This document shows positions 1-64,000 of a stretch of DNA of 64,000 nucleotides, piece after piece. Positions within the stretch are counted from its first letter, which is position 1; every line of letters starts with the position of its first letter. Location of the stretch: IMG/VR virus record IMGVR_UViG_3300031555_004297; one strand, written 5' to 3'. The notes under the pieces are model-generated. The model saw only the letters and a program-made list of their open reading frames with translations, did not search any database and was not told the origin of the DNA. The stretch is from a virus. Its lineage: Duplodnaviria; Caudoviricetes. The translations under genes and the position numbers were made by a program.

Positions 1-2
1 TT

Positions 3-86
3 GCAAAGAATGGTGATATCTTCGTGGTTAACCTCGAGAGTCATATTTCTAACGAGATTCAGGCATACTGCAAAAAGATGATCTGA
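3..86 (+). CDS. 3' end of a CDS truncated by the window edge
   Basis: Open frame AKNGDIFVVNLESHISNEIQAYCKKMI-TGA followed by a terminator hairpin. Confidence 0.6.
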   Translation, partial: AKNGDIFVVNLESHISNEIQAYCKKMI

Positions 87-92
87 CACTGC

Positions 93-131
93 AATACAAG
101 GAATCTGTAAACGATTCCTTGTATTCTTTTA
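93..131 (+). terminator. Intrinsic terminator
   Basis: AATACAAGGAATC/GATTCCTTGTATT inverted repeat followed by a T tract. Confidence 0.75.
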
Positions 132-147
132 GCTCGTTAAAAGGGTC

Positions 148-159
148 AACTTATAAATA
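148..159 (+). promoter_or_regulatory. Late-type phage promoter AAC(A/T)-N6-TA upstream of terminase
   Basis: AACT-TATAAA-TA; the same motif precedes many genes in the window. Confidence 0.6.
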
Positions 160-201
160 ATATAATTACTCAAATTCCTCAATGAAAGGAGGAAAATAGT
201 T

Positions 202-2382
202 ATGGCTGTAATGCGTAATAGAACTCAAACGACTATCTATTACCATATGAGTACTACTAACAAAAGTTTCTTAGAGATGTATAAATATCTCGAGAATACT
301 GGTGTTAAGAACTGCAAATTTATGCTTGTTCTTCTTGATCCTGATTTGGCTAGAGTAGATCCGTATGATCCTAAGCTTCCTCAGGTTATGAAGAGAAAGA
401 TTTTAAGAGAATGTATATATAATCCATGGTACTTCTTTAGAGAAATTGTAAGAATCCCGGACTCTGGTCAAGCCACAGGTGTTAAGTTTCAGCTTACTCG
501 TGGAAATCTAGCTCTGCTATTCTGCTTGATGCTCAATCTAAATATATTCTTGGAGCAACCTCGTCAGACTGGTAAGACAATTTCATCTCTATGCTGGTAT
601 CTATACCTCTTTAACTTTGGTACTGCAAATGCCGAAATGTCCTTCTTGAATAAGAAGTTTGAAGACTCTAAACTCAACCTTCAACGTATTAAGGATATTA
701 GATCTTTGCTACCAAGCTATCTTAAAATGGATGAAGCATTTGCTCCTGATGGATCTCGTATTAAGGGTAAAAATAACATTGAGAGCATGCAGCATCCTAT
801 CAACAGAAATAATATCAGAACTGTCGCATCTGCAAGATCTAAGGTTGCAGCAGCAAGTCTGATGCGTGGTCGTACGACACCTATTATTTACATAGACGAG
901 TATGGCTTTATTTTGTATAATGATGTCATTTATACAAACATGGTTCCTGCATTCAATACAGCAGCTAATAATGCTAAAAGAAATGGAACCCCTTATGGAA
1001 TGCTTATTACAACAACGCCTGGTATGCTTACCACGGATGAAGGTGTCGAGGCATTCACTCTTAAGGAGTCGGCTACTCCTTTCAGTGAAAGATGGTATGA
1101 TCTAAGCAATGACGAAATCATGAATATCGTTGCTAGTAATACCAACTCTAACTTTGTATATATTAAGTATACTTATCAGCAGCTTGGTAAATCCGAGCAA
1201 TGGTTTAAAGATCTTTGTATCACAATGCGTAAGGATTGGGATGCAATCCGCCGTGAGGTTCTTCTTGAATGGTCGAATTCGTCCGAAAACTCTCCTTTCC
1301 GTGCAGAAGATCTTGATACTATCAAGGGATTACTTAAACAACCGCTTAATACAGTGCTCATGCTCAATAAATTCGAATTGAAGATATATGAGCAGATTAA
1401 TCTAAAGTATCCGCCTATCATCGGTGTTGACGTCTCAGGAGGGTACCAAAGAGACTCGTCTGCTATTACTGTTATAGATTCTTATTCTACAAGAGTATGT
1501 GCTGAATTAAATAGTAACTTTATCTCTACTCCAGAACTTGCACAAGTTATCTACCATATTGTATCTCAATGGATGCCGAATGCAGTAGTAAATATCGAGC
1601 GCAATGGAGGCTTTGGATCATCTGTTATTGCACGTCTACTTCAAACTTCTATAAAGAAAAATCTTTGGTACACTATTAAAGATAAGATTGTAGAAGAAAG
1701 ATTTAATGGGCCTACAGTACATCGCAGAACCCAAAAGACTAAAGTTTATGGATCTGACTCTACCAAACAAGAACGTGATGAACTCATGGAAATCTTACGC
1801 GATCGCGTAGAGTATCATAAAGATAAGATTATTTCTCCCACCATTTATCAAGAGCTCTGTGGTATGGAAGTTAAGAAAAGTGGTAAGATAGAGCATTCTA
1901 CAAATACTCATGACGACCAAGTATTCTCCTGGCTCTGGGCGCTTTATATCTACTATAATGGCGGAGATTTGATGAATAACTGGGGGATCGAACGTAGAGT
2001 TCTTAAGACTGATGCGGATCTTGAAGAAGCTGTTGTCGATCTCTCTGAAAATGATAAGAGCATTACTCAGGAACTCGATCTTATAGAAGATGAAGAAGTT
2101 ACTGAGCAGATGCAGGCTATACAGAATGCTCCCGGACGTATGGGTTATGAAGAATGGATGCGTTCTGAATCTGAAAAAGATGAGGCTGCCATGGATAAGC
2201 TCTTGGCTAATAAGGCTGTACAGAAATCTTTAGCTGAAAGATATCATGTTGTGGTACCTCAAACAAATAAATCAATACAGACTATTCCTACAGAAGTTTT
2301 CTTAGACTTTAATACTCCAGAAGAAGAAATTGAAGTTAGAAATAACGCAGTTCTTGTAGGTAATATGAGTAAATACTGGTAA
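202..2382 (+). CDS. terL: Terminase large subunit (jumbo phage type)
   Basis: PRQTGKT Walker A, IYIDE Walker B, ITTTP coupling motif, IGVDVSGG and HDD RNase H-like nuclease motifs; AAAGGAGG RBS. Confidence 0.92.
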   Translation: MAVMRNRTQTTIYYHMSTTNKSFLEMYKYLENTGVKNCKFMLVLLDPDLARVDPYDPKLPQVMKRKILRECIYNPWYFFREIVRIPDSGQATGVKFQLTRGNLALLFCLMLNLNIFLEQPRQTGKTISSLCWYLYLFNFGTANAEMSFLNKKFEDSKLNLQRIKDIRSLLPSYLKMDEAFAPDGSRIKGKNNIESMQHPINRNNIRTVASARSKVAAASLMRGRTTPIIYIDEYGFILYNDVIYTNMVPAFNTAANNAKRNGTPYGMLITTTPGMLTTDEGVEAFTLKESATPFSERWYDLSNDEIMNIVASNTNSNFVYIKYTYQQLGKSEQWFKDLCITMRKDWDAIRREVLLEWSNSSENSPFRAEDLDTIKGLLKQPLNTVLMLNKFELKIYEQINLKYPPIIGVDVSGGYQRDSSAITVIDSYSTRVCAELNSNFISTPELAQVIYHIVSQWMPNAVVNIERNGGFGSSVIARLLQTSIKKNLWYTIKDKIVEERFNGPTVHRRTQKTKVYGSDSTKQERDELMEILRDRVEYHKDKIISPTIYQELCGMEVKKSGKIEHSTNTHDDQVFSWLWALYIYYNGGDLMNNWGIERRVLKTDADLEEAVVDLSENDKSITQELDLIEDEEVTEQMQAIQNAPGRMGYEEWMRSESEKDEAAMDKLLANKAVQKSLAERYHVVVPQTNKSIQTIPTEVFLDFNTPEEEIEVRNNAVLVGNMSKYW

Positions 2383-2396
2383 GGAGGGTATTAATC

Positions 2397-3164
2397 ATGC
2401 AAGCAAATAGGATGAATAAACTCCTAGATAAAATTGAACGTCGTCTTGGCGTTAAGCAATTAAACTTACCAGATTATCTTACAAAAGATAAATGGGCAGA
2501 AGAAGTAATTGCAAATGAAACTCTAGATACATTTAGTAGATACTTCCCTAATTCTATGCATATCAGAATGGATCTATCTCAGCGTAAATATAATGGATAC
2601 TATCTCCTCGATGAATATGTGCCTGAAAGTGTAGAGATCCTTGGTGTAAGAGATATCGACTGGTCTCTCTTCTCTAGAGATAGCTTGAGGCTGCAGGAAG
2701 CTCAAGGATATGGTACTTATGATTTTATGACCAATAACTATGGCCTTGATGATATAGCTCTACTACAGATGAGAGCCGATCATATGTCTTTATTCAACAA
2801 TCAGATCTTCGTTGAATTTAAGCCTCCGAATATGATTAAACTTTCTACAGTCACTGGAGCTGATATTACTCGTGGAATGAATAGTTGGCCTGTAGAGATT
2901 CTTATTAAGCATGCTCCTAATCTTATGACAATTCCACCTACAATGATGGAAATCTTTGAAGAGCTTGCTGAAACGGATGTGGCATCTTTTCTGTATCAGA
3001 ACTTAAAATATTATGATGGTCTTGAAACAGTATATGCCTCTATTGATCTTAAAATGGGTGATCTTGAAACTAAAGCTTCTAGAAGAGAAGATATTGTTAA
3101 TCGTCTTGATGAAGCACATGTTTCTGCAGCTAATACTCATCAACCTCTTATATTTACAATATAA
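2397..3164 (+). CDS. Hypothetical protein, possibly virion/head completion
   Basis: 255 aa ORF with AAGGAGG RBS, co-oriented directly after terminase. Confidence 0.75.
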   Translation: MQANRMNKLLDKIERRLGVKQLNLPDYLTKDKWAEEVIANETLDTFSRYFPNSMHIRMDLSQRKYNGYYLLDEYVPESVEILGVRDIDWSLFSRDSLRLQEAQGYGTYDFMTNNYGLDDIALLQMRADHMSLFNNQIFVEFKPPNMIKLSTVTGADITRGMNSWPVEILIKHAPNLMTIPPTMMEIFEELAETDVASFLYQNLKYYDGLETVYASIDLKMGDLETKASRREDIVNRLDEAHVSAANTHQPLIFTI

Positions 3165-3168
3165 AAAA

Positions 3169-3203
3169 AATAAAGACAGGTGCAAAGCTGCACCTGTCTT
3201 TAC
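3169..3203. terminator. Bidirectional terminator between convergent genes
   Basis: AAGACAGGTGCA/TGCACCTGTCTT stem with an A tract on the left. Confidence 0.7.
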
Positions 3204-3215
3204 TTGTCGTTATGA

Positions 3216-3581
3216 TTAAATATGCGAATGCTTCTTAAGATATCTTCTAATAGCGCAATCTATCTCAATAAGTTTCTTAGCACAATCTTGAGGTTCAAGA
3301 ATTGCCTTTAGATGATATTTTTCTTTGTCTGTAACAGATTCGCATACAGGATATACATTTCTAACCGTTTTTGTTTTTAAAACACGGCCATATCTATCCC
3401 ATTCTATTGCTTCTTCAGTATATTCTACAAGTTCAGCTTTAATTAACTCCATATCTAATAAAGCTGGCATATCGAATAACTGAAGCTCATACCGCCTAGC
3501 TCCAGTTTGCTTAATAGAGCTTTTAATGATTCCACCATAATTTTCTAAAACGCGTAGAAAATGGTTTATTAAGTATTCCAC
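3216..3581 (-). CDS. Hypothetical protein
   Basis: 121 aa, GTG start with AGGAGG RBS. Confidence 0.75.
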   Translation of the reverse strand: MEYLINHFLRVLENYGGIIKSSIKQTGARRYELQLFDMPALLDMELIKAELVEYTEEAIEWDRYGRVLKTKTVRNVYPVCESVTDKEKYHLKAILEPQDCAKKLIEIDCAIRRYLKKHSHI

Positions 3582-3597
3582 AATTTCAACCCTCCTA

Positions 3598-4278
3598 TTA
3601 AATATACCGATGAACCATATCGATTACATTTAATATCTTGTTGAAATTATCATTTGGTAATAGATTATATACTATCTTTACATCAGCTTTCTTTTCGGCT
3701 GCAAGCCTTTTCATTTCTTCTCTCTGCTCATCGCTAGGAATAGCAGCTTTGAGAAATGCTTCTGGCGGATTTGAAAAGATAAGCTTAGCGTTTACAAATA
3801 TATTGAAAGGACTGACGAGATTAGCCTTTTTATCATCTACATACATTTTACGCCATTCTATATCAGGATCCCATCTTGCTTGTGGAATGAAGAATCCAGA
3901 TCCTGCAGCCTTAGACATATAAGGAATAGCTATAGAATTTGGCACAAACTCATAATATTCTACATTTGCATTAGTATATTGCAAATAATCCATCAGAAGT
4001 GGCAAATACTTATCCATAAAGGTCGTCTGAACCTTCCACATGTTTGCTATAGTAGGAAGATTTATTCCATACATGGAAGCCATAAAAGATTTATAAATAG
4101 TATCTATAAATTCTTCTGGCATAAATCCCATCTCCCCATCTTCTGCAGAAATTCCTACAATTTTAAATCCATCTTTATGAGATTGGATAAGATATTCTAA
4201 AGCAATATCTTCCTCTCCTTTGGTAAAGAGCCGATGTATAGGACTCTTTCCGACTTCGTCGCCTATATATTCGCGCAT
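3598..4278 (-). CDS. Hypothetical protein
   Basis: 226 aa, tightly packed operon. Confidence 0.75.
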   Translation of the reverse strand: MREYIGDEVGKSPIHRLFTKGEEDIALEYLIQSHKDGFKIVGISAEDGEMGFMPEEFIDTIYKSFMASMYGINLPTIANMWKVQTTFMDKYLPLLMDYLQYTNANVEYYEFVPNSIAIPYMSKAAGSGFFIPQARWDPDIEWRKMYVDDKKANLVSPFNIFVNAKLIFSNPPEAFLKAAIPSDEQREEMKRLAAEKKADVKIVYNLLPNDNFNKILNVIDMVHRYI

Positions 4279-4281
4279 ACA

Positions 4282-5061
4282 TCAACCCTCCAATAGTTCG
4301 ATATTATCTTTTGTGCCTCTTGGTGTTACAAATCTACCTTCAACACCTTCTGCTCCAGATTTAGATTCAATCATAGGAAGAGATCTGGGCTCTCCATTAA
4401 TTAGCATCCTTCCCGTGCCAATTTCCGGACGTTGTAAATAATTAAGCAGTAATAATGCCGCTTGATACATATTGAAACATGAGATTGTATAGTACAAGCC
4501 CATCAATCTATCAAGAGTAATATCTACAAATGTAGAATTATCATTCAAGGTTAGTCTGATTCCAGGAACTTTATCAGCATTAGCAATACCTCTATCTATA
4601 ATTACAGGCATAATATGTATATACTTACCCATAGGAAGATTGCCAATATTAAATTCAGGAATCGGCGATGTAAGAATCAATTCGCCTTTGTTTGTAGCAA
4701 ACAGATTCTTGTATTTTGTATCTGTAAACCAAGATATTGCTGTTTCCAATCCTTGCTTTACCATCATATATTCTTGGGGGCCTATTCTAATAAACAACTT
4801 AGACCCATTTATATCTTTTTGAATTGTCTCAATAGAGAGATAGTAATCAAAACTTCTCTTTATAGAAACTGCTGTGGGCATTTCTGGGACACCCTTCATT
4901 GGATATTCATATTCTTTATGAAAATAATATCTCTTTCCATTAGAAACCTTAGAAAGCGATACATTAAATTTTAAAATTAGATTAGGTCCAATGACATATA
5001 CGTCATCAGATATTTTATCTATTTTAAAGAACTCCATAGGTTCAATTAGTTCTTTAGCCAT
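4282..5061 (-). CDS. Hypothetical protein with N-terminal LIEPMEFF motif
   Basis: 259 aa, AAGGAG RBS. Confidence 0.8.
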   Translation of the reverse strand: MAKELIEPMEFFKIDKISDDVYVIGPNLILKFNVSLSKVSNGKRYYFHKEYEYPMKGVPEMPTAVSIKRSFDYYLSIETIQKDINGSKLFIRIGPQEYMMVKQGLETAISWFTDTKYKNLFATNKGELILTSPIPEFNIGNLPMGKYIHIMPVIIDRGIANADKVPGIRLTLNDNSTFVDITLDRLMGLYYTISCFNMYQAALLLLNYLQRPEIGTGRMLINGEPRSLPMIESKSGAEGVEGRFVTPRGTKDNIELLEG

Positions 5062-5166
5062 ATTTCATTCTCCTTAAATCTTGTTACTTACAAGTTGACG
5101 AAGGATTAAAAAATAATTCGGGAGAGGAAAACCTCTCCCGAATTTTCCCATCGTCGAATAATTATA

Positions 5167-6678
5167 TTATTTTTCAGACAGGGCTGTAGTTCCATCGGCT
5201 CTGAATTCGAGTTTAATCGTCTTCATTGCCATGCAAGGACCGCAGAAGCGATAAGGTGTTCCGGCAGTGGTAAGAATAAATGCCTTTGTTTCCTTATCAT
5301 ATTTGTCGAATCTGAAACGTGCTTTAGGATCTCTTTCGAGTGCTTTCTTAAAGACGTCCGCTTTTGCCGCTGCCAACAATCTGTTACGAACAGCCTTTCT
5401 AGAATCACTGTTCATATTATTTGTAGGCATGGTAATAAGTGCCACGTACTTGTTCAATTCAAGCAAATCTTTGGTGTACATTCTGCTCGGTTCGAGCGCT
5501 TGATATCCACCAGTAAAGAGATCTTTGAACAACTTCTCATTGAAGACGTTATTCTTGCTCTTAGATCTTTCCTCAGAGTCCTTAGGACTTACAAGGATAA
5601 GATACATCTGCATATCTTCATATGCCATCATGGTAGGATCTCCGATCAAGATCTTTGCTCTGCGATCAATAATCTTACCAGTATCAATCGTAAAGCTCTT
5701 GTACGGATTAGGTCTGTTTACATCGTTAGCTGTAAAGGTAAGGCATGTAATCAGACCGCTGGGTTTGCCGTTGCTTCCAGGACGCATATCATACTTGACC
5801 TGTGCCCCACACTCTCGTGCAACTCTTTCGATATCGCCAAGATACTTGTACTGAGAAATCAGCTCGCTGTTGTCGAACTTAGCCTCAGGGGTGGGAGCCG
5901 CTTCTGCCTTAGGAAGTTCCTGAATCATATCAGGAGTCTTTCGCACAGTAGGTTCCTTCACATCCGGTTTAACTATGAGATCAAGATCTACATCAACCTT
6001 TGCAGGTTCTGCTTTCTTTACCTCAGTCTTCGGCTTGGGAGGATTATCGACCTTATGACGTCCCTTTCCAGGAACGATAGGTTGCTGCTGTGCCTGAGCT
6101 ACCTGAGCAGGATTCTGCTGCGGGTTCATAGGCTGCTGCATCATGGGATTGGGCTGTCCCATGAAAGGAGGTCTCATTTCCTGCTGAGCCTGATTGTAAG
6201 ACATATACGAATCAGGAGTTACAGGTTTATAGAAACCAGGATCGGGCATGACCTTTTCCTCTTCCTTCTTAACAAAGGAACTGAAGTCCACGTTCATAGG
6301 ACCGGGTCTTACCATTGTGGATGCTGCACCCATTGCAGCTTCTGCCATTTCTTCTACGATTGTTTTCGTAAAAGGCTTTTCAGCTTCTGTATCTTTGTCA
6401 GAAGTCTGCTTTGCTGCCTCTGTAGCAGCTTCGGTTTCGGACTTAACCTCGAAGTCCTCGGGATTGATCTCGATAGTGCTGGAGTCTTTATCACTGCCAA
6501 CAGTCGAGGTCTTAGTAGTGGAGTTCTTATTATCTTCAGCGGCCTCAGCCTTGTCATCATTCTGACTCTCGGCTGTACGAGAAGCGCGAAGATCTTCCAA
6601 CTCCTTTTCGGAAATGTAGCTCGAGAATGCAGGTACATTTGCCTTGCGCTCAAGCCAGATTCTAGCAAATACGTTCAT
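5167..6678 (-). CDS. Hypothetical protein with long low-complexity (acidic, then Q/P/M-rich) N-terminal half
   Basis: 503 aa, AAAGGAG RBS, early-type promoter upstream, terminator near 5115-5145. Confidence 0.8.
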   Translation of the reverse strand: MNVFARIWLERKANVPAFSSYISEKELEDLRASRTAESQNDDKAEAAEDNKNSTTKTSTVGSDKDSSTIEINPEDFEVKSETEAATEAAKQTSDKDTEAEKPFTKTIVEEMAEAAMGAASTMVRPGPMNVDFSSFVKKEEEKVMPDPGFYKPVTPDSYMSYNQAQQEMRPPFMGQPNPMMQQPMNPQQNPAQVAQAQQQPIVPGKGRHKVDNPPKPKTEVKKAEPAKVDVDLDLIVKPDVKEPTVRKTPDMIQELPKAEAAPTPEAKFDNSELISQYKYLGDIERVARECGAQVKYDMRPGSNGKPSGLITCLTFTANDVNRPNPYKSFTIDTGKIIDRRAKILIGDPTMMAYEDMQMYLILVSPKDSEERSKSKNNVFNEKLFKDLFTGGYQALEPSRMYTKDLLELNKYVALITMPTNNMNSDSRKAVRNRLLAAAKADVFKKALERDPKARFRFDKYDKETKAFILTTAGTPYRFCGPCMAMKTIKLEFRADGTTALSEK

Positions 6679-6737
6679 AATCTAGAATCTCCTTTCGTTG
6701 AAAAGATATAGAAGACAGATCAATATCTGTCTTCTAT

Positions 6738-6754
6738 TCACTTTTATATTATAT
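6738..6754 (-). promoter_or_regulatory. Early-type phage promoter ATATAwyATA-N4-TGA
   Basis: ATATAATATAAAAGTGA followed by a 5' hairpin; motif recurs at least 11 times in non-coding positions. Confidence 0.65.
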
Positions 6755-6772
6755 CCTTAAAAATATCTTTCT

Positions 6773-8314
6773 TTACGATTCTTTCAGATCTAACGGATCA
6801 TCAAATTCCATGGGCTGAATTAGAGTTTCTCGAGATATTTTTATATCATTACATCTCTTTTCTAACTCAGATCCTGTAAGATTGATCTCTACGCAATCTG
6901 TCGCATATTTCTTAAATACTGGTTTCTTGAATTCATAAAACTTCTTTGTATGAAAGAATCCAGTATCTACGATATCTTTATAAAGAGTATTAGGATCTCT
7001 TGTGCGCCCAAGCGTCTGCTGTGCCAATACTTTAGACTTAAAGGGCTCTGCAAGGTTTACAGTTTCTACAAGGCCTTTAATATCCATTGCTGCTCCAGCA
7101 CTCTTAGTTGTACTAATGATTATCTTCTTTTGAAGCTCTAGGGGTTTCTTATCAGGAGGTACAATGCTTGTGTATACTCCAACTTGGCCTATAAGCTCAG
7201 GGAAACTTTCATATATAAGATCTCTTACATATAGAATTGCTTCATTAGTCCCTACGTAAAACAGATGCTTTCCAGGCTTCTTTAAAGCCATATTTACTAA
7301 GACTATAAGAAGCTTTTTAAACTCTGCAGAATGAACTAAATAATCTGTATAAACAGTACGATTCAATCCGTAATTATTCTTACATCTTCCAGCTTCAACC
7401 GGAGTAGGATTTGAATTAAATCGAATTGCAGCATACTTTGTATGAGGATCATTCTCACCATCAAATAGATTGATCTTTGGTACATTCTTGAAATAGTAGT
7501 TAAAGATAATATTCTCTCCGGCATCGCTTCGTCCAGGAGTTGCTGTAAGATAATAAGTGATAAAGCTATTTGAATAGCAATCAATCTGAAACATAGAATC
7601 GAAGTTCAGATGTGCTTCATCATAAAACTTTACTCCTATTTGGCAATGTCTAAAAAATTCTCTAATCTTATCCCATCCTTGTTTATCTCCAATACTTTTT
7701 ATGGTCGAATGCGTAGATAGGATTACTTTATATTTAGATACGTCTCTATTTAATAGCTTCATCAATGAAGGGGCCCCAGAAATAAAATAAATTTCATCTT
7801 CAGTAATATTTGTATATTCCATGAAGAATTTCTTCCATTGCTCAAGCCATCCAACATTGTTTGTTATTACCATAGATCTGAATCCAAGATATGCTGCTAC
7901 GGCAATAGCACAATAAGTCTTTCCCTTACCAGTATTTAGATTTACAGACATCATTGTGCTGGTCTCATTTCTAAAATATTTATCCATGCTAAGCATAAAT
8001 TTGATAGCTTCTTTTTGTGTATCATCTCTCGGTTTATACTTAAGCATAATAGGTCCTACATCTCCAGTAGGATCCATACTAGAATCTACTATAGGTTCAG
8101 ACTGTAATAATCTTTCTATATATCCGATATCAATACCTCTCGGAAGCATCAATATCTTATTTTCTTCATCATAAATCATTCCTTTTGGGAATCTTTTGTG
8201 ATAAGTCATATCATAAATCGAAAACATTTTTTCAATTTGAGGACAATCACCCATTGTATAATTATTGACCTCTATGTGAGTTCGATAGATGACGATTTTA
8301 TTCATAATTATCAC
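6773..8314 (-). CDS. Superfamily 2 DNA helicase (UvsW-like)
   Basis: Q motif PRDDTQ, TGKGKT Walker A, DEAH, LTATPGRSD, QTLGRTR motif VI. Confidence 0.88.
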   Translation of the reverse strand: MIIMNKIVIYRTHIEVNNYTMGDCPQIEKMFSIYDMTYHKRFPKGMIYDEENKILMLPRGIDIGYIERLLQSEPIVDSSMDPTGDVGPIMLKYKPRDDTQKEAIKFMLSMDKYFRNETSTMMSVNLNTGKGKTYCAIAVAAYLGFRSMVITNNVGWLEQWKKFFMEYTNITEDEIYFISGAPSLMKLLNRDVSKYKVILSTHSTIKSIGDKQGWDKIREFFRHCQIGVKFYDEAHLNFDSMFQIDCYSNSFITYYLTATPGRSDAGENIIFNYYFKNVPKINLFDGENDPHTKYAAIRFNSNPTPVEAGRCKNNYGLNRTVYTDYLVHSAEFKKLLIVLVNMALKKPGKHLFYVGTNEAILYVRDLIYESFPELIGQVGVYTSIVPPDKKPLELQKKIIISTTKSAGAAMDIKGLVETVNLAEPFKSKVLAQQTLGRTRDPNTLYKDIVDTGFFHTKKFYEFKKPVFKKYATDCVEINLTGSELEKRCNDIKISRETLIQPMEFDDPLDLKES

Positions 8315-8417
8315 CTCATTAATTTGTTCAAGCTTCTATATAAACCTAAAATGGACTAATTAGAAAAAAAAAAGAAACAGCTCTCGAAAGGACTGTTTCT
8401 TTTCTGAATTTATCAGA

Positions 8418-8636
8418 TTACATAATGCTGATAATATCCTTGAAAGCTCCGATAAGCTTATCAAAATTCTTTTCGGTGCGCTTTCCATAGATATCGATTA
8501 CTGCATCTGCAAATTCAGGATACTGATTGAAGATGTCGAGCCATTTAGCCTTTTTCTCGGCCATAGCTTCAGGCGACTCTTCCTGCATAAAGGGGTCTAC
8601 GAGGACCTTCTTGTCGATGTTCTGGTTGTTGTTCAT
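8418..8636 (-). CDS. Small hypothetical protein
   Basis: 72 aa, AAAGGAG RBS, terminator at about 8371-8404, long structured leader upstream. Confidence 0.75.
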   Translation of the reverse strand: MNNNQNIDKKVLVDPFMQEESPEAMAEKKAKWLDIFNQYPEFADAVIDIYGKRTEKNFDKLIGAFKDIISIM

Positions 8637-8977
8637 TTTTTCATTCTCCTTTGAAATAATGTATTTATAATAACTCTTTCGAGGTTATTTAACGAGTACT
8701 ATCAGCAATTGCCGGCGCTGATAGCATTGTCGGATCCATCGCCTAATGGATCACAGGATTCAAATGAGTCGGAGAATGATAACCCATTCTCCTCCTGCAT
8801 ATTATGAAGAACTATGTTACCTTTCACACAATTGTATATTCAAGGATAGGAGATCGTATGAAAACAAACAAATCATGTGCACACCTTTCGTTCTTCATAA
8901 TTATATTATATAATTAAAAATAATTATATTCCCATAAATAAAGAGAGTGCTATTTCTAGCACTCTCTTTAAATCATT

Positions 8978-11900
8978 TTAGAATCTAATAATATTTGTAG
9001 AATTATTATAAGGATTTCCTCTAAATAATCCTACAGATTCTATTGGGAATCCAGAGACATTGTCTTTAATGATTTCCGAATATTCAATAAACGGAAGAAT
9101 CCATCCAGGCAGTGGCTCATTTAAAGGAATTGCAATAGAGTTGATTCCTGTAGAGTATTCTCTAGTCTTCATCAGTTCAATTGCTCTTTCATAAACTCCT
9201 GGGAATGTTTCTCTTATTCTATCTATATTTTTCATATTCATATCAACCTTTACGACGTCAACAGAATTTCTTATAGACAGATCAAGGGCTTCGGTTCCAG
9301 GCTCATGAAGAGCATTATAAGCATGAGAAGCTGTAATACCTTGAATCCTCATAGGATTCTCATAAGATGAAAGAGATTTGACCTTAACAGGCTTGAAAAA
9401 TTCTTTCTTACCAGCATTAATAGAGTCAAAGATCTCCTTCTCAACTTTTGCAATATCTCTCAATATCTGAATTTGATCTATAGTTTCAGTATTAAGAATA
9501 TCATCGTACAGAATAGTTTTAAGACGTTTCTGCACAGCCACGTTAGTACTTGATTTTACAAATGCATCCATACCCTTAATATCAAGAGACTTCTCTTCAG
9601 GAACTCTATTTCCCTCCTGAAGTTCCATCTTAGATGCATAGTGTTTCTTTGCATCTGTAATCAATACACGGCGAAATAGGAATTCATTCTTGAGTGAAAT
9701 TAGACATGCTCTTTCATTTGTAGAATGAGCATTATCACAATACCTCTCCATATAATCATTCACAAGAATTCCTATACAATAAGCTAAGATATTTATAATA
9801 GAATATCTTAATCCATCTTGAGGAATAATGACCATTGGATCTATAAGACGATCTACTTCAATGATATCATCATTAACAAAACTATATTCATCAACTTTCT
9901 GAATGGGTTCAGAAATTTCCATATTGCCATCAGCAAATTCAGCAGCATTTACTACTTCATTCTTAATAGCCATGGGAATACCTACGCACATTTCTCTTAC
10001 ATAGCGATACCATCCATCAAAAGATACAATGGCACTATCCGTGTCTTGTATAATACTTACAGATCTGATCATAGATGTCATCTTTTCAATTTTGTCAATG
10101 ATTTGGAATCCATAATATACATATTCTTTCAAGACATCGCAGAATTCCTTAAGAGCCTCAAGAATTTCTTCCGGAGGTTCATTAGGATCAAGGAAAGGTG
10201 CTTTAAGAGTTTGAAGAAGATAAAGTATTGCTTGCTTAATAGGAGCATTATCAATAAAATGGAACAAGTTATTCTTATAGAAGAGTCTATCAAGATTATC
10301 TTGATCCAGCTTACAAAGAACTTCCCACACAATATGCATTTCATCTTCTGAAGGAGTCCATCCGAATCCTGTTGAGCTCATAAGTTTAAAGAAGCATTCT
10401 TCAATAGAAGCATGGTTAGTTATAATATTATAGCTATTATAATGACGCTTCTCAAGATGAATTACATTATGAATAAACTCCATAAGCTCATTAAGGGATC
10501 CAAATGGAACATTGTTGTTTAAGAAACTTTCAAAGAATAATGCTGCTGTACTATTACAAGATTTGCCTTGTCGAGTAACACTCGATGCTGTATAAAGATT
10601 GTAATATATGCAAGAGTGCTGTCCCGTCGCACCATAGTCGATGTGTTCATATGGGTCGCTAATCCATACAGTTCTTTTATGAACTTCTCTATATCTCTAT
10701 AGAGTCCAGACTATATCTTCACCAGTTAAGGTGTCCAGTACAGGATCTCGCGGTTTTGAGACCTCTTAGTCGTTGAACCAATTTTAATTAGATATTAGAA
10801 TTTGTATTTACAAGAGATATCAATAAAACTTTTTCTATTACGGATTAATCTAATTAATTCGTAATTTTGTTTGTCATCTCTTGCTGATTTAAGAGTTTTA
10901 CCAAAGACTTTTTCATATACAGCTTTATTATCTAATCCTAATTCTATATATTTGCAAATATCTTCGATAACTTCCTTTGAGTTTGACCTAAATCTTTGAT
11001 CATATTCTGGAAAGGTATAATCTTTCGATATATGCCCCCATGCAATACCTCTATAAATATTACCAATCATGTCCATATTATTGTCTGTAATCGGGATATT
11101 CATTGTAGATAGTATCTCTTTGTATCTCATTCCTTTTGAAAGCATTTCGCATATTTGACGAACTTCGTCATTTGTAAACTTTGCTAAATGACTATTTTCT
11201 CCAATATGATTTAATGCTAATCCGGTTTGAAAAGCGTGTTGAGAGTTCTCTTTTGGGGTACTCCACTCAAGATTAATATCATGATTATATTTCTTATTTC
11301 CATTTTTATGATTAACCTGAATTTGATCGTTTTCTTTTTCAGCAACAAAATTTTCAGCTACAAGCCTATGAACTAAAAGAGATCCACTTTTAATTGAATC
11401 ATTGTGTCTTAAAGTTACAGACTCATATCCTGCTGACTGATTACTATGTCTGACATATTTATTCATTTTCAGATCATAGATATTTCCAAAATTGCTTATA
11501 AGATATTCACCAGGATTGATTCCATGATAAATCAAAGGTTTCCATACTTCATTATCGTCTTTATTATAATAAATTAACGGGTCATGTAGAATCATATTTT
11601 ATATGCCTCCTTTCTATTATTATAATATCTAATTAAAATTTCGGCTGCTGATTGCCCATTGCATATTAATCCTTAGAGTTTCCTCATAGATCATCTCATA
11701 ACTTGTTTCTGACTTTCGTCTCCATATAGGCTTATGAGCTTTAGGGTGTCCCAGCAATTCTCTGGATATTTGTCTTCCACCTTTTCAGATAGAATGGGCA
11801 ATCATATTTACCCATTGGCATCGATTTTCAACAGAAGTTGCAAAAGATTATACTTCTCAAAATCTTCAGACCCTTTCGGATACTTAAACATTTCTTTTTT

Positions 11901-12269
11901 CATCTGCTTACGAGCAGTAATAAATCCATCTATCAAGTGATAGACCGGATTTGGCATTGTTCCATGGCGATTAAATAATACACCATAGGACGTTATGATT
12001 GGTTCTTTAGATATGATATAATCTGCCAAAGATCTTACTGTCATATCTACTTTCTTTTTCTTATAATTATTATCGATTACTACATCTGCATCTTGAAAAT
12101 GCCTAGATATAGAATCGTCAATAGCCGCTGCCAGTTCACCATCCGATAAAAGAGGGAAATTCATCTTCATCATAGGGAGCATGATTTCCTTATACTTTGT
12201 TATAGTAGGACTGACTGGATAATTGGCTAAAGGTGTTCGTAAATTGTCATAGTTCAAAATTGCTTTCAT
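8978..12269 (-). CDS. polB: Family B DNA polymerase, fingers/palm/thumb subunit; spliced join(12269..11810,10638..8978), about 706 aa
   Basis: Splicing restores motif B KIDANGYYG; motif C QDTDS, KKHY and IKGMD motifs lie in exon 2; exon 2 is open from 10638. Confidence 0.88.
10639..11809 (-). mobile_element. Group I intron in DNA polymerase motif B
   Basis: Exon ends in U (AATGGGT) and pairs with IGS GCCCATT; P AATTGCTGGGA, Q AATCAGCAG, R GTTCAACGACTA, S AAGATATAGTC; terminal G at 10639; removal restores the frame. Confidence 0.92.
10795..11595 (-). CDS. Intron-encoded NUMOD4/HNH homing endonuclease
   Basis: EVWKP..YLISNFGNI N-terminus; VHRLVA...VNHKNGNKKYNHDINLEW HNH motif; two C-terminal HTH-like repeats. 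Confidence 0.9.
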   Translation of the reverse strand: MILHDPLIYYNKDDNEVWKPLIYHGINPGEYLISNFGNIYDLKMNKYVRHSNQSAGYESVTLRHNDSIKSGSLLVHRLVAENFVAEKENDQIQVNHKNGNKKYNHDINLEWSTPKENSQHAFQTGLALNHIGENSHLAKFTNDEVRQICEMLSKGMRYKEILSTMNIPITDNNMDMIGNIYRGIAWGHISKDYTFPEYDQRFRSNSKEVIEDICKYIELGLDNKAVYEKVFGKTLKSARDDKQNYELIRLIRNRKSFIDISCKYKF

Positions 12270-12550
12270 TTACGCTTCTCCTTTTTGATATTAATTACGT
12301 GTCCGAATATTCTTATTTCTTTACCACCATCTCTATTAAATACATAAGCGGCTCGTTCTTTACGATATTTCTTACTATATTTGCAGAGAATTTCATCTAC
12401 AATAATAGCATTTGCTTGAGTGCCATGTACTGGGTCGACAATATAATAGTCTTCTCCTAAGAGGTAATCACATAACCCGTTGATAGCTTCTTGCGAAGAT
12501 ATTTCCTTATCTTCAAAAAGCTGCTGTATTAAGGGTCTTGCTGTTTTCAC
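12266..12550 (-). CDS. Hypothetical protein (about 94 aa)
   Basis: GTG at 12550 with AAGGAGG RBS just after the upstream stop; stop overlaps the polB start. Confidence 0.65.
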   Translation of the reverse strand: MKTARPLIQQLFEDKEISSQEAINGLCDYLLGEDYYIVDPVHGTQANAIIVDEILCKYSKKYRKERAAYVFNRDGGKEIRIFGHVINIKKEKRK

Positions 12551-12551
12551 A

Positions 12552-13178
12552 TTAATCGTCCTCCTTAAGGTTAATAATGATAATAATCGCATTTCTACCT
12601 TCTGGATGAGCTTTCTCATCCAATGTAAAGATAGTAATACTGCGATCAAAATTTTCATATTCGAATACGGACTCTACCGTCTCGGTATCATAGCCTAATT
12701 GCATAATTGAAGTATCACTTCTGAGATACAAACGATTATGCTCTGAATAATCTATTATACCAGCATCTGAATTGATAATAAAGGCATTATGATGCTGCGC
12801 TAAGAAACTAGTTCTATGTGCAATATCAATAACCATTGCGAAGAATGCCCGTTTAAAATCCCCATCAGATGGATTATTCATATCCTGAATATTTGCCATT
12901 ATCTCTTTAATTAGCATCTCCATTGCTACCATCTTAAATGGAGCTCTAGGCAGATTAAGAATCTCCATGTCTGGATTCAAGGACATGGAGGATAAAGCTG
13001 TAGTTGTTTCTTCATCGTACATTCTCGTTAATACCGTACAATATTGATTTGGTTTGTACTTTTTAGAAAAATCATCATTTAATGCCATATATGGATTTCC
13101 TTTATACCATATAGCATTTAAACGATTAGGAGTTTTTGCTGTCTCCGATATTTTGTGTGCTTGATATTCAGTGTTCAT
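12552..13178 (-). CDS. Hypothetical protein
   Basis: ATG at 13178 after GGAGGT RBS; late-type promoter 13195-13206. Confidence 0.75.
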   Translation of the reverse strand: MNTEYQAHKISETAKTPNRLNAIWYKGNPYMALNDDFSKKYKPNQYCTVLTRMYDEETTTALSSMSLNPDMEILNLPRAPFKMVAMEMLIKEIMANIQDMNNPSDGDFKRAFFAMVIDIAHRTSFLAQHHNAFIINSDAGIIDYSEHNRLYLRSDTSIMQLGYDTETVESVFEYENFDRSITIFTLDEKAHPEGRNAIIIIINLKEDD

Positions 13179-13299
13179 AAACCACACCTCCATTTATATT
13201 ACTGTTTTCAAGCCGATCAAAGTTCATATTATGATCATATTTATATTATCTAACCGAGCAACATTTATGTAATCTAAATTTTTAAGGAGGCTGTTACAA

Positions 13300-13731
13300 A
13301 TGTTTTATGGCAATGTTTCCAGCGGCGTATTTGGTGGGGCAGATGTTAAGCTCGAGAGTGTGCTCAAGAACCCCAACCAATTCCGTGAAGCTGTAATTTG
13401 TGAAACCATTAGATCCCTTCCCTCTGAGAAGATCAAAGAGTTCTGCACTTCTGAAGAGGCAAAGGCAATGATTAATGAAGGATATATTACTCAGGATACT
13501 ATCGAAAGACTTGCTGATAGCTGCGATACAAGCATCTTCAAGACTACTGTTTGTCACATGGCAAAAGAGGCAGATGATCCCGACTGGGATGCATTCGTAA
13601 TGCATCAGATTGAGTCTCGTAGACTTATGAATGATATGATTGCGAAGTATGGCGATAAGGCTAAAGATATCGCCGATAATGCTCAGACCGACTTTGTTGA
13701 GCATTGTGTTCCCGAATACTTCCGCAAGTAA
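13300..13731 (+). CDS. Hypothetical protein (late promoter; possibly virion)
   Basis: 143 aa, AAGGAGG RBS, AACA-TTTATG-TA at 13260-13271. Confidence 0.8.
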   Translation: MFYGNVSSGVFGGADVKLESVLKNPNQFREAVICETIRSLPSEKIKEFCTSEEAKAMINEGYITQDTIERLADSCDTSIFKTTVCHMAKEADDPDWDAFVMHQIESRRLMNDMIAKYGDKAKDIADNAQTDFVEHCVPEYFRK

Positions 13732-13750
13732 TATTAACTAACTATATTGT

Positions 13751-13845
13751 AATCGGTGAATGGGTCGTGCAAGATTCTTTTCATGGATATTCCTTTCTTA
13801 AAAATATAGCAAGAGGGCAATAGTCCTCTTGCTCTATTTTTTATT
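13751..13845 (+). ncRNA. Candidate small RNA with anti-AUG/anti-SD segment
   Basis: AACT-ATATTG-TA promoter 13740-13751, CATGGATATTCCTTTCT at 13782-13798, terminator 13806-13845. Confidence 0.45.
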
Positions 13846-13851
13846 TTAGGC

Positions 13852-13868
13852 ATATATTATAATTGTGA
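13852..13868 (+). promoter_or_regulatory. Early-type promoter upstream of RNAP beta-prime C gene
   Basis: ATATATTATAATTGTGA. Confidence 0.65.
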
Positions 13869-13952
13869 TTAGATGAAGAAATTTAGATAATTACCTTATC
13901 TAAAACACTTCATTAATAAAGGAAAAACTTTTATCAAATCACAAAAAGGAGA

Positions 13953-16199
13953 ATGAAAATGGAAGGTTACTATAATGCTTTGTGTCGACTTAATACAGAC
14001 GAGTATGCGGTCGATGCTCTTAATCATCCAGAGAATTATGGTGTATATGCGGCAGTAATATCTGGTACACCGATTCGTATTAACACAAAAGATATTACGG
14101 TAGAAACTTGGCAGAGTCATTATGATTCTGTCCTTAATCTTCTGAAAGATGGTATTGAAACAGAGACTGTGCAAAAATGTTTCATTACTATTACATTTGC
14201 AGATGGTATTGTTGTAGAACTCGCTATCACTGACTATCTCATCAATTTGATGATGTGGAATATGCTGATTCGTACAAATCATCAAATCGAATCGAAGCAT
14301 ATCTTTTTCGACACCGAGATTAAGAAAGATACGATTAAAGATTATATTGATATATTCCTTATCGATGTAAGTCGTAAACAGTTCACAAATAAAGAGCTTA
14401 ATAATATTATTGATGATACATTGTATAGAATTCATGATATTGATGGGTTTGCAATGTATTTGTCAAATACAGTTAATCTCGAAGACAATGTATTTCTTAT
14501 GCAGAAATGTCCCGAGTTTAATGAGTGCATGCATGCAGATTTATCAAGTGTACCGATTGAAGATGTAAAATCCGTCGGTATGAATTATGCAAATCGTGCT
14601 ATTGATATTATGAAAGATGCTAAAAAGTATCTCGGATATGATCACTGTCTTGCAGATGCCTGTAGAGCTTCTGAAGGTATCAATCCTAAGCAGTTTAAAG
14701 AGTTTACAATCAATATTGGAACCAAACCAGATGGCCATGGCGGAATCTTCCCCATTCCGATTCTAAACTCTTTCATCAATGGTGGTGTAGCAGATCCGCA
14801 GGATTATTTTATCGAATCTTCTACGGGTCGTACAGCACAGATTATCAAATATAATAACGTAGGCTCTTCTGGACATTTTGCGCGTCTTCTCGGATTGAAT
14901 AATATGGACTCATTCCTGCATCCTGATCCGAATTATGATTGCTGTACACCAAATTATGTTCAAGTTGTAATCAAAGATAAGAATCATCTTAAGATGCTTC
15001 GTAATAGATATTATCGTTTGCATCCAAGAGGGGTTGAAAAGATTATTGGTCCTAAAGATAGTGATCTTATTGGGCAGCTTATCTATCTCAGATCTCCTAT
15101 CACTTGTGCTTCTGCTGCAAGAGGACAGGGTATCTGTTATAAGTGCTATGGAGATCTTGCGTATACCGTATACGATGCTGGTATCCATTTCGGTGTAAAT
15201 ATCGGACGTATCGCATCAGAAACTTTGTCGTCCAGCTTAACTCAGAAACTTCTTTCTGCAAAGCATCTTCTTGAAGCATTTGTAGAAAAAATTGTATGGG
15301 TTAAAGAATTTAATGAACTCTTTGAGATTGAAGGCAATATCATCAAGCTTAATAGTGAGGTAAGAGTTAATGACTATAAGTTTATTATCGATCCAGAAGC
15401 TATCGAGCTTGAAAATGAAGAAGATGATGACCTTGGTAACTTCGATGATGAAGAAGGTGGAGGAGGATTTGCAATTTATAATGAGTATGTCACCGAATTT
15501 GATGTACTTTGCAATGGAGAGCTGATCCATATCTCCAATGATAAGAACGCCAAGCTCTATATCTCTACTGAGTTTAATACTATTATTCGTAAGAAAGGAG
15601 AACCGATCGATGATAAGATCTCTATCGATTTTAGTGAATTGACTGAGATTCCATTGTTTATCGTTCCTATCGAGAATAATGAGCTTTCTAAAACACTTAA
15701 TCACCTTGAACACTTGTTGAATAAGAATAGTACCATTAAGGGTATGGATATTCATCAGCTGCTTCAAGCTTTGTTAGCTACGGCTATTGAAGGTGGATTG
15801 AAGCTCGCTTCTACACACCTTGAAGTAATCGTATCTAATCAGATTAGAGATGCTGAAGATATTCTGAAGAAACCGAAATGGTTCCAACTTAATCCTGATT
15901 ATGAGATCCTGTCTCTTAATAGAGCTCTAACTTGTAATCCTAGCGTTACCATTTCGATGAGTTACCAGAAAGTAAGTAAGCTTCTTTATAATCCGCTTAC
16001 TTTCAAGAAGAATGGAACTTCGTTTATGGATCTATTCTTTATGGAAAGACCGCAGTATGCTATTAATGGAATCGATCTCGATCATGAGGAAGAGTTTGTT
16101 CCTAAGCCCGGAGAACTCTTTGAACCTATTGTTTATTTCGAAGATCCCAATAAAGTTACTGCAGCTGTATCTGCAGATGATATGGATACAGATGAATAA
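13953..16199 (+). CDS. Phage RNA polymerase beta-prime subunit, C-terminal half (probably non-virion RNAP)
   Basis: Bridge-helix-like GRTAQIIKYNNVGSSGHFARLL; RSPITC...ICYKCYG Zn site; trigger-loop-like NIGRIASETLSSSLTQKLLSAKH; HLEVIVSNQ. Confidence 0.88.
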   Translation: MKMEGYYNALCRLNTDEYAVDALNHPENYGVYAAVISGTPIRINTKDITVETWQSHYDSVLNLLKDGIETETVQKCFITITFADGIVVELAITDYLINLMMWNMLIRTNHQIESKHIFFDTEIKKDTIKDYIDIFLIDVSRKQFTNKELNNIIDDTLYRIHDIDGFAMYLSNTVNLEDNVFLMQKCPEFNECMHADLSSVPIEDVKSVGMNYANRAIDIMKDAKKYLGYDHCLADACRASEGINPKQFKEFTINIGTKPDGHGGIFPIPILNSFINGGVADPQDYFIESSTGRTAQIIKYNNVGSSGHFARLLGLNNMDSFLHPDPNYDCCTPNYVQVVIKDKNHLKMLRNRYYRLHPRGVEKIIGPKDSDLIGQLIYLRSPITCASAARGQGICYKCYGDLAYTVYDAGIHFGVNIGRIASETLSSSLTQKLLSAKHLLEAFVEKIVWVKEFNELFEIEGNIIKLNSEVRVNDYKFIIDPEAIELENEEDDDLGNFDDEEGGGGFAIYNEYVTEFDVLCNGELIHISNDKNAKLYISTEFNTIIRKKGEPIDDKISIDFSELTEIPLFIVPIENNELSKTLNHLEHLLNKNSTIKGMDIHQLLQALLATAIEGGLKLASTHLEVIVSNQIRDAEDILKKPKWFQLNPDYEILSLNRALTCNPSVTISMSYQKVSKLLYNPLTFKKNGTSFMDLFFMERPQYAINGIDLDHEEEFVPKPGELFEPIVYFEDPNKVTAAVSADDMDTDE

Positions 16200-16292
16200 T
16201 TATATGGAGAGTGGTAATCAAATACCACTCTCCTTCGAATATTTTCCATATTTATTTTTTATGTAACTTTAACGTAATTATAGAAAAGGAGA

Positions 16293-17129
16293 GTGATTTA
16301 TCTTATGAGTAGTTTTAATGCAAACTCTCAAGCTTATAATATCGCTACCGAGAATGAGCTTGCAGAGGTTTTGTCTCACTACAGTTCTGAATTTGTATTC
16401 AGTATTATTGACAAATCTATGAGCAATCGTTTTTTGACAGTTCCCTCCGTTGCAATCCCGAACGTTGTAGGAGCATGGGAGCAGAACTTTAAAGCAATTA
16501 TTGCTCAATATGGATCTGATAGTACTATGGAGGTTGCTAGAGTAAGATCCGAAACATACCGTGAAATTATCGATGCTATTTGTAAAGAATTCAATCTGAA
16601 TTTTACAATTGATGATAGCGTCGATCTTTATTCTGCTGCATACCAGCTTTATGATTTGTTTGTATGTAATTTTGCAGAGAGTCTTACTACATTCTTTGCT
16701 AATTTCATCTATCGTGAAAGATCTAGCTTGTACGATTCGCTTGGTCTTGCCGATATGAAGAAAAATAAAGATAGCAGTACAATCTATGGCAAGAAGATCT
16801 ATAAAGATATTAAACTTGCGATTATCAATGCAAATATTGATATGGTGATTAGAGAAGTTTGTGCAATGGAGTTCCCCTTCCATGCAATTATTTCTTTGAT
16901 TTGTGGAAATACTTCTGAGCTTAAGAAGTATATTCTTACCATTGTAAGTGCAGACAATACATTCTTCCAGAATGCTTATGTAACCGCACTTAATTCTGAT
17001 ATCAGAGCAGAGCTTATTACAGCTATTAGAATTAAACTTCAGAAGCTTGCACTTTCTCATGAGCAGATTGTCGATGCTTCTGAGCTTAATGTTGTAGCTC
17101 AGCCTGCTGCCGAAGACCCCGCTGAATAA
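16293..17129 (+). CDS. Hypothetical protein
   Basis: 278 aa; late-type promoter 16265-16276. Confidence 0.8.
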   Translation: MIYLMSSFNANSQAYNIATENELAEVLSHYSSEFVFSIIDKSMSNRFLTVPSVAIPNVVGAWEQNFKAIIAQYGSDSTMEVARVRSETYREIIDAICKEFNLNFTIDDSVDLYSAAYQLYDLFVCNFAESLTTFFANFIYRERSSLYDSLGLADMKKNKDSSTIYGKKIYKDIKLAIINANIDMVIREVCAMEFPFHAIISLICGNTSELKKYILTIVSADNTFFQNAYVTALNSDIRAELITAIRIKLQKLALSHEQIVDASELNVVAQPAAEDPAE

Positions 17130-17149
17130 TTTTAAGGAGAAATAAAACA

Positions 17150-18421
17150 ATGCCTGAAAATAAGAATAATGAAGTAGTTCATGAGGCCACAAATGCTATG
17201 CTAGATAAGGATACAGAGATTCTCTCTGATATTATCGAAGTAGCAAAAGCTGAAAGAGAAGCTAATCCAGATGCTGACATGGAAAAAATTGCCGCATCTG
17301 TTGAAGTTAATCCAGAGGCTGAGCTTGAATCAAGACGTATAACTGTACCTACTGGTGCAGATGAAAATGCCATCGATCTTATTGCTAAAGAAGTTGAAGA
17401 TATGCCTTCTGTAGATATTGATATATTTGATGCAGCGGATCCTGAAAAAGTAGATGCAGCAATTGAGAATCTTACTACAGAAAATGCTAAGGAAAACTTC
17501 AATCTTAGTGATGAAGAGACAATGGTATTTATGGATATCATCCATAATTTTAATAAGCCTGGCTATAGAGTTTATAATAATCTTCCCGATTCTGTAAAGG
17601 TTATTGTAGATACTCTTATGAGACAGAATGGTATTGCTCTTAAGCACAGAGAGGAAGTAGCACGTACTATTCTTAAAGAAATGATTAGCGATGCTGGTGT
17701 TGAGCAGGCCTTCGTTGATTTCGAGAAATCTCTTAATGAAGCTCTGAATATGCCTAGTATCGTTGATATGTATACGGAGCATACGAGAGAAACTATGGAA
17801 GTCCGTATTCCCGAAATGATTGAAAAAATTAAGGATATTGCTCCCGAAAAGGCAGAAACTCTTCAGGCCGTTAAGGATCAGTTTACTAAAGCTTATACTT
17901 TGTCCGAGACTTATAAAATTTATGAGGCTAATAATCAGGTTCGTAAGGCTGTTCGTCGCTATGAGAATGAATATAAGAAGTCTCTTTATAGGCTTAATTA
18001 TATCAATCAGGATAGTACGTTCAAGTTTAACGACGCGATGGAGATGCCTGTAGCTCTTACTAAGGTTCTTATTACGGATCCTTCTCTACCTGCCATTGAG
18101 GAGACTGCTTTAAGAACTAGATTGAGAGAAATGAAGATCAATGATGTAGATATCAAGAAGTTCTGTATTCTCATTGCACTTACTTGTGCTAGTGATTCTA
18201 AGGAACTTCTTAATGCTGCATATACATATTACCTGATCCGTAATATTATTACACTCAAGCATACCCAGGAGGCCAAAACAGATTTCGCTGTCGAACTTAT
18301 TAATAATATTTGTGATGTAATCGCTTTTATTCGTGATAAGGAGGCCTACTTACATGCAACAAATCTGGACAAATCCGAGCCTGCAAAGAAGCTTCACGGC
18401 AACAGGCCTACAAAGAAGTGA
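17150..18421 (+). CDS. Hypothetical protein with acidic N-terminus
   Basis: 423 aa, AAGGAG RBS. Confidence 0.8.
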   Translation: MPENKNNEVVHEATNAMLDKDTEILSDIIEVAKAEREANPDADMEKIAASVEVNPEAELESRRITVPTGADENAIDLIAKEVEDMPSVDIDIFDAADPEKVDAAIENLTTENAKENFNLSDEETMVFMDIIHNFNKPGYRVYNNLPDSVKVIVDTLMRQNGIALKHREEVARTILKEMISDAGVEQAFVDFEKSLNEALNMPSIVDMYTEHTRETMEVRIPEMIEKIKDIAPEKAETLQAVKDQFTKAYTLSETYKIYEANNQVRKAVRRYENEYKKSLYRLNYINQDSTFKFNDAMEMPVALTKVLITDPSLPAIEETALRTRLREMKINDVDIKKFCILIALTCASDSKELLNAAYTYYLIRNIITLKHTQEAKTDFAVELINNICDVIAFIRDKEAYLHATNLDKSEPAKKLHGNRPTKK

Positions 18422-19451
18422 GTTTGAGCAATATCTAAAGCTCGCTCTCAATAATAAAGAGATTCTGGTATTTCCTAATATGGAGTATCAGTTTGTCTTT
18501 TATGATGCAAATTATGGAACTCGTCGAACCGTAACTGGCCTAGTTACGAAGGTTTACGAAGACCAAATCAAAATCAAAGTACTTGATATTAAGAAAGATG
18601 CAGTAGACTGTTCTGGATGTAAGAACAGAAACAATTGCTCTAAGTATCAAGAAAATCAAAATATTAAGCAGAATACAGCTCCAATGCCGACATGTAACTG
18701 TATTCTAAATCCTCCGGATACTAGTAAGTATGATGGACCTACTACATATTTTATTCCGGTGGCAAACATCATGTCAATAAATTATGTAAAATTCAATCCA
18801 GAAATACCTAAGCCGAAGGGAGGAACAAAAGTTATGCTGCTCGGCATTTCAGCAACGATGGTTAAGGCTATCATTATCCATCTAGAATTCTTTGATGATA
18901 GTACTGATAATGCTGTAAAGTATGTAGACATCCAGAAAGATGGAATTTACAATATAGCATATGAAGCAAAGAACGGAACCATTTTTGAAGTATATGGTAA
19001 AGTTCATGCTATTAATGAAGTCGGAGGGCCTCCTCCTAGACCTCATGGTCCTGTCCGTGAAAATGTAGGATTTAATAATTCTGTATTTATTGACGAATGC
19101 GGCTGTAATGAGCATACTAAAGATGACTTCATGAAAGAACCTCCTGTAAAGAGAGTTGAGATTATTATTGATGCCTCTGATGATTTCTCTGGAAGCTATG
19201 AAAGAATCATGCTCGACTCTATCAGAGATTGTACATTAATTCAAGCTCCAGAAGGAGCAGGCGATTCTGCAGGAACTGTTAATCCTGATGAAGGATGCTG
19301 CGATTGCTGTGATAAAAATAAGCCTATGGAATATAGTTACAACAATGATACGAAGGTTATTGTTAAAGGAGATAAGGTAGATATTTTTATTAAGGGTCAG
19401 AAATCTGAAACAGATCTCGATGCTCTTATCAAGTATTATCTTGCTCTATAA
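18354..19451 (+). CDS. Hypothetical Cys-rich protein with two copies of a small beta-rich domain
   Basis: ATG 18354 after AAGGAGG; CSGC..C..CNC, CGC and CCDCC clusters. Confidence 0.75.
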   Translation: MQQIWTNPSLQRSFTATGLQRSEFEQYLKLALNNKEILVFPNMEYQFVFYDANYGTRRTVTGLVTKVYEDQIKIKVLDIKKDAVDCSGCKNRNNCSKYQENQNIKQNTAPMPTCNCILNPPDTSKYDGPTTYFIPVANIMSINYVKFNPEIPKPKGGTKVMLLGISATMVKAIIIHLEFFDDSTDNAVKYVDIQKDGIYNIAYEAKNGTIFEVYGKVHAINEVGGPPPRPHGPVRENVGFNNSVFIDECGCNEHTKDDFMKEPPVKRVEIIIDASDDFSGSYERIMLDSIRDCTLIQAPEGAGDSAGTVNPDEGCCDCCDKNKPMEYSYNNDTKVIVKGDKVDIFIKGQKSETDLDALIKYYLAL

Positions 19452-19547
19452 TTAATTGAGTCCCTTCCCCAACAATGGGAAGGGACTCAATATTTTTCCT
19501 TTTGTAACAATTAATTAAAGAAATTAGAAGGAGGACTAATTGCAGTT

Positions 19548-20702
19548 ATGCCGATTATTTCTGTTAATCCAATCGATAAAAAGATCTATCGAGTGACCGT
19601 AACATTGGGTCACAATATGATGGAGAATATAGTAGTTTCCGATGATGGATTGTATAGTGTTTTCTATATCCAGAATGGCACTAGCCACAATCATACCGGG
19701 CGTATTCTGAATGTTATTCAGAATAATATGATGCCTCAGAACAGTTATATTTTATTTGACTGGTCTGCAGATAATCACAATCGTAGAGAAAGAATTTACT
19801 TCCATCAGATCCAGTACATTAAAGATGTAACTCCTAATGATGCATATAGAATTGCTGTACAGCATGGATTTGTTGGATCTGTTGAAGACTGGCTTGAATC
19901 CATGCGTGGTTACCCTGGAAAGAGTAACTACGAGATTGCTGTCGAGTGCGGTTACGAAGGAACACAGGCAGAATACATTGAAAGCTGTCGTGGAGCTCGT
20001 GGTTATAGTGCTTATGAGATTGCAGTAAGAAATGGCTTCCAAGGAACTGAAGAGGAGTGGCTAGCTTCTCTTACAGGCAAGGATGGTAAGTCCGCTTACG
20101 AGATTGCGGTTGAGCATGGATATGAAGGTACCGAAGAAGAGTGGATCAACGATATTATGGCAGGCGGAGGAAGCTCTGGAGGAACTGGAGCTGACGGTAA
20201 ATCCGCTTACGAGATTGCTTGTGATCATGGCTTTAAAGGAACTGAAGAAGAGTGGCTTGAATCCCTTAAGGGAGAACCTGGAGAGCCTGGTAGAGACGGT
20301 ACAATCGGTAAAGATGGTAAATCCGCATATCAGATTGCACTTGATCATGGTTTCGAGGGAGATGAGACTGCTTGGTTAAAATCTCTTTGCGGTAAGTCTG
20401 CATATGAGCTTGCTATTGAGCATGGATTTAAGGGATCTGAAGATGAATGGCTGGATTCTCTTAAAGGTGCAAATGGTAAGAGCGCATATGATATTGCTGT
20501 TGAACACGGTTTTGAAGGTGATGAAATTGCTTGGCTCGAGTCTCTTAGAGGTAAGGATGGTAAATCCGCATATGAGCTTGCTGTTGAGCATGGATTCGAA
20601 GGAACCATCGAGGAGTGGTTCGCTCAGAATGGCGATGTGACCATTGTCTACCAGGATGTAGAGGGCCTTAAGCAGGCATCTACTTGGACTGATGGCATGT
20701 AA
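19548..20702 (+). CDS. Repeat protein with GKSAYEIA-GFxGTEEEWLxSLxG units (fibre/collagen-associated type)
   Basis: Nine repeat units, short Gly-X-Y stretches, late promoter 19506-19517. Confidence 0.8.
   Translation: MPIISVNPIDKKIYRVTVTLGHNMMENIVVSDDGLYSVFYIQNGTSHNHTGRILNVIQNNMMPQNSYILFDWSADNHNRRERIYFHQIQYIKDVTPNDAYRIAVQHGFVGSVEDWLESMRGYPGKSNYEIAVECGYEGTQAEYIESCRGARGYSAYEIAVRNGFQGTEEEWLASLTGKDGKSAYEIAVEHGYEGTEEEWINDIMAGGGSSGGTGADGKSAYEIACDHGFKGTEEEWLESLKGEPGEPGRDGTIGKDGKSAYQIALDHGFEGDETAWLKSLCGKSAYELAIEHGFKGSEDEWLDSLKGANGKSAYDIAVEHGFEGDEIAWLESLRGKDGKSAYELAVEHGFEGTIEEWFAQNGDVTIVYQDVEGLKQASTWTDGM
19836..20625 (+). repeat. Nine intragenic repeats of about 25-29 aa
   Basis: GGTAAxTCxGCxTAxGAGATTGC-like units visible in DNA and protein. 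Confidence 0.85.
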
Positions 20703-20892
20703 TTAATATGGAATTAATAGTGGAATCTTTTTCTAGATTCCACTATTAAATTTTATATATTGTATCCTCAATATTCTCAGAGGAACAAATTCTAAAATCG
20801 AACAATTTAAATAAAGGTTTAATTCTTGGACTTTTCAGTCCGCATTCGGTTATGCCTTAAAAATCTTTTAAAAGAGGAGGGTATACTCTATC

Positions 20893-22863
20893 ATGATGTT
20901 TTGGCATATTGTAACCTCGAGTGTGTATCGTGCTGGAACTCCTACTGAAGGTGACATGTACTTCATTTCGGATACCAGAGAGATCTATCGTGGTTCGGAA
21001 TTGTTCACAGAGTCCGTAACTCTGTATGAGACGCTTCCTACTGTTTCAATTGCTATTAATCGTCTATACATTGATAAGAATACTCTTGAGGGCAAGATTT
21101 ACGATGGTTCTAAGTGGACCACCGTTATTAAGCCTGTAGAGACTACTTTCAATGCAGAGAGCGAGAATCCTGTCACTGCTAAGGCAATTGCTGGCTACGT
21201 TGCTGATCAGATTGCAAATGTTACCGGTTCTGGTGATGTTGTTACTGAGGTAACGTGGGATGAAGCTAATGCTATTCTTAGCGTTAAGAAGGGAAGCAGC
21301 GCTACTGAGACTATCGTATTTGATGGCCTTGGTGTAACGCTTACCTATGATGCTGCTACTGGTTCGCTCCAGTTGGCAGATGTTTCTGGCAATAAGATCG
21401 GCGATGCTATTAGCCTCGATCTCGAGCGCTTTGTAACTGCCGGTGAATATAATGCCGATACTCAGGAAATCATCCTGTACTTCGATGCCGACAAGACTGA
21501 GTCTGTTACGATTCCTGTTGGTGCACTTGTAGATACCTACACTGCCGAGTCCAGTACGACTCTCGATCTTACCGTTTCTGGCAACAAGTTTGTTGGTAAT
21601 GTAAAGATCTCTACTACTGAGGGCAACCTTATTACTGTCAATGAAGATGGTATTTATGTTGCTCCTATTGATATTTCTGGCAAGATGGATAAGGTTGCTG
21701 GAGCAGTTGAGGGCGATATCGCTGTTCTCGATGCTGATGGTAATGTTGTTGATTCTGGCAAGAAGTTCGAAGACCTCGTTCCTAATAATAAGGTTTACGA
21801 GGGCGCTACTCTTGATGAGGCTATTACTGGCGTAACTCCTATCAAGGGCGATGTTGCAATCGTTTCTTCTCCTATTGGCGAGACTGGTAAGGTTCAGAAG
21901 ACTGTTCACCAGTACGATGGTGAGAAGTGGAATGCTTTCGATTCTGACTATGATGCGAGCAAGGTATTCCTTTCTTCCGACTGGATTACCACTACGAAGA
22001 TTGGTCAGATCCAGACGCTTACTGGCGGTCAGGCTGTTGTTGCTCCTGCTGGTACTGATGTCGCTACTGCTCTCATGAAGCTCACCGCTAAAGAAGAGCA
22101 GCCTACCGTTTCTGATCCTGCTGTATCTTGGGCTAATAGCTCTGCTAGCGAATTCAAGGCATACGAGGTTGGTGAAATTGTTCCTATTTCCGTTACTGCA
22201 GCACTTTCTGCTGGTAGCTACAGCTACGGTAGAATCGATGCCGATGGTAAATATGAAACAGCTACTTCTGCTGGTATTGCAGCAACTGGCTATACCTTCA
22301 CCGATACTAATGGTGTAGAGCGTACTGGTAGCAATACTGCTGTATTCGATGATGTAGAGGTTACTGACGGAATCAACTACAAGGTTACTGCTTCTGTAAC
22401 TTACGATGGTTCTGCATATAAGCCTGCTACTAACTTCAAGAATCTCTCAACTAAGTCTACTATTGCAGCTGGTTCTAAGAGTGCTACGACCGGTGCTATT
22501 ACTGGATATCGTAACTGCTTCTATGGAACTCTCACCGAGAAGGATTCTGTTCTTACTTCGTCCATTATCCGTGGCCTGACTGCTACTGGTAAGGCCGTTG
22601 CTAAGGGAACTACTCTTAGTCTCTCTGTACCTGCTGGCATTATGAGAGCTATCGTCGCATATCCTGCAAGCGCTACTACTCTTACTGCTCTTAGCTCCGT
22701 TAAGGATGCTAATGACTCCAATGCTGAGATCTCGTCTTCGTTCGAGATGACTCAGATCGACGTTGAAGGTAAGAATGGATATACCGCTGTAGCATATAAG
22801 GTATTTGTCAAGACCTGGGCTTCTGGTAATGGTAAGGCAAACACCTATGCTATCACTATCTAA
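20893..22863 (+). CDS. Putative virion fibre/structural protein
   Basis: 656 aa, T/V/G/A-rich beta composition, highly-expressed-type codon bias, N-domain shared with 24617 ORF. Confidence 0.7.
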   Translation: MMFWHIVTSSVYRAGTPTEGDMYFISDTREIYRGSELFTESVTLYETLPTVSIAINRLYIDKNTLEGKIYDGSKWTTVIKPVETTFNAESENPVTAKAIAGYVADQIANVTGSGDVVTEVTWDEANAILSVKKGSSATETIVFDGLGVTLTYDAATGSLQLADVSGNKIGDAISLDLERFVTAGEYNADTQEIILYFDADKTESVTIPVGALVDTYTAESSTTLDLTVSGNKFVGNVKISTTEGNLITVNEDGIYVAPIDISGKMDKVAGAVEGDIAVLDADGNVVDSGKKFEDLVPNNKVYEGATLDEAITGVTPIKGDVAIVSSPIGETGKVQKTVHQYDGEKWNAFDSDYDASKVFLSSDWITTTKIGQIQTLTGGQAVVAPAGTDVATALMKLTAKEEQPTVSDPAVSWANSSASEFKAYEVGEIVPISVTAALSAGSYSYGRIDADGKYETATSAGIAATGYTFTDTNGVERTGSNTAVFDDVEVTDGINYKVTASVTYDGSAYKPATNFKNLSTKSTIAAGSKSATTGAITGYRNCFYGTLTEKDSVLTSSIIRGLTATGKAVAKGTTLSLSVPAGIMRAIVAYPASATTLTALSSVKDANDSNAEISSSFEMTQIDVEGKNGYTAVAYKVFVKTWASGNGKANTYAITI

Positions 22864-22881
22864 GAAAGGAGGTAGAATGTA

Positions 22882-24477
22882 ATGGCTGGATATAGTTATG
22901 AAATGATTACAAACATTTTGGGCAGAGCTGTTGCTTTTATGCCCGAGACCGCATTCCCGCTTGATGCGAGAGTTTACTTTGGTTCGTATACTGAGGCAGC
23001 TGCAGCCGCTAAGAGTGCTAAGCCTGCTGGTTCTAACGAATCCATCTACTTCTATGGTCAGCAGATCTATGTTGTAGAAAATGATGTTGTTACGACCTAC
23101 CTTATTCAGGTAGATGGTAGCCTTAAGGAGGTAGGATCTGCTACTCTTGGCGATGAGAAGACTATTTCTCTTGGTGAAGATGGCGTTCTTAGCCTTAAGA
23201 ATTTCGGTAAGCAGTACTATGCTTACGTACCTGCAGATGTTATCATCGAGGGTACTTACACAACTGCTGATGAGCTTCCTACTGAGGGAGTTAATGCTGG
23301 AGAGTATGCTAAGGTTGGCGATGCTTACTATCTTTATAATGGAGAGGCATGGGCTGTTGCTACAACGGCTCCTAAGACCCAGGCCGAGCATGTTCTCACT
23401 GAAGGCTGGCAGACTGGACTTGAGCCCAAGGTTGTAGCTGCCGCTTCTGGCGATGGCTATGAGCTTGCATGGTATGAGCCTTCTTCGACTACTGTCGAGG
23501 GACTTAACTCTATCGTTGCTGGCGTTCAGACAAGTGTTTCTAACCTTGCTGATGCCGTTGCTGCAAATAAGACTGCTGCTGAGCAGGATGTAGCTGATGA
23601 AGCTGCTGCTCGCGAGGCTGCTGATTCTGAGCTTAATACCAAGATCGCTGGTAATACTGCAGCTATCAATAAGCTTAATGGCGGTGCTGAGAATGAGGGT
23701 TCGGTGCTTCATACTGTTAACACTGTTCTTGCACAGCTTGTTGGTGATGGTTCTCAGGAGACTATTGACTCTCTTACTGAGCTCGTAGAGTGGGCTAACT
23801 CTCACTCCACTGAGGTTGTTGAGATGAGCAATGATATCGAGCAGAATAAGGTAGATATCTCTGCCCTTGAGACTCTGCTTGGTACTCTTCCCGAGGGTGT
23901 AACTGCAACTACTGTTGTAGCATACATTGCCGAGGCTGTTAAGGCTGAAGAGACTCGTGCTCTTGCAGCTGAGAAGGCCCTTAGCGATCGTCTTGATACT
24001 GCTGAGGCTACTCTTAATGGTCTTGGAACTGCTGCACAGGCAGATGCTGATGACTTTGCAACTGCTGAGCAGGGTGCTAAGGCAGATACTGCAGTACAGA
24101 GTGTTGTATCTAGCGACAATGGTTATGTTGCTGTAGATAATGACAAGGTTAAAGTATACGAGCTTCCTGCTGCTAAAGTTAATCAGCTTGGTGGTATCAC
24201 TCCCGATGGTGCTTCTATCGTTACTGATGATAACGGTGTTGCTTCTGTATCGGCTGTTGATTCCTCTAAGGTTACTGGCCTTGATGCTAAGCTTGAGGCT
24301 ACCCAGAATGCTGCCGAGGCTGCTGCTCAGGAGTACACTGATGAGAATGCTGTTGCTAAGAGCTCCGTAGTTGCTACGGCTGCCGAGGCTGCTGCTTCTG
24401 TCGATGAAGCTTCTGCTGAAAAGGTTGCATCTGAGAAGCTTATTCTCGAGCTCTTTACTTGGAAGACCGAGATGTAA
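22882..24477 (+). CDS. Putative fibre protein with coiled coil
   Basis: 531 aa; FPLDAR N-domain, IDSLTELVEWAN motif, ATAEQGAKADTAVQ motif. Confidence 0.7.
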   Translation: MAGYSYEMITNILGRAVAFMPETAFPLDARVYFGSYTEAAAAAKSAKPAGSNESIYFYGQQIYVVENDVVTTYLIQVDGSLKEVGSATLGDEKTISLGEDGVLSLKNFGKQYYAYVPADVIIEGTYTTADELPTEGVNAGEYAKVGDAYYLYNGEAWAVATTAPKTQAEHVLTEGWQTGLEPKVVAAASGDGYELAWYEPSSTTVEGLNSIVAGVQTSVSNLADAVAANKTAAEQDVADEAAAREAADSELNTKIAGNTAAINKLNGGAENEGSVLHTVNTVLAQLVGDGSQETIDSLTELVEWANSHSTEVVEMSNDIEQNKVDISALETLLGTLPEGVTATTVVAYIAEAVKAEETRALAAEKALSDRLDTAEATLNGLGTAAQADADDFATAEQGAKADTAVQSVVSSDNGYVAVDNDKVKVYELPAAKVNQLGGITPDGASIVTDDNGVASVSAVDSSKVTGLDAKLEATQNAAEAAAQEYTDENAVAKSSVVATAAEAAASVDEASAEKVASEKLILELFTWKTEM

Positions 24478-24616
24478 TATATGTGGCCCGAGAGAATATT
24501 ATTTCTCTCGGGCTTTACTAACAAATTCGCTCGCCCTCTTTTGGGTGATTTAAAACATAATAATAAACTATTTAAATCATTTAAGTAGAATTTATTTCTC
24601 AGGAGGAATAATTAAT

Positions 24617-26323
24617 ATGCTTTCATGGTATGTCTTGACAAGCAGTGCATTTAAGACTGCTGTCGAAGCTAATAAGGTCACCAGCGATATGATGATCTTT
24701 ACTAGCGATACTCACGAAATTTATCGTGGAACTCAGGCGTACACCGAGTCTACCGTTCTCTTTACTGGTACTAACGGTGCACATCCTACTCAGACTGCCG
24801 CTGTAGGCAAGTTGTACATTAACTCTGCTACTCTCGAGGGTTGGGTATACAATGGTACTTCTTGGACTCAGGTAATTAAGGCAGTCGCTACTACTGTTAA
24901 TGCTTCTGATACAACTCAGGCTGTTTCTGGTAAGGCTGTTGCCGATTACGTTGCAACCGAGGTTGGAAAGGCTCAGAGTAATGTAACGGAGCTTGAGAAG
25001 ACTGTTGCTGCAAATAAGACTGCTGCTGAGCAGGCAGTTGCTGCTGAGGCTACTGCTCGTGAGGCCGCAGATGGAACTCTTCAGGGTAATATCGATACTC
25101 TCTCTGGTACTGTAACTGCTAATAAGACGGCTGCAGATACTGGTATTCAGGAAGCTAAGGATGCGGCTGCAGCTGCTAAGACTGCTGCAGATGAGGCTCA
25201 GGCTGATGCTGATAAGAATGCCGAAGATATTGCTGCTATTAATACCACTCTTGCATCTGTTGCAACTGATGGCGAGCTTAATGCTGCAAAGCAGGATCTT
25301 CAGGCTAAGATCGATGCTGTTGATGGCAAGGCTGATGCAAATGCTGCAGCTATTGAGCTTCTTAACGGTGCCGCTGAGACTGAAGGATCCGTTCTTTACA
25401 TGATCAATGATGTTCTTGTTGATCTTGTTGGTGATGGTTCTCAGGCTACTATCGACTCTCTTACTGAGCTTGTAAACTGGGCAAATGAGCATGCTTCTGA
25501 TGTTATCGAGATGAATAATAGCATCTCTGCTAACACTAGCGGTGTTGCTGCAAATGCTAGCGCTATCGATGCTCTCGAGGCTCTTGTAGGCACGCTTCCT
25601 AGTGGAACTTCCGCTACGACTGTATGTCTCTACATTGCAGAGGTTGCTGCTGATCTTGCTGAAGAGGTAACTGCTCGCACTAACGGCGATGCTGCTCTTG
25701 CAGAAGATATCAGCGAGCTTAACACTGCTGTAACTAACCTTACCACGACAGTTGGTAATAATAAGACTGCTCTTGAGCAGGCTGATGCACAGCTTCGTGA
25801 GGATCTTACTGCTCTTCAGGGCACTGTTAACACTCTGAGCCAGACTGTTGCTGCAAATAAGACTGCTGCTGAGCAGGCAGTTGCTGCTGAGGCTACTGCT
25901 CGCGGCGAGGCTATTGCTGCAGTTCAGGAAGATGTAGATGCTAATGCTGATGCTATTGCTCTCATTAATGAGAACCTTGGTTCTTATGCTACTGATGAAG
26001 AGGTTGGCGCTATTAGAACTGCTCTTGAAGGACTTATCTCTGCTAAGATGGCTAAGGTTGGTACTGGCAAGACTGGTGAAGTTATCGTAGCTGATGCTAA
26101 CGGTGATGCTAGTGCTTCTGGCAAGAAGATTGGTGGATCTACCTTCGGTTCCAACCAGACTGATACTCTTGCTACTGAGGCTGGCGTTGTTGCATATGTT
26201 GGTGCTAATGCTGTTGCTAAGACTGCAGTCGTTACTACTCTTGATGCTGACGCTCCCAGTGATGCTGAGGTTCCCTCTGAGTCTGCTGTTGTTGCAGCTC
26301 TTACTTGGAAGACCTCTATCTAA
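24617..26323 (+). CDS. Putative fibre protein with long Ala-rich coiled coil
   Basis: 568 aa; mosaic of modules of the two upstream genes; late promoter 24554-24565. Confidence 0.7.
   Translation: MLSWYVLTSSAFKTAVEANKVTSDMMIFTSDTHEIYRGTQAYTESTVLFTGTNGAHPTQTAAVGKLYINSATLEGWVYNGTSWTQVIKAVATTVNASDTTQAVSGKAVADYVATEVGKAQSNVTELEKTVAANKTAAEQAVAAEATAREAADGTLQGNIDTLSGTVTANKTAADTGIQEAKDAAAAAKTAADEAQADADKNAEDIAAINTTLASVATDGELNAAKQDLQAKIDAVDGKADANAAAIELLNGAAETEGSVLYMINDVLVDLVGDGSQATIDSLTELVNWANEHASDVIEMNNSISANTSGVAANASAIDALEALVGTLPSGTSATTVCLYIAEVAADLAEEVTARTNGDAALAEDISELNTAVTNLTTTVGNNKTALEQADAQLREDLTALQGTVNTLSQTVAANKTAAEQAVAAEATARGEAIAAVQEDVDANADAIALINENLGSYATDEEVGAIRTALEGLISAKMAKVGTGKTGEVIVADANGDASASGKKIGGSTFGSNQTDTLATEAGVVAYVGANAVAKTAVVTTLDADAPSDAEVPSESAVVAALTWKTSI
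24999..25902 (+). repeat. Exact 61-bp direct repeat (24999-25059 and 25842-25902); 31 bp also at 23557-23587
   Basis: AGACTGTTGCTGCAAATAAGACTGCTGCTGAGCAGGCAGTTGCTGCTGAGGCTACTGCTCG. Confidence 0.9.
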
Positions 26324-26404
26324 GCTGATTTATAAGAAGGGACTCACTAGAGTCCCTTCTTTTTTCTAATTCAATTCACATTATATTAATAAATCCTATG
26401 TGAG

Positions 26405-26908
26405 GTGAATATTATGGCAAAAATTATTCAATATTATGATTTGCCTGAAGCACTGATTGCTCAGCAACCATTTACCGCTGGAGCTCTCTATGTGTCTAAT
26501 GATACAGGCAAAATGTATTTTGACTCCGTTGATAGTAATTCCCGAGTAGATGTAGCTAATGATGTAATGCCTGTTGCAACTGAGGCTGCTAGAACTGCTC
26601 TCTTGGCACCTATCCCCGGAAGACTTTATTGTGTTCTTGAGTCTGGCTGTATCTATCTTTATATCGATGGAGACTGGGCTAAACTTGGAAATAGACCTCA
26701 GATTCATTTCGAAAACGTAGTTGTAACTAAGGACGTTGCTCTTGTTCTTACGGATAACAGAATCCTTGCTACAGATACTGCCGTTTTCGTACCCGATCTA
26801 AGTGTAGCAGATCTTGTTACTACAAGTACTTGTACTTGTGCTGCTGGAAAAGTAACCGTAAATGTAACTGCAAATTACGATATCCCTGGACGTGTAATTG
26901 TCAATTGA
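26405..26908 (+). CDS. Hypothetical virion-associated protein
   Basis: 167 aa; GALYVSNDTGKMYFD and GRLYCVLESGCIYLY..GDW resemble the fibre N-domain motifs. Confidence 0.7.
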   Translation: MNIMAKIIQYYDLPEALIAQQPFTAGALYVSNDTGKMYFDSVDSNSRVDVANDVMPVATEAARTALLAPIPGRLYCVLESGCIYLYIDGDWAKLGNRPQIHFENVVVTKDVALVLTDNRILATDTAVFVPDLSVADLVTTSTCTCAAGKVTVNVTANYDIPGRVIVN

Positions 26909-26935
26909 TTACATAGGAAAGGAGGTGTGTGATCT

Positions 26936-27670
26936 GTGGCTTACAATGTACCAAAGTTCTTAAGACGTGATGGAGACGCGTTGTTATTCAACCAGGAAGG
27001 ACAATTTGTCTTTTATGTTCCAGAACTTTATTTTGATAGAGGCGATGCACAAATAAAGGGAGAGTACATTAATCTCATTGGAATCATGGATTACACCATC
27101 TATAATAAAGACGGTAGTAATATCGGATTAAAAAGATTTAACTTTCCTACAGTGTTCTTGAGCAAGCCTTCTAGGATAGAGAAGTCTAAAAATTTGCGTT
27201 TAAAGAAGTCTGTAGAACCTCAAGACTATAGATTGCTAATTTATGAAAAAGATGATGCAATTGTTGTATCTGTAAAGGTTCCACAGAATATTGCAAATGT
27301 TGAAGATTTCTATAGAATCTTCTTAACGGGAAAACTTCCCACAACCATTCCTTATGATAAGCTTCAGAATTATTTCGTAGATGCTATGGAATTGAATGGC
27401 TCTTCTTATGGCATGAGTCTCCAGATGTTTGGGGTTGTAATCAGCGAGATGTGCAGAGATCAGAATAATATGGCTAAAGCATTTCGTCACACTGACTTCA
27501 AAGATCAGATGGAGTATCGTGCTATTAGTATTAAGGATCTTCCTAAATATATTTCTCCTAGCGCTTCGATCGGTAGCGAGAACTGGGATTTGGGTGTAGT
27601 TGGGGCAATTATGAACCCAACAAATACAAATTCACCAATGGAAAAACTCTTAATGGGCAACTCTGACTGA
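26936..27670 (+). CDS. Probable virion RNAP subunit corresponding to the extreme C-terminus of beta-prime
   Basis: LNGSSYGMSLQMFGVVISEMCR resembles QGVxIxxKHIEVIVRQM; SPSASIGSEN...SPMEKLLMG resembles SFISAASFQE...GLKENVIVG. Confidence 0.6.
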   Translation: MAYNVPKFLRRDGDALLFNQEGQFVFYVPELYFDRGDAQIKGEYINLIGIMDYTIYNKDGSNIGLKRFNFPTVFLSKPSRIEKSKNLRLKKSVEPQDYRLLIYEKDDAIVVSVKVPQNIANVEDFYRIFLTGKLPTTIPYDKLQNYFVDAMELNGSSYGMSLQMFGVVISEMCRDQNNMAKAFRHTDFKDQMEYRAISIKDLPKYISPSASIGSENWDLGVVGAIMNPTNTNSPMEKLLMGNSD

Positions 27671-27762
27671 TTGCCCCCAGATAACATAGAATTAAAAGTT
27701 ATAATGCTCCCTTACTTGGCATTAGAGCCTTTATTCAACAAATTTAAAAGGAGGAAACATAA

Positions 27763-29652
27763 ATGTATCCTGGTGTCATTATTGAATATGATGATCAAAG
27801 TCTAATTCAGCAAATTGAGCCTGCGGTTACTACGGTTCAGAATGTTCCGCTCTTTGCAGCTGTGTTCACTTCTGATAAGGGTACTGAGGAATGGACTCGT
27901 ATTTCTGGTAGACAGTTCTTCAATATGTATGGTGAAAACATCTCATTTAATCGTCATGGCCAGCCTCTTCTTCAGGCAGCTATGTCGATCCAGGCCGGCG
28001 CAGAACTCCTCTGTAAGAGACTTGTTGCTGACGATGCAACCTTGGCAATTGCTGCTGTTGTTGCAAAGATTGGCACGAAAGACGTAACTACTCAGAAGGT
28101 AGACGCCGATGGAAATGCTCTGTATGCAGATGCTGATGGAAATGAAACTACTGAGGCTACTGCAGCTGATGGAACCGATAATACTCCTATTACGGTTGTT
28201 GAGGCTGTTCCTAGCATTACTTATAGCTTCAAGATCCTTACCGATACAGACAGCTATTACTCCGCAGATGATGCTTATGCTGCAATCAAGGAGACCCTTG
28301 GTGAAGGCGAACATCTGCTTTATGTCATTGCCGATAACGGTCGTGGCGCAAGTAAGAAGAGAATTAAGATCGTTCCCAACTACAAGCTTTCCAAGAATGC
28401 TGATTATGCTATCTATACACTCAGCGTTATCGAGAATGCTACTGAGGTTGAGTCTATCTCCTTCTCGTTTAACCCCAACATCGTTTCGAACGGTGTAAAT
28501 ATTTCCCTTAAGAGCATGGTAAATGCTAACTCTACTCAGATCTCTTGTGCTGCTAATGATGCAGATCTCGATATCTTTGTAGATACCATTGCTAAGGCTC
28601 TTAAGATCGATCCTACGGTCGCATACACATATGACCTTCTCTTTGGTTGCACTCCTAAGGGAGCAGCAATCGCTGGTCTTACTGTAGATGGCAGCGTTCT
28701 TCAGAACTCTGCAGGTCAGCCTCTTCAGGGTGGTTCGAATGGCACATTCGGTGATTACCCAGTTAAGAATGAGGCCGAGTGGTCCAAGCAGGCTATTGCA
28801 GCATTCGATGGTTCTTTTGATAGCGTTATTTTCAATGTTGATCAGTATAAGATCCATGCTGTAATTGATGCTAACTATCCCGCAAAGGTTAAGAGAGCTA
28901 TTGAGACTCTCGCTACCTTCCGTGAGGACTTTATGTACTTCCGTGATATGGGTCTTGGAAAGACTAGCATCGATCTTATCGATAAGGCTACTCTTGATGA
29001 AACCAAGAACATGTTCTGCGCATCCTATTGCCAGAGCTACGATGTATATGATCCTTATACGAAGCGTCAGATCCCTGTAACTATCGGTTACGATCTTGCA
29101 CAGCTTCTCGTTAAGCATCTTGATAATGGCGCTATTCTTCCTACCGCTGGTATGAAGCATGGTATGGTTATCAATAATGCTATTTACGGTACGCTTTCCT
29201 TCGCTCCCACGATCTGTCCTGATCCTGAGGGCAACCAGAAGGAGCAGCTCGAGGATATGCGTGTTAACTTTGCTTCCTACATTGACAATAGACTTGTTAT
29301 TGAGACTCTCTATACTTCTCAGGAGAAGCATACTCAGTGGTCTTATGTAAACAACGTTATGGGTGTTCAGGAAGTTATTAGAGCTATCCGTACTCGTTGT
29401 CCTTCTATCCGCTATAACTTCATCGATGGTACTGACCTCGAGAAGTATAAGCTCGATGTTGAGGACATTATCGCTCCTTACAAGTCGAACTTCAAGACGC
29501 TTGAGCTTGTCTATGCAACTGACTCCACTTATGCAGCTAACAAGATCTTCTATGCAGTCCTTAAGGTTGTATACAAAGATTTCGTTCAGACTGAGTGGTT
29601 CAAAGTCACTGCTATCCAGGATCCTACGGCAGTCACTGGTTCGACCAACTAA
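27763..29652 (+). CDS. Contractile tail sheath protein
   Basis: MYPGVIIEYDDQS N-terminus, F..MYG, L.GGSNG, sheath-like C-terminal domain; late promoter 27683-27694. Confidence 0.85.
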   Translation: MYPGVIIEYDDQSLIQQIEPAVTTVQNVPLFAAVFTSDKGTEEWTRISGRQFFNMYGENISFNRHGQPLLQAAMSIQAGAELLCKRLVADDATLAIAAVVAKIGTKDVTTQKVDADGNALYADADGNETTEATAADGTDNTPITVVEAVPSITYSFKILTDTDSYYSADDAYAAIKETLGEGEHLLYVIADNGRGASKKRIKIVPNYKLSKNADYAIYTLSVIENATEVESISFSFNPNIVSNGVNISLKSMVNANSTQISCAANDADLDIFVDTIAKALKIDPTVAYTYDLLFGCTPKGAAIAGLTVDGSVLQNSAGQPLQGGSNGTFGDYPVKNEAEWSKQAIAAFDGSFDSVIFNVDQYKIHAVIDANYPAKVKRAIETLATFREDFMYFRDMGLGKTSIDLIDKATLDETKNMFCASYCQSYDVYDPYTKRQIPVTIGYDLAQLLVKHLDNGAILPTAGMKHGMVINNAIYGTLSFAPTICPDPEGNQKEQLEDMRVNFASYIDNRLVIETLYTSQEKHTQWSYVNNVMGVQEVIRAIRTRCPSIRYNFIDGTDLEKYKLDVEDIIAPYKSNFKTLELVYATDSTYAANKIFYAVLKVVYKDFVQTEWFKVTAIQDPTAVTGSTN

Positions 29653-29674
29653 TCTATAGAAAGGAGATTTAACG

Positions 29675-30508
29675 ATGGGCGCATATAATATGTTTACAGA
29701 CCTTAAGACTCCTAGAGATCTTACGCAGTATACGCTGTTCCGTGGTACTACGGACTTTTCTCAGCTTCAGCAGTTTGATCTCTTTGAGAGCGGCTACCCC
29801 TATCTTATCGTCGTTTCTGTTCCGGACTTCTTGTCTAAGATGGCAGAGCGTGATCAGGATGTAGCTAAGTTGCTTGCTAACTACGTTCACATTCTCGAGT
29901 ATGAGTTCCGTGGATTCCAGTCTGGTCTTGAGAACCTTACTGGTGAGACATCGGCTATTAATAACGGCTTCAGCGATATGAACGTTATTACTAAGACGAC
30001 TGGTCAGTCTGCTCAGACTTTCTCTATGAACTATTATGAGAAGTCTGGTTCGACTCTTACGAAGATGCATGAGCTCTATCTGAGATCTATCAGAGACCCC
30101 GGTACCGGCCTTAAGCACTATAATGGCTTGATTGGCTTCGGTGATGACAACATTAAGCCTAATGAGGCTGGCTTCCATAAGGAATGCTTCAGCTTCCTCT
30201 ACATCCACACTGATAACACTGGTATGCTTGTAGAAAATGCTACTTATATCGTTGGCGCTATGCCTACGAGCTCGGAGCTTTCTATCTACAATGGTGTAAA
30301 GGGTGATGTTCAGTTCCATGAGATCGCTGCTGAATTCTCCGGATTCCCGATCAGAGGTAAGGCTGTTAATGCACGTGCAACTGCAATCCTTAACTGGATG
30401 AACTCTGCAGCCAACAGCAAGATGGTACAGCGTAACAGCTGGAACTACGAGTATGCTGGTACTGCCGATACTGGAGTTGGACTTGCTCAGAGCAAGCTTA
30501 CTAAGTGA
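29675..30508 (+). CDS. Probable tail tube protein
   Basis: 277 aa directly after sheath; tube-like beta pattern. Confidence 0.7.
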   Translation: MGAYNMFTDLKTPRDLTQYTLFRGTTDFSQLQQFDLFESGYPYLIVVSVPDFLSKMAERDQDVAKLLANYVHILEYEFRGFQSGLENLTGETSAINNGFSDMNVITKTTGQSAQTFSMNYYEKSGSTLTKMHELYLRSIRDPGTGLKHYNGLIGFGDDNIKPNEAGFHKECFSFLYIHTDNTGMLVENATYIVGAMPTSSELSIYNGVKGDVQFHEIAAEFSGFPIRGKAVNARATAILNWMNSAANSKMVQRNSWNYEYAGTADTGVGLAQSKLTK

Positions 30509-30524
30509 TAATATAAATGAAATA

Positions 30525-30556
30525 AGAAGGCTACGGAATTTCCGTAGCCTTCTTTA
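30525..30556. terminator. Bidirectional terminator
   Basis: AGAAGGCTACGGAA/TTCCGTAGCCTTCT stem. Confidence 0.75.
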
Positions 30557-30562
30557 ATTTGC

Positions 30563-32995
30563 TTAATAACCGTAATTGTCTCCGCCATCATTATTATCTG
30601 CATGAGACTCGCCTTTATTAGTCTCTGTAAGCATCTTTGCTCTATCAAGGATATCTTTGTGAGCTGTGGTATTGAGATGTGTTCCAAGATAATACTTAAA
30701 GAGCTCTCTGCTATAAGTAGCTTTAAGCTTTTCATCTTCTTCATCTGCCATTTCTACATCTACCAAGGACTGCACAAAGTTTCTTGTATTATCTACAAGC
30801 TGGTTTGTATTAGTAATATTGATAAATGTAGGGGGTGGGAGAGTAACCCTCATATCAATAGACTCATTGTACTCATAGTTATATACAGGAACAAGGAATT
30901 CTCTAAGAAGATCCTGATAGAGTTCTTGTCTCTTATAACAGAATCTCAAGACCTTACTAGAAGACATTGTAAGCTGCATAGCATAATCTACAGATTGACG
31001 AGCTTGAATAATCTCAATCGGAATGCCTGTGCTATTAATAGCCATCTCCTCGAGAGCATCCATAAGTTCAGTAGGAGTCTCTATATTCTGACCAGGCATG
31101 ATCTCAAACTGAATAGGAGCCTCGCCAGATGCACTAGTCGGAATAACGAAATCGTTAAATCTACCAGTAATGTTTAGAATATTATTAATATTCTGGAACT
31201 GTCTAATACCAAAGTTTCCTTGCTTAATCTGAGAAATAGTATTGAGCAATGTCTGAGCAATATTTGTATCTACAGTCTGCTTTACATAGTATACTCTCTT
31301 GTCCTGTCCTCTTGTAAGAGTACCAATAGAGGTTGTAATATACAGGCTGGAGTAAATCTTTCCAGGGATAAGGGCTTTATCTAGATCAGAAATGCCTCTA
31401 TGTGTAATAGGATCTTGTCTAAAATAGAAGTGAACCATATCCTCCGGAGGAACAAATGTAACTTTAATTCTATCAATTGAAGGAGTATTAAAGAGATCAT
31501 TATACTTAAGAATCATATAAATCTCTTTAGCAATATCCTGATTAGAATTAACAAACTGCTTATCGATAAATTTCGACAATTGACCAGCAACATATTTAAT
31601 TATCTGATCTTGGCGCTGATTGTCTACAGTATTAAATGCCGTACGATGATCGCCACGCATATTTGTAAGCGGATCACCAAGAATATTCTTGAATCCCATG
31701 AATGACTCAGAATCATCCATAGTTCTTAACTCAAAGAAATAGTAACCCATGCAAAGATCTTCAATATAAATCGGAACTACATGATCTCTAGGAAGCTTCT
31801 TAATAACACATCCAGGAGCACGAACTTTTACAGGCTCGAGTCTCTTACCAGTAACAAGACCATCATTAGCAATGATTCTTGTGTCTTTACGGTCTGCCCC
31901 AATATTGATATTTCCTTTAGCTTCCATATTACTATTATCAGCCTCTGAGAAGAATTTAGCAGCCTGTTCGGTTTGAACAAGAGAGTTCTCGCTAAGTCTT
32001 TCTCTCTTCTTAATTCCGCTTTGAGTATTTCTTACAGCTGATTCAATAATATTAGAACGACAAATCTCGACAGCGATATTAAAGCTCTCATTCTTATTAA
32101 GAATAGGGCTTGTAACAAGTTTACCATCAGGAGCCGCATTGCTTTTACCAGAAGGGGTAGTAACTGCCTCACTAATAATCACAGCACTTTCCTGCTGAAT
32201 ATGAGCATTGGTGGTAATATCAATAAATTCAGATGCAGATTCTTTCATCGTAAAGAGGAAAAGCTCACTGTCGCTTTGCTGTTCATCTACTCCTTCCTTT
32301 AGAGAGCCAGGAGCAATAAGTTGAGTATCAGGTTTAGTTGCTAGTAACCTTCCTATTGCGGCTGAAAGCGGTACTCTATAAATAAACTTTTCTCCATATT
32401 TAGACATATCTTCATAGATTTCTTCTACAAGCTGCGGAAGCTTGTATTTTCTCTTAAGATCTGCAATTCTTTCGTTAAATGTACTTGTAGTTGTATTATC
32501 AGTAACCCCAATCGGAATAAGATTGAGGAAATCTTTAGAAAAGTGGTCAGCCGAAAGGACGCAATCTTTCTGCACTTGCAGTGCTTCTTCGAGCTTGGGC
32601 ATGTATTTACAAACAGTATCAATCTCGTTATCAAGTTCTTTAAGATAACGATTACTCATAAACATGCCATACAGATCGTCTGTCATAAGACCATTATCAA
32701 ACATGGTCTCAAGAGAATCCGTAATATCTTTCTCACTCTTATTAGAAGCAGCAATTCTAGAATACAACTTAGAAACACTGGGCATTCCATAGATATCCAT
32801 ATTTCTATTAACGATATTATCAATATTGTCGTTGATTCTAGCTGTAAGGTCCTTAATATCTTTACTCGACTGAGGATTAGCCATATATGTATTTCTATAT
32901 AGCCCGTCTACGTTATCAGAAACACCCTGCATAATAGCCGCTATACGCCTATTAGCTTTCTTGGTTTCTTTATCATTTCTTGCCATAAACTTCAC
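30563..32995 (-). CDS. Portal protein (T4 gp20-like, jumbo type)
   Basis: 810 aa; ISDLDKA...TLTRGQDKRVYYV, DFVIP...FEIMPGQ and TGIP match portal stem/clip motifs; late promoter 33027-33038. Confidence 0.75.
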   Translation of the reverse strand: MKFMARNDKETKKANRRIAAIMQGVSDNVDGLYRNTYMANPQSSKDIKDLTARINDNIDNIVNRNMDIYGMPSVSKLYSRIAASNKSEKDITDSLETMFDNGLMTDDLYGMFMSNRYLKELDNEIDTVCKYMPKLEEALQVQKDCVLSADHFSKDFLNLIPIGVTDNTTTSTFNERIADLKRKYKLPQLVEEIYEDMSKYGEKFIYRVPLSAAIGRLLATKPDTQLIAPGSLKEGVDEQQSDSELFLFTMKESASEFIDITTNAHIQQESAVIISEAVTTPSGKSNAAPDGKLVTSPILNKNESFNIAVEICRSNIIESAVRNTQSGIKKRERLSENSLVQTEQAAKFFSEADNSNMEAKGNINIGADRKDTRIIANDGLVTGKRLEPVKVRAPGCVIKKLPRDHVVPIYIEDLCMGYYFFELRTMDDSESFMGFKNILGDPLTNMRGDHRTAFNTVDNQRQDQIIKYVAGQLSKFIDKQFVNSNQDIAKEIYMILKYNDLFNTPSIDRIKVTFVPPEDMVHFYFRQDPITHRGISDLDKALIPGKIYSSLYITTSIGTLTRGQDKRVYYVKQTVDTNIAQTLLNTISQIKQGNFGIRQFQNINNILNITGRFNDFVIPTSASGEAPIQFEIMPGQNIETPTELMDALEEMAINSTGIPIEIIQARQSVDYAMQLTMSSSKVLRFCYKRQELYQDLLREFLVPVYNYEYNESIDMRVTLPPPTFINITNTNQLVDNTRNFVQSLVDVEMADEEDEKLKATYSRELFKYYLGTHLNTTAHKDILDRAKMLTETNKGESHADNNDGGDNYGY

Positions 32996-33099
32996 CTCAC
33001 TATAATTTATTTCATCGAATGATAATTATATAGATGTTGCAGGCATTATAACACAAAAAATAAAGACGCTCTGGACCAGGTCGGCCCAGAGCGGCATCT

Positions 33100-33900
33100 T
33101 TAGATCATATTTATATACATACAGTGTATTTTCTCTTGGAAAGCTACACCATAAGTATTAAACGTTAGTGGGTTCTTCTTTTTCTTAGGTCTGAATGTTG
33201 CCATAAACAAATTCTTTTCATATGCATCAAATCTTATATCAATTTCGAGAGTATCAGCTTTGGCTAACGAGAATAATCCTTTAAAGATATAGAAGACAAT
33301 ATCTTTATCTCCTATTTTTAACTTACAAGCATTTCTTCCCATAGCTGTTTTGCCATCATACGTTTTACGAACAATAGGATCTTGTTCCATATTTTGAAAA
33401 GTTATTGGCGGAAGTAGTCTAGATTGTCTAAGAAGTAGCCCTTCAAGTTGATTCAAGAAATTCTGCATCAGAAAGTCATCTTCATATCTAATTTTAGAAG
33501 TATGAATCTGTTGAATAGGCTGATTCGTTGTCTTATCGATTAAAAGAAATGATTCTGTATCAGAACTATATTCAGCCTTGATATCTCCTCCTCGATACAT
33601 ATCCCAATAATAAGCTGGTAAAATAGTCCAACTAAAATCAGCTGGTATAAAGAAGTTTCCATCACCCTCTAATAACTCTTTAGGAATCATATCTAATCTA
33701 AACATCAAATCTGTATTTACAAGAAAAGGGACATCTATCTCATGAATACAACATCCGTCATCTGATGCCCCATAAAGTTTATTGGTTCTCTGCAATAGTA
33801 TAAACATCTGACATTTACTACACTTTGCCAGATCGCATATATATAGAAAGTCCTTAATTGGTATCAATTCAGAAGAGCTGGTTTGGATGTTGACTAGCAT
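33100..33900 (-). CDS. Hypothetical protein
   Basis: ATG 33900 after GGAGG, overlapping the end of the polymerase gene. Confidence 0.75.
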   Translation of the reverse strand: MLVNIQTSSSELIPIKDFLYICDLAKCSKCQMFILLQRTNKLYGASDDGCCIHEIDVPFLVNTDLMFRLDMIPKELLEGDGNFFIPADFSWTILPAYYWDMYRGGDIKAEYSSDTESFLLIDKTTNQPIQQIHTSKIRYEDDFLMQNFLNQLEGLLLRQSRLLPPITFQNMEQDPIVRKTYDGKTAMGRNACKLKIGDKDIVFYIFKGLFSLAKADTLEIDIRFDAYEKNLFMATFRPKKKKNPLTFNTYGVAFQEKIHCMYINMI

Positions 33901-36900
33901 ATTTCCTCCATTTCTCCCAAGCTTCAAGATCGGGCTGTATATAAACATCTCTAATAGCGCAAGGATCATTATTAACATCGAAAATCATAGGCTCATAAAG
34001 TAACTTAGGATTTTCAAATACCATAGGCTCAAAGAGGCCTTCTCTATTATAGAATCTAAGCCCATTATAGGCATTCATCTTCGTCATAAAGAATTCCTCA
34101 ATCTCATGATATAGAGTCTGATAGTCTGCAAGATGCAACCAACGAGAATTGATCTCGAGCCATACTTGAGATATCATATCTTCAGTAAATGCTCCAGCTC
34201 TTGTCCAACGGTCATCGAGCTTGCATCTATTTTCTTTATCATGAACTTTATTAGGAATATCAATCATACCAATTTGAGTATGAGGTGCTATATTAAACTG
34301 TCTTATTACAGAAGGATACAAACTTGCATACATATTTCTTCATATAAGGTCGTTACTCTTATACCGCCTCCTATCTAGAGACTGCTGTATATTACTATAC
34401 AGATGAGACTATATCTTTACCTTATTCAGGTACTCCCCATTTCCACTCACTTGAGTGTACTCCCTTTCGGGATAGTCGTTGAACCTTAAAATTTATAGTT
34501 TTTGGAAATTCTTGTATAATGCGTTTTCGTATATACTTTTCTTAATGTATCAATGCAACTTTTTGGATTTTCGAATCCACAGTCTTTTGCTGCAATTTCA
34601 ACATAAGTTTTAATTCCCATATTTTCTGGCTTTGGGTTTGCTTGAAAGTATTTACATAGTGTGACTATTTGCTCATCAGAATATTTTCTTCCTTCTCGAT
34701 GCTCAAAACTGCAATCTAAAGTAAGATGCTTCCAACTTTCCTTTTTCTTTATAGAATTTACTATGTTTTCACTAATTCCGAGAATTTGTGCAATTTCTTT
34801 ACACATATATCTTCCAGACTTAAGCATTTCAACAACTTCTTTAGCTTGTTCTTCAGAAATTGTTGTAATAGGAATATGCAGTCTTGTTCTATATGCATGC
34901 AATATATTCTCAGATCTAGTAGCCCATTCAAGATTCCATTCTGTATTTTCAAATTTATTGCCATTAAGATGATTTGCCTGATATAAATAATCATTCTCGA
35001 TTGGCTTAAATACCTTTAAGACTAATCTATTAAGTTGTACTATTTTTGGTCCATTACAAGTTGATAGTACTATAAATAGATATCCACTAGTCTCTAGTCC
35101 GGGCTTCATAATAATTTCTAAATATCTATGATATACACGTCCATAATTTGATATCATATAGTATGGATATACTCCAGGAACGTGATCATTTGTTATATAT
35201 TCAAACTTTTCACCAGGTTGTAATATTGATGGATTTATTACATCCATTGCAATTTGAAGTTTATATTTCATAATTTGCCCTCTTTCTATAAATTTTCTTG
35301 GCTGCTGATTGTCCAAGATTCATAATTATATTATATAATTATGCCGTAAATTAATGAATTTACATCTTGGAGTTTCCAGCAATTAAAGGAGTTTTCACTA
35401 ACAAATTTCTCTGCTAGGCGACTATATTTAGTTTATCGAAGTCATCCAAGTTATCAAATACGTCAATCAATCTTCCATAAATTTTCAGTTTACTATAACC
35501 ATTAAGTTTCAACGGGTCGGCAACAAAGGCCCCGGGAAACTTTTCTGTAGGTTTCTCGTTAAACTTATTTACATTATTACCCATTATAAATCCATCCTTC
35601 TCAAACTCCTTAACCCCTCGATTGGTTAGGTATACAGTCTGACGATGGGTCTTTGAATAACGAGTGTTATTAATATTACATTTGCTAAAGACATAGTTTA
35701 TATCTTGTGTCATAGCCTCAATGCAATACTGAACAATTGTATCCATGATATTATAGAATACAAAAGTCTTATAGTCTTTATAAGGAAGCTCGGCGATATT
35801 AGTTGTAATATGCTTATAATCGAGCTTTCTAACTTTCGCAATAGCTTCACCTATGAAATCCAGAGTAAAGGAATGGAACTTAGTCTGTCCTTTACGTCTA
35901 GATGCAAAGTGTATCATCTGATCCAAAAATACCGAATATGAAGAAATCAATGCAAAGTCGCCACGTTCAGCAAATTCACTTTTCATTCTTTCATCTACGA
36001 AATATTCTGCAACTTTATTTTTGAAATCTTGATGACATACGATATCACAAGGATCATATCCAAGTCTTTGAATACGTGATAATACATAGGGAACGTCGAA
36101 TCCCATATTCCATGCCAATACGAAATCTGGCTGAAATGTATTGATAGCATTGAATAGATCTTTAATCAGATTAATTTCATCATCTTCATCATAAAAAAGA
36201 AAGTTGTAATTGAAATTAATATTATACTTCGCCGCCATCTCGGGTCCACCGACGGCTTGAATTACAAATGCTTGTAATTCTGGAAAGATGGATCCATTAT
36301 TTACCTGCTCCTCAAATTCTGCAATAAGAGGATTTGCTTTATTCCTTAAAAGGAATACATAAACTTGTTGTTGATCTTGTAAGATTAAAGATACTGCATT
36401 AATAGGACACTCTCCTGGTTGTGGGAAGTCGCCCATCATATTAATAGAATCAACCTCGATATCGAAGAAGGATTTAGATATCGAACAAGGCTCATTCTGA
36501 TACATTTTTCCGAATCTAAATCTATAGTGATCTTCAATATTCATATCACTATTAAAGATATCCGGATGCGTATGAAGTTTTCTATTTGCAGTTCTGTTTC
36601 CATTCTTGATATTTTCAAAGAAGAAATCGAGATTTCCTGTACGCTTTGCTATATCTTTCTCAAGCTCATTATAAGGTACCGTAACTGTCTCAACATCTTC
36701 TTTATCAATAAATAATCTCGGATAAGTAGTCCTCTTATCCGACTTAGCAACATAATACTCATACTCAGGATTTATGATCTCTTCTACATGTTTTATTCCA
36801 GTATCACAATCCTTATAAACTAGTGTCAGATATTCTTTATACTTATTATCTTTTGGATCGGTTCTTCTAAAGAACATGGTATTCATGATCGTTATATTGG

Positions 36901-36934
36901 AACCAGGTTCTCTTCCTTTAATCATATAAATCAT
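33869..36934 (-). CDS. polB: Family B DNA polymerase, exonuclease plus motif A subunit; spliced join(36934..35435,34330..33869), about 653 aa
   Basis: ExoI FFDIEVD, ExoII WNMGFDVPY, ExoIII YNIMD, FPGAFVADP; splicing restores motif A DFDYASLYPS. Confidence 0.9.
34331..35434 (-). mobile_element. Group I intron in DNA polymerase motif A
   Basis: Exon ends CGAT and pairs with GTCG; P AATTGCTGGAAA, Q AATCAGCAG, R GTTCAACGACTA, S AAGATATAGTC; terminal G at 34331. Confidence 0.92.
34486..35271 (-). CDS. Intron-encoded HNH homing endonuclease
   Basis: YMISNYGRV, LNRLVL...ANHLNGNKFENTEWNLEWATRSENILHA; ATG 35271 after AGAAAGAGGG. Confidence 0.88.
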   Translation of the reverse strand: MKYKLQIAMDVINPSILQPGEKFEYITNDHVPGVYPYYMISNYGRVYHRYLEIIMKPGLETSGYLFIVLSTCNGPKIVQLNRLVLKVFKPIENDYLYQANHLNGNKFENTEWNLEWATRSENILHAYRTRLHIPITTISEEQAKEVVEMLKSGRYMCKEIAQILGISENIVNSIKKKESWKHLTLDCSFEHREGRKYSDEQIVTLCKYFQANPKPENMGIKTYVEIAAKDCGFENPKSCIDTLRKVYTKTHYTRISKNYKF

Positions 36935-37014
36935 CCTTTCTGCAAATTATACGACTAAATTATTTAATAATTTGTTTTCGTCACAATTATAATATACATT
37001 CAACCTTTATTTTA

Positions 37015-37122
37015 AGTAAAAGATCAGAGAGACGGCGCATCGACCGTCTCTCTTTTCCCTCTGGCGAGATAGAAAAATAAAGGAAAAACATTCACCAATT
37101 TCCCATTCATGGATCATGCTTT
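37015..37122 (-). ncRNA. Candidate small RNA
   Basis: AACA-TAAATT-TA promoter 37122-37133, TTTCCTTT tract, terminator stem 37026-37052, no ORF. Confidence 0.35.
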
Positions 37123-37179
37123 AAATTTATGTTTATGGCGTTATCAATTAATACTAGAACATTTTAAATAATAGTATTT

Positions 37180-38178
37180 ATGGAGGTTTATATCATGGAC
37201 TATTTCAAAAGTTTTGTTAAAGCTTCTGAAGATGATGAAGCTATTGTACCCATGGCATCTGAAGGAATCGGTGTAAATTTTGGATTCTTTCTTAGCGATG
37301 ATGCTAGTAAAATTAATTCTGGAAACACCCCTGGTGGTGGAGAAGATAAAAAGAAAAGCAGTAAAAAGTCCGTTACCGTAAGCGGTAAAGAAGTGGTTGA
37401 ACGCGCTGCAGCTGGTGGAGTTGTTAATAATAATCCGGCAGTTAATGTAGAGACTGTAGACTATGCTCAGACATATACAGAAACCAATGCACTTATTAAA
37501 GGAGCCATTGCTCAGGCAGATGAACTTAGCATGGATATTAAGAGAGATATCGATGAGATCCGTGCAAGCAAAACGCTTAAGGGCAAGTATACGTATATTA
37601 CAAACCTTACATCTTCTGCAAGTTCTCTTCTTAGCACAAAGATCTCTGCTATTAAGGAATTGAATAGTACTATTACTCAGGGTCATAATCTCGAACTTAA
37701 TCGTATGAAAGCTCTTAAGCTCGATGCTCAGAAAGAAGGTAATGATGATATGAGAATTATGGATATGTATTCTGCATTCATCAATACTCCTGTTGGAAGT
37801 TATACTCCTGCTGTACCTAGTATTCAGGATATTACCCTTGGAGTTAACTCTCAGACTGGTGGAGTAACTCCTGTAGAAATGTCTGCTCCTAACGGTGTTG
37901 GTGGGGCTCCTTTAACTCCTGAGCAGAACCGTATGCTTATGGAATCTAATCCAAATATTCAGGTTGTTGTAAGATACAATCAGACAACTGGTCAACGTGC
38001 ATTTGATGTTGTTGATAGAACTACTGGTGTGAGTGTTCCTAACTATCCTTGTCCAGATGCATTCTTGCTTGAGGATACAACTATCGATGTGCACGCTGGC
38101 ATTGCAAGAAACAGAAATGTTAATGCAGTATGGCCTCTTATGGTTGAAGGTTCAAATGCATTTGTTACAGAATATTAA
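37180..38178 (+). CDS. Hypothetical protein with central coiled coil
   Basis: About 330 aa (start likely 37195 after GGAGG); terminator 38186-38219. Confidence 0.8.
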   Translation: MEVYIMDYFKSFVKASEDDEAIVPMASEGIGVNFGFFLSDDASKINSGNTPGGGEDKKKSSKKSVTVSGKEVVERAAAGGVVNNNPAVNVETVDYAQTYTETNALIKGAIAQADELSMDIKRDIDEIRASKTLKGKYTYITNLTSSASSLLSTKISAIKELNSTITQGHNLELNRMKALKLDAQKEGNDDMRIMDMYSAFINTPVGSYTPAVPSIQDITLGVNSQTGGVTPVEMSAPNGVGGAPLTPEQNRMLMESNPNIQVVVRYNQTTGQRAFDVVDRTTGVSVPNYPCPDAFLLEDTTIDVHAGIARNRNVNAVWPLMVEGSNAFVTEY

Positions 38179-38179
38179 A

Positions 38180-38585
38180 AAATCAAGATCCAGAGGTTTT
38201 ATCCTCTGGATCTCTTTTTGTTGGCTTAGGGTGACGCCTCATAATTAGAATAAAGCCAATTCTAATTACTGCGACTGCGTCCTTTCGATCAAAATTTGGT
38301 AAAGGAAGTAAATCATCCCTCTGGATAGACAAAAGATCATTTGAACTGATCGACAGATAAACATATGATTCAATACATCTAATGTCAAGGTAGCGGAGCC
38401 ATGGCTCAGTAAAAGTATTGCTATTATTTTTGGAGGGCCGACTTATCGCTTAGAAGCGCGGCGATTATCTTTCGCGATAAATCAAAATGACCATAAAGCA
38501 AAGTGACGCGGGATCGGGCCCGCAAATTCGAGAGAATTCAAATTAATGAACTTATAAAAACGGAAGATCGCTTCCGCTACCTTTT
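38180..38585 (-). ncRNA. Candidate structured ncRNA (about 400 nt)
   Basis: AACT-TTTATG-TA promoter 38585-38596, 11-bp long-range stem 38387-38397/38573-38583, many hairpins, terminator. Confidence 0.5.
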
Positions 38586-38614
38586 ACATAAAAGTTATTT
38601 AAGTAAAAATTTAC

Positions 38615-38950
38615 CAAAAAAAAGAAAGGCACCCTCTGCCTTTCTCCAAAACTCTCACAGGAGTTTTGTCATTGTTTCATGTCGCCATGAAATTGTCTGG
38701 TTATTTTTTTTCATCCATCATAACCGGGTGCACAAAGTGCAATATGATGGAGCTCTTCATATTCGTATCGGGATTTCGATACTACGGGCTTAGCCCAACC
38801 AGTAAACCCGGCTCCCAGGAGCCTTGGCGTGCCTTTTCTACTAGAGACTTCAGCACATTAAGAAGAGTTAATACGCATGCTAATAAATTAAGGAGATAAA
38901 CATGCGTAAGGCAATATTAAAAGAATGAATTGTTACATTCATTCATTATT
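38615..38950 (-). ncRNA. Candidate structured ncRNA (about 330 nt)
   Basis: Early-type promoter 38943-38959, chain of GC-rich hairpins, AGAAAGGCA/TGCCTTTCT terminator with U tract. Confidence 0.5.
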
Positions 38951-39021
38951 ATGATATATACTTAAAAAATATTTTACTAGCGATATGAGAGATAGCTATT
39001 ATAGCTATCTCTCATATCATA

Positions 39022-41724
39022 TTAATATCTCCAGATAATATTTCCTCTATTGTAATCGCTTACATTTTCATCATGCTTAAGAAGTATAACGTCTGATTCA
39101 TCAACTGGAAGTTCTGAGTTGTGCGATATCATAATACACTGCTCTACACCCATAATATCCATAATTTTATTAAGCACATCAATAAAATACATTCGATTGC
39201 TATAGTCTAAAGGGCCATCAATCTCATCGAGCTTAATAATATTATATTTACTGCTAGAATGGTGTAATAGTGCAAAACTCAATATCATTGAAATCATCCC
39301 TATCTGTGCAGAACTCATAGAAGATATATCGTCATTAATATACCCATTTCCAAGGCAAGGAATTCTAAATTCTGTCTCATTAATTACGAAGGGCTGTATT
39401 ACATATTGACCTTTAAACAATAAAGCAAGAAGCTCATTTGCTAATGCAATAATTTTTCCCATATATAATTCCATGAAAATCAACTGAATTCCTGTTGTCG
39501 GAGATGAATAAAACTTGATAGTTTCGATAAATTCATAATTCTGCTGAAGTTCGTCTCTTTCCTTAATATAATCTTTCATCATTTGCACAGAGTGAAGAGC
39601 TTTATCCCTCTCCTGCATCAGAGGTGCAAGTTTATACGTGCATTCTTGGATTTTCTTCTTAGCTTCCTCAGATCTTGTAATAGCTGCATTAATCTCATTC
39701 ATTTTTCTATTATTCTCTAATAGAATAGAACGGCATTTAGCTATTTGATCAGTAACAGGCTTGAGTTTATCTTGCTGTGCAAAAATCCCATCATAAACTC
39801 CCTCAAGTTCTTGAAGTTGAGCTATTCTGATCTCTCTATCAAGAATTCCTTCTTGAATTGGAGTAATCTTATCTGTAATAGAATCTATTGCTTCATGAAT
39901 TGCTGCAATATCTTCATTAAGAGATTTGATTATCTCAACCTTTCCTTCATATGATTTCATTTCAGCTAAATATTCTTTATAGATAGCTTCTGTCTGTTTA
40001 TAGATATCGAATAGGTTTGCAAGATCAATATATTTATATATCTCTCTCATATATTCGAAACTGTATCCATTAATAAGCCTTTCAAAGAATATAGGCTTGT
40101 CTTTAAACATTTCTCCATTGGGCATTTTGGAGAGAATAGCGCCATTCTTGTCCACTTCTCTTACAATCACAGCAAACTGATTTACCGCATTATTGAACTC
40201 GCAAGCACTATCTCCTTCTGTCAGTAATCCGAGCCTCTCAGCCTCCAATTCATAAATTAAAGCATCGAGATCATCTTTACGTTTTGTAGGATTGGTTTTA
40301 GAGAACTCTACAGCTTCTTTAATAAAAGGACATGCATCATTGACACAATCAGAGGGTCTTAATTCAAGTTGTCCAAGTAAAGACATTTTAGATAGAATTT
40401 GAACTTCTTCATTTTTAGCATTTGCAAGTCTTGCATCAATTGCTGTAGTTTCAAATAATCTAGGATTAATTCTTTCTGGAATCTTTCCTGTCGATACATA
40501 TTCAGAGACTATATTTTGTATAAGAACTAAATCATAGCTGGCTTTAAAATTCGAGATATATTGCTCGAGATCTTTTAAAGTCTCTAAGGCAAGAATATAT
40601 TCATCTTTACTGATATTCAAGAAATTAGTAATACCAGCCTGTTCAAACTGAAGCTCTATAGATTTAAGAAGATCTCTATATTCAGCAATCTTCTCTTGTA
40701 GACTGTCATAATCATGCTCACTCATAAGAGTCTTAAGGCGCTGAAGTTTTCTACTAAGTTCATCGGCCTCTGATTCCTTCTGACACATCAAAGAATCAAT
40801 AGAGTTTCTATCTATCTGATTTTGAATAATCAAAGAGTTCTTAGCATCAATTGTTTTCTTGTATCCAGCTTCTAAATCACTATCCACATTATTAGATTTT
40901 ATAAGACTTTCAATGATAGATCTGATCTTTGTAGAATCTTTTTCTGCTAACTCAAGTTCAGCAATTACAGTCGTATTTAGATTCTGAATAGACCTATCTG
41001 GATCGAGTAGCTGAATAGTAGACTGCTCTTTTGCAAGATCTGCCACAGCTTGATCTTTAGCATCTTGAATCGTATTAATCTTTGCTTCCAATGCAGCAAG
41101 ATTATCTGAGATTGTCTTCTCATCTCCAAGAATATTTAGTTTAGCAACAACAGCATTGATCATTGATTTAAAATTCGAAGATCTCTTGCTTAAGGTCTTA
41201 TAAATATTATTATAAGTTTCAAGTGATGAAATAATCGAGTTTACAAATCTTTTTCTATCAGCGGGGCGTTTGTCAGCTAAACCTCTATCTTCATTGCTCA
41301 ATTGAGATAGTGCTGAGAAGTTTGAATCTAGTCCTAATTCATTATAAAGAATGTCTTTATAAGACGTTACATTTCCATTTTCATTAAGCTCAACCGCTTG
41401 ACCCATAAAGGTCTTAGTAATATAAGCTTTTGTATTATCTCGTTCTCCATTCGATTTCACATTATGAATGAATACGAGCTTGTATAGCGTTTCTCCATCT
41501 TGGAGAATAATTTCTTTTCGAGCCGGCAATCCAGGAATAAATGAATCACTAGGATCTGGAAATAGGCTCATTGCTTTAGATAAAGTTGATTTACCACTAC
41601 CATTATCTCCACGGATAATGGTAATTCTATTTCTACATTTTGTCATATCGATATGGATCTCAGAAAGTCCCATACCATTATAAATACCAATATAGTTAGA
41701 GAGGTAAATAGACACAAATTTCAT
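39022..41724 (-). CDS. SbcC/Rad50-like SMC-family ATPase
   Basis: GDNGSGKST Walker A, long coiled coil with central C..DACP hook, MSSAQ signature, LDEIDG Walker B, ISH loop. Confidence 0.9.
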   Translation of the reverse strand: MKFVSIYLSNYIGIYNGMGLSEIHIDMTKCRNRITIIRGDNGSGKSTLSKAMSLFPDPSDSFIPGLPARKEIILQDGETLYKLVFIHNVKSNGERDNTKAYITKTFMGQAVELNENGNVTSYKDILYNELGLDSNFSALSQLSNEDRGLADKRPADRKRFVNSIISSLETYNNIYKTLSKRSSNFKSMINAVVAKLNILGDEKTISDNLAALEAKINTIQDAKDQAVADLAKEQSTIQLLDPDRSIQNLNTTVIAELELAEKDSTKIRSIIESLIKSNNVDSDLEAGYKKTIDAKNSLIIQNQIDRNSIDSLMCQKESEADELSRKLQRLKTLMSEHDYDSLQEKIAEYRDLLKSIELQFEQAGITNFLNISKDEYILALETLKDLEQYISNFKASYDLVLIQNIVSEYVSTGKIPERINPRLFETTAIDARLANAKNEEVQILSKMSLLGQLELRPSDCVNDACPFIKEAVEFSKTNPTKRKDDLDALIYELEAERLGLLTEGDSACEFNNAVNQFAVIVREVDKNGAILSKMPNGEMFKDKPIFFERLINGYSFEYMREIYKYIDLANLFDIYKQTEAIYKEYLAEMKSYEGKVEIIKSLNEDIAAIHEAIDSITDKITPIQEGILDREIRIAQLQELEGVYDGIFAQQDKLKPVTDQIAKCRSILLENNRKMNEINAAITRSEEAKKKIQECTYKLAPLMQERDKALHSVQMMKDYIKERDELQQNYEFIETIKFYSSPTTGIQLIFMELYMGKIIALANELLALLFKGQYVIQPFVINETEFRIPCLGNGYINDDISSMSSAQIGMISMILSFALLHHSSSKYNIIKLDEIDGPLDYSNRMYFIDVLNKIMDIMGVEQCIMISHNSELPVDESDVILLKHDENVSDYNRGNIIWRY

Positions 41725-41836
41725 TTTGCCACCTCCTAAACACCTCTTATTAGGTAGTTCTGGGAACGTTATATCTATAAAAATTTATATTTAATAGAAA
41801 AATCCACTATCCCTTTCGAGGGATAGTGGATTATTT

Positions 41837-42172
41837 TTAATATCCTTCGGCAAATTCTGCAAAGAATCTATTTGTACGAAAAGTATCTCTAAGAGGTACT
41901 GGAAATCCCATAGTCCAATCTATAACAAATTCCTTTTGACAGGATCTGCATTTCATAAACCTGATTTCGTACTTATTAAAGTGTACATCGTATCCTTGCA
42001 AGTATGCTTCTACAGCTTCTGAATATCCTTGAGGATAATTATTAAAGCTATATAATTCAATGCGTCTTGCTTTACAATGAGGACACAAATCGTAGCGTTC
42101 GGTGACCACTAACGGATCAATAAGATTCTCTGCGGTAGCTCTACCGACAGTTTGTTCAAACGGAACCGCCAT
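41837..42172 (-). CDS. Zinc-ribbon protein
   Basis: CPHC...CRSC. Confidence 0.75.
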   Translation of the reverse strand: MAVPFEQTVGRATAENLIDPLVVTERYDLCPHCKARRIELYSFNNYPQGYSEAVEAYLQGYDVHFNKYEIRFMKCRSCQKEFVIDWTMGFPVPLRDTFRTNRFFAEFAEGY

Positions 42173-42189
42173 ATAACCACCGCCTTTCT

Positions 42190-42867
42190 TTAGCTAAGAG
42201 CTCTATCTTTCTTAGCAGTCTTAAAGAGCTCAATAGAACTACTGCAGGATACAGCATTGAAGACTTTCCAGGGCTCATCTGAATATCTTCCAGCACTCAT
42301 TGATTCAAGAATTGTATTGACATCTGTATCTTCTGTTGCAATAAGCTTATCTTTAATAATCTGCTCAAAAATACCCCAGTCAAGAGCATTGGGCATTGTA
42401 GAGCCAATATGATGGAATGCCACATAAAGCGGAATTACACGAAGATACATTGAATACGGATTATTTCTTGCAAAACTAAGATCATTATATAACGGATCTT
42501 GAGAAACAATTACATCCATATCTTTATAAATCTGACGGATGTATTTTGTAGCAGATTCAATATCCGAAATCTTAAAAATGTCTTCAGTAAATGTGTCAAT
42601 ATATACCAATCCTTTGTAATCTGCCATTACTCCTGTTTTTAATGGCTTATGCCCATCATCTCCAATAAGAGTAATAATATTATTAACAGGATTAAAATTT
42701 GTATTTAGATGCGTTCTATATACATCAAATAATGCAATTTTTCTGTTAAATGCCTCATGATACAGACCTCTGATTGGATCAACTACATGGCCCGGTGCAG
42801 GAGATTCTGTAATGAGTTTATCGAAATGAACTTTTAAGTTTCCATACTTATGATACATAAAATTCAC
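42190..42867 (-). CDS. Hypothetical protein
   Basis: 225 aa, overlapping stop/start in operon. Confidence 0.75.
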   Translation of the reverse strand: MNFMYHKYGNLKVHFDKLITESPAPGHVVDPIRGLYHEAFNRKIALFDVYRTHLNTNFNPVNNIITLIGDDGHKPLKTGVMADYKGLVYIDTFTEDIFKISDIESATKYIRQIYKDMDVIVSQDPLYNDLSFARNNPYSMYLRVIPLYVAFHHIGSTMPNALDWGIFEQIIKDKLIATEDTDVNTILESMSAGRYSDEPWKVFNAVSCSSSIELFKTAKKDRALS

Positions 42868-43208
42868 TCCTTATCTATGGCAAAAGGATTTTTACCTCCA
42901 GCCTTTTCATTTATTTTCCGAACTCTTTCAGCAGCTTCTGCTCTGAGTTCTCCATTCTTAATGATGAGGGCGGATCTTCCATAAGGAATATATCCGCCTC
43001 CCCATCTTACCATACGGATTTGATTTCCACAGTGCGTACAGATCGCTTTGCATTTAATGCTAGTCTCATCACTAATAGGAATTCCATCAGGATTCAGCTC
43101 CATTACAGTAATTTCAGAATCTGCTACACATAAAGGGCCTGAGCAAATAGGACAGCCACCAGGCCCATGAAATATCATTGGTTCGAGAAGTGTATCTTTA
43201 TTATCCAT
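42864..43208 (-). CDS. Zinc-ribbon protein with LLEPMIF motif
   Basis: CPIC...CTHC. Confidence 0.75.
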   Translation of the reverse strand: MDNKDTLLEPMIFHGPGGCPICSGPLCVADSEITVMELNPDGIPISDETSIKCKAICTHCGNQIRMVRWGGGYIPYGRSALIIKNGELRAEAAERVRKINEKAGGKNPFAIDKE

Positions 43209-43210
43209 AA

Positions 43211-43438
43211 TTATCTCCCTTCTGGTAGGGTATATCTCATGGTAGTAGGATCACCCTCGGCAACAATTTTTACATCACTATAACGAGAAGTTGGTTTTGA
43301 TGAAAGTTCTGTAAATGGTTTCTTTATGCCATTAACAATCACGTGACCAACCATAAACTTTTTACCCATTTTTGCCTCTATATCTTTACGCAATCTATAT
43401 TGCTCAGCAGAGTACAAAAAGTATTTAGTCTGTGCCAT
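43211..43438 (-). CDS. Small basic hypothetical protein
   Basis: ATG 43438 after GGAGG, 75 aa. Confidence 0.65.
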   Translation of the reverse strand: MAQTKYFLYSAEQYRLRKDIEAKMGKKFMVGHVIVNGIKKPFTELSSKPTSRYSDVKIVAEGDPTTMRYTLPEGR

Positions 43439-45206
43439 AATCGTCATCTTCCTCCATTTCAATAATCTCACCTTGATCTGCATTAATTACTGGTTTAATA
43501 ATTTGTTGCATCGTTGAGATTATTTCGGAGGTCATCTTAATATCCTCTTGACGATCGTGACCAAGCACTCTTTCTTCAAAGATAAGAGCATCTTTAAGAT
43601 TGTGTGCTTGTTTATATTCGTCCATAAGAGCCATAAACTCTTGCTCCCATGAATTAGGTTCCTGATATTCATCAAAGAAACCATCATAGTTTGGAGCGAA
43701 AGGACAAAGTGTTCCAGTAATACCAGGATTGCCGTCGCTCGATGCATCAAGGTCGACTCTTCCTACATGACTGGGATGAATGGATCTATAGATATCGGGA
43801 ATAGAGTTATTAGATCCCTCGCCAAGGCCCGAGACACCTTTATATGTGTATTTCAAAGCCTGCATGGAATCCATATCATTTACCATATTTCTATAAGATA
43901 CCATTTTAGATTTTGTAATAGCCACAAGCAAGTAGTTCGGATCGGTACGAATAGCCTTACGAATACTCATAATTGTAGCTTTCTTATTCATATCAGAAAC
44001 TCTGTAGATACCTCTTGCAATCTTAAATGCATAAAGAGAAGCAATATATTCAGCGAATCTGATTCTCTTCCATCTAATATCAAGATTGTCTTTCATACGA
44101 AGAGCGTTAAACTCTCGCATAATCCATCTTAAAATATGATAGGTGGTTTCCTTATCTTCCATAGGAAGCTTGATTGAATCTCTTGTACTGATATCATAAA
44201 TAGACTCGAAAGAATCAAGAATACTAATACCTTTATCAAGAGTATCTGGGGTGCTATCGTCTTCAGGGTCGTAAATAGCGATCATACGTTCTGCTCCACC
44301 ACCACTAAATTCAGCACCAAGGCTTCTAAGCCAATAAAGATCTGTAAAATATTCCTCAAAAGCAATACCTTCAATAATACTTCCACAAAGAGTAATAACT
44401 ACAGACTGTAAAAGTACATTTCTATCAAGAAGATATCTGGGAGTGCTTAAGAATGCTCCATCATGAATACGGAATGTATACATATCTGGATCATGAGGAT
44501 TATTTCTAGTAAGGTAGATTGCTCCTTCAAGTCCAAAGAATCTCAATCCACCATAAAATCCGAATTTAGCAAAGATATACTTTGCCGCAGGAATACCTTT
44601 ATTAAAGATTCTAGAATGATAATATGTCAGTCTAAGGTCTTCACCTTCGGTTGTTTGAATCATATTATAATATCTAGTAACTCTAACAGCCATAAAGATT
44701 ATCTTAAGAGTAATGCTAGGCACTTTTGCATTCGAGGTTCCATTGTTATAGGTACTTCCATCAACAATTTGGAATAGGGTTGAACGCATGATACCATTGA
44801 TCTTAAAATAATATTTATCTACAACTTTAGGAATAGCAATAAGGACATCAAGATACGTATCCTCAGCTCTATCCTTAATATAATACGTAACCTTTACAAG
44901 ACGAATACAAGATTCATTAAGATTAATGCATCCATATTGGTTGTCACGCTTCTTGGTTTTGGATTTATTCTTAGTAAGGTCTTCATAATAATTATAAAGC
45001 ATCTCATTAATTCTGTCATAATCATCAATAACCTCATAAGAATGAACCTTAATCGTAAAATACTGATTTTCTCTCTGACAAGAGTAGATGACATTCATAA
45101 GTTCAGTTACAATTTCATCTTCATCTCGTCTGAAATACATAGGGTTGAATTTAGGCCTATTTTGATCGATGAACATCGCCATCGCTTGTCTCTGATTCAT
45201 CATCAT
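43425..45206 (-). CDS. Phage RNA polymerase beta subunit, N-terminal half (probably non-virion RNAP)
   Basis: IPK...YFKING, RSIHPSHVGRVDLDASSDGNPG similar to [23 protein letters not shown] of RpoB. Confidence 0.85.
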   Translation of the reverse strand: MMMNQRQAMAMFIDQNRPKFNPMYFRRDEDEIVTELMNVIYSCQRENQYFTIKVHSYEVIDDYDRINEMLYNYYEDLTKNKSKTKKRDNQYGCINLNESCIRLVKVTYYIKDRAEDTYLDVLIAIPKVVDKYYFKINGIMRSTLFQIVDGSTYNNGTSNAKVPSITLKIIFMAVRVTRYYNMIQTTEGEDLRLTYYHSRIFNKGIPAAKYIFAKFGFYGGLRFFGLEGAIYLTRNNPHDPDMYTFRIHDGAFLSTPRYLLDRNVLLQSVVITLCGSIIEGIAFEEYFTDLYWLRSLGAEFSGGGAERMIAIYDPEDDSTPDTLDKGISILDSFESIYDISTRDSIKLPMEDKETTYHILRWIMREFNALRMKDNLDIRWKRIRFAEYIASLYAFKIARGIYRVSDMNKKATIMSIRKAIRTDPNYLLVAITKSKMVSYRNMVNDMDSMQALKYTYKGVSGLGEGSNNSIPDIYRSIHPSHVGRVDLDASSDGNPGITGTLCPFAPNYDGFFDEYQEPNSWEQEFMALMDEYKQAHNLKDALIFEERVLGHDRQEDIKMTSEIISTMQQIIKPVINADQGEIIEMEEDDDYGTD

Positions 45207-45209
45207 AGC

Positions 45210-45848
45210 TTATTCCTCCTCATCTACTGTAGCAGTCTCTCCAGTTAATTCAACTGTAATAGACTTTCCAATAGGATTCGGTACATCACCAGATGCATCT
45301 TCGATTGTAATAGTTGCCTTAATATCAAGAGCATTACAAATAGATCTGAGTTTGCCAAATGTAATGCTATTTTTCTTGAGAAGACGCTTATCATTATTAT
45401 AATTAGGACCAAATCTAGGTTCATACTTATCAAGATCGATATGCTTCTCAATAACTGCTTCTTTTAATGCTTTCATCTCAGGAGTATCATTCTCTTTAAT
45501 CTCCGGAGCGAATACATTATCAATTGTCGTTAGGACAGTTCTTTCAGCACTTGCAAGTCTCTGCTGAGTCATAATAATTTCTCTGAGATTTGTTGCATCT
45601 CTGAAATTAATTACATTCTGCTGGCTATAGAGACTGGCCTCTCCATATGTCGGAGGCTTAAAGAAATCTAATGCGCCAGTCGGATAGAATCCAGGACGAG
45701 AATCCGTTCTAGTTCTAATTGGATAAATATATCCATCATCTCCCTTAATAGCTGTATATGAATTCCAGCCATTGGGGTTTTGATAGAATTCATCTATAGT
45801 TATAACATCATAGATGACGTCTTCTATCTTTGCCTTTTCTAAAGACAT
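45210..45848 (-). CDS. Hypothetical protein with C-terminal XRE-like HTH
   Basis: RLLKKNSITFGKLRSICNALDIKATITI; ATG 45848 after AAGGAGG. Confidence 0.7.
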   Translation of the reverse strand: MSLEKAKIEDVIYDVITIDEFYQNPNGWNSYTAIKGDDGYIYPIRTRTDSRPGFYPTGALDFFKPPTYGEASLYSQQNVINFRDATNLREIIMTQQRLASAERTVLTTIDNVFAPEIKENDTPEMKALKEAVIEKHIDLDKYEPRFGPNYNNDKRLLKKNSITFGKLRSICNALDIKATITIEDASGDVPNPIGKSITVELTGETATVDEEE

Positions 45849-45924
45849 AATTTCATCCTCCTTATAAATACTAAAAATAAACCGGATGGCGTAAACCATC
45901 CGGTTTACACCCGGAGTGATTTAG

Positions 45925-46536
45925 TTACAGTGCAGCATCATTCTTAATGATCTGCTTAATGTACTCTCCAGGTACGATCGACATAACCTTTACACCACTT
46001 TCAATCGCTACAGAAGCGGTAAAGACGCCACGAAGATTTACCGTGACTTCTTCGGTCTCGTTTGCATTTACATCGAGGAAACTAACAATGGTATCAATAA
46101 GAGTATTGAATACCTGATACATGAGTTCTGTACTACGGAAACGGCCATAGCAGATATTGCTTGCCTCATTACCTGCACAACGTACGAAGACATCGCTATG
46201 ATTGTCAACAACCACATCAAGGTCAGTCATATCAGACTCATCAAGAGTCATCTGCAGATACCAGTTTCCGGAATCTTCTTCGGAGCCCTCTTCAGGCTTC
46301 GTGTAAACGAGAATTGCACCAAGCTTAAAATTGCCCTTCTCATCTTTCATAATCATACCAACACGCTCAGTGTCTTTGGTCTGATGAAGTTTCAGTGTGT
46401 CAGCAATTGCTGCGAACATTGCTCTGCACAAATCAGCAGTACGGGTATCCACCCAAAGCATGCCAAAATTGTCCTTCAGGTTCATCGAGTACTGGCTGGG
46501 AATGCTTGTCTGTTCGAATTCAAATGTTTTGCTCAT
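45925..46536 (-). CDS. Acidic hypothetical protein with HU/IHF-like C-terminal pattern
   Basis: ATG 46536 after GGAGG; early-type promoter 46602-46618. Confidence 0.7.
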   Translation of the reverse strand: MSKTFEFEQTSIPSQYSMNLKDNFGMLWVDTRTADLCRAMFAAIADTLKLHQTKDTERVGMIMKDEKGNFKLGAILVYTKPEEGSEEDSGNWYLQMTLDESDMTDLDVVVDNHSDVFVRCAGNEASNICYGRFRSTELMYQVFNTLIDTIVSFLDVNANETEEVTVNLRGVFTASVAIESGVKVMSIVPGEYIKQIIKNDAAL

Positions 46537-46650
46537 GGTAAAATTTATCCTCCATTTTTCTTTATAATAAAAGCCTCCCAATGAGCTTGAGAGGCTTTGT
46601 ATTACTTTTATAATATGTGATTAATAGAAAGTTTAACTCGTTGTAAACTT

Positions 46651-48945
46651 TTACAAAATATATTTGTCTGGATTTAGCTTGAATGCAGCCATGTCTACTA
46701 TAATTGTTTGATCTCCAACTTTATTAGTTTTAGAGCTGGTAAAGCCTTCATAAGGAACAACCAAGATATCTGTATTCTTTGTAACTCCAGCATCACCTCT
46801 AGCATCACAACCTCTAGAGGTAAGATATTGTGTCAATTGATCATCTGGGCGACATCCTGTATATCTGATAATCTTTCCAAATTTCATTCCATAAGAAATT
46901 ACTATATTGGGAAGATTAATAATCTCAGAAATATCATCAGCAAGATCTCTTCTCTCAGAAACTATCGTTTTAGCTGTAACTCCTCCAATACCTTTAATTG
47001 CAATCAATTCGCAATACAAGCTATTATCATCCATAACTACAAGCTTATTGAACGGAATCTCATTGAGAATCTTTTTCCATGTTTCGATAGCGATTCCTGT
47101 AAATCCAATAGATCCCATTAATTCATAATCCTTAATAGGTGTTGACTTTACAGCATTGATTCTATCTAAAAGTTTTTCTGCAGTTGTAGGTCCTAGTTTC
47201 TTTACGTCTTCATAAGTGTAATTCAGAAGCTCTGTTAAACTTTGAGTTCCTAATTCTCTGAAAGTACTTTCTCCGAAGTCTTTCAAATTAAGTTTAGACA
47301 TCATGTTTGTCATTCTCTGAATCGTTCTTTCAGGACATTTCTTATTAGGACAAATTGCAGATTTACCAGATTCATTGATTACAATTTCAGCTCCGCAGAA
47401 TGGACAATTAGTAGGAAATGGTACCGGTTCTCCAGGATTATTGAAATTGTGATCCACTGGTGGTTTTGTTACATATGGCATTACATCATTCGTATATTCG
47501 ACTTGAATAATATCTCCGATCTTTAGTCCAAGATCCATAAATCTTTTATATGAATGACCACTAGACTTAGTATGAATCGTCCCAATAAATTCTACTGGTG
47601 TATAATGAATCATTGGCGTCACAACTCCGTCTTGTCCAACAGTAAAGGTATAGCCTGTAAAGATCGCTTCTCTAGATAGAGGATTGAACTTGATTGCCAT
47701 ACTATACTTATTAATTGAGTTTTCTCTTCCAAGTGCTTTGATAATTTCAGGATCTCTATAGGATATGACTACACCATCATACATAAATGGTAGTACATTT
47801 CTCATAGCTTCTGCTTCTTTAACAAATTTATATACCTGGAAAAGAATTTCTGTATAGGTTCCACTTAGAATTGCATACTTAAGATATACACCAGAATGGT
47901 AATATTTATTAAGAAACTCAATCTCAGTGACCCTATCAATATCTTCGATAGAAGTTGCAAGAGGAACAAGTGTAATAAGATCTCTATAGTCATAAGCATC
48001 AGATGATCCTAGAAGACCAGTCATACCATTTCTACTATTCTTATAAGCTTTTCCTCTTAATCTACCCATTTTATCGAGGTTTTCATAAGTCATGATAGCC
48101 TCAAATTTCATTCCGAAAGCTTCTGTAGCTGGTATCTCAGGAGCATAGGGAAATACATAGCCGCCAAGTACTTCAGTCATATCAGCAGCTATATCTGCAT
48201 TTGCATCACCTCTAGATCTTGCACTCAAGATCTTATTAGTAACATCAGCTTCGACAGATACTCCATCATATTTAAGCTCTGCGATAAGCTCAAATGGAGT
48301 AGTCATGTCAATAAGACCCATTTGAAGATGCTTGCCTAAGAAATCTCTTTCAAATATCTTGACGTTGTCATCATCAAATACATCTTTTTCCATTGCTTCT
48401 TTATTTAATGTAAACTTACACTTATCAAGCGATCCAACAAGTTTAGGATACATGTGAGGCACATTTACATTCTTTTTAGCAATCACTTTACCAGAATTTC
48501 TATCAATATCCTGATACAATTTCAGATCGATAGGTGGAGCTTTAATAAGATCATCATAATATAAACTACCATCTAAAAACTTCTGAGGTTCGTCCATAAA
48601 TATCATAGGTTCAATAAATTCTCCAGACTTTGTTTCCTCACCATTCTGATTAAATCGAATGACTGGAGATCCTACTTGGAATTGTTTATCATACTGCTTG
48701 TATTTCTCAAGCAAAAGATCATATACTCCATCATCTAGAAAGAGTACAGACCTATCTGTATTATTGTAGACAATTTGACTGATCATAATAATGGTGCTTG
48801 CACACATCTGATCATATTCATCTAAAACTGGTCTATTCAATAGACTTATAGCATAATCAGAAACCTTAATAATATTATTAGAAGACAGGCATGATAAGTC
48901 GGCCTCCATTAATTGATTAAGGATTCTTTTTAGTAATTCATGCAT
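46651..48945 (-). CDS. ligA: NAD-dependent DNA ligase
   Basis: ELKYDGVS, SRGD, YDGVVI, AIKF, OB fold TVGQDGVVTP, CPFC..CPNKKC Zn finger, HhH, BRCT-like C-terminus. Confidence 0.93.
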   Translation of the reverse strand: MHELLKRILNQLMEADLSCLSSNNIIKVSDYAISLLNRPVLDEYDQMCASTIIMISQIVYNNTDRSVLFLDDGVYDLLLEKYKQYDKQFQVGSPVIRFNQNGEETKSGEFIEPMIFMDEPQKFLDGSLYYDDLIKAPPIDLKLYQDIDRNSGKVIAKKNVNVPHMYPKLVGSLDKCKFTLNKEAMEKDVFDDDNVKIFERDFLGKHLQMGLIDMTTPFELIAELKYDGVSVEADVTNKILSARSRGDANADIAADMTEVLGGYVFPYAPEIPATEAFGMKFEAIMTYENLDKMGRLRGKAYKNSRNGMTGLLGSSDAYDYRDLITLVPLATSIEDIDRVTEIEFLNKYYHSGVYLKYAILSGTYTEILFQVYKFVKEAEAMRNVLPFMYDGVVISYRDPEIIKALGRENSINKYSMAIKFNPLSREAIFTGYTFTVGQDGVVTPMIHYTPVEFIGTIHTKSSGHSYKRFMDLGLKIGDIIQVEYTNDVMPYVTKPPVDHNFNNPGEPVPFPTNCPFCGAEIVINESGKSAICPNKKCPERTIQRMTNMMSKLNLKDFGESTFRELGTQSLTELLNYTYEDVKKLGPTTAEKLLDRINAVKSTPIKDYELMGSIGFTGIAIETWKKILNEIPFNKLVVMDDNSLYCELIAIKGIGGVTAKTIVSERRDLADDISEIINLPNIVISYGMKFGKIIRYTGCRPDDQLTQYLTSRGCDARGDAGVTKNTDILVVPYEGFTSSKTNKVGDQTIIVDMAAFKLNPDKYIL

Positions 48946-49047
48946 AAAATATTCTCCTTTCTTTTTATCAAAGGAATAATATATAATCTAAAAATAAATT
49001 GTCGTAGAAAGTGGCATAGAGGCATGACACCTCTATGCCATTTACGG

Positions 49048-51291
49048 TTACTTATTATTAGATGCTGCTTCCTCTTTAGCCTTTTTTGCAGCTTCGAGGG
49101 CTTCGCCTTCAAGGAATTCCATAGGATAGATTTCCATAGGCCATTTATAATCCCTTGTTCTAAGAAGTCTTTGATACTCGGCTTCCATATCGATCTTTTC
49201 ATCTTTATGATGGAAGACCATAGGTTCTACGAGTCTTCTAGGATCATCCCAGAAATACATAGGATCGATAAGCATAGCATGCTCTTTCTTCTTGGCAATC
49301 TTATCAAATGTAAGTTTCAATCCCATAGTTTTCAAATAAACATTAAGGATTTCTACATTACGATTCTTAGATTCCATATCAAGCTTAACGTCGACATTGA
49401 ATGCATCGCCAGTAAGCATTGATTCAGTAAGACGTCTTGCGTTAGGAGATGTCGAATAGAGCATCAACATCTGTACAACAAGTTTGGCACCCAGATGAAT
49501 AAGATTTCCGGTTTCCATGTCTCCAAAGCGTATTGGTGTTCTAGAGAACAAGGCACGATAGTTATTACTGGATTTGCTCTTACTATTTTCATTTCTGATA
49601 TTGGTAGCAGACAAAGATGTTACTGAAAACTTCTCTTCTGCATACTGTTTCAGACGATAGATATATTGATATCCGTAAATCATAGGTCTTCTGGAGGGTA
49701 CGTATTTGATTTCTCCAGCAGAATCCTTGATTGGCATCATCATTCTCTCAGGCTTGGCCCAGGGGAATGCTTCATAAAGTTGAGCTAGTTTATCAATCGT
49801 CATGTTCTCGCTCATCGGTTCGATAACGAGATACATGCATTTTTCCTCAGCATAGACATTTGAGATATATGCAATACACTCATCATCTGTCATTCTACTG
49901 AACTGCTCTTCTGTAAAATGTACCATTGAAGGAGCCACGATCTGTAACAACTCAAGATACATTTCAACACATTGACCTACATCGAGCACATTCAGATTTA
50001 TAAATCTGAGCATTTGCATACAGATATAGGTTAAAGAGATTTCAAACAGCTGACCTGCGTTTTCTCTACCATATACGCCACACATGTTTAAGATAACATC
50101 GATTACCTTTCCATCTATGGTTCTCGGCATTTCGCTATCAGGTTTAACTCTTGCAGTAATACCTTTACCGCCATATCTATTGGAGAGTTTATCTCCACGA
50201 AGCACAGGAATCTCTTCTATAAGAGTAATCTCAAGCTCAATATTCGAGAATACACGTTCAGAAAAATACTGCTTACCGCTAAGAATACCTCTGCAATCAG
50301 ATACAAGCTTTGAAAGATCATAATCGAATCTGCATCCAGCATCTACATAAGGCTGAAGAAGATCAATTACTTCATTTGCAAGTCTAATCTTTTCTTCATA
50401 ATATCTCTTAATCTGAGTATTATGAACATACTCCTCTAGTTTTTCAGGAGCATTAGAATATACATCGATATCGACTACTCGACCAGCGACTGTATATCTT
50501 TCATCAGAAATTGAAAGCTCTCTAAGTCTAGCATAAGACTGAGAGAACAAGCATTCTTCCTTCTTCTCTCTACGGAATCCACAAAGAATGCTATTAATTG
50601 TTTCTTCACCAATATCTGGGAAGATCTTATAGACCTCCGAATTACCGTAAAGATTAAGGGGAATATCGTTATCATTAACGACGATTCTTACTTTCTTCAC
50701 AAGTGGAGATGCAAGCTTCTTAGAAGCCGATTCAGAAATAACGATAGCATCCTCCATTGTTTCTTCACATGAAGAATACATTGTCAGAAGGTTTTTGCCA
50801 TCCATACGATTATCATACTCATCAAATGACATACTCTTTTGAATCACTGTACCTTTGGGAATGAAGGTACCAGGACTCATATAGTCAATAGCATCATTAT
50901 TGAGAAGATAGCCATAATTTTCTGTAATGTGTTTATATTCTTTTCTCTCGAAAAGACGGATCTCACCAGTTTCTCTATTTAAAGCAAACATGTAATAGTG
51001 ATGCTTAGGACAGAAAGAAAACTTGGGTATGCATCCGATTACCTCGAGATCATATTCAACCGCAATATATGAAGATGAATTTCGTCCAAATTCATTCTCA
51101 TAGCCAGTCATAATATATGGAACATCGGGAGATATGAGAGATAGTTTCTGCTCAAGCTGGCTTCCGTACATGAGTTTACGAGAACCCGAGTTTGATGGAG
51201 AAAACGGCATCATTGCTCCTTTTCCAAGAATTAAGTCTGGCTTCTCTGTTTGGATACTTTGAATTTCGTTTCGCAAATTAACTGAAGCCAT
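49048..51291 (-). CDS. Phage RNA polymerase beta subunit, C-terminal half (probably non-virion RNAP)
   Basis: GSRKLMYGSQLEQ, GKNL...MEDAIVISES, GDKLSNRYGGKG, GRENAGQ, YIYRLKQ, RFGDME; early promoter 51345-51361. Confidence 0.92.
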   Translation of the reverse strand: MASVNLRNEIQSIQTEKPDLILGKGAMMPFSPSNSGSRKLMYGSQLEQKLSLISPDVPYIMTGYENEFGRNSSSYIAVEYDLEVIGCIPKFSFCPKHHYYMFALNRETGEIRLFERKEYKHITENYGYLLNNDAIDYMSPGTFIPKGTVIQKSMSFDEYDNRMDGKNLLTMYSSCEETMEDAIVISESASKKLASPLVKKVRIVVNDNDIPLNLYGNSEVYKIFPDIGEETINSILCGFRREKKEECLFSQSYARLRELSISDERYTVAGRVVDIDVYSNAPEKLEEYVHNTQIKRYYEEKIRLANEVIDLLQPYVDAGCRFDYDLSKLVSDCRGILSGKQYFSERVFSNIELEITLIEEIPVLRGDKLSNRYGGKGITARVKPDSEMPRTIDGKVIDVILNMCGVYGRENAGQLFEISLTYICMQMLRFINLNVLDVGQCVEMYLELLQIVAPSMVHFTEEQFSRMTDDECIAYISNVYAEEKCMYLVIEPMSENMTIDKLAQLYEAFPWAKPERMMMPIKDSAGEIKYVPSRRPMIYGYQYIYRLKQYAEEKFSVTSLSATNIRNENSKSKSSNNYRALFSRTPIRFGDMETGNLIHLGAKLVVQMLMLYSTSPNARRLTESMLTGDAFNVDVKLDMESKNRNVEILNVYLKTMGLKLTFDKIAKKKEHAMLIDPMYFWDDPRRLVEPMVFHHKDEKIDMEAEYQRLLRTRDYKWPMEIYPMEFLEGEALEAAKKAKEEAASNNK

Positions 51292-51378
51292 AGTTTTATT
51301 CTCCTTTATTTCTCTTTAAAAGATCTGATGAGAGTAGACCCTCATCAGATCTATAATATATTTACAAACAGCTATTTA

Positions 51379-52629
51379 TTACATTGCTGCTGCAAGTTCT
51401 GCATTGATAGCAGAATTAATATCATCTACGATAGAATAATTAAACTCATCAAGAGTTTGTTCTACATCGTATCTATCAAGCTCATCCTTAAGCATTGCCA
51501 TTACTTCCTGGATAAATGCTTGACGAAGTTCAGGAATCTCTCTAAGCTTTTCTTTGAAAGCCTTCTGAGAGAACTTGTATTCTGATTTATCTCCAATATA
51601 TAAGTAAGCTCCAGCACCATTAATTCTCTTGGCATTCTTAAGCATTACAAACAAGGAGAGTTCAGGATCAAATCCTCTGGTTTGATCAAATACCAAAGTA
51701 CAGCTCTTTCCGGCTCTATTAGTTCTAGATTTAACAAGAGTCAAATCTACCATATTTCCGGAAATACCAAACGCTTCATCTTCTTTCATCTTTGAATTAT
51801 CATCGAATCTAAGAAGAAGGTTTGTAAGATAAATTGCAGTATTACCACCAGGAAGCGTCTCATCCTGTTTGAGATAACTTACCTGCGACTTAGTTCTCTG
51901 CATAGGATTAATATCGATCTTCTTATTGATATGATTAATCATAATAAGAATGATATTAGCACTCTTAAGCATAGGGATAACGCGCTTAAATGTGCTAGAG
52001 TTTGTCTTTGATGCTGCAGTTGCACTCATCGACCCGGAAAGTTCCTCCTCCTCAGTATACTTTTCAGGCATAAGAAGTGCAAGAGAGTCAAGAATATAAA
52101 CTGTAGGCTCTAGTTTATAAATTCTCTCGCCACGAGAATCGAAATATCCAGTATCATATTCATAATCTTCTCTATTCTCAAGTTTAAGATCATGAATCAT
52201 CTTAATACGCTCATAGAAGTTTTCAGCAGTAATACCAGTATTTCTAGAGATATATTTCTGCTCAAGAAGTTCTCCATGGAATCCAGAAAGAAGTTCTTTA
52301 CGATTGGCATCGATACCTCCTTCGATATCATCATGGAAAATACATCCATTAGCAAAAGGTCTTACAATGTTTGCAGCTACCTGAACTGCAAATGTGGTTT
52401 TACCACATCCAGATCTACCGATAAAACATACGAGAGAACCATCTTGAATACCAGTAGAATAATAATTGAACTTTCGTTCATTAGATCTTACATGAACAAC
52501 CGTTCCATTCATGAAGTCAAAGTTCAGAAATCCAGTAGAATAGCTTGCACCAGCCCCAGATTCTGCTTTCATGCGATAATCTTTGTGTTTAGACACTGCC
52601 TGTCTAAACGTTGTAGCAAGAGTACCCAT
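51379..52629 (-). CDS. recA: RecA/UvsX recombinase
   Basis: YSTGFLNFD, GRSGCGKTT, ILDSLALL, IMINH, LPGGN, LVKSR. Confidence 0.85.
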   Translation of the reverse strand: MGTLATTFRQAVSKHKDYRMKAESGAGASYSTGFLNFDFMNGTVVHVRSNERKFNYYSTGIQDGSLVCFIGRSGCGKTTFAVQVAANIVRPFANGCIFHDDIEGGIDANRKELLSGFHGELLEQKYISRNTGITAENFYERIKMIHDLKLENREDYEYDTGYFDSRGERIYKLEPTVYILDSLALLMPEKYTEEEELSGSMSATAASKTNSSTFKRVIPMLKSANIILIMINHINKKIDINPMQRTKSQVSYLKQDETLPGGNTAIYLTNLLLRFDDNSKMKEDEAFGISGNMVDLTLVKSRTNRAGKSCTLVFDQTRGFDPELSLFVMLKNAKRINGAGAYLYIGDKSEYKFSQKAFKEKLREIPELRQAFIQEVMAMLKDELDRYDVEQTLDEFNYSIVDDINSAINAELAAAM

Positions 52630-52741
52630 ATTAATTTATCCTCCTTTTAAAGTTACTCATAACTATTGTGTTATTAAAAAGTTATGGGCTATATAAATAT
52701 ATAAAAAATAAGAGCGTACCGAAGTACGCTCTTAAAAGATT

Positions 52742-53620
52742 TTACGGAATCTGTTTTCCGTCGGACGAAGACAAGTAGTCAACGACCCTCGTGATTTTAG
52801 AATAATCTCCGCTTAATGCATGAAGACTAAATCTTACCTGAGGATATCCTGCAAACTCCCATTCTGCAGCATAACCAATCAATACTTTTCTGATATTCTC
52901 AGAAGTCATGTTGTTGAGAATTACCAGAACGGCAAGTCCTACAGTTCCATATACTTCTACAAAATTATCACCAAAATCAATCTGCTGACGAAGAGTATAA
53001 CAGTCAAACATTGTTGCATAAAACAGATCAGAAATTCTATCGAATAGCTTTTCATAAATCCATACAATTGTCTGCTCTGTCATGACATCTGGATCTCTCA
53101 TATAAATAGCAAAATTAAGACGAGCTACATTCGTTCTTTCATTTGCTGAAGAATATCTACAGAGAGCCAAATTGCATGCGGTATTTTCATCAAGACCAAT
53201 CGAGATAAGTCTATTGATTGCCTCTCTATTAACAACTCTGCTCATATTCAAGTATTGAAGCTTGATATTAGGATCAGGGTTATCAGAAGTAAAGTAATCA
53301 TAAGTGATCTTGTTACATGCTAGCTTGGTATTATAGTCAATCGGAATAGAATTGATTGCTCTAATAAAGCTAGAAATAAATTTTTGGTCTCTAAAAAGAG
53401 GGCCATAATCTTGATCATTTTGAAGTATATCCATAGCGATGACATCTATATTATTCTTGATCAGAATTGCAAGATTGTGTTCATCCATCTGCGGAATACT
53501 AGGAATCGATTGTTTAAAAATATTTCGATTAAGCTGATCGAAACTAGCTGATACTAATTTAGGTGTAACAGGCTGCATATTCTGCACCTGATTATAAAAT
53601 CCTTCAAGTGGATAAGGCAT
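52742..53620 (-). CDS. Hypothetical protein
   Basis: 292 aa, AAAGGAGG RBS. Confidence 0.8.
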   Translation of the reverse strand: MPYPLEGFYNQVQNMQPVTPKLVSASFDQLNRNIFKQSIPSIPQMDEHNLAILIKNNIDVIAMDILQNDQDYGPLFRDQKFISSFIRAINSIPIDYNTKLACNKITYDYFTSDNPDPNIKLQYLNMSRVVNREAINRLISIGLDENTACNLALCRYSSANERTNVARLNFAIYMRDPDVMTEQTIVWIYEKLFDRISDLFYATMFDCYTLRQQIDFGDNFVEVYGTVGLAVLVILNNMTSENIRKVLIGYAAEWEFAGYPQVRFSLHALSGDYSKITRVVDYLSSSDGKQIP

Positions 53621-53806
53621 ATATTTTACCTCCTTTATAATATAAAGATTTATGTAATTTCTATATTATAATATGTAGTCAAATTATTTTTAAGAAAAAA
53701 TAAATTTATCTTTTGGGTTAGATAGGAAGGAGCTTGACTCTCCTTCCTATCTATGAGGATAAATTTAAATGATTTTGATAAGTTGGCAAGCTTATATTCA
53801 CATCAT

Positions 53807-54343
53807 TTATCTGTAAGTTGGTTGTGCATTATCTTTTAAATATTCTTTTCTATCATTTTCGATAGCTCTTATGAATGCATTGACTCGATCAGTGGCTCCA
53901 AAGAATCCCATCCAATGGTGTTCAAAATCCCACCAGAAATTATTATGGATTCTTCTCCATCTAAGATCTTCAATATCTCTTCCTCCATCTGTAAAATGAC
54001 ACCAGAGATAACAAGGTTCTTTTAAACCTCTATCATTTCCTTTTCTGGAATATGCTGCGATAGAATTTTGAATAGTTTCGAAATCGTCTTCATGACAGAA
54101 GATATAGAAAGGTGTATCTGCCATATTTTTAAGATAAGATTCGCGGAGAGCGTATTTATTATAGTTCTCCATAATATATTCAAAGCTTCTTCTTGAAGCT
54201 CCGAATTCGTATTCTGCTGATCCCATGTAATTGAAATACACGAACTTGTTATTCCCATATCCGAGGACAATTTCTTCAGATTTGATATCTTTTTCGATCT
54301 GACCTGTTTGAATTAGGTAAAATTGCATTACTTGATTACACAT
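53807..54343 (-). CDS. Hypothetical protein
   Basis: 178 aa; FNYMGSAEYEFGA motif. Confidence 0.75.
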   Translation of the reverse strand: MCNQVMQFYLIQTGQIEKDIKSEEIVLGYGNNKFVYFNYMGSAEYEFGASRRSFEYIMENYNKYALRESYLKNMADTPFYIFCHEDDFETIQNSIAAYSRKGNDRGLKEPCYLWCHFTDGGRDIEDLRWRRIHNNFWWDFEHHWMGFFGATDRVNAFIRAIENDRKEYLKDNAQPTYR

Positions 54344-54437
54344 TAGAATTGTTCCTTTCTTTTAACTACGATGGCCTGCATGCGTAATACTATTTGCAGC
54401 ATCTTTAGCATTGTTAACTCCTATATTTAAATATGTA

Positions 54438-55325
54438 TTAGTTGTTGGGTACGATATATACGTTGATATTGGTATTTGTGATTGCATAGCAAGAGTTGTG
54501 TGTAGGGCATGCTATATCAATTGTGCTAGTTCCAAGATAACCCCTATCTTCAACTACATAAAAGCCATAGCCTTCGATATAGAGGGTGGTTCCAAAAGGA
54601 ATATTCTCAGGGGCTGCTACACTATACCCACAAATCATGCTTACGCCTGCTGCACCAGTTCCATCTGTGTTCTCGCAACAGTGCTCACAAGAAGGGGTAT
54701 AACCTGTGATCTTATAAGATCCAAGTTTTGTGAAATTAGAGGTGTCTACTTTACCAGTATAATTCTTCATAATCTCATCGAGTTCAGGAACAGTAATATC
54801 TACTGCTGGATTAGAACGCTGGCCGTATCTATAAGAGGTCTTGGGGCCTGCTTTGATAGTTTTTCCAGCCATCTTTTTATTCCATGCTTCAATGTTTTCT
54901 GTATTCTCATTCTGGATAGTATCCATAAGAGCTACAAAAGAAGGATCATTTGCATCAGGAATTCTAAGAGTTTTACCGATATGAAGAATATCGGTTGTCT
55001 CCATATTATTAAATCTTGCAAGAGCTTTATAATACAAACCTGTATCATAAAATTTAACGCTGATAGACCAATAGTTATCGCCAGACTGAACAGTGTAAGA
55101 CTTGGTTTCGTATGTAATTTCAGGCTGCTTAATGGTTGTGGGTGCTTCTGTTGCGATTATGGTAGAATTGTTATCGTTAGCATCATCGATATCAGCTTTT
55201 TGGCATCCAGATACAATAAGAGTGATAACAAGAACGATTGCAGCAATAGCTACAAGAACAAGTTCTCCAAAGATAACTTTGATAAGGGTTTCCTGTGTTT
55301 TTGTAAAGTTGTTGTGTGTACTCAT
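54438..55325 (-). CDS. Membrane-anchored LysM plus 3D-domain cell wall protein
   Basis: Hydrophobic N-terminus ending VSGC; YTVQSGDNYWSIS LysM; KITGY..VAAPENIPFGT..VEDRG..IDI 3D domain. Confidence 0.88.
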   Translation of the reverse strand: MSTHNNFTKTQETLIKVIFGELVLVAIAAIVLVITLIVSGCQKADIDDANDNNSTIIATEAPTTIKQPEITYETKSYTVQSGDNYWSISVKFYDTGLYYKALARFNNMETTDILHIGKTLRIPDANDPSFVALMDTIQNENTENIEAWNKKMAGKTIKAGPKTSYRYGQRSNPAVDITVPELDEIMKNYTGKVDTSNFTKLGSYKITGYTPSCEHCCENTDGTGAAGVSMICGYSVAAPENIPFGTTLYIEGYGFYVVEDRGYLGTSTIDIACPTHNSCYAITNTNINVYIVPNN

Positions 55326-55459
55326 TTTGGTTTCTCCTTAATTTTAGAAATAATAATTTTAATGGTAGTTTCGAATTTAAACTCGTATTAATTTAGGGGG
55401 TTGCTTGATACGTAATAAAAATATACCGACAGGGTCTTCTCTCCCTGTCGGTATATTAA

Positions 55460-55621
55460 TTACTTAGATTGCTTAGTCTTCTGAGGATCCTCAGGCTTAT
55501 TCGGTGTCTGCGTGGGTTGGGGCTGCTGATTGAGCTCATTTTCTTTTACGGGCTGGAAGCCGAGACCGTTACCTACTACAAATCCCTGCTCCTGGATTAC
55601 TCCATAATTCTTGTTGCTCAT
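55460..55621 (-). CDS. Small hypothetical protein (53 aa)
   Basis: AAGGAGG RBS, late promoter 55648-55659, terminator 55421-55456. Confidence 0.7.
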   Translation of the reverse strand: MSNKNYGVIQEQGFVVGNGLGFQPVKENELNQQPQPTQTPNKPEDPQKTKQSK

Positions 55622-55711
55622 ATAGATAAATTCCTCCTTTCTATATTTAAATAAATGTTGATTTTTTGACCATTTACTATATGAATCATGATTATAATAT
55701 ATGGTCAAAGA

Positions 55712-55815
55712 AAGGAAGAATAACGGGGAACATCCCCGTTATTCTATGTGTCATTGAAAAGCGTTTAAAAATATATGTACGGCAGGAGGTGTACAAACAA
55801 TTCCGAAAAGCTTTT
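55712..55815 (-). ncRNA. Candidate small RNA or 3' UTR RNA with anti-SD loop
   Basis: Hairpin TGTAC-ACCTCCTGCC-GTACA at 55776-55795; AACC-N6-TA upstream; terminator 55717-55746. Confidence 0.4.
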
Positions 55816-55824
55816 ATTATATGG

Positions 55825-56553
55825 TTATTCCGTTTCTCTTACTATCTTAGCTTGTTTGCCAGCAATAGTCTTAGGAAGCATATAATCATGATTCAAAATA
55901 TTTGTATTAAGAAGAGAAGAGATCATATAAGTATTTAAAGTATTCTTTGCAATAGAATCAACCTCATCAATTGGAATATCGTCTTTAGATACTTTACCCA
56001 TTGTAGAAATAGTCTGATATGCAATAGATTTTGCATTCATATAGTCTGCTCTCCAAGTCGAAAGCTCATCCATGGTCTTATCAAGACCCATGACGGCCAA
56101 CGCTTCCATTTCACGGTCACTAGTCTTTCCACCTTTATCAAAGGATACGAGCAGGCCAGATTTCATATCTCTATGGTCAATACTAGAAGGTGTAGAGTTC
56201 TTCTTTGTAATAAACTGTTTCATCTTCTTAATATGGATATAAATTACCATAGCTTCTTTAGACCAAACAGGATTGCCATTTTTATCTTTATAAAGGTAAG
56301 GAAGTGCTACTTTCTCAAGAAGCGGTACATTAAGCACTTTCAAAGCTTCTTCAATGTCATACATTTTAGGTTCAACAACAAAAGGTTTTGTATGAAATCT
56401 AAAAGGAAGATCCCTTTTACAAAATCTCATAAATTGCTCATCACTCATTTTAGCAAAGAGTGCTTTATAATAAGAAGAATTATATTCGTCTTTATCAAGC
56501 TTATCCATTACTGTATAGATAAGCTCTTCTGCCTTTTTACGTTGTGGTGTCAT
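55825..56553 (-). CDS. Probable virion RNAP subunit corresponding to the C-terminus of beta
   Basis: IHIKKMKQFITKKNS resembles YMLKLxHLVxDKxH; GGKTSDREMEALAVMGLDKTMDELSTWRAD resembles [31 protein letters not shown]. Confidence 0.72.
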   Translation of the reverse strand: MTPQRKKAEELIYTVMDKLDKDEYNSSYYKALFAKMSDEQFMRFCKRDLPFRFHTKPFVVEPKMYDIEEALKVLNVPLLEKVALPYLYKDKNGNPVWSKEAMVIYIHIKKMKQFITKKNSTPSSIDHRDMKSGLLVSFDKGGKTSDREMEALAVMGLDKTMDELSTWRADYMNAKSIAYQTISTMGKVSKDDIPIDEVDSIAKNTLNTYMISSLLNTNILNHDYMLPKTIAGKQAKIVRETE

Positions 56554-56624
56554 ATATGGTTATCCTCCATTTCCTATAAAGGATTTATCTATAATTATAT
56601 TTATGTCCAAAGAAAAATGAAGTA

Positions 56625-56989
56625 AATTAAAAAGAAAGACACGAGTAGGGCCCTACTCGTGTCTCCCTCATCAATGACATAAAACAAGAAAGTGTTTATA
56701 TTAAATCATCAATGAGGATTATATATAAGAAAAGAAACCAATCATAAAATGAATGCGTAAGAGAGGTGATACGCAGCATGATAAAGGATAGCAGTTATAA
56801 AGTAAGAAGTATTAAATTCAGAGGAGATCTCTTAAAATAAATTATACTTTGATAAGGTGAGCCTGTTACATCGGCTAAAATGTAAAGATAATCTTATTTT
56901 GAAAAGATATCTTGAATAAAACCTTTTCTTCGCCGGAAAGGTGTAACTGTTAAATCCCTTAAAGATTGAGGGATGATGTAGTTTCTTTT
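56625..56989 (-). ncRNA. Candidate structured ncRNA (about 360 nt)
   Basis: AACA-ATAATA-TA promoter 56989-57000, end-pairing stem, multiple hairpins, terminator GACACGAGTAGG/CCTACTCGTGTC plus U tract. Confidence 0.5.
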
Positions 56990-57084
56990 ATATTATTGTT
57001 AAGAATAATATTGGAATTTTTATTTTTATAATATTTTACTATTTTATTATAATTATAGAAAAAGAAATCCTCCCGGATTTCTTT

Positions 57085-57222
57085 CCCGTAGTATGGTTTT
57101 CCCGTAGTATGGTTTTCCCGTAGTATGGTTTTTCCGTAGTATGGTTTTTCCGTAGTATGGTTTTTCCGTAGTATGGTTTTTCCGTAGTATGGTTTTTCCG
57201 TAGTATGGTTTTTCCGTAGTAT
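57085..57222. repeat. Tandem array of 16-bp units YCCGTAGTATGGTTTT (8 full plus 1 partial)
   Basis: Directly visible; flanked by very AT-rich DNA. Confidence 0.95.
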
Positions 57223-57326
57223 AATTAATTAATAAGTAGTACTTCGTACCTTTAATTAGTAATTAGGAAATTAAAAAAAATATGAAATATTTTTGTAATA
57301 AAATAAAATCTTACGAACTTTAGAAT

Positions 57327-57475
57327 AAAGCTGGTGGATGAAGGTGGAGAGGTGTGTCACGCTTCGCCTCTTTCTGGCATCTTGTCATATGGAAACTCCT
57401 TTTTTATATTTTTGACATGTACCTTAAAACACAACAAGAACCATAGTAGACAAAAGTCTACTATGGTTTCTTTTT
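57327..57475 (+). ncRNA. Candidate small RNA with anti-AUG/anti-SD segment
   Basis: AACT-TTAGAA-TA promoter 57316-57327; CATATGGAAACTCCTTTT at 57386-57403; terminator 57436-57475. Confidence 0.45.
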
Positions 57476-58661
57476 ATCTATTACAATTATGGATTGTAAG
57501 TGCAAAATACATACGAACAGCTCTTTCATATGCATTTCTTGTAGCAATACGAGAACGACGTCTCATATAAGCAGTTCCGGATTCGCATAGCCAAGATTCA
57601 ATAATCTCTTTCATACGAAGAATTTCTTTTTGCTTTGCATTAGGCTTAGGAGCAATTGTATAGGTAACAAACTTGATGTCTGAAACCTCTTTTTCTCCAG
57701 TAGCAAAATAAAGAGAAATCATAAGAGAAATGAGTTCTTTAATTGTATAAACATTCTCTTTACTTCCGATAATACTTTCAATTACAGCTTTAACCTCATT
57801 AGGAGTAATATCGGTTGTAGAGCAAAGCTTGCATGTACGATAATCAATGCCAGCAGAATTAATATGATTTACAGTCTTTTCTGTAATTCTATCAATTCTA
57901 AGAGTATCATTATCGGCAAGATGAAAATCATCTGAATCATAAGAATCGGCAGAATATGCAATATAAAGATCCTTATCTTCATATGCTTCATAGTATTCAA
58001 TAGCAATATTTTTAACAAAACTTCCTACACGGCTATGAAGCTGCTGAACAAGATAAACAATATCTTCATCTGCAAGATCTTTAAGTCTTTTATCATAAGT
58101 TTCGGCCCATGTAAGTCCAACCGATTTAATAGCACCAAGAACGCTTCCATAAGAAGTGAGATCAAATTTCTTGGTAAGTCGATTATTGACGACATATTCC
58201 ATTACATGTCTTACTGGTACTACTGTAGGATAAGATCTATAGTGGACCGAAGGATAGAACTTTCCTGAGAATGCTAGATGAATAATAGCAAGTTCTGTTT
58301 CTTTTTTCATCTTTGCTTCTGTAAAATATTTAATAATAAGGAGCTGAGTTATTGTAAATTCATGTTTTGCTGCTAGAGGATTAAAATTCTTAATTCCACC
58401 ATAATATGTTGCAGCAATTGCTTCTGTAGCATCACTTTTCTTAATTTTCAAAACATCGAAAAGTTTATCCATTTCTGCTTCAGAACACAGCATTCTATCG
58501 CAGGGGATAGTATCATATAGTGCATCAGCTCTATTAGATATAAAATCATTAACGAGTTTTTTATATGCGGTTTTTATATTTGGTTTGTCCATAGCAGACT
58601 TGACTATCGGCCAGAGTTTTGTTTTAATAGCCGATGTATTAGCATTATAAGTAATAGGCAT
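57474..58661 (-). CDS. Hypothetical protein
   Basis: 395 aa; late promoter 58688-58699. Confidence 0.8.
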   Translation of the reverse strand: MPITYNANTSAIKTKLWPIVKSAMDKPNIKTAYKKLVNDFISNRADALYDTIPCDRMLCSEAEMDKLFDVLKIKKSDATEAIAATYYGGIKNFNPLAAKHEFTITQLLIIKYFTEAKMKKETELAIIHLAFSGKFYPSVHYRSYPTVVPVRHVMEYVVNNRLTKKFDLTSYGSVLGAIKSVGLTWAETYDKRLKDLADEDIVYLVQQLHSRVGSFVKNIAIEYYEAYEDKDLYIAYSADSYDSDDFHLADNDTLRIDRITEKTVNHINSAGIDYRTCKLCSTTDITPNEVKAVIESIIGSKENVYTIKELISLMISLYFATGEKEVSDIKFVTYTIAPKPNAKQKEILRMKEIIESWLCESGTAYMRRRSRIATRNAYERAVRMYFALTIHNCNR

Positions 58662-58714
58662 TTGGACACCTCTCTTTTATATATTCTTACTCAAATGTTG
58701 AAAAAGAAAAAGCA

Positions 58715-58910
58715 TATAAGAAAAGAGGGGCCGAAGCCCCTCATATTCTTTGAGCCTTGAGTATCATATTTAATATAAGACCTTTAAACTTCCGCAGTTT
58801 TAATAATCTTACAATTTAAACAAGGTACTCAAAGCTTTAAATTTCTTTGACAAGATATTATGGTAGATCTTGTCGATATATGAATGAAACTATTTGGGTT
58901 TCATTCATAA
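58715..58910 (-). ncRNA. Candidate early small RNA (about 190 nt)
   Basis: Early-type promoter 58905-58921, consecutive hairpins, GAGGGGC-TTCG-GCCCCTC terminator, no RBS/ORF. Confidence 0.4.
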
Positions 58911-58998
58911 TTATAGTATATAACTCATAAATTTTAATTTTACAAAGAGCTCAATATATTAATAAAAAAAATAAATCTTATGAAAGGAGATTTAAGTC

Positions 58999-59160
58999 AT
59001 GGGATTTGGACCTAGAGAACCTGATCGTTATGATACAAACGACTCCGATGATCGTTCTTTTTCTGGATATGACAATGATGATGGAACGACTGACTGGTAT
59101 GATGAAAATGGAGATTTAGATTCTACATCTGAAACTCCTTATGATGAAGATGATGACTAA
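58999..59160 (+). CDS. Very acidic 53-aa protein (not in ORF track)
   Basis: AAAGGAG RBS; MGFGPREPDRYDTNDSDDRSFSGYDNDDGTTDWYDENGDLDSTSETPYDEDDD. Confidence 0.75.
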   Translation: MGFGPREPDRYDTNDSDDRSFSGYDNDDGTTDWYDENGDLDSTSETPYDEDDD

Positions 59161-59176
59161 AAAAAAGGAAGAAGCT

Positions 59177-59779
59177 TTACGCTTCTTCCTTCTTTATTTC
59201 ACTAAAGTCAAAATCCACTTCAAATTCTTTCATGACTTTATCAATAAATTCGAGATCTAAAGGAGTAAAGTACTTAGCCTTTTTCTCTCGATTATTCTTC
59301 CACCACTCATATGTACTTTCTTTAAAGTTCATACTCATGGCAACCCAGTCACAAATCATTTCAATAAATGCTTCATTTGACATAGGAATTATTTTTTCTT
59401 TTCCGCCCATTTTAATGAGCCAGTATTCGGGATGATGTTTATTATGAGTATAATGATGTTCCCAAGCTTTTTCAAACTCTTCTTCAACATTATTATTCAT
59501 TTGATCCTCATAATACGGATAAAATCTAGCTCTATAAGGCTCAAACTCTGCGTCAGAAAATTTGCTAGAATCATGACTAGCGATATTCTCTCTTACAGTA
59601 TTGAAGCTAGCAATGTACTTGCTTTTCTTTTGGGCAGTACGACGACTCGTAACATAGTCGTACAATTCTTCACCAAAAAGAGTAAATACTCTAGCTACAT
59701 TTGAGATGTGATTCTCGATATACTCTGTATATTTTTTCTTAGAATCACTTAAGCTTTCGCACATTTCTTTGCGAGCCAT
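59177..59779 (-). CDS. HD-like metal-binding protein (DUF5662-like)
   Basis: H..NV, HDSSKFS..E, WEHHYTHNKHHPEYW, IEMICDW. Confidence 0.75.
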   Translation of the reverse strand: MARKEMCESLSDSKKKYTEYIENHISNVARVFTLFGEELYDYVTSRRTAQKKSKYIASFNTVRENIASHDSSKFSDAEFEPYRARFYPYYEDQMNNNVEEEFEKAWEHHYTHNKHHPEYWLIKMGGKEKIIPMSNEAFIEMICDWVAMSMNFKESTYEWWKNNREKKAKYFTPLDLEFIDKVMKEFEVDFDFSEIKKEEA

Positions 59780-60324
59780 TTTCTAATCCTCCAGAATAGT
59801 TTCTTCTTAAGTACTTTGATAGCAATATCTGCCTCTTTATCAGTGAGGCAAGTAGCGTCATCAGTTCCAACGATAAGAGATTCATCGTAATATTCTCTTA
59901 GATCGTCTACAAGATTATCGATAATAACGAACGTTTCAGCAGTCTCATTATTGCTTAGAAAATAAGAAATAAGAAGACCCTTATCTGTGCGATGCTTCGA
60001 CAATTCTTCATCAGTATGAGCATGAATATTATGCTTGATAAGAATTGTGTTCACATCGTCTAGACTGATATTCTTTCCAAAAGGAAGATATCCGTAGATT
60101 TCGATTCCTTCAGCTTCAAACATCTTTTCAAGATGCTTTTTAGTTGTAGGTAGGTTTCTCCATGAAGAGGTGATTACGATCTTGGCATCTGTCATTTCTA
60201 CGAGTTTACGTAGAGATTCAGCTGCCTCCTTTTTAAGGGTAGTTTCTGGGTAGGTTCTCTTTGCAAGCCACATACCATCCTTGGCAACCATGACTCCATC
60301 GATATCCAAAAATACATACTTCAT
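59749..60324 (-). CDS. HAD-superfamily phosphatase (RNA-repair-associated type)
   Basis: FLDIDGV, KIVITSSWR, FVIIDN. Confidence 0.8.
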   Translation of the reverse strand: MKYVFLDIDGVMVAKDGMWLAKRTYPETTLKKEAAESLRKLVEMTDAKIVITSSWRNLPTTKKHLEKMFEAEGIEIYGYLPFGKNISLDDVNTILIKHNIHAHTDEELSKHRTDKGLLISYFLSNNETAETFVIIDNLVDDLREYYDESLIVGTDDATCLTDKEADIAIKVLKKKLFWRIRKWLAKKCAKA

Positions 60325-60390
60325 TTGTCGTTTCTCCTTTATTTTTATTATAAAGGGAGCAAATAGAAGTACGTACTTGCTCCCTTATTT

Positions 60391-62763
60391 TTACTGATGC
60401 TTTTCGATATAACAGTGTAAGATTTTGTTACCACGCGTCGTGAGGACCTTGGTTCCGGTGCTTATAGAACTACCGATTTCCAAATCTTCAATTTTCAGCG
60501 TCATATCACTATCAGTACACTTAATATGAATAATATCTTGTACATTACCGCTTACAACTCCAGCAATGGAATCTCCAGACTTAAGCTTAATAAGATTCAA
60601 TCCAGATTTTCCTTTACCTGTATTCGGTAATCCGGCCAAAATATTAATTCTATTGATATTGCCTGACTCGGTTATTACTGCAATGTCCGTACAGTTATTA
60701 TGAATTACGCAAACTCCATCTACATGATCAACACCACTGATAGCTTTAGAGCCCTTGGTATTTCTCTTAAGATAAGGAGCATCATTAACTCCTATAATTA
60801 CTGCCTTTCTATCAGAATACACAACCAGCGCAAAATTACTATGAGCAATCACAATATCTTTAATAAAGTCACCATGATCGATCTTAGCATAAAGAATTCC
60901 AGAAGGTGGAACAGTTAAGAAGTCATCAAGGTCCATACGCTTAATAAGACCACTATTCGTAAGAGTAACAAGATAGTGTTTATTATTGTAGCAACCCGTA
61001 TTAGCAAACTGCTTAAACACGCTTTCTGGAATAATAGTACGAATATTTGCAGTGAGTGCTTTCACAAGGAACCTGATATCAATTCCATTACTATTACGAT
61101 CAGTGAATGGAATAATATGAACAGGAAGTTTAAACACTTTACCCATCTCATCAAAGATAAGAATGCTATCCGTATTATCGATATGAATCATTGTTCTGAT
61201 AGCATCATTCTTAAAGGATCCAAGGTTTGCATTTACAGGAACCTTCTTTATGAAGTTCTTCTCTGTAATTGCTATAACCATTTCTCCCTTAGGAATTTCA
61301 GATACTGTATCAGCACTAATGATCTCACAGTTTCTGGGTTTGCCATACTTCTGTTTAATTTCGAGAAGTTCCTGACGAATATCATTTTCGATAACTCTAT
61401 CATCCATAATATGCGTCATAAGCTCTCTCTTAATACCCTCAAGCTCAATTGCTTCCTGCTTATATTTAGCAAGATAACCCAAAGAAAGCTTCTTAAGGTC
61501 AGCCTCGATAATATATTTAGCCTGAAGGTCAGTAATCTTGAGTTTCTTTACAAGATACTCGATCAGCCCAGTATCATCAACAACTTTCTGTTTTCTGATA
61601 ATATCGATAATTGTATCAATCTCACCAGATTCCAAAGCTTTGATATAGGCTTCTCTTTCATGAATCTTTGTTTGTACTCCTTGGAGTCTGTTCGAATAGA
61701 CTCTAAACTTGGTCATCTTTCTAAAGTCAATAAAGCTCAAAAGATAAGACTTATATGACATTCTAAGAGGATTAAGTCCATTAAGAGTCTCGAAGTTTAC
61801 TCTCAGGATTTGTTCAAGTCCAGTATTCTTATACAATACATCCTTTACATAGTTTGCATCAGATCCTGGCTTGAGAATAATTACATATCTCATTTCATTG
61901 ACTGTTGATTCATCAAAGCAGTTTTCGATTTGTACAATCTTTTTCTTCTTGATGAGATCTTCAATCTTATCTGTTACATTATTGAGATAGGTAAGATTAG
62001 GAACAGATTTGATTACAAGAGCCTTCTTATTCTTATAAGTCTCTTCTACAATCTTTCCTCTAATTTTATAATGACCAAAACCAGCCTTACAAATCTTAGA
62101 GAAATCTGTTTCAATAATTTCACAATTCATACAGTGGTCGGGAATTAATGTGATCTCTGCATTAGGGTTATCCATTAGCAAAAGAGTTGCATCGATGACT
62201 TCTGCAAGATTGTGAGTAGGGATTTCTGCTCTCATTCCAAGCCCAATACCAAAACTTCCATTAATAAGAAGAAGCGGCACTTTAACAGGAAGATAATCGG
62301 GTTCTTTTGTTACTCCACTATAGGTAGGGCTCCAGTCTACTGCTTCATTGCTATCTATAAGATCGTCTAAGACATTTTCCATAGCAAATTTAGACAGACG
62401 ACATTCTGTATAACGTGCTGCGGCTGCTTGGTCACCTTGGAAAGTTCCGAAGTTTCCACCCGGATCAATCAAAGGCACATACGTTTCAAACCAGTTAGCC
62501 ATAGGCTTCATTGTACCATAAATTGCTGCATCACCATGTGGATGGTACAGTTTCATAACATCGCCGACAACAGCTGCCGACTTAACTCTTTGTCCTACAG
62601 CTTTAGTATTCTTAAACATGGCCCAGATAATACGTCTCTGAACTGGTTTAAGACCGTCTCTGTAGTCTGAAAGAACTCGTCTATATAAGATATAGATACC
62701 ATATCTAGTATAGTCGCTTTTGAACTGTGTATTAGAAGCTACTTCTAATATTTTTTCAGCCAT
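60391..62763 (-). CDS. gyrA: Type IIA topoisomerase subunit A (GyrA/ParC)
   Basis: DGLKPVQRR, VKSA, YHPHGD, AAARYTE catalytic Tyr, beta-pinwheel C-terminal repeats; early promoter 62796-62812. Confidence 0.9.
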   Translation of the reverse strand: MAEKILEVASNTQFKSDYTRYGIYILYRRVLSDYRDGLKPVQRRIIWAMFKNTKAVGQRVKSAAVVGDVMKLYHPHGDAAIYGTMKPMANWFETYVPLIDPGGNFGTFQGDQAAAARYTECRLSKFAMENVLDDLIDSNEAVDWSPTYSGVTKEPDYLPVKVPLLLINGSFGIGLGMRAEIPTHNLAEVIDATLLLMDNPNAEITLIPDHCMNCEIIETDFSKICKAGFGHYKIRGKIVEETYKNKKALVIKSVPNLTYLNNVTDKIEDLIKKKKIVQIENCFDESTVNEMRYVIILKPGSDANYVKDVLYKNTGLEQILRVNFETLNGLNPLRMSYKSYLLSFIDFRKMTKFRVYSNRLQGVQTKIHEREAYIKALESGEIDTIIDIIRKQKVVDDTGLIEYLVKKLKITDLQAKYIIEADLKKLSLGYLAKYKQEAIELEGIKRELMTHIMDDRVIENDIRQELLEIKQKYGKPRNCEIISADTVSEIPKGEMVIAITEKNFIKKVPVNANLGSFKNDAIRTMIHIDNTDSILIFDEMGKVFKLPVHIIPFTDRNSNGIDIRFLVKALTANIRTIIPESVFKQFANTGCYNNKHYLVTLTNSGLIKRMDLDDFLTVPPSGILYAKIDHGDFIKDIVIAHSNFALVVYSDRKAVIIGVNDAPYLKRNTKGSKAISGVDHVDGVCVIHNNCTDIAVITESGNINRINILAGLPNTGKGKSGLNLIKLKSGDSIAGVVSGNVQDIIHIKCTDSDMTLKIEDLEIGSSISTGTKVLTTRGNKILHCYIEKHQ

Positions 62764-62870
62764 ATTAAAATAAACCTCCTAGTTACATTTTATTTTCATC
62801 TTTATAATATATGATTCAAATAAAATATATGATGAGCCTAAACGACTCATCATATATTCATATGTAACCG

Positions 62871-63317
62871 TTAGGCTTCCATTGCAGGAATGATATCGAA
62901 ACTGAGGATAGAATCAACATTTCCATCGCGATTAAGACGAACGCGAGGAACTACAACCATATCATCAACGATATTAGCGAACTCGGTATTCTTTCCAATG
63001 AATACAAGCTCCATATTACCAGTAGCTACGTCATAAGACTTAATACGTGCTACGTTGATCTGGCCCTTAAGATCTGCATTATTAAAGCAGATGCTCTTAG
63101 CCATAGAAGCGCTGATAGAAAGAATGTCAAAGATCGTGCAATTCTGAATATGCTCAACTCTCTCGTTAACCTGAGCAGGATCATACTCATTACCGCGAGC
63201 ATCTCTACCGGTTACTACGAGAGGAAGAACCTTCGTAACGGGAATAATGCGAGGAGTTGCAGACTTATTGTTTGCATTTCTTGCATTGCTGTTCTTATTG
63301 TTGGTGTACTTTGCCAT
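62871..63317 (-). CDS. Hypothetical protein
   Basis: 148 aa, AAGGAG RBS, late promoter 63396-63407. Confidence 0.75.
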   Translation of the reverse strand: MAKYTNNKNSNARNANNKSATPRIIPVTKVLPLVVTGRDARGNEYDPAQVNERVEHIQNCTIFDILSISASMAKSICFNNADLKGQINVARIKSYDVATGNMELVFIGKNTEFANIVDDMVVVPRVRLNRDGNVDSILSFDIIPAMEA

Positions 63318-63480
63318 GATGGTTATTCTCCTTTTATTTTAATTTTAGTAGGCTCTAAGTAAGCGACCAAATGTATGTTCTGGCCGTATTACGTTTATTT
63401 TGAAGTTAAGATATTAATAAATTATTAAAAAATAAAAGCTGGGCGAACCAGCTTTTATTTTAAATTTGGATATTATAGAA

Positions 63481-63777
63481 TTATTCGTCATAAATTGCTA
63501 AAATTAATCCTATATCGGAGCGCATCTTCAACCCGATATCCGGATTTTGATTATTAATAATCAAATCATGAATAAGAGAATTGAGAAGATTTCTAACGGA
63601 ATTGAAAAATTGATACTCAGAACCGATAGCTGTATCGGCAGATTGTCTAACAGGGACCCCTATACTTTCAATCTTATCCAATACGATTCCTCTTGCATCG
63701 ATGTTGTAAAGTTCTTCTTTGTTTTCATCGATAATCTTGGAAAGCTCTTTTAAAGATGTAATGATTTCTGTTTTCAT
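63481..63777 (-). CDS. Hypothetical protein
   Basis: 98 aa, GGAGG RBS. Confidence 0.7.
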   Translation of the reverse strand: MKTEIITSLKELSKIIDENKEELYNIDARGIVLDKIESIGVPVRQSADTAIGSEYQFFNSVRNLLNSLIHDLIINNQNPDIGLKMRSDIGLILAIYDE

Positions 63778-63779
63778 TT

Positions 63780-63998
63780 TTATTTATCCTCCGTATTGTA
63801 TTCTGGTTCTATCGAGAGACGCCTTTCGATAATCGATCTAAGCTTGATTACTAAGCTCATTGCTTGATTAAAATAATCCAACTCTTCTATCTGGAACATT
63901 ATATTTGCTCTTAAGAAGAAGTCGAGAGCGTGAAGAATATTGTAATCAAGATCTTTTAGAGTCTTAATATAGACATGGCTCTGATTATTATCTTTTTG
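63780..63998 (-). CDS. 3' part of a CDS truncated by the window edge
   Basis: Open frame QKDNNQSHVYIK...NTEDK-TAA. Confidence 0.6.
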   Translation of the reverse strand, partial: QKDNNQSHVYIKTLKDLDYNILHALDFFLRANIMFQIEELDYFNQAMSLVIKLRSIIERRLSIEPEYNTEDK

Positions 63999-64000
63999 CT

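Follow-up and report, generated by a model that had tools for sequence, protein, structure and literature searches.

A probable family of anti-RBS small RNAs in a phage related to AR9 and in its close kin

Small RNAs (sRNAs) with C-rich seeds are known from Firmicutes, the examples being RsaE and RsaD of Staphylococcus aureus and RoxS of Bacillus subtilis (PMC8334554). Phages P1 and P7 produce the c4 antisense RNA, which is trans-encoded and uses loop-presented sequences to pair around a ribosome-binding site (RBS) (PMC12197685). The c4 RNA functions in the immunity of temperate phages, has a known target in the same genome and is a single conserved RNA. RNAs without an open reading frame (ORF) have also been described in giant lytic phages, including 11 sRNAs of 201phi2-1 (PMC11512511), misc_4 of phiR1-37 (PMC12197685) and the orphan late starts of AR9, which are starts without a gene (PMC5312081). 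The excerpts of these papers available to us describe none of them as a family with anti-RBS seeds.

The 64,000-nucleotide stretch of phage DNA analysed here (the window) contains genes for a terminase, an SbcC-like protein and several subunits of a multisubunit RNA polymerase (RNAP), and also an intron-split DNA polymerase gene with HNH genes. It belongs to an uncultured, AR9-like jumbo phage of the gut. The nearest cultured relatives of this phage are AR9/PBS1-like jumbo phages (~27% identity), and near-identical strains are found in gut metagenomes, presumably of ruminants, to judge from their study codes. A strong Shine-Dalgarno (SD) sequence is located upstream of 89% of the genes, which suggests a Firmicute host. 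A motif search upstream of the phage genes showed enrichment of AAC(A/T)-N6-TA and of an AT-rich early box, which are identical to the mapped late and early promoters of AR9, respectively (PMC5312081). The late motif is short, and chance alone would place one upstream of 12-17% of intergenic positions. Scans of the window with Rfam and ARAGORN gave no matches. At 10484-11807 and 34334-35413, two DNA polymerase genes are interrupted by group I intron-like sequences that contain HNH endonuclease genes, vary in presence among strains and have no Rfam hit at gathering score. The close-strain counterpart of 12266-12550 (minus strand), a 94-aa gene, has a precomputed Pfam match to PF25189 (Tad8) and is a possible anti-defence gene. 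Two 53-aa genes with a strong SD are located at 55460-55621 (minus) and 58999-59160 (plus), the first of which is kept across distant relatives.

A sequence-only reading of the window had singled out seven intergenic sites (S1-S7) that carry the reverse complement of an SD, often together with an anti-AUG, behind a phage promoter, and had interpreted them as trans-acting sRNAs. All seven motifs are present, six at exactly the coordinates and strand given there and the third (S3) displaced by 1 nt (Table 1). Six of the seven have a phage promoter motif at a distance of 29-71 nt upstream, always on the anti-SD strand and never on the opposite one; the exception is S6, with the nearest promoter ~220 nt upstream. 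The units had been described as free of ORFs, which S4 strictly is not, because its transcribed strand has an ORF of 19 codons and a weak SD for it. In the predicted folds, the anti-SD of S1, S2, S3, S5 and S6 is an unpaired C-rich seed (probability of being unpaired 0.70-1.0), which is not the case at S4 and S7, and across relatives the accessibility of the seeds was just marginally over the null (p=0.065). For S1, S2 and S3, folding predicts that the anti-SD is unpaired or lies in a loop and that the anti-AUG is in the stem next to it, arranged as in a loop-initiated antisense RNA.

Table 1. Coordinates in the window of the seven sites and of the elements assigned to them.
Feature	Position	Strand	Anti-SD or anti-start motif	Terminator	Basis or remark
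S1 late promoter, AAC(A/T)-N6-TA	13740..13751	+			AR9 late consensus; kept in six lineages
S1 predicted sRNA, ~95 nt	13751..13845	+	13782-13798	13809-13832	Fold; anti-SD conservation
S5 predicted late sRNA, ~105 nt	55710..55815	-	55784-55791	55717-55745	Fold; strain and synteny comparison
S7 predicted late sRNA, ~100 nt	37020..37122	-	37079-37086	37026-37053	Conserved block
S2 predicted late RNA, ~150 nt	57327..57476	+	57386-57403	57440-57467	Fold; strain comparison
S6 candidate late unit, ~360 nt	56628..56989	-	56759-56770	56637-56664	Anti-SD in loop; promoter distant
S3 long structured non-coding RNA, 760 nt	38185..38944	-	38889-38904		Early promoter 38943-38962; covariation
S4 260-nt leader of 72-aa gene (8418-8636)	8637..8896	-	8844-8860		Early promoter 8895-8914

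The sites are heterogeneous. S1, S5 and S7 are compact, late, sRNA-like units, S2 and S6 are weaker cases, and S3 and S4, discussed below, differ from both. In our proposal the compact units would work like RsaE/RoxS or like c4 of P1, while belonging to neither family. The RsaE/RoxS covariance model of Rfam has no match in the window, and the units differ from RsaE, RsaD and RoxS in being phage-encoded, in using a phage promoter, in having UCCU/CUCC rather than UCCCC seeds, and in their unconserved bodies. With c4 they share the (here predicted) loop presentation of an anti-RBS sequence by a phage RNA; unlike c4, they form several dispersed units, without an own-genome target in the 64 kb. The RNAs of 201phi2-1, phiR1-37 and AR9 are similar in that they belong to the same broad phage group and are short, gene-less, start-to-terminator units. 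One of the strongest mapped late starts of AR9 (75478, minus strand) gives a short intergenic RNA that begins with an anti-SD; this RNA (75400-75500) is conserved in PBS1, Goe21 and Internexus, and this AR9 example is half of an inverted repeat in the DNA.

The S1 promoter is located 8 nt past the stop codon of a 143-aa gene (13300-13731), with a predicted start at 13751. The RNA would consist of a 5' hairpin with the anti-AUG, a fully unpaired anti-SD (predicted probability 1.0) and a terminator hairpin. Promoter, anti-SD and terminator are found in all six lineages with a 50-70-nt insert behind the 143-aa gene, and the anti-AUG, at variable spacing, in five of them; the rest of the body is dissimilar. 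The insert is missing from five relatives, in which the stop codon is directly followed by the terminator. S5 has a promoter that overlaps the stop codon of an RNAP-subunit gene, and a strong anti-SD in a hairpin loop. The unit is near-invariant among strains with diverged flanks; at the same position two relatives have a unit of unrelated sequence that also contains an anti-SD, and four have none. The anti-SD of S7 is weak (-5.7 kcal/mol) and mostly paired, in an 85-nt block that is conserved against diverging flanks. The related genome G001 has a counterpart with a similar U/C tract at equal distance from the promoter.

S2 presents its anti-SD in a hairpin loop with the anti-AUG in the stem, and the motif is retained in close strains. 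What more distant orthologues have in common with it is chiefly the promoter and a G-rich 5' end; the anti-start is missing in G001 and G002 and present in G003. S2 adjoins an origin-like tract of tandem 16-17-nt repeats in an AT-rich gap (57070-57225), a candidate replication origin where relatives have a different repeat sequence. Beside the repeats, the blind search described below found another unit (57003-57112, plus strand), with a weak promoter and a C-rich, anti-SD-like, mostly paired stretch. At S6 the anti-SD core is common to all strains and the anti-AUG occurs in the window only.

The claim that all seven sites are trans-acting sRNAs of one kind is not supported, as two of them behave differently. 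S3 appears to be a separate case, a long structured RNA with no Rfam match, in which the anti-start is a lineage-specific, dispensable loop. Two lineages have lost this loop, which sits in the second hairpin, and the stem covaries; covariance analysis, which had been suggested as a check, showed that 19 of the 63 pairs in the 5' part have compensatory changes when five strains are compared. Another C-rich motif, near 38432, is retained, and the RNA includes a tRNA-like arm. The best predicted partner of S4 is its own downstream RBS (8640-8653), with which both the motif in Table 1 and a second anti-SD (8771-8778) are able to pair. In the predicted folds of the window leader and its G001 orthologue, the only two diverged versions, the SD is paired with a probability of ~0.9. 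The RBS of the window is hidden via the motif in Table 1, and that of G001 can pair with a 12-nt exact complement, its anti-SD and RBS differing jointly from those of the window. We consider it more likely than not, judging from these models, that S4 alone is a cis-acting translational switch, in which the RBS of the 72-aa gene is either hidden or free, as is also suggested by the absence of a terminator before the gene. However, the pairing elements of the two versions are unlike, and a search for orthologues of the leader found none besides G001 and its twins. The early leader, in which different SD/anti-SD pairings are possible and one hairpin is conserved, is laid out like a riboswitch.

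We measured the frequency of anti-SD sequences in units collected blind to SD content, by masking genes and 30 nt upstream of their starts and taking the remaining promoter-to-terminator segments. The search covered the window together with G001-G004, near-complete genomes of four relatives that are 64-85% identical in an RNAP subunit; dinucleotide shuffles provided the null expectation, and the relatives' units were limited to ≤150 nt (n=35). The sets depend on how we called genes, promoters and terminators, in genomes that are related to each other. Among the 10 units of the window, nine contain an anti-SD (4.7 expected, p=0.006) and four an anti-SD with CAT (0.8 expected, p=0.009), without enrichment in the sense-strand mirror. 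The relatives have an anti-SD in 19/35 units (10.7 expected) and an anti-SD with spaced CAT in 11/35 (1.6 expected), so that the anti-AUG at RBS-like spacing is enriched ~sevenfold. Controls were flat (sense mirror 1 vs 0.6, reversed 1 vs 1.2), and CCTCC and CTCCT were the top two enriched 5-mers overall. The excess of anti-SD with CAT is significant in three of the four relatives taken singly, and also in units non-syntenic to the window sites (6/26 vs 1.1 expected, p=0.001). Most of the relatives' units were inspected by eye; the frames on their opposite strand are short or continue antisense into a gene next to the unit. The same test was negative in two more distant relatives, G005 and G007, and, after small adjustments to the promoter and terminator rules, in AR9 and MarsHill, all of which provide few units; the trait therefore looks confined to the clade of the window phage and its close relatives. 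At 69699-70083 of G002, the 16S rRNA 3' tail is copied exactly between a tRNA gene and a terminator.

The working strand could be the other one, encoding micro-ORFs of 8-23 aa (in the earlier proposal, targets of cis-antisense RNAs) or ribosome-binding stabilisers near the 5' end of an RNA. On that strand the SD and ATG resemble a good start, often followed by AAA, and genuine promoter-hairpin-SD-ATG leaders exist in this phage. However, the SD strand lacks a promoter in every case tested, and of the orphan SD+ATG motifs, 15 go with a promoter on the anti-SD strand, against four with one on the SD strand (p=0.01). At S1, S2, S3 and S6 there is no conserved small ORF opposite the RNA, as would be expected for cis-antisense or type I toxin-antitoxin-like pairs. 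The peptides are unconserved even among near-identical strains: the S1 micro-ORF shifts frame after codon 2 in strains that are 98-99% identical in the flanking protein, that of S2 has a stop after three codons in one lineage, and those of S3 and S6 have lost the start codon; S5 and S7 have no start codon at all. A resemblance of the S1 micro-ORF to the start of an intron HNH gene was dismissed, as sister strains differ in frame. We consider the other-strand explanation very unlikely, though there is room for a peptide-independent role of the SD strand. Retention of SD and ATG at S1 and S2 despite loss of the peptide fits selection on complementarity. Leftover 5' ends of deleted genes, together with chance promoter matches in AT-rich gaps, are another explanation, which rapid gene turnover in the gaps, the short promoter motif and the lack of signal in distant relatives might favour. 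Such remnants would not be expected to keep an SD amid drift elsewhere, or to couple to the promoter strand; moreover, conservation of S5 and S7 exceeds that of the sequences flanking them, and the second codons implied by the seeds are unlike those of phage genes of any size. We regard this origin as improbable.

The trans-acting interpretation is partly supported, in that the promoter asymmetry points to the anti-SD strand as the RNA strand, and the anti-SD is enriched and is retained during turnover. Phage mRNAs, which had been named as possible targets besides those of the host, are not preferred partners. The best duplex energies of the seeds do not differ between the phage's own genome (-25.2) and those of other phages (-25.5; p=0.78), and own start regions are not preferred in the four near-complete relatives, nor in the 64 kb available for the window phage. 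Pairing of stand-alone units with neighbouring genes was rejected, the neighbours being mid-list by rank. Late shut-off of the phage's own early mRNAs would suit the predicted late timing and a 17-nt exact complement between one relative's unit and a start region of its own genome, but 17-mer complements arise anyway among 7% of that genome's start regions; with the equal energies and the ranks of the neighbours, this makes such targets unlikely. The anti-SD might also mimic the 3' tail of 16S rRNA as a generic decoy for SDs at large, a host protein or a nuclease, without a specific mRNA target. This would explain why several units have only an anti-SD, why some are exact copies of the 16S tail, and why bodies turn over freely. 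The anti-AUG enrichment would be superfluous for a 16S mimic, though, and a generic sponge would also affect the SD-rich mRNAs of the phage, so we think a decoy quite unlikely. Searches for targets gave two exact 22-nt matches in GTDB, in unrelated phyla and at chance level, and only hits with E≥0.3 among plasmid and phage sequences; a 29/33 match of the S2 complement to cro start regions of Streptococcus phages (E=0.3) was not counted. The implied second codon is AAA in 9/23 seeds, compared with 8-14% (~10%) of phage genes and 6% of shuffles. Many Firmicute genes have AAA as their second codon, a hint that the seeds are aimed at host mRNAs. Host mRNAs are also the likeliest targets because the neighbours are not targets and the phage's own genes are not favoured.

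From the motifs, strand coupling, enrichment, conservation pattern and absent coding constraint, which are direct observations, we infer transcription, pairing, repression and host targets. The predicted RNAs are complementary to ribosome-binding sites and would thus probably silence other genes by base pairing; they probably constitute a family of phage anti-RBS sRNAs in the window phage and its close kin. On balance we favour the view that S1, S5 and S7, and less surely S2 and S6, are late sRNAs preventing initiation on mRNAs of genes that are not their neighbours, probably those of the host. The phage's own non-virion RNAP would produce the compact units late in infection from promoter-body-terminator cassettes immediately behind stop codons. 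A C/U-rich anti-SD seed, exposed in a loop or unpaired stretch and often with an anti-AUG in the adjoining stem, would dock on the SD of an mRNA, from where pairing would spread over the start codon and block 30S loading. Quick turnover of the bodies may track different targets or hosts. A more tentative, and to us doubtful, extension is that the units are modular, fast-changing antisense guides, with fixed promoter and terminator and a swappable anti-start body, each directed against a chosen host mRNA (e.g. of defence or receptor genes).

To our knowledge, little has been established about what small RNAs do in strictly lytic phages, and the literature that we searched, with incomplete coverage, does not describe such a set of RBS-masking RNAs in a lytic phage. 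The short units are amenable to reporter assays without phage culture. If the interpretation is correct, dispersed RBS-masking RNAs that combine a fixed layout with variable seeds would provide AR9-like phages with host take-over or counter-defence at the RNA level, and the seeds would indicate which host genes the phage needs silenced. Should the units be modular guides, a lytic phage would silence host genes by RNA alone.
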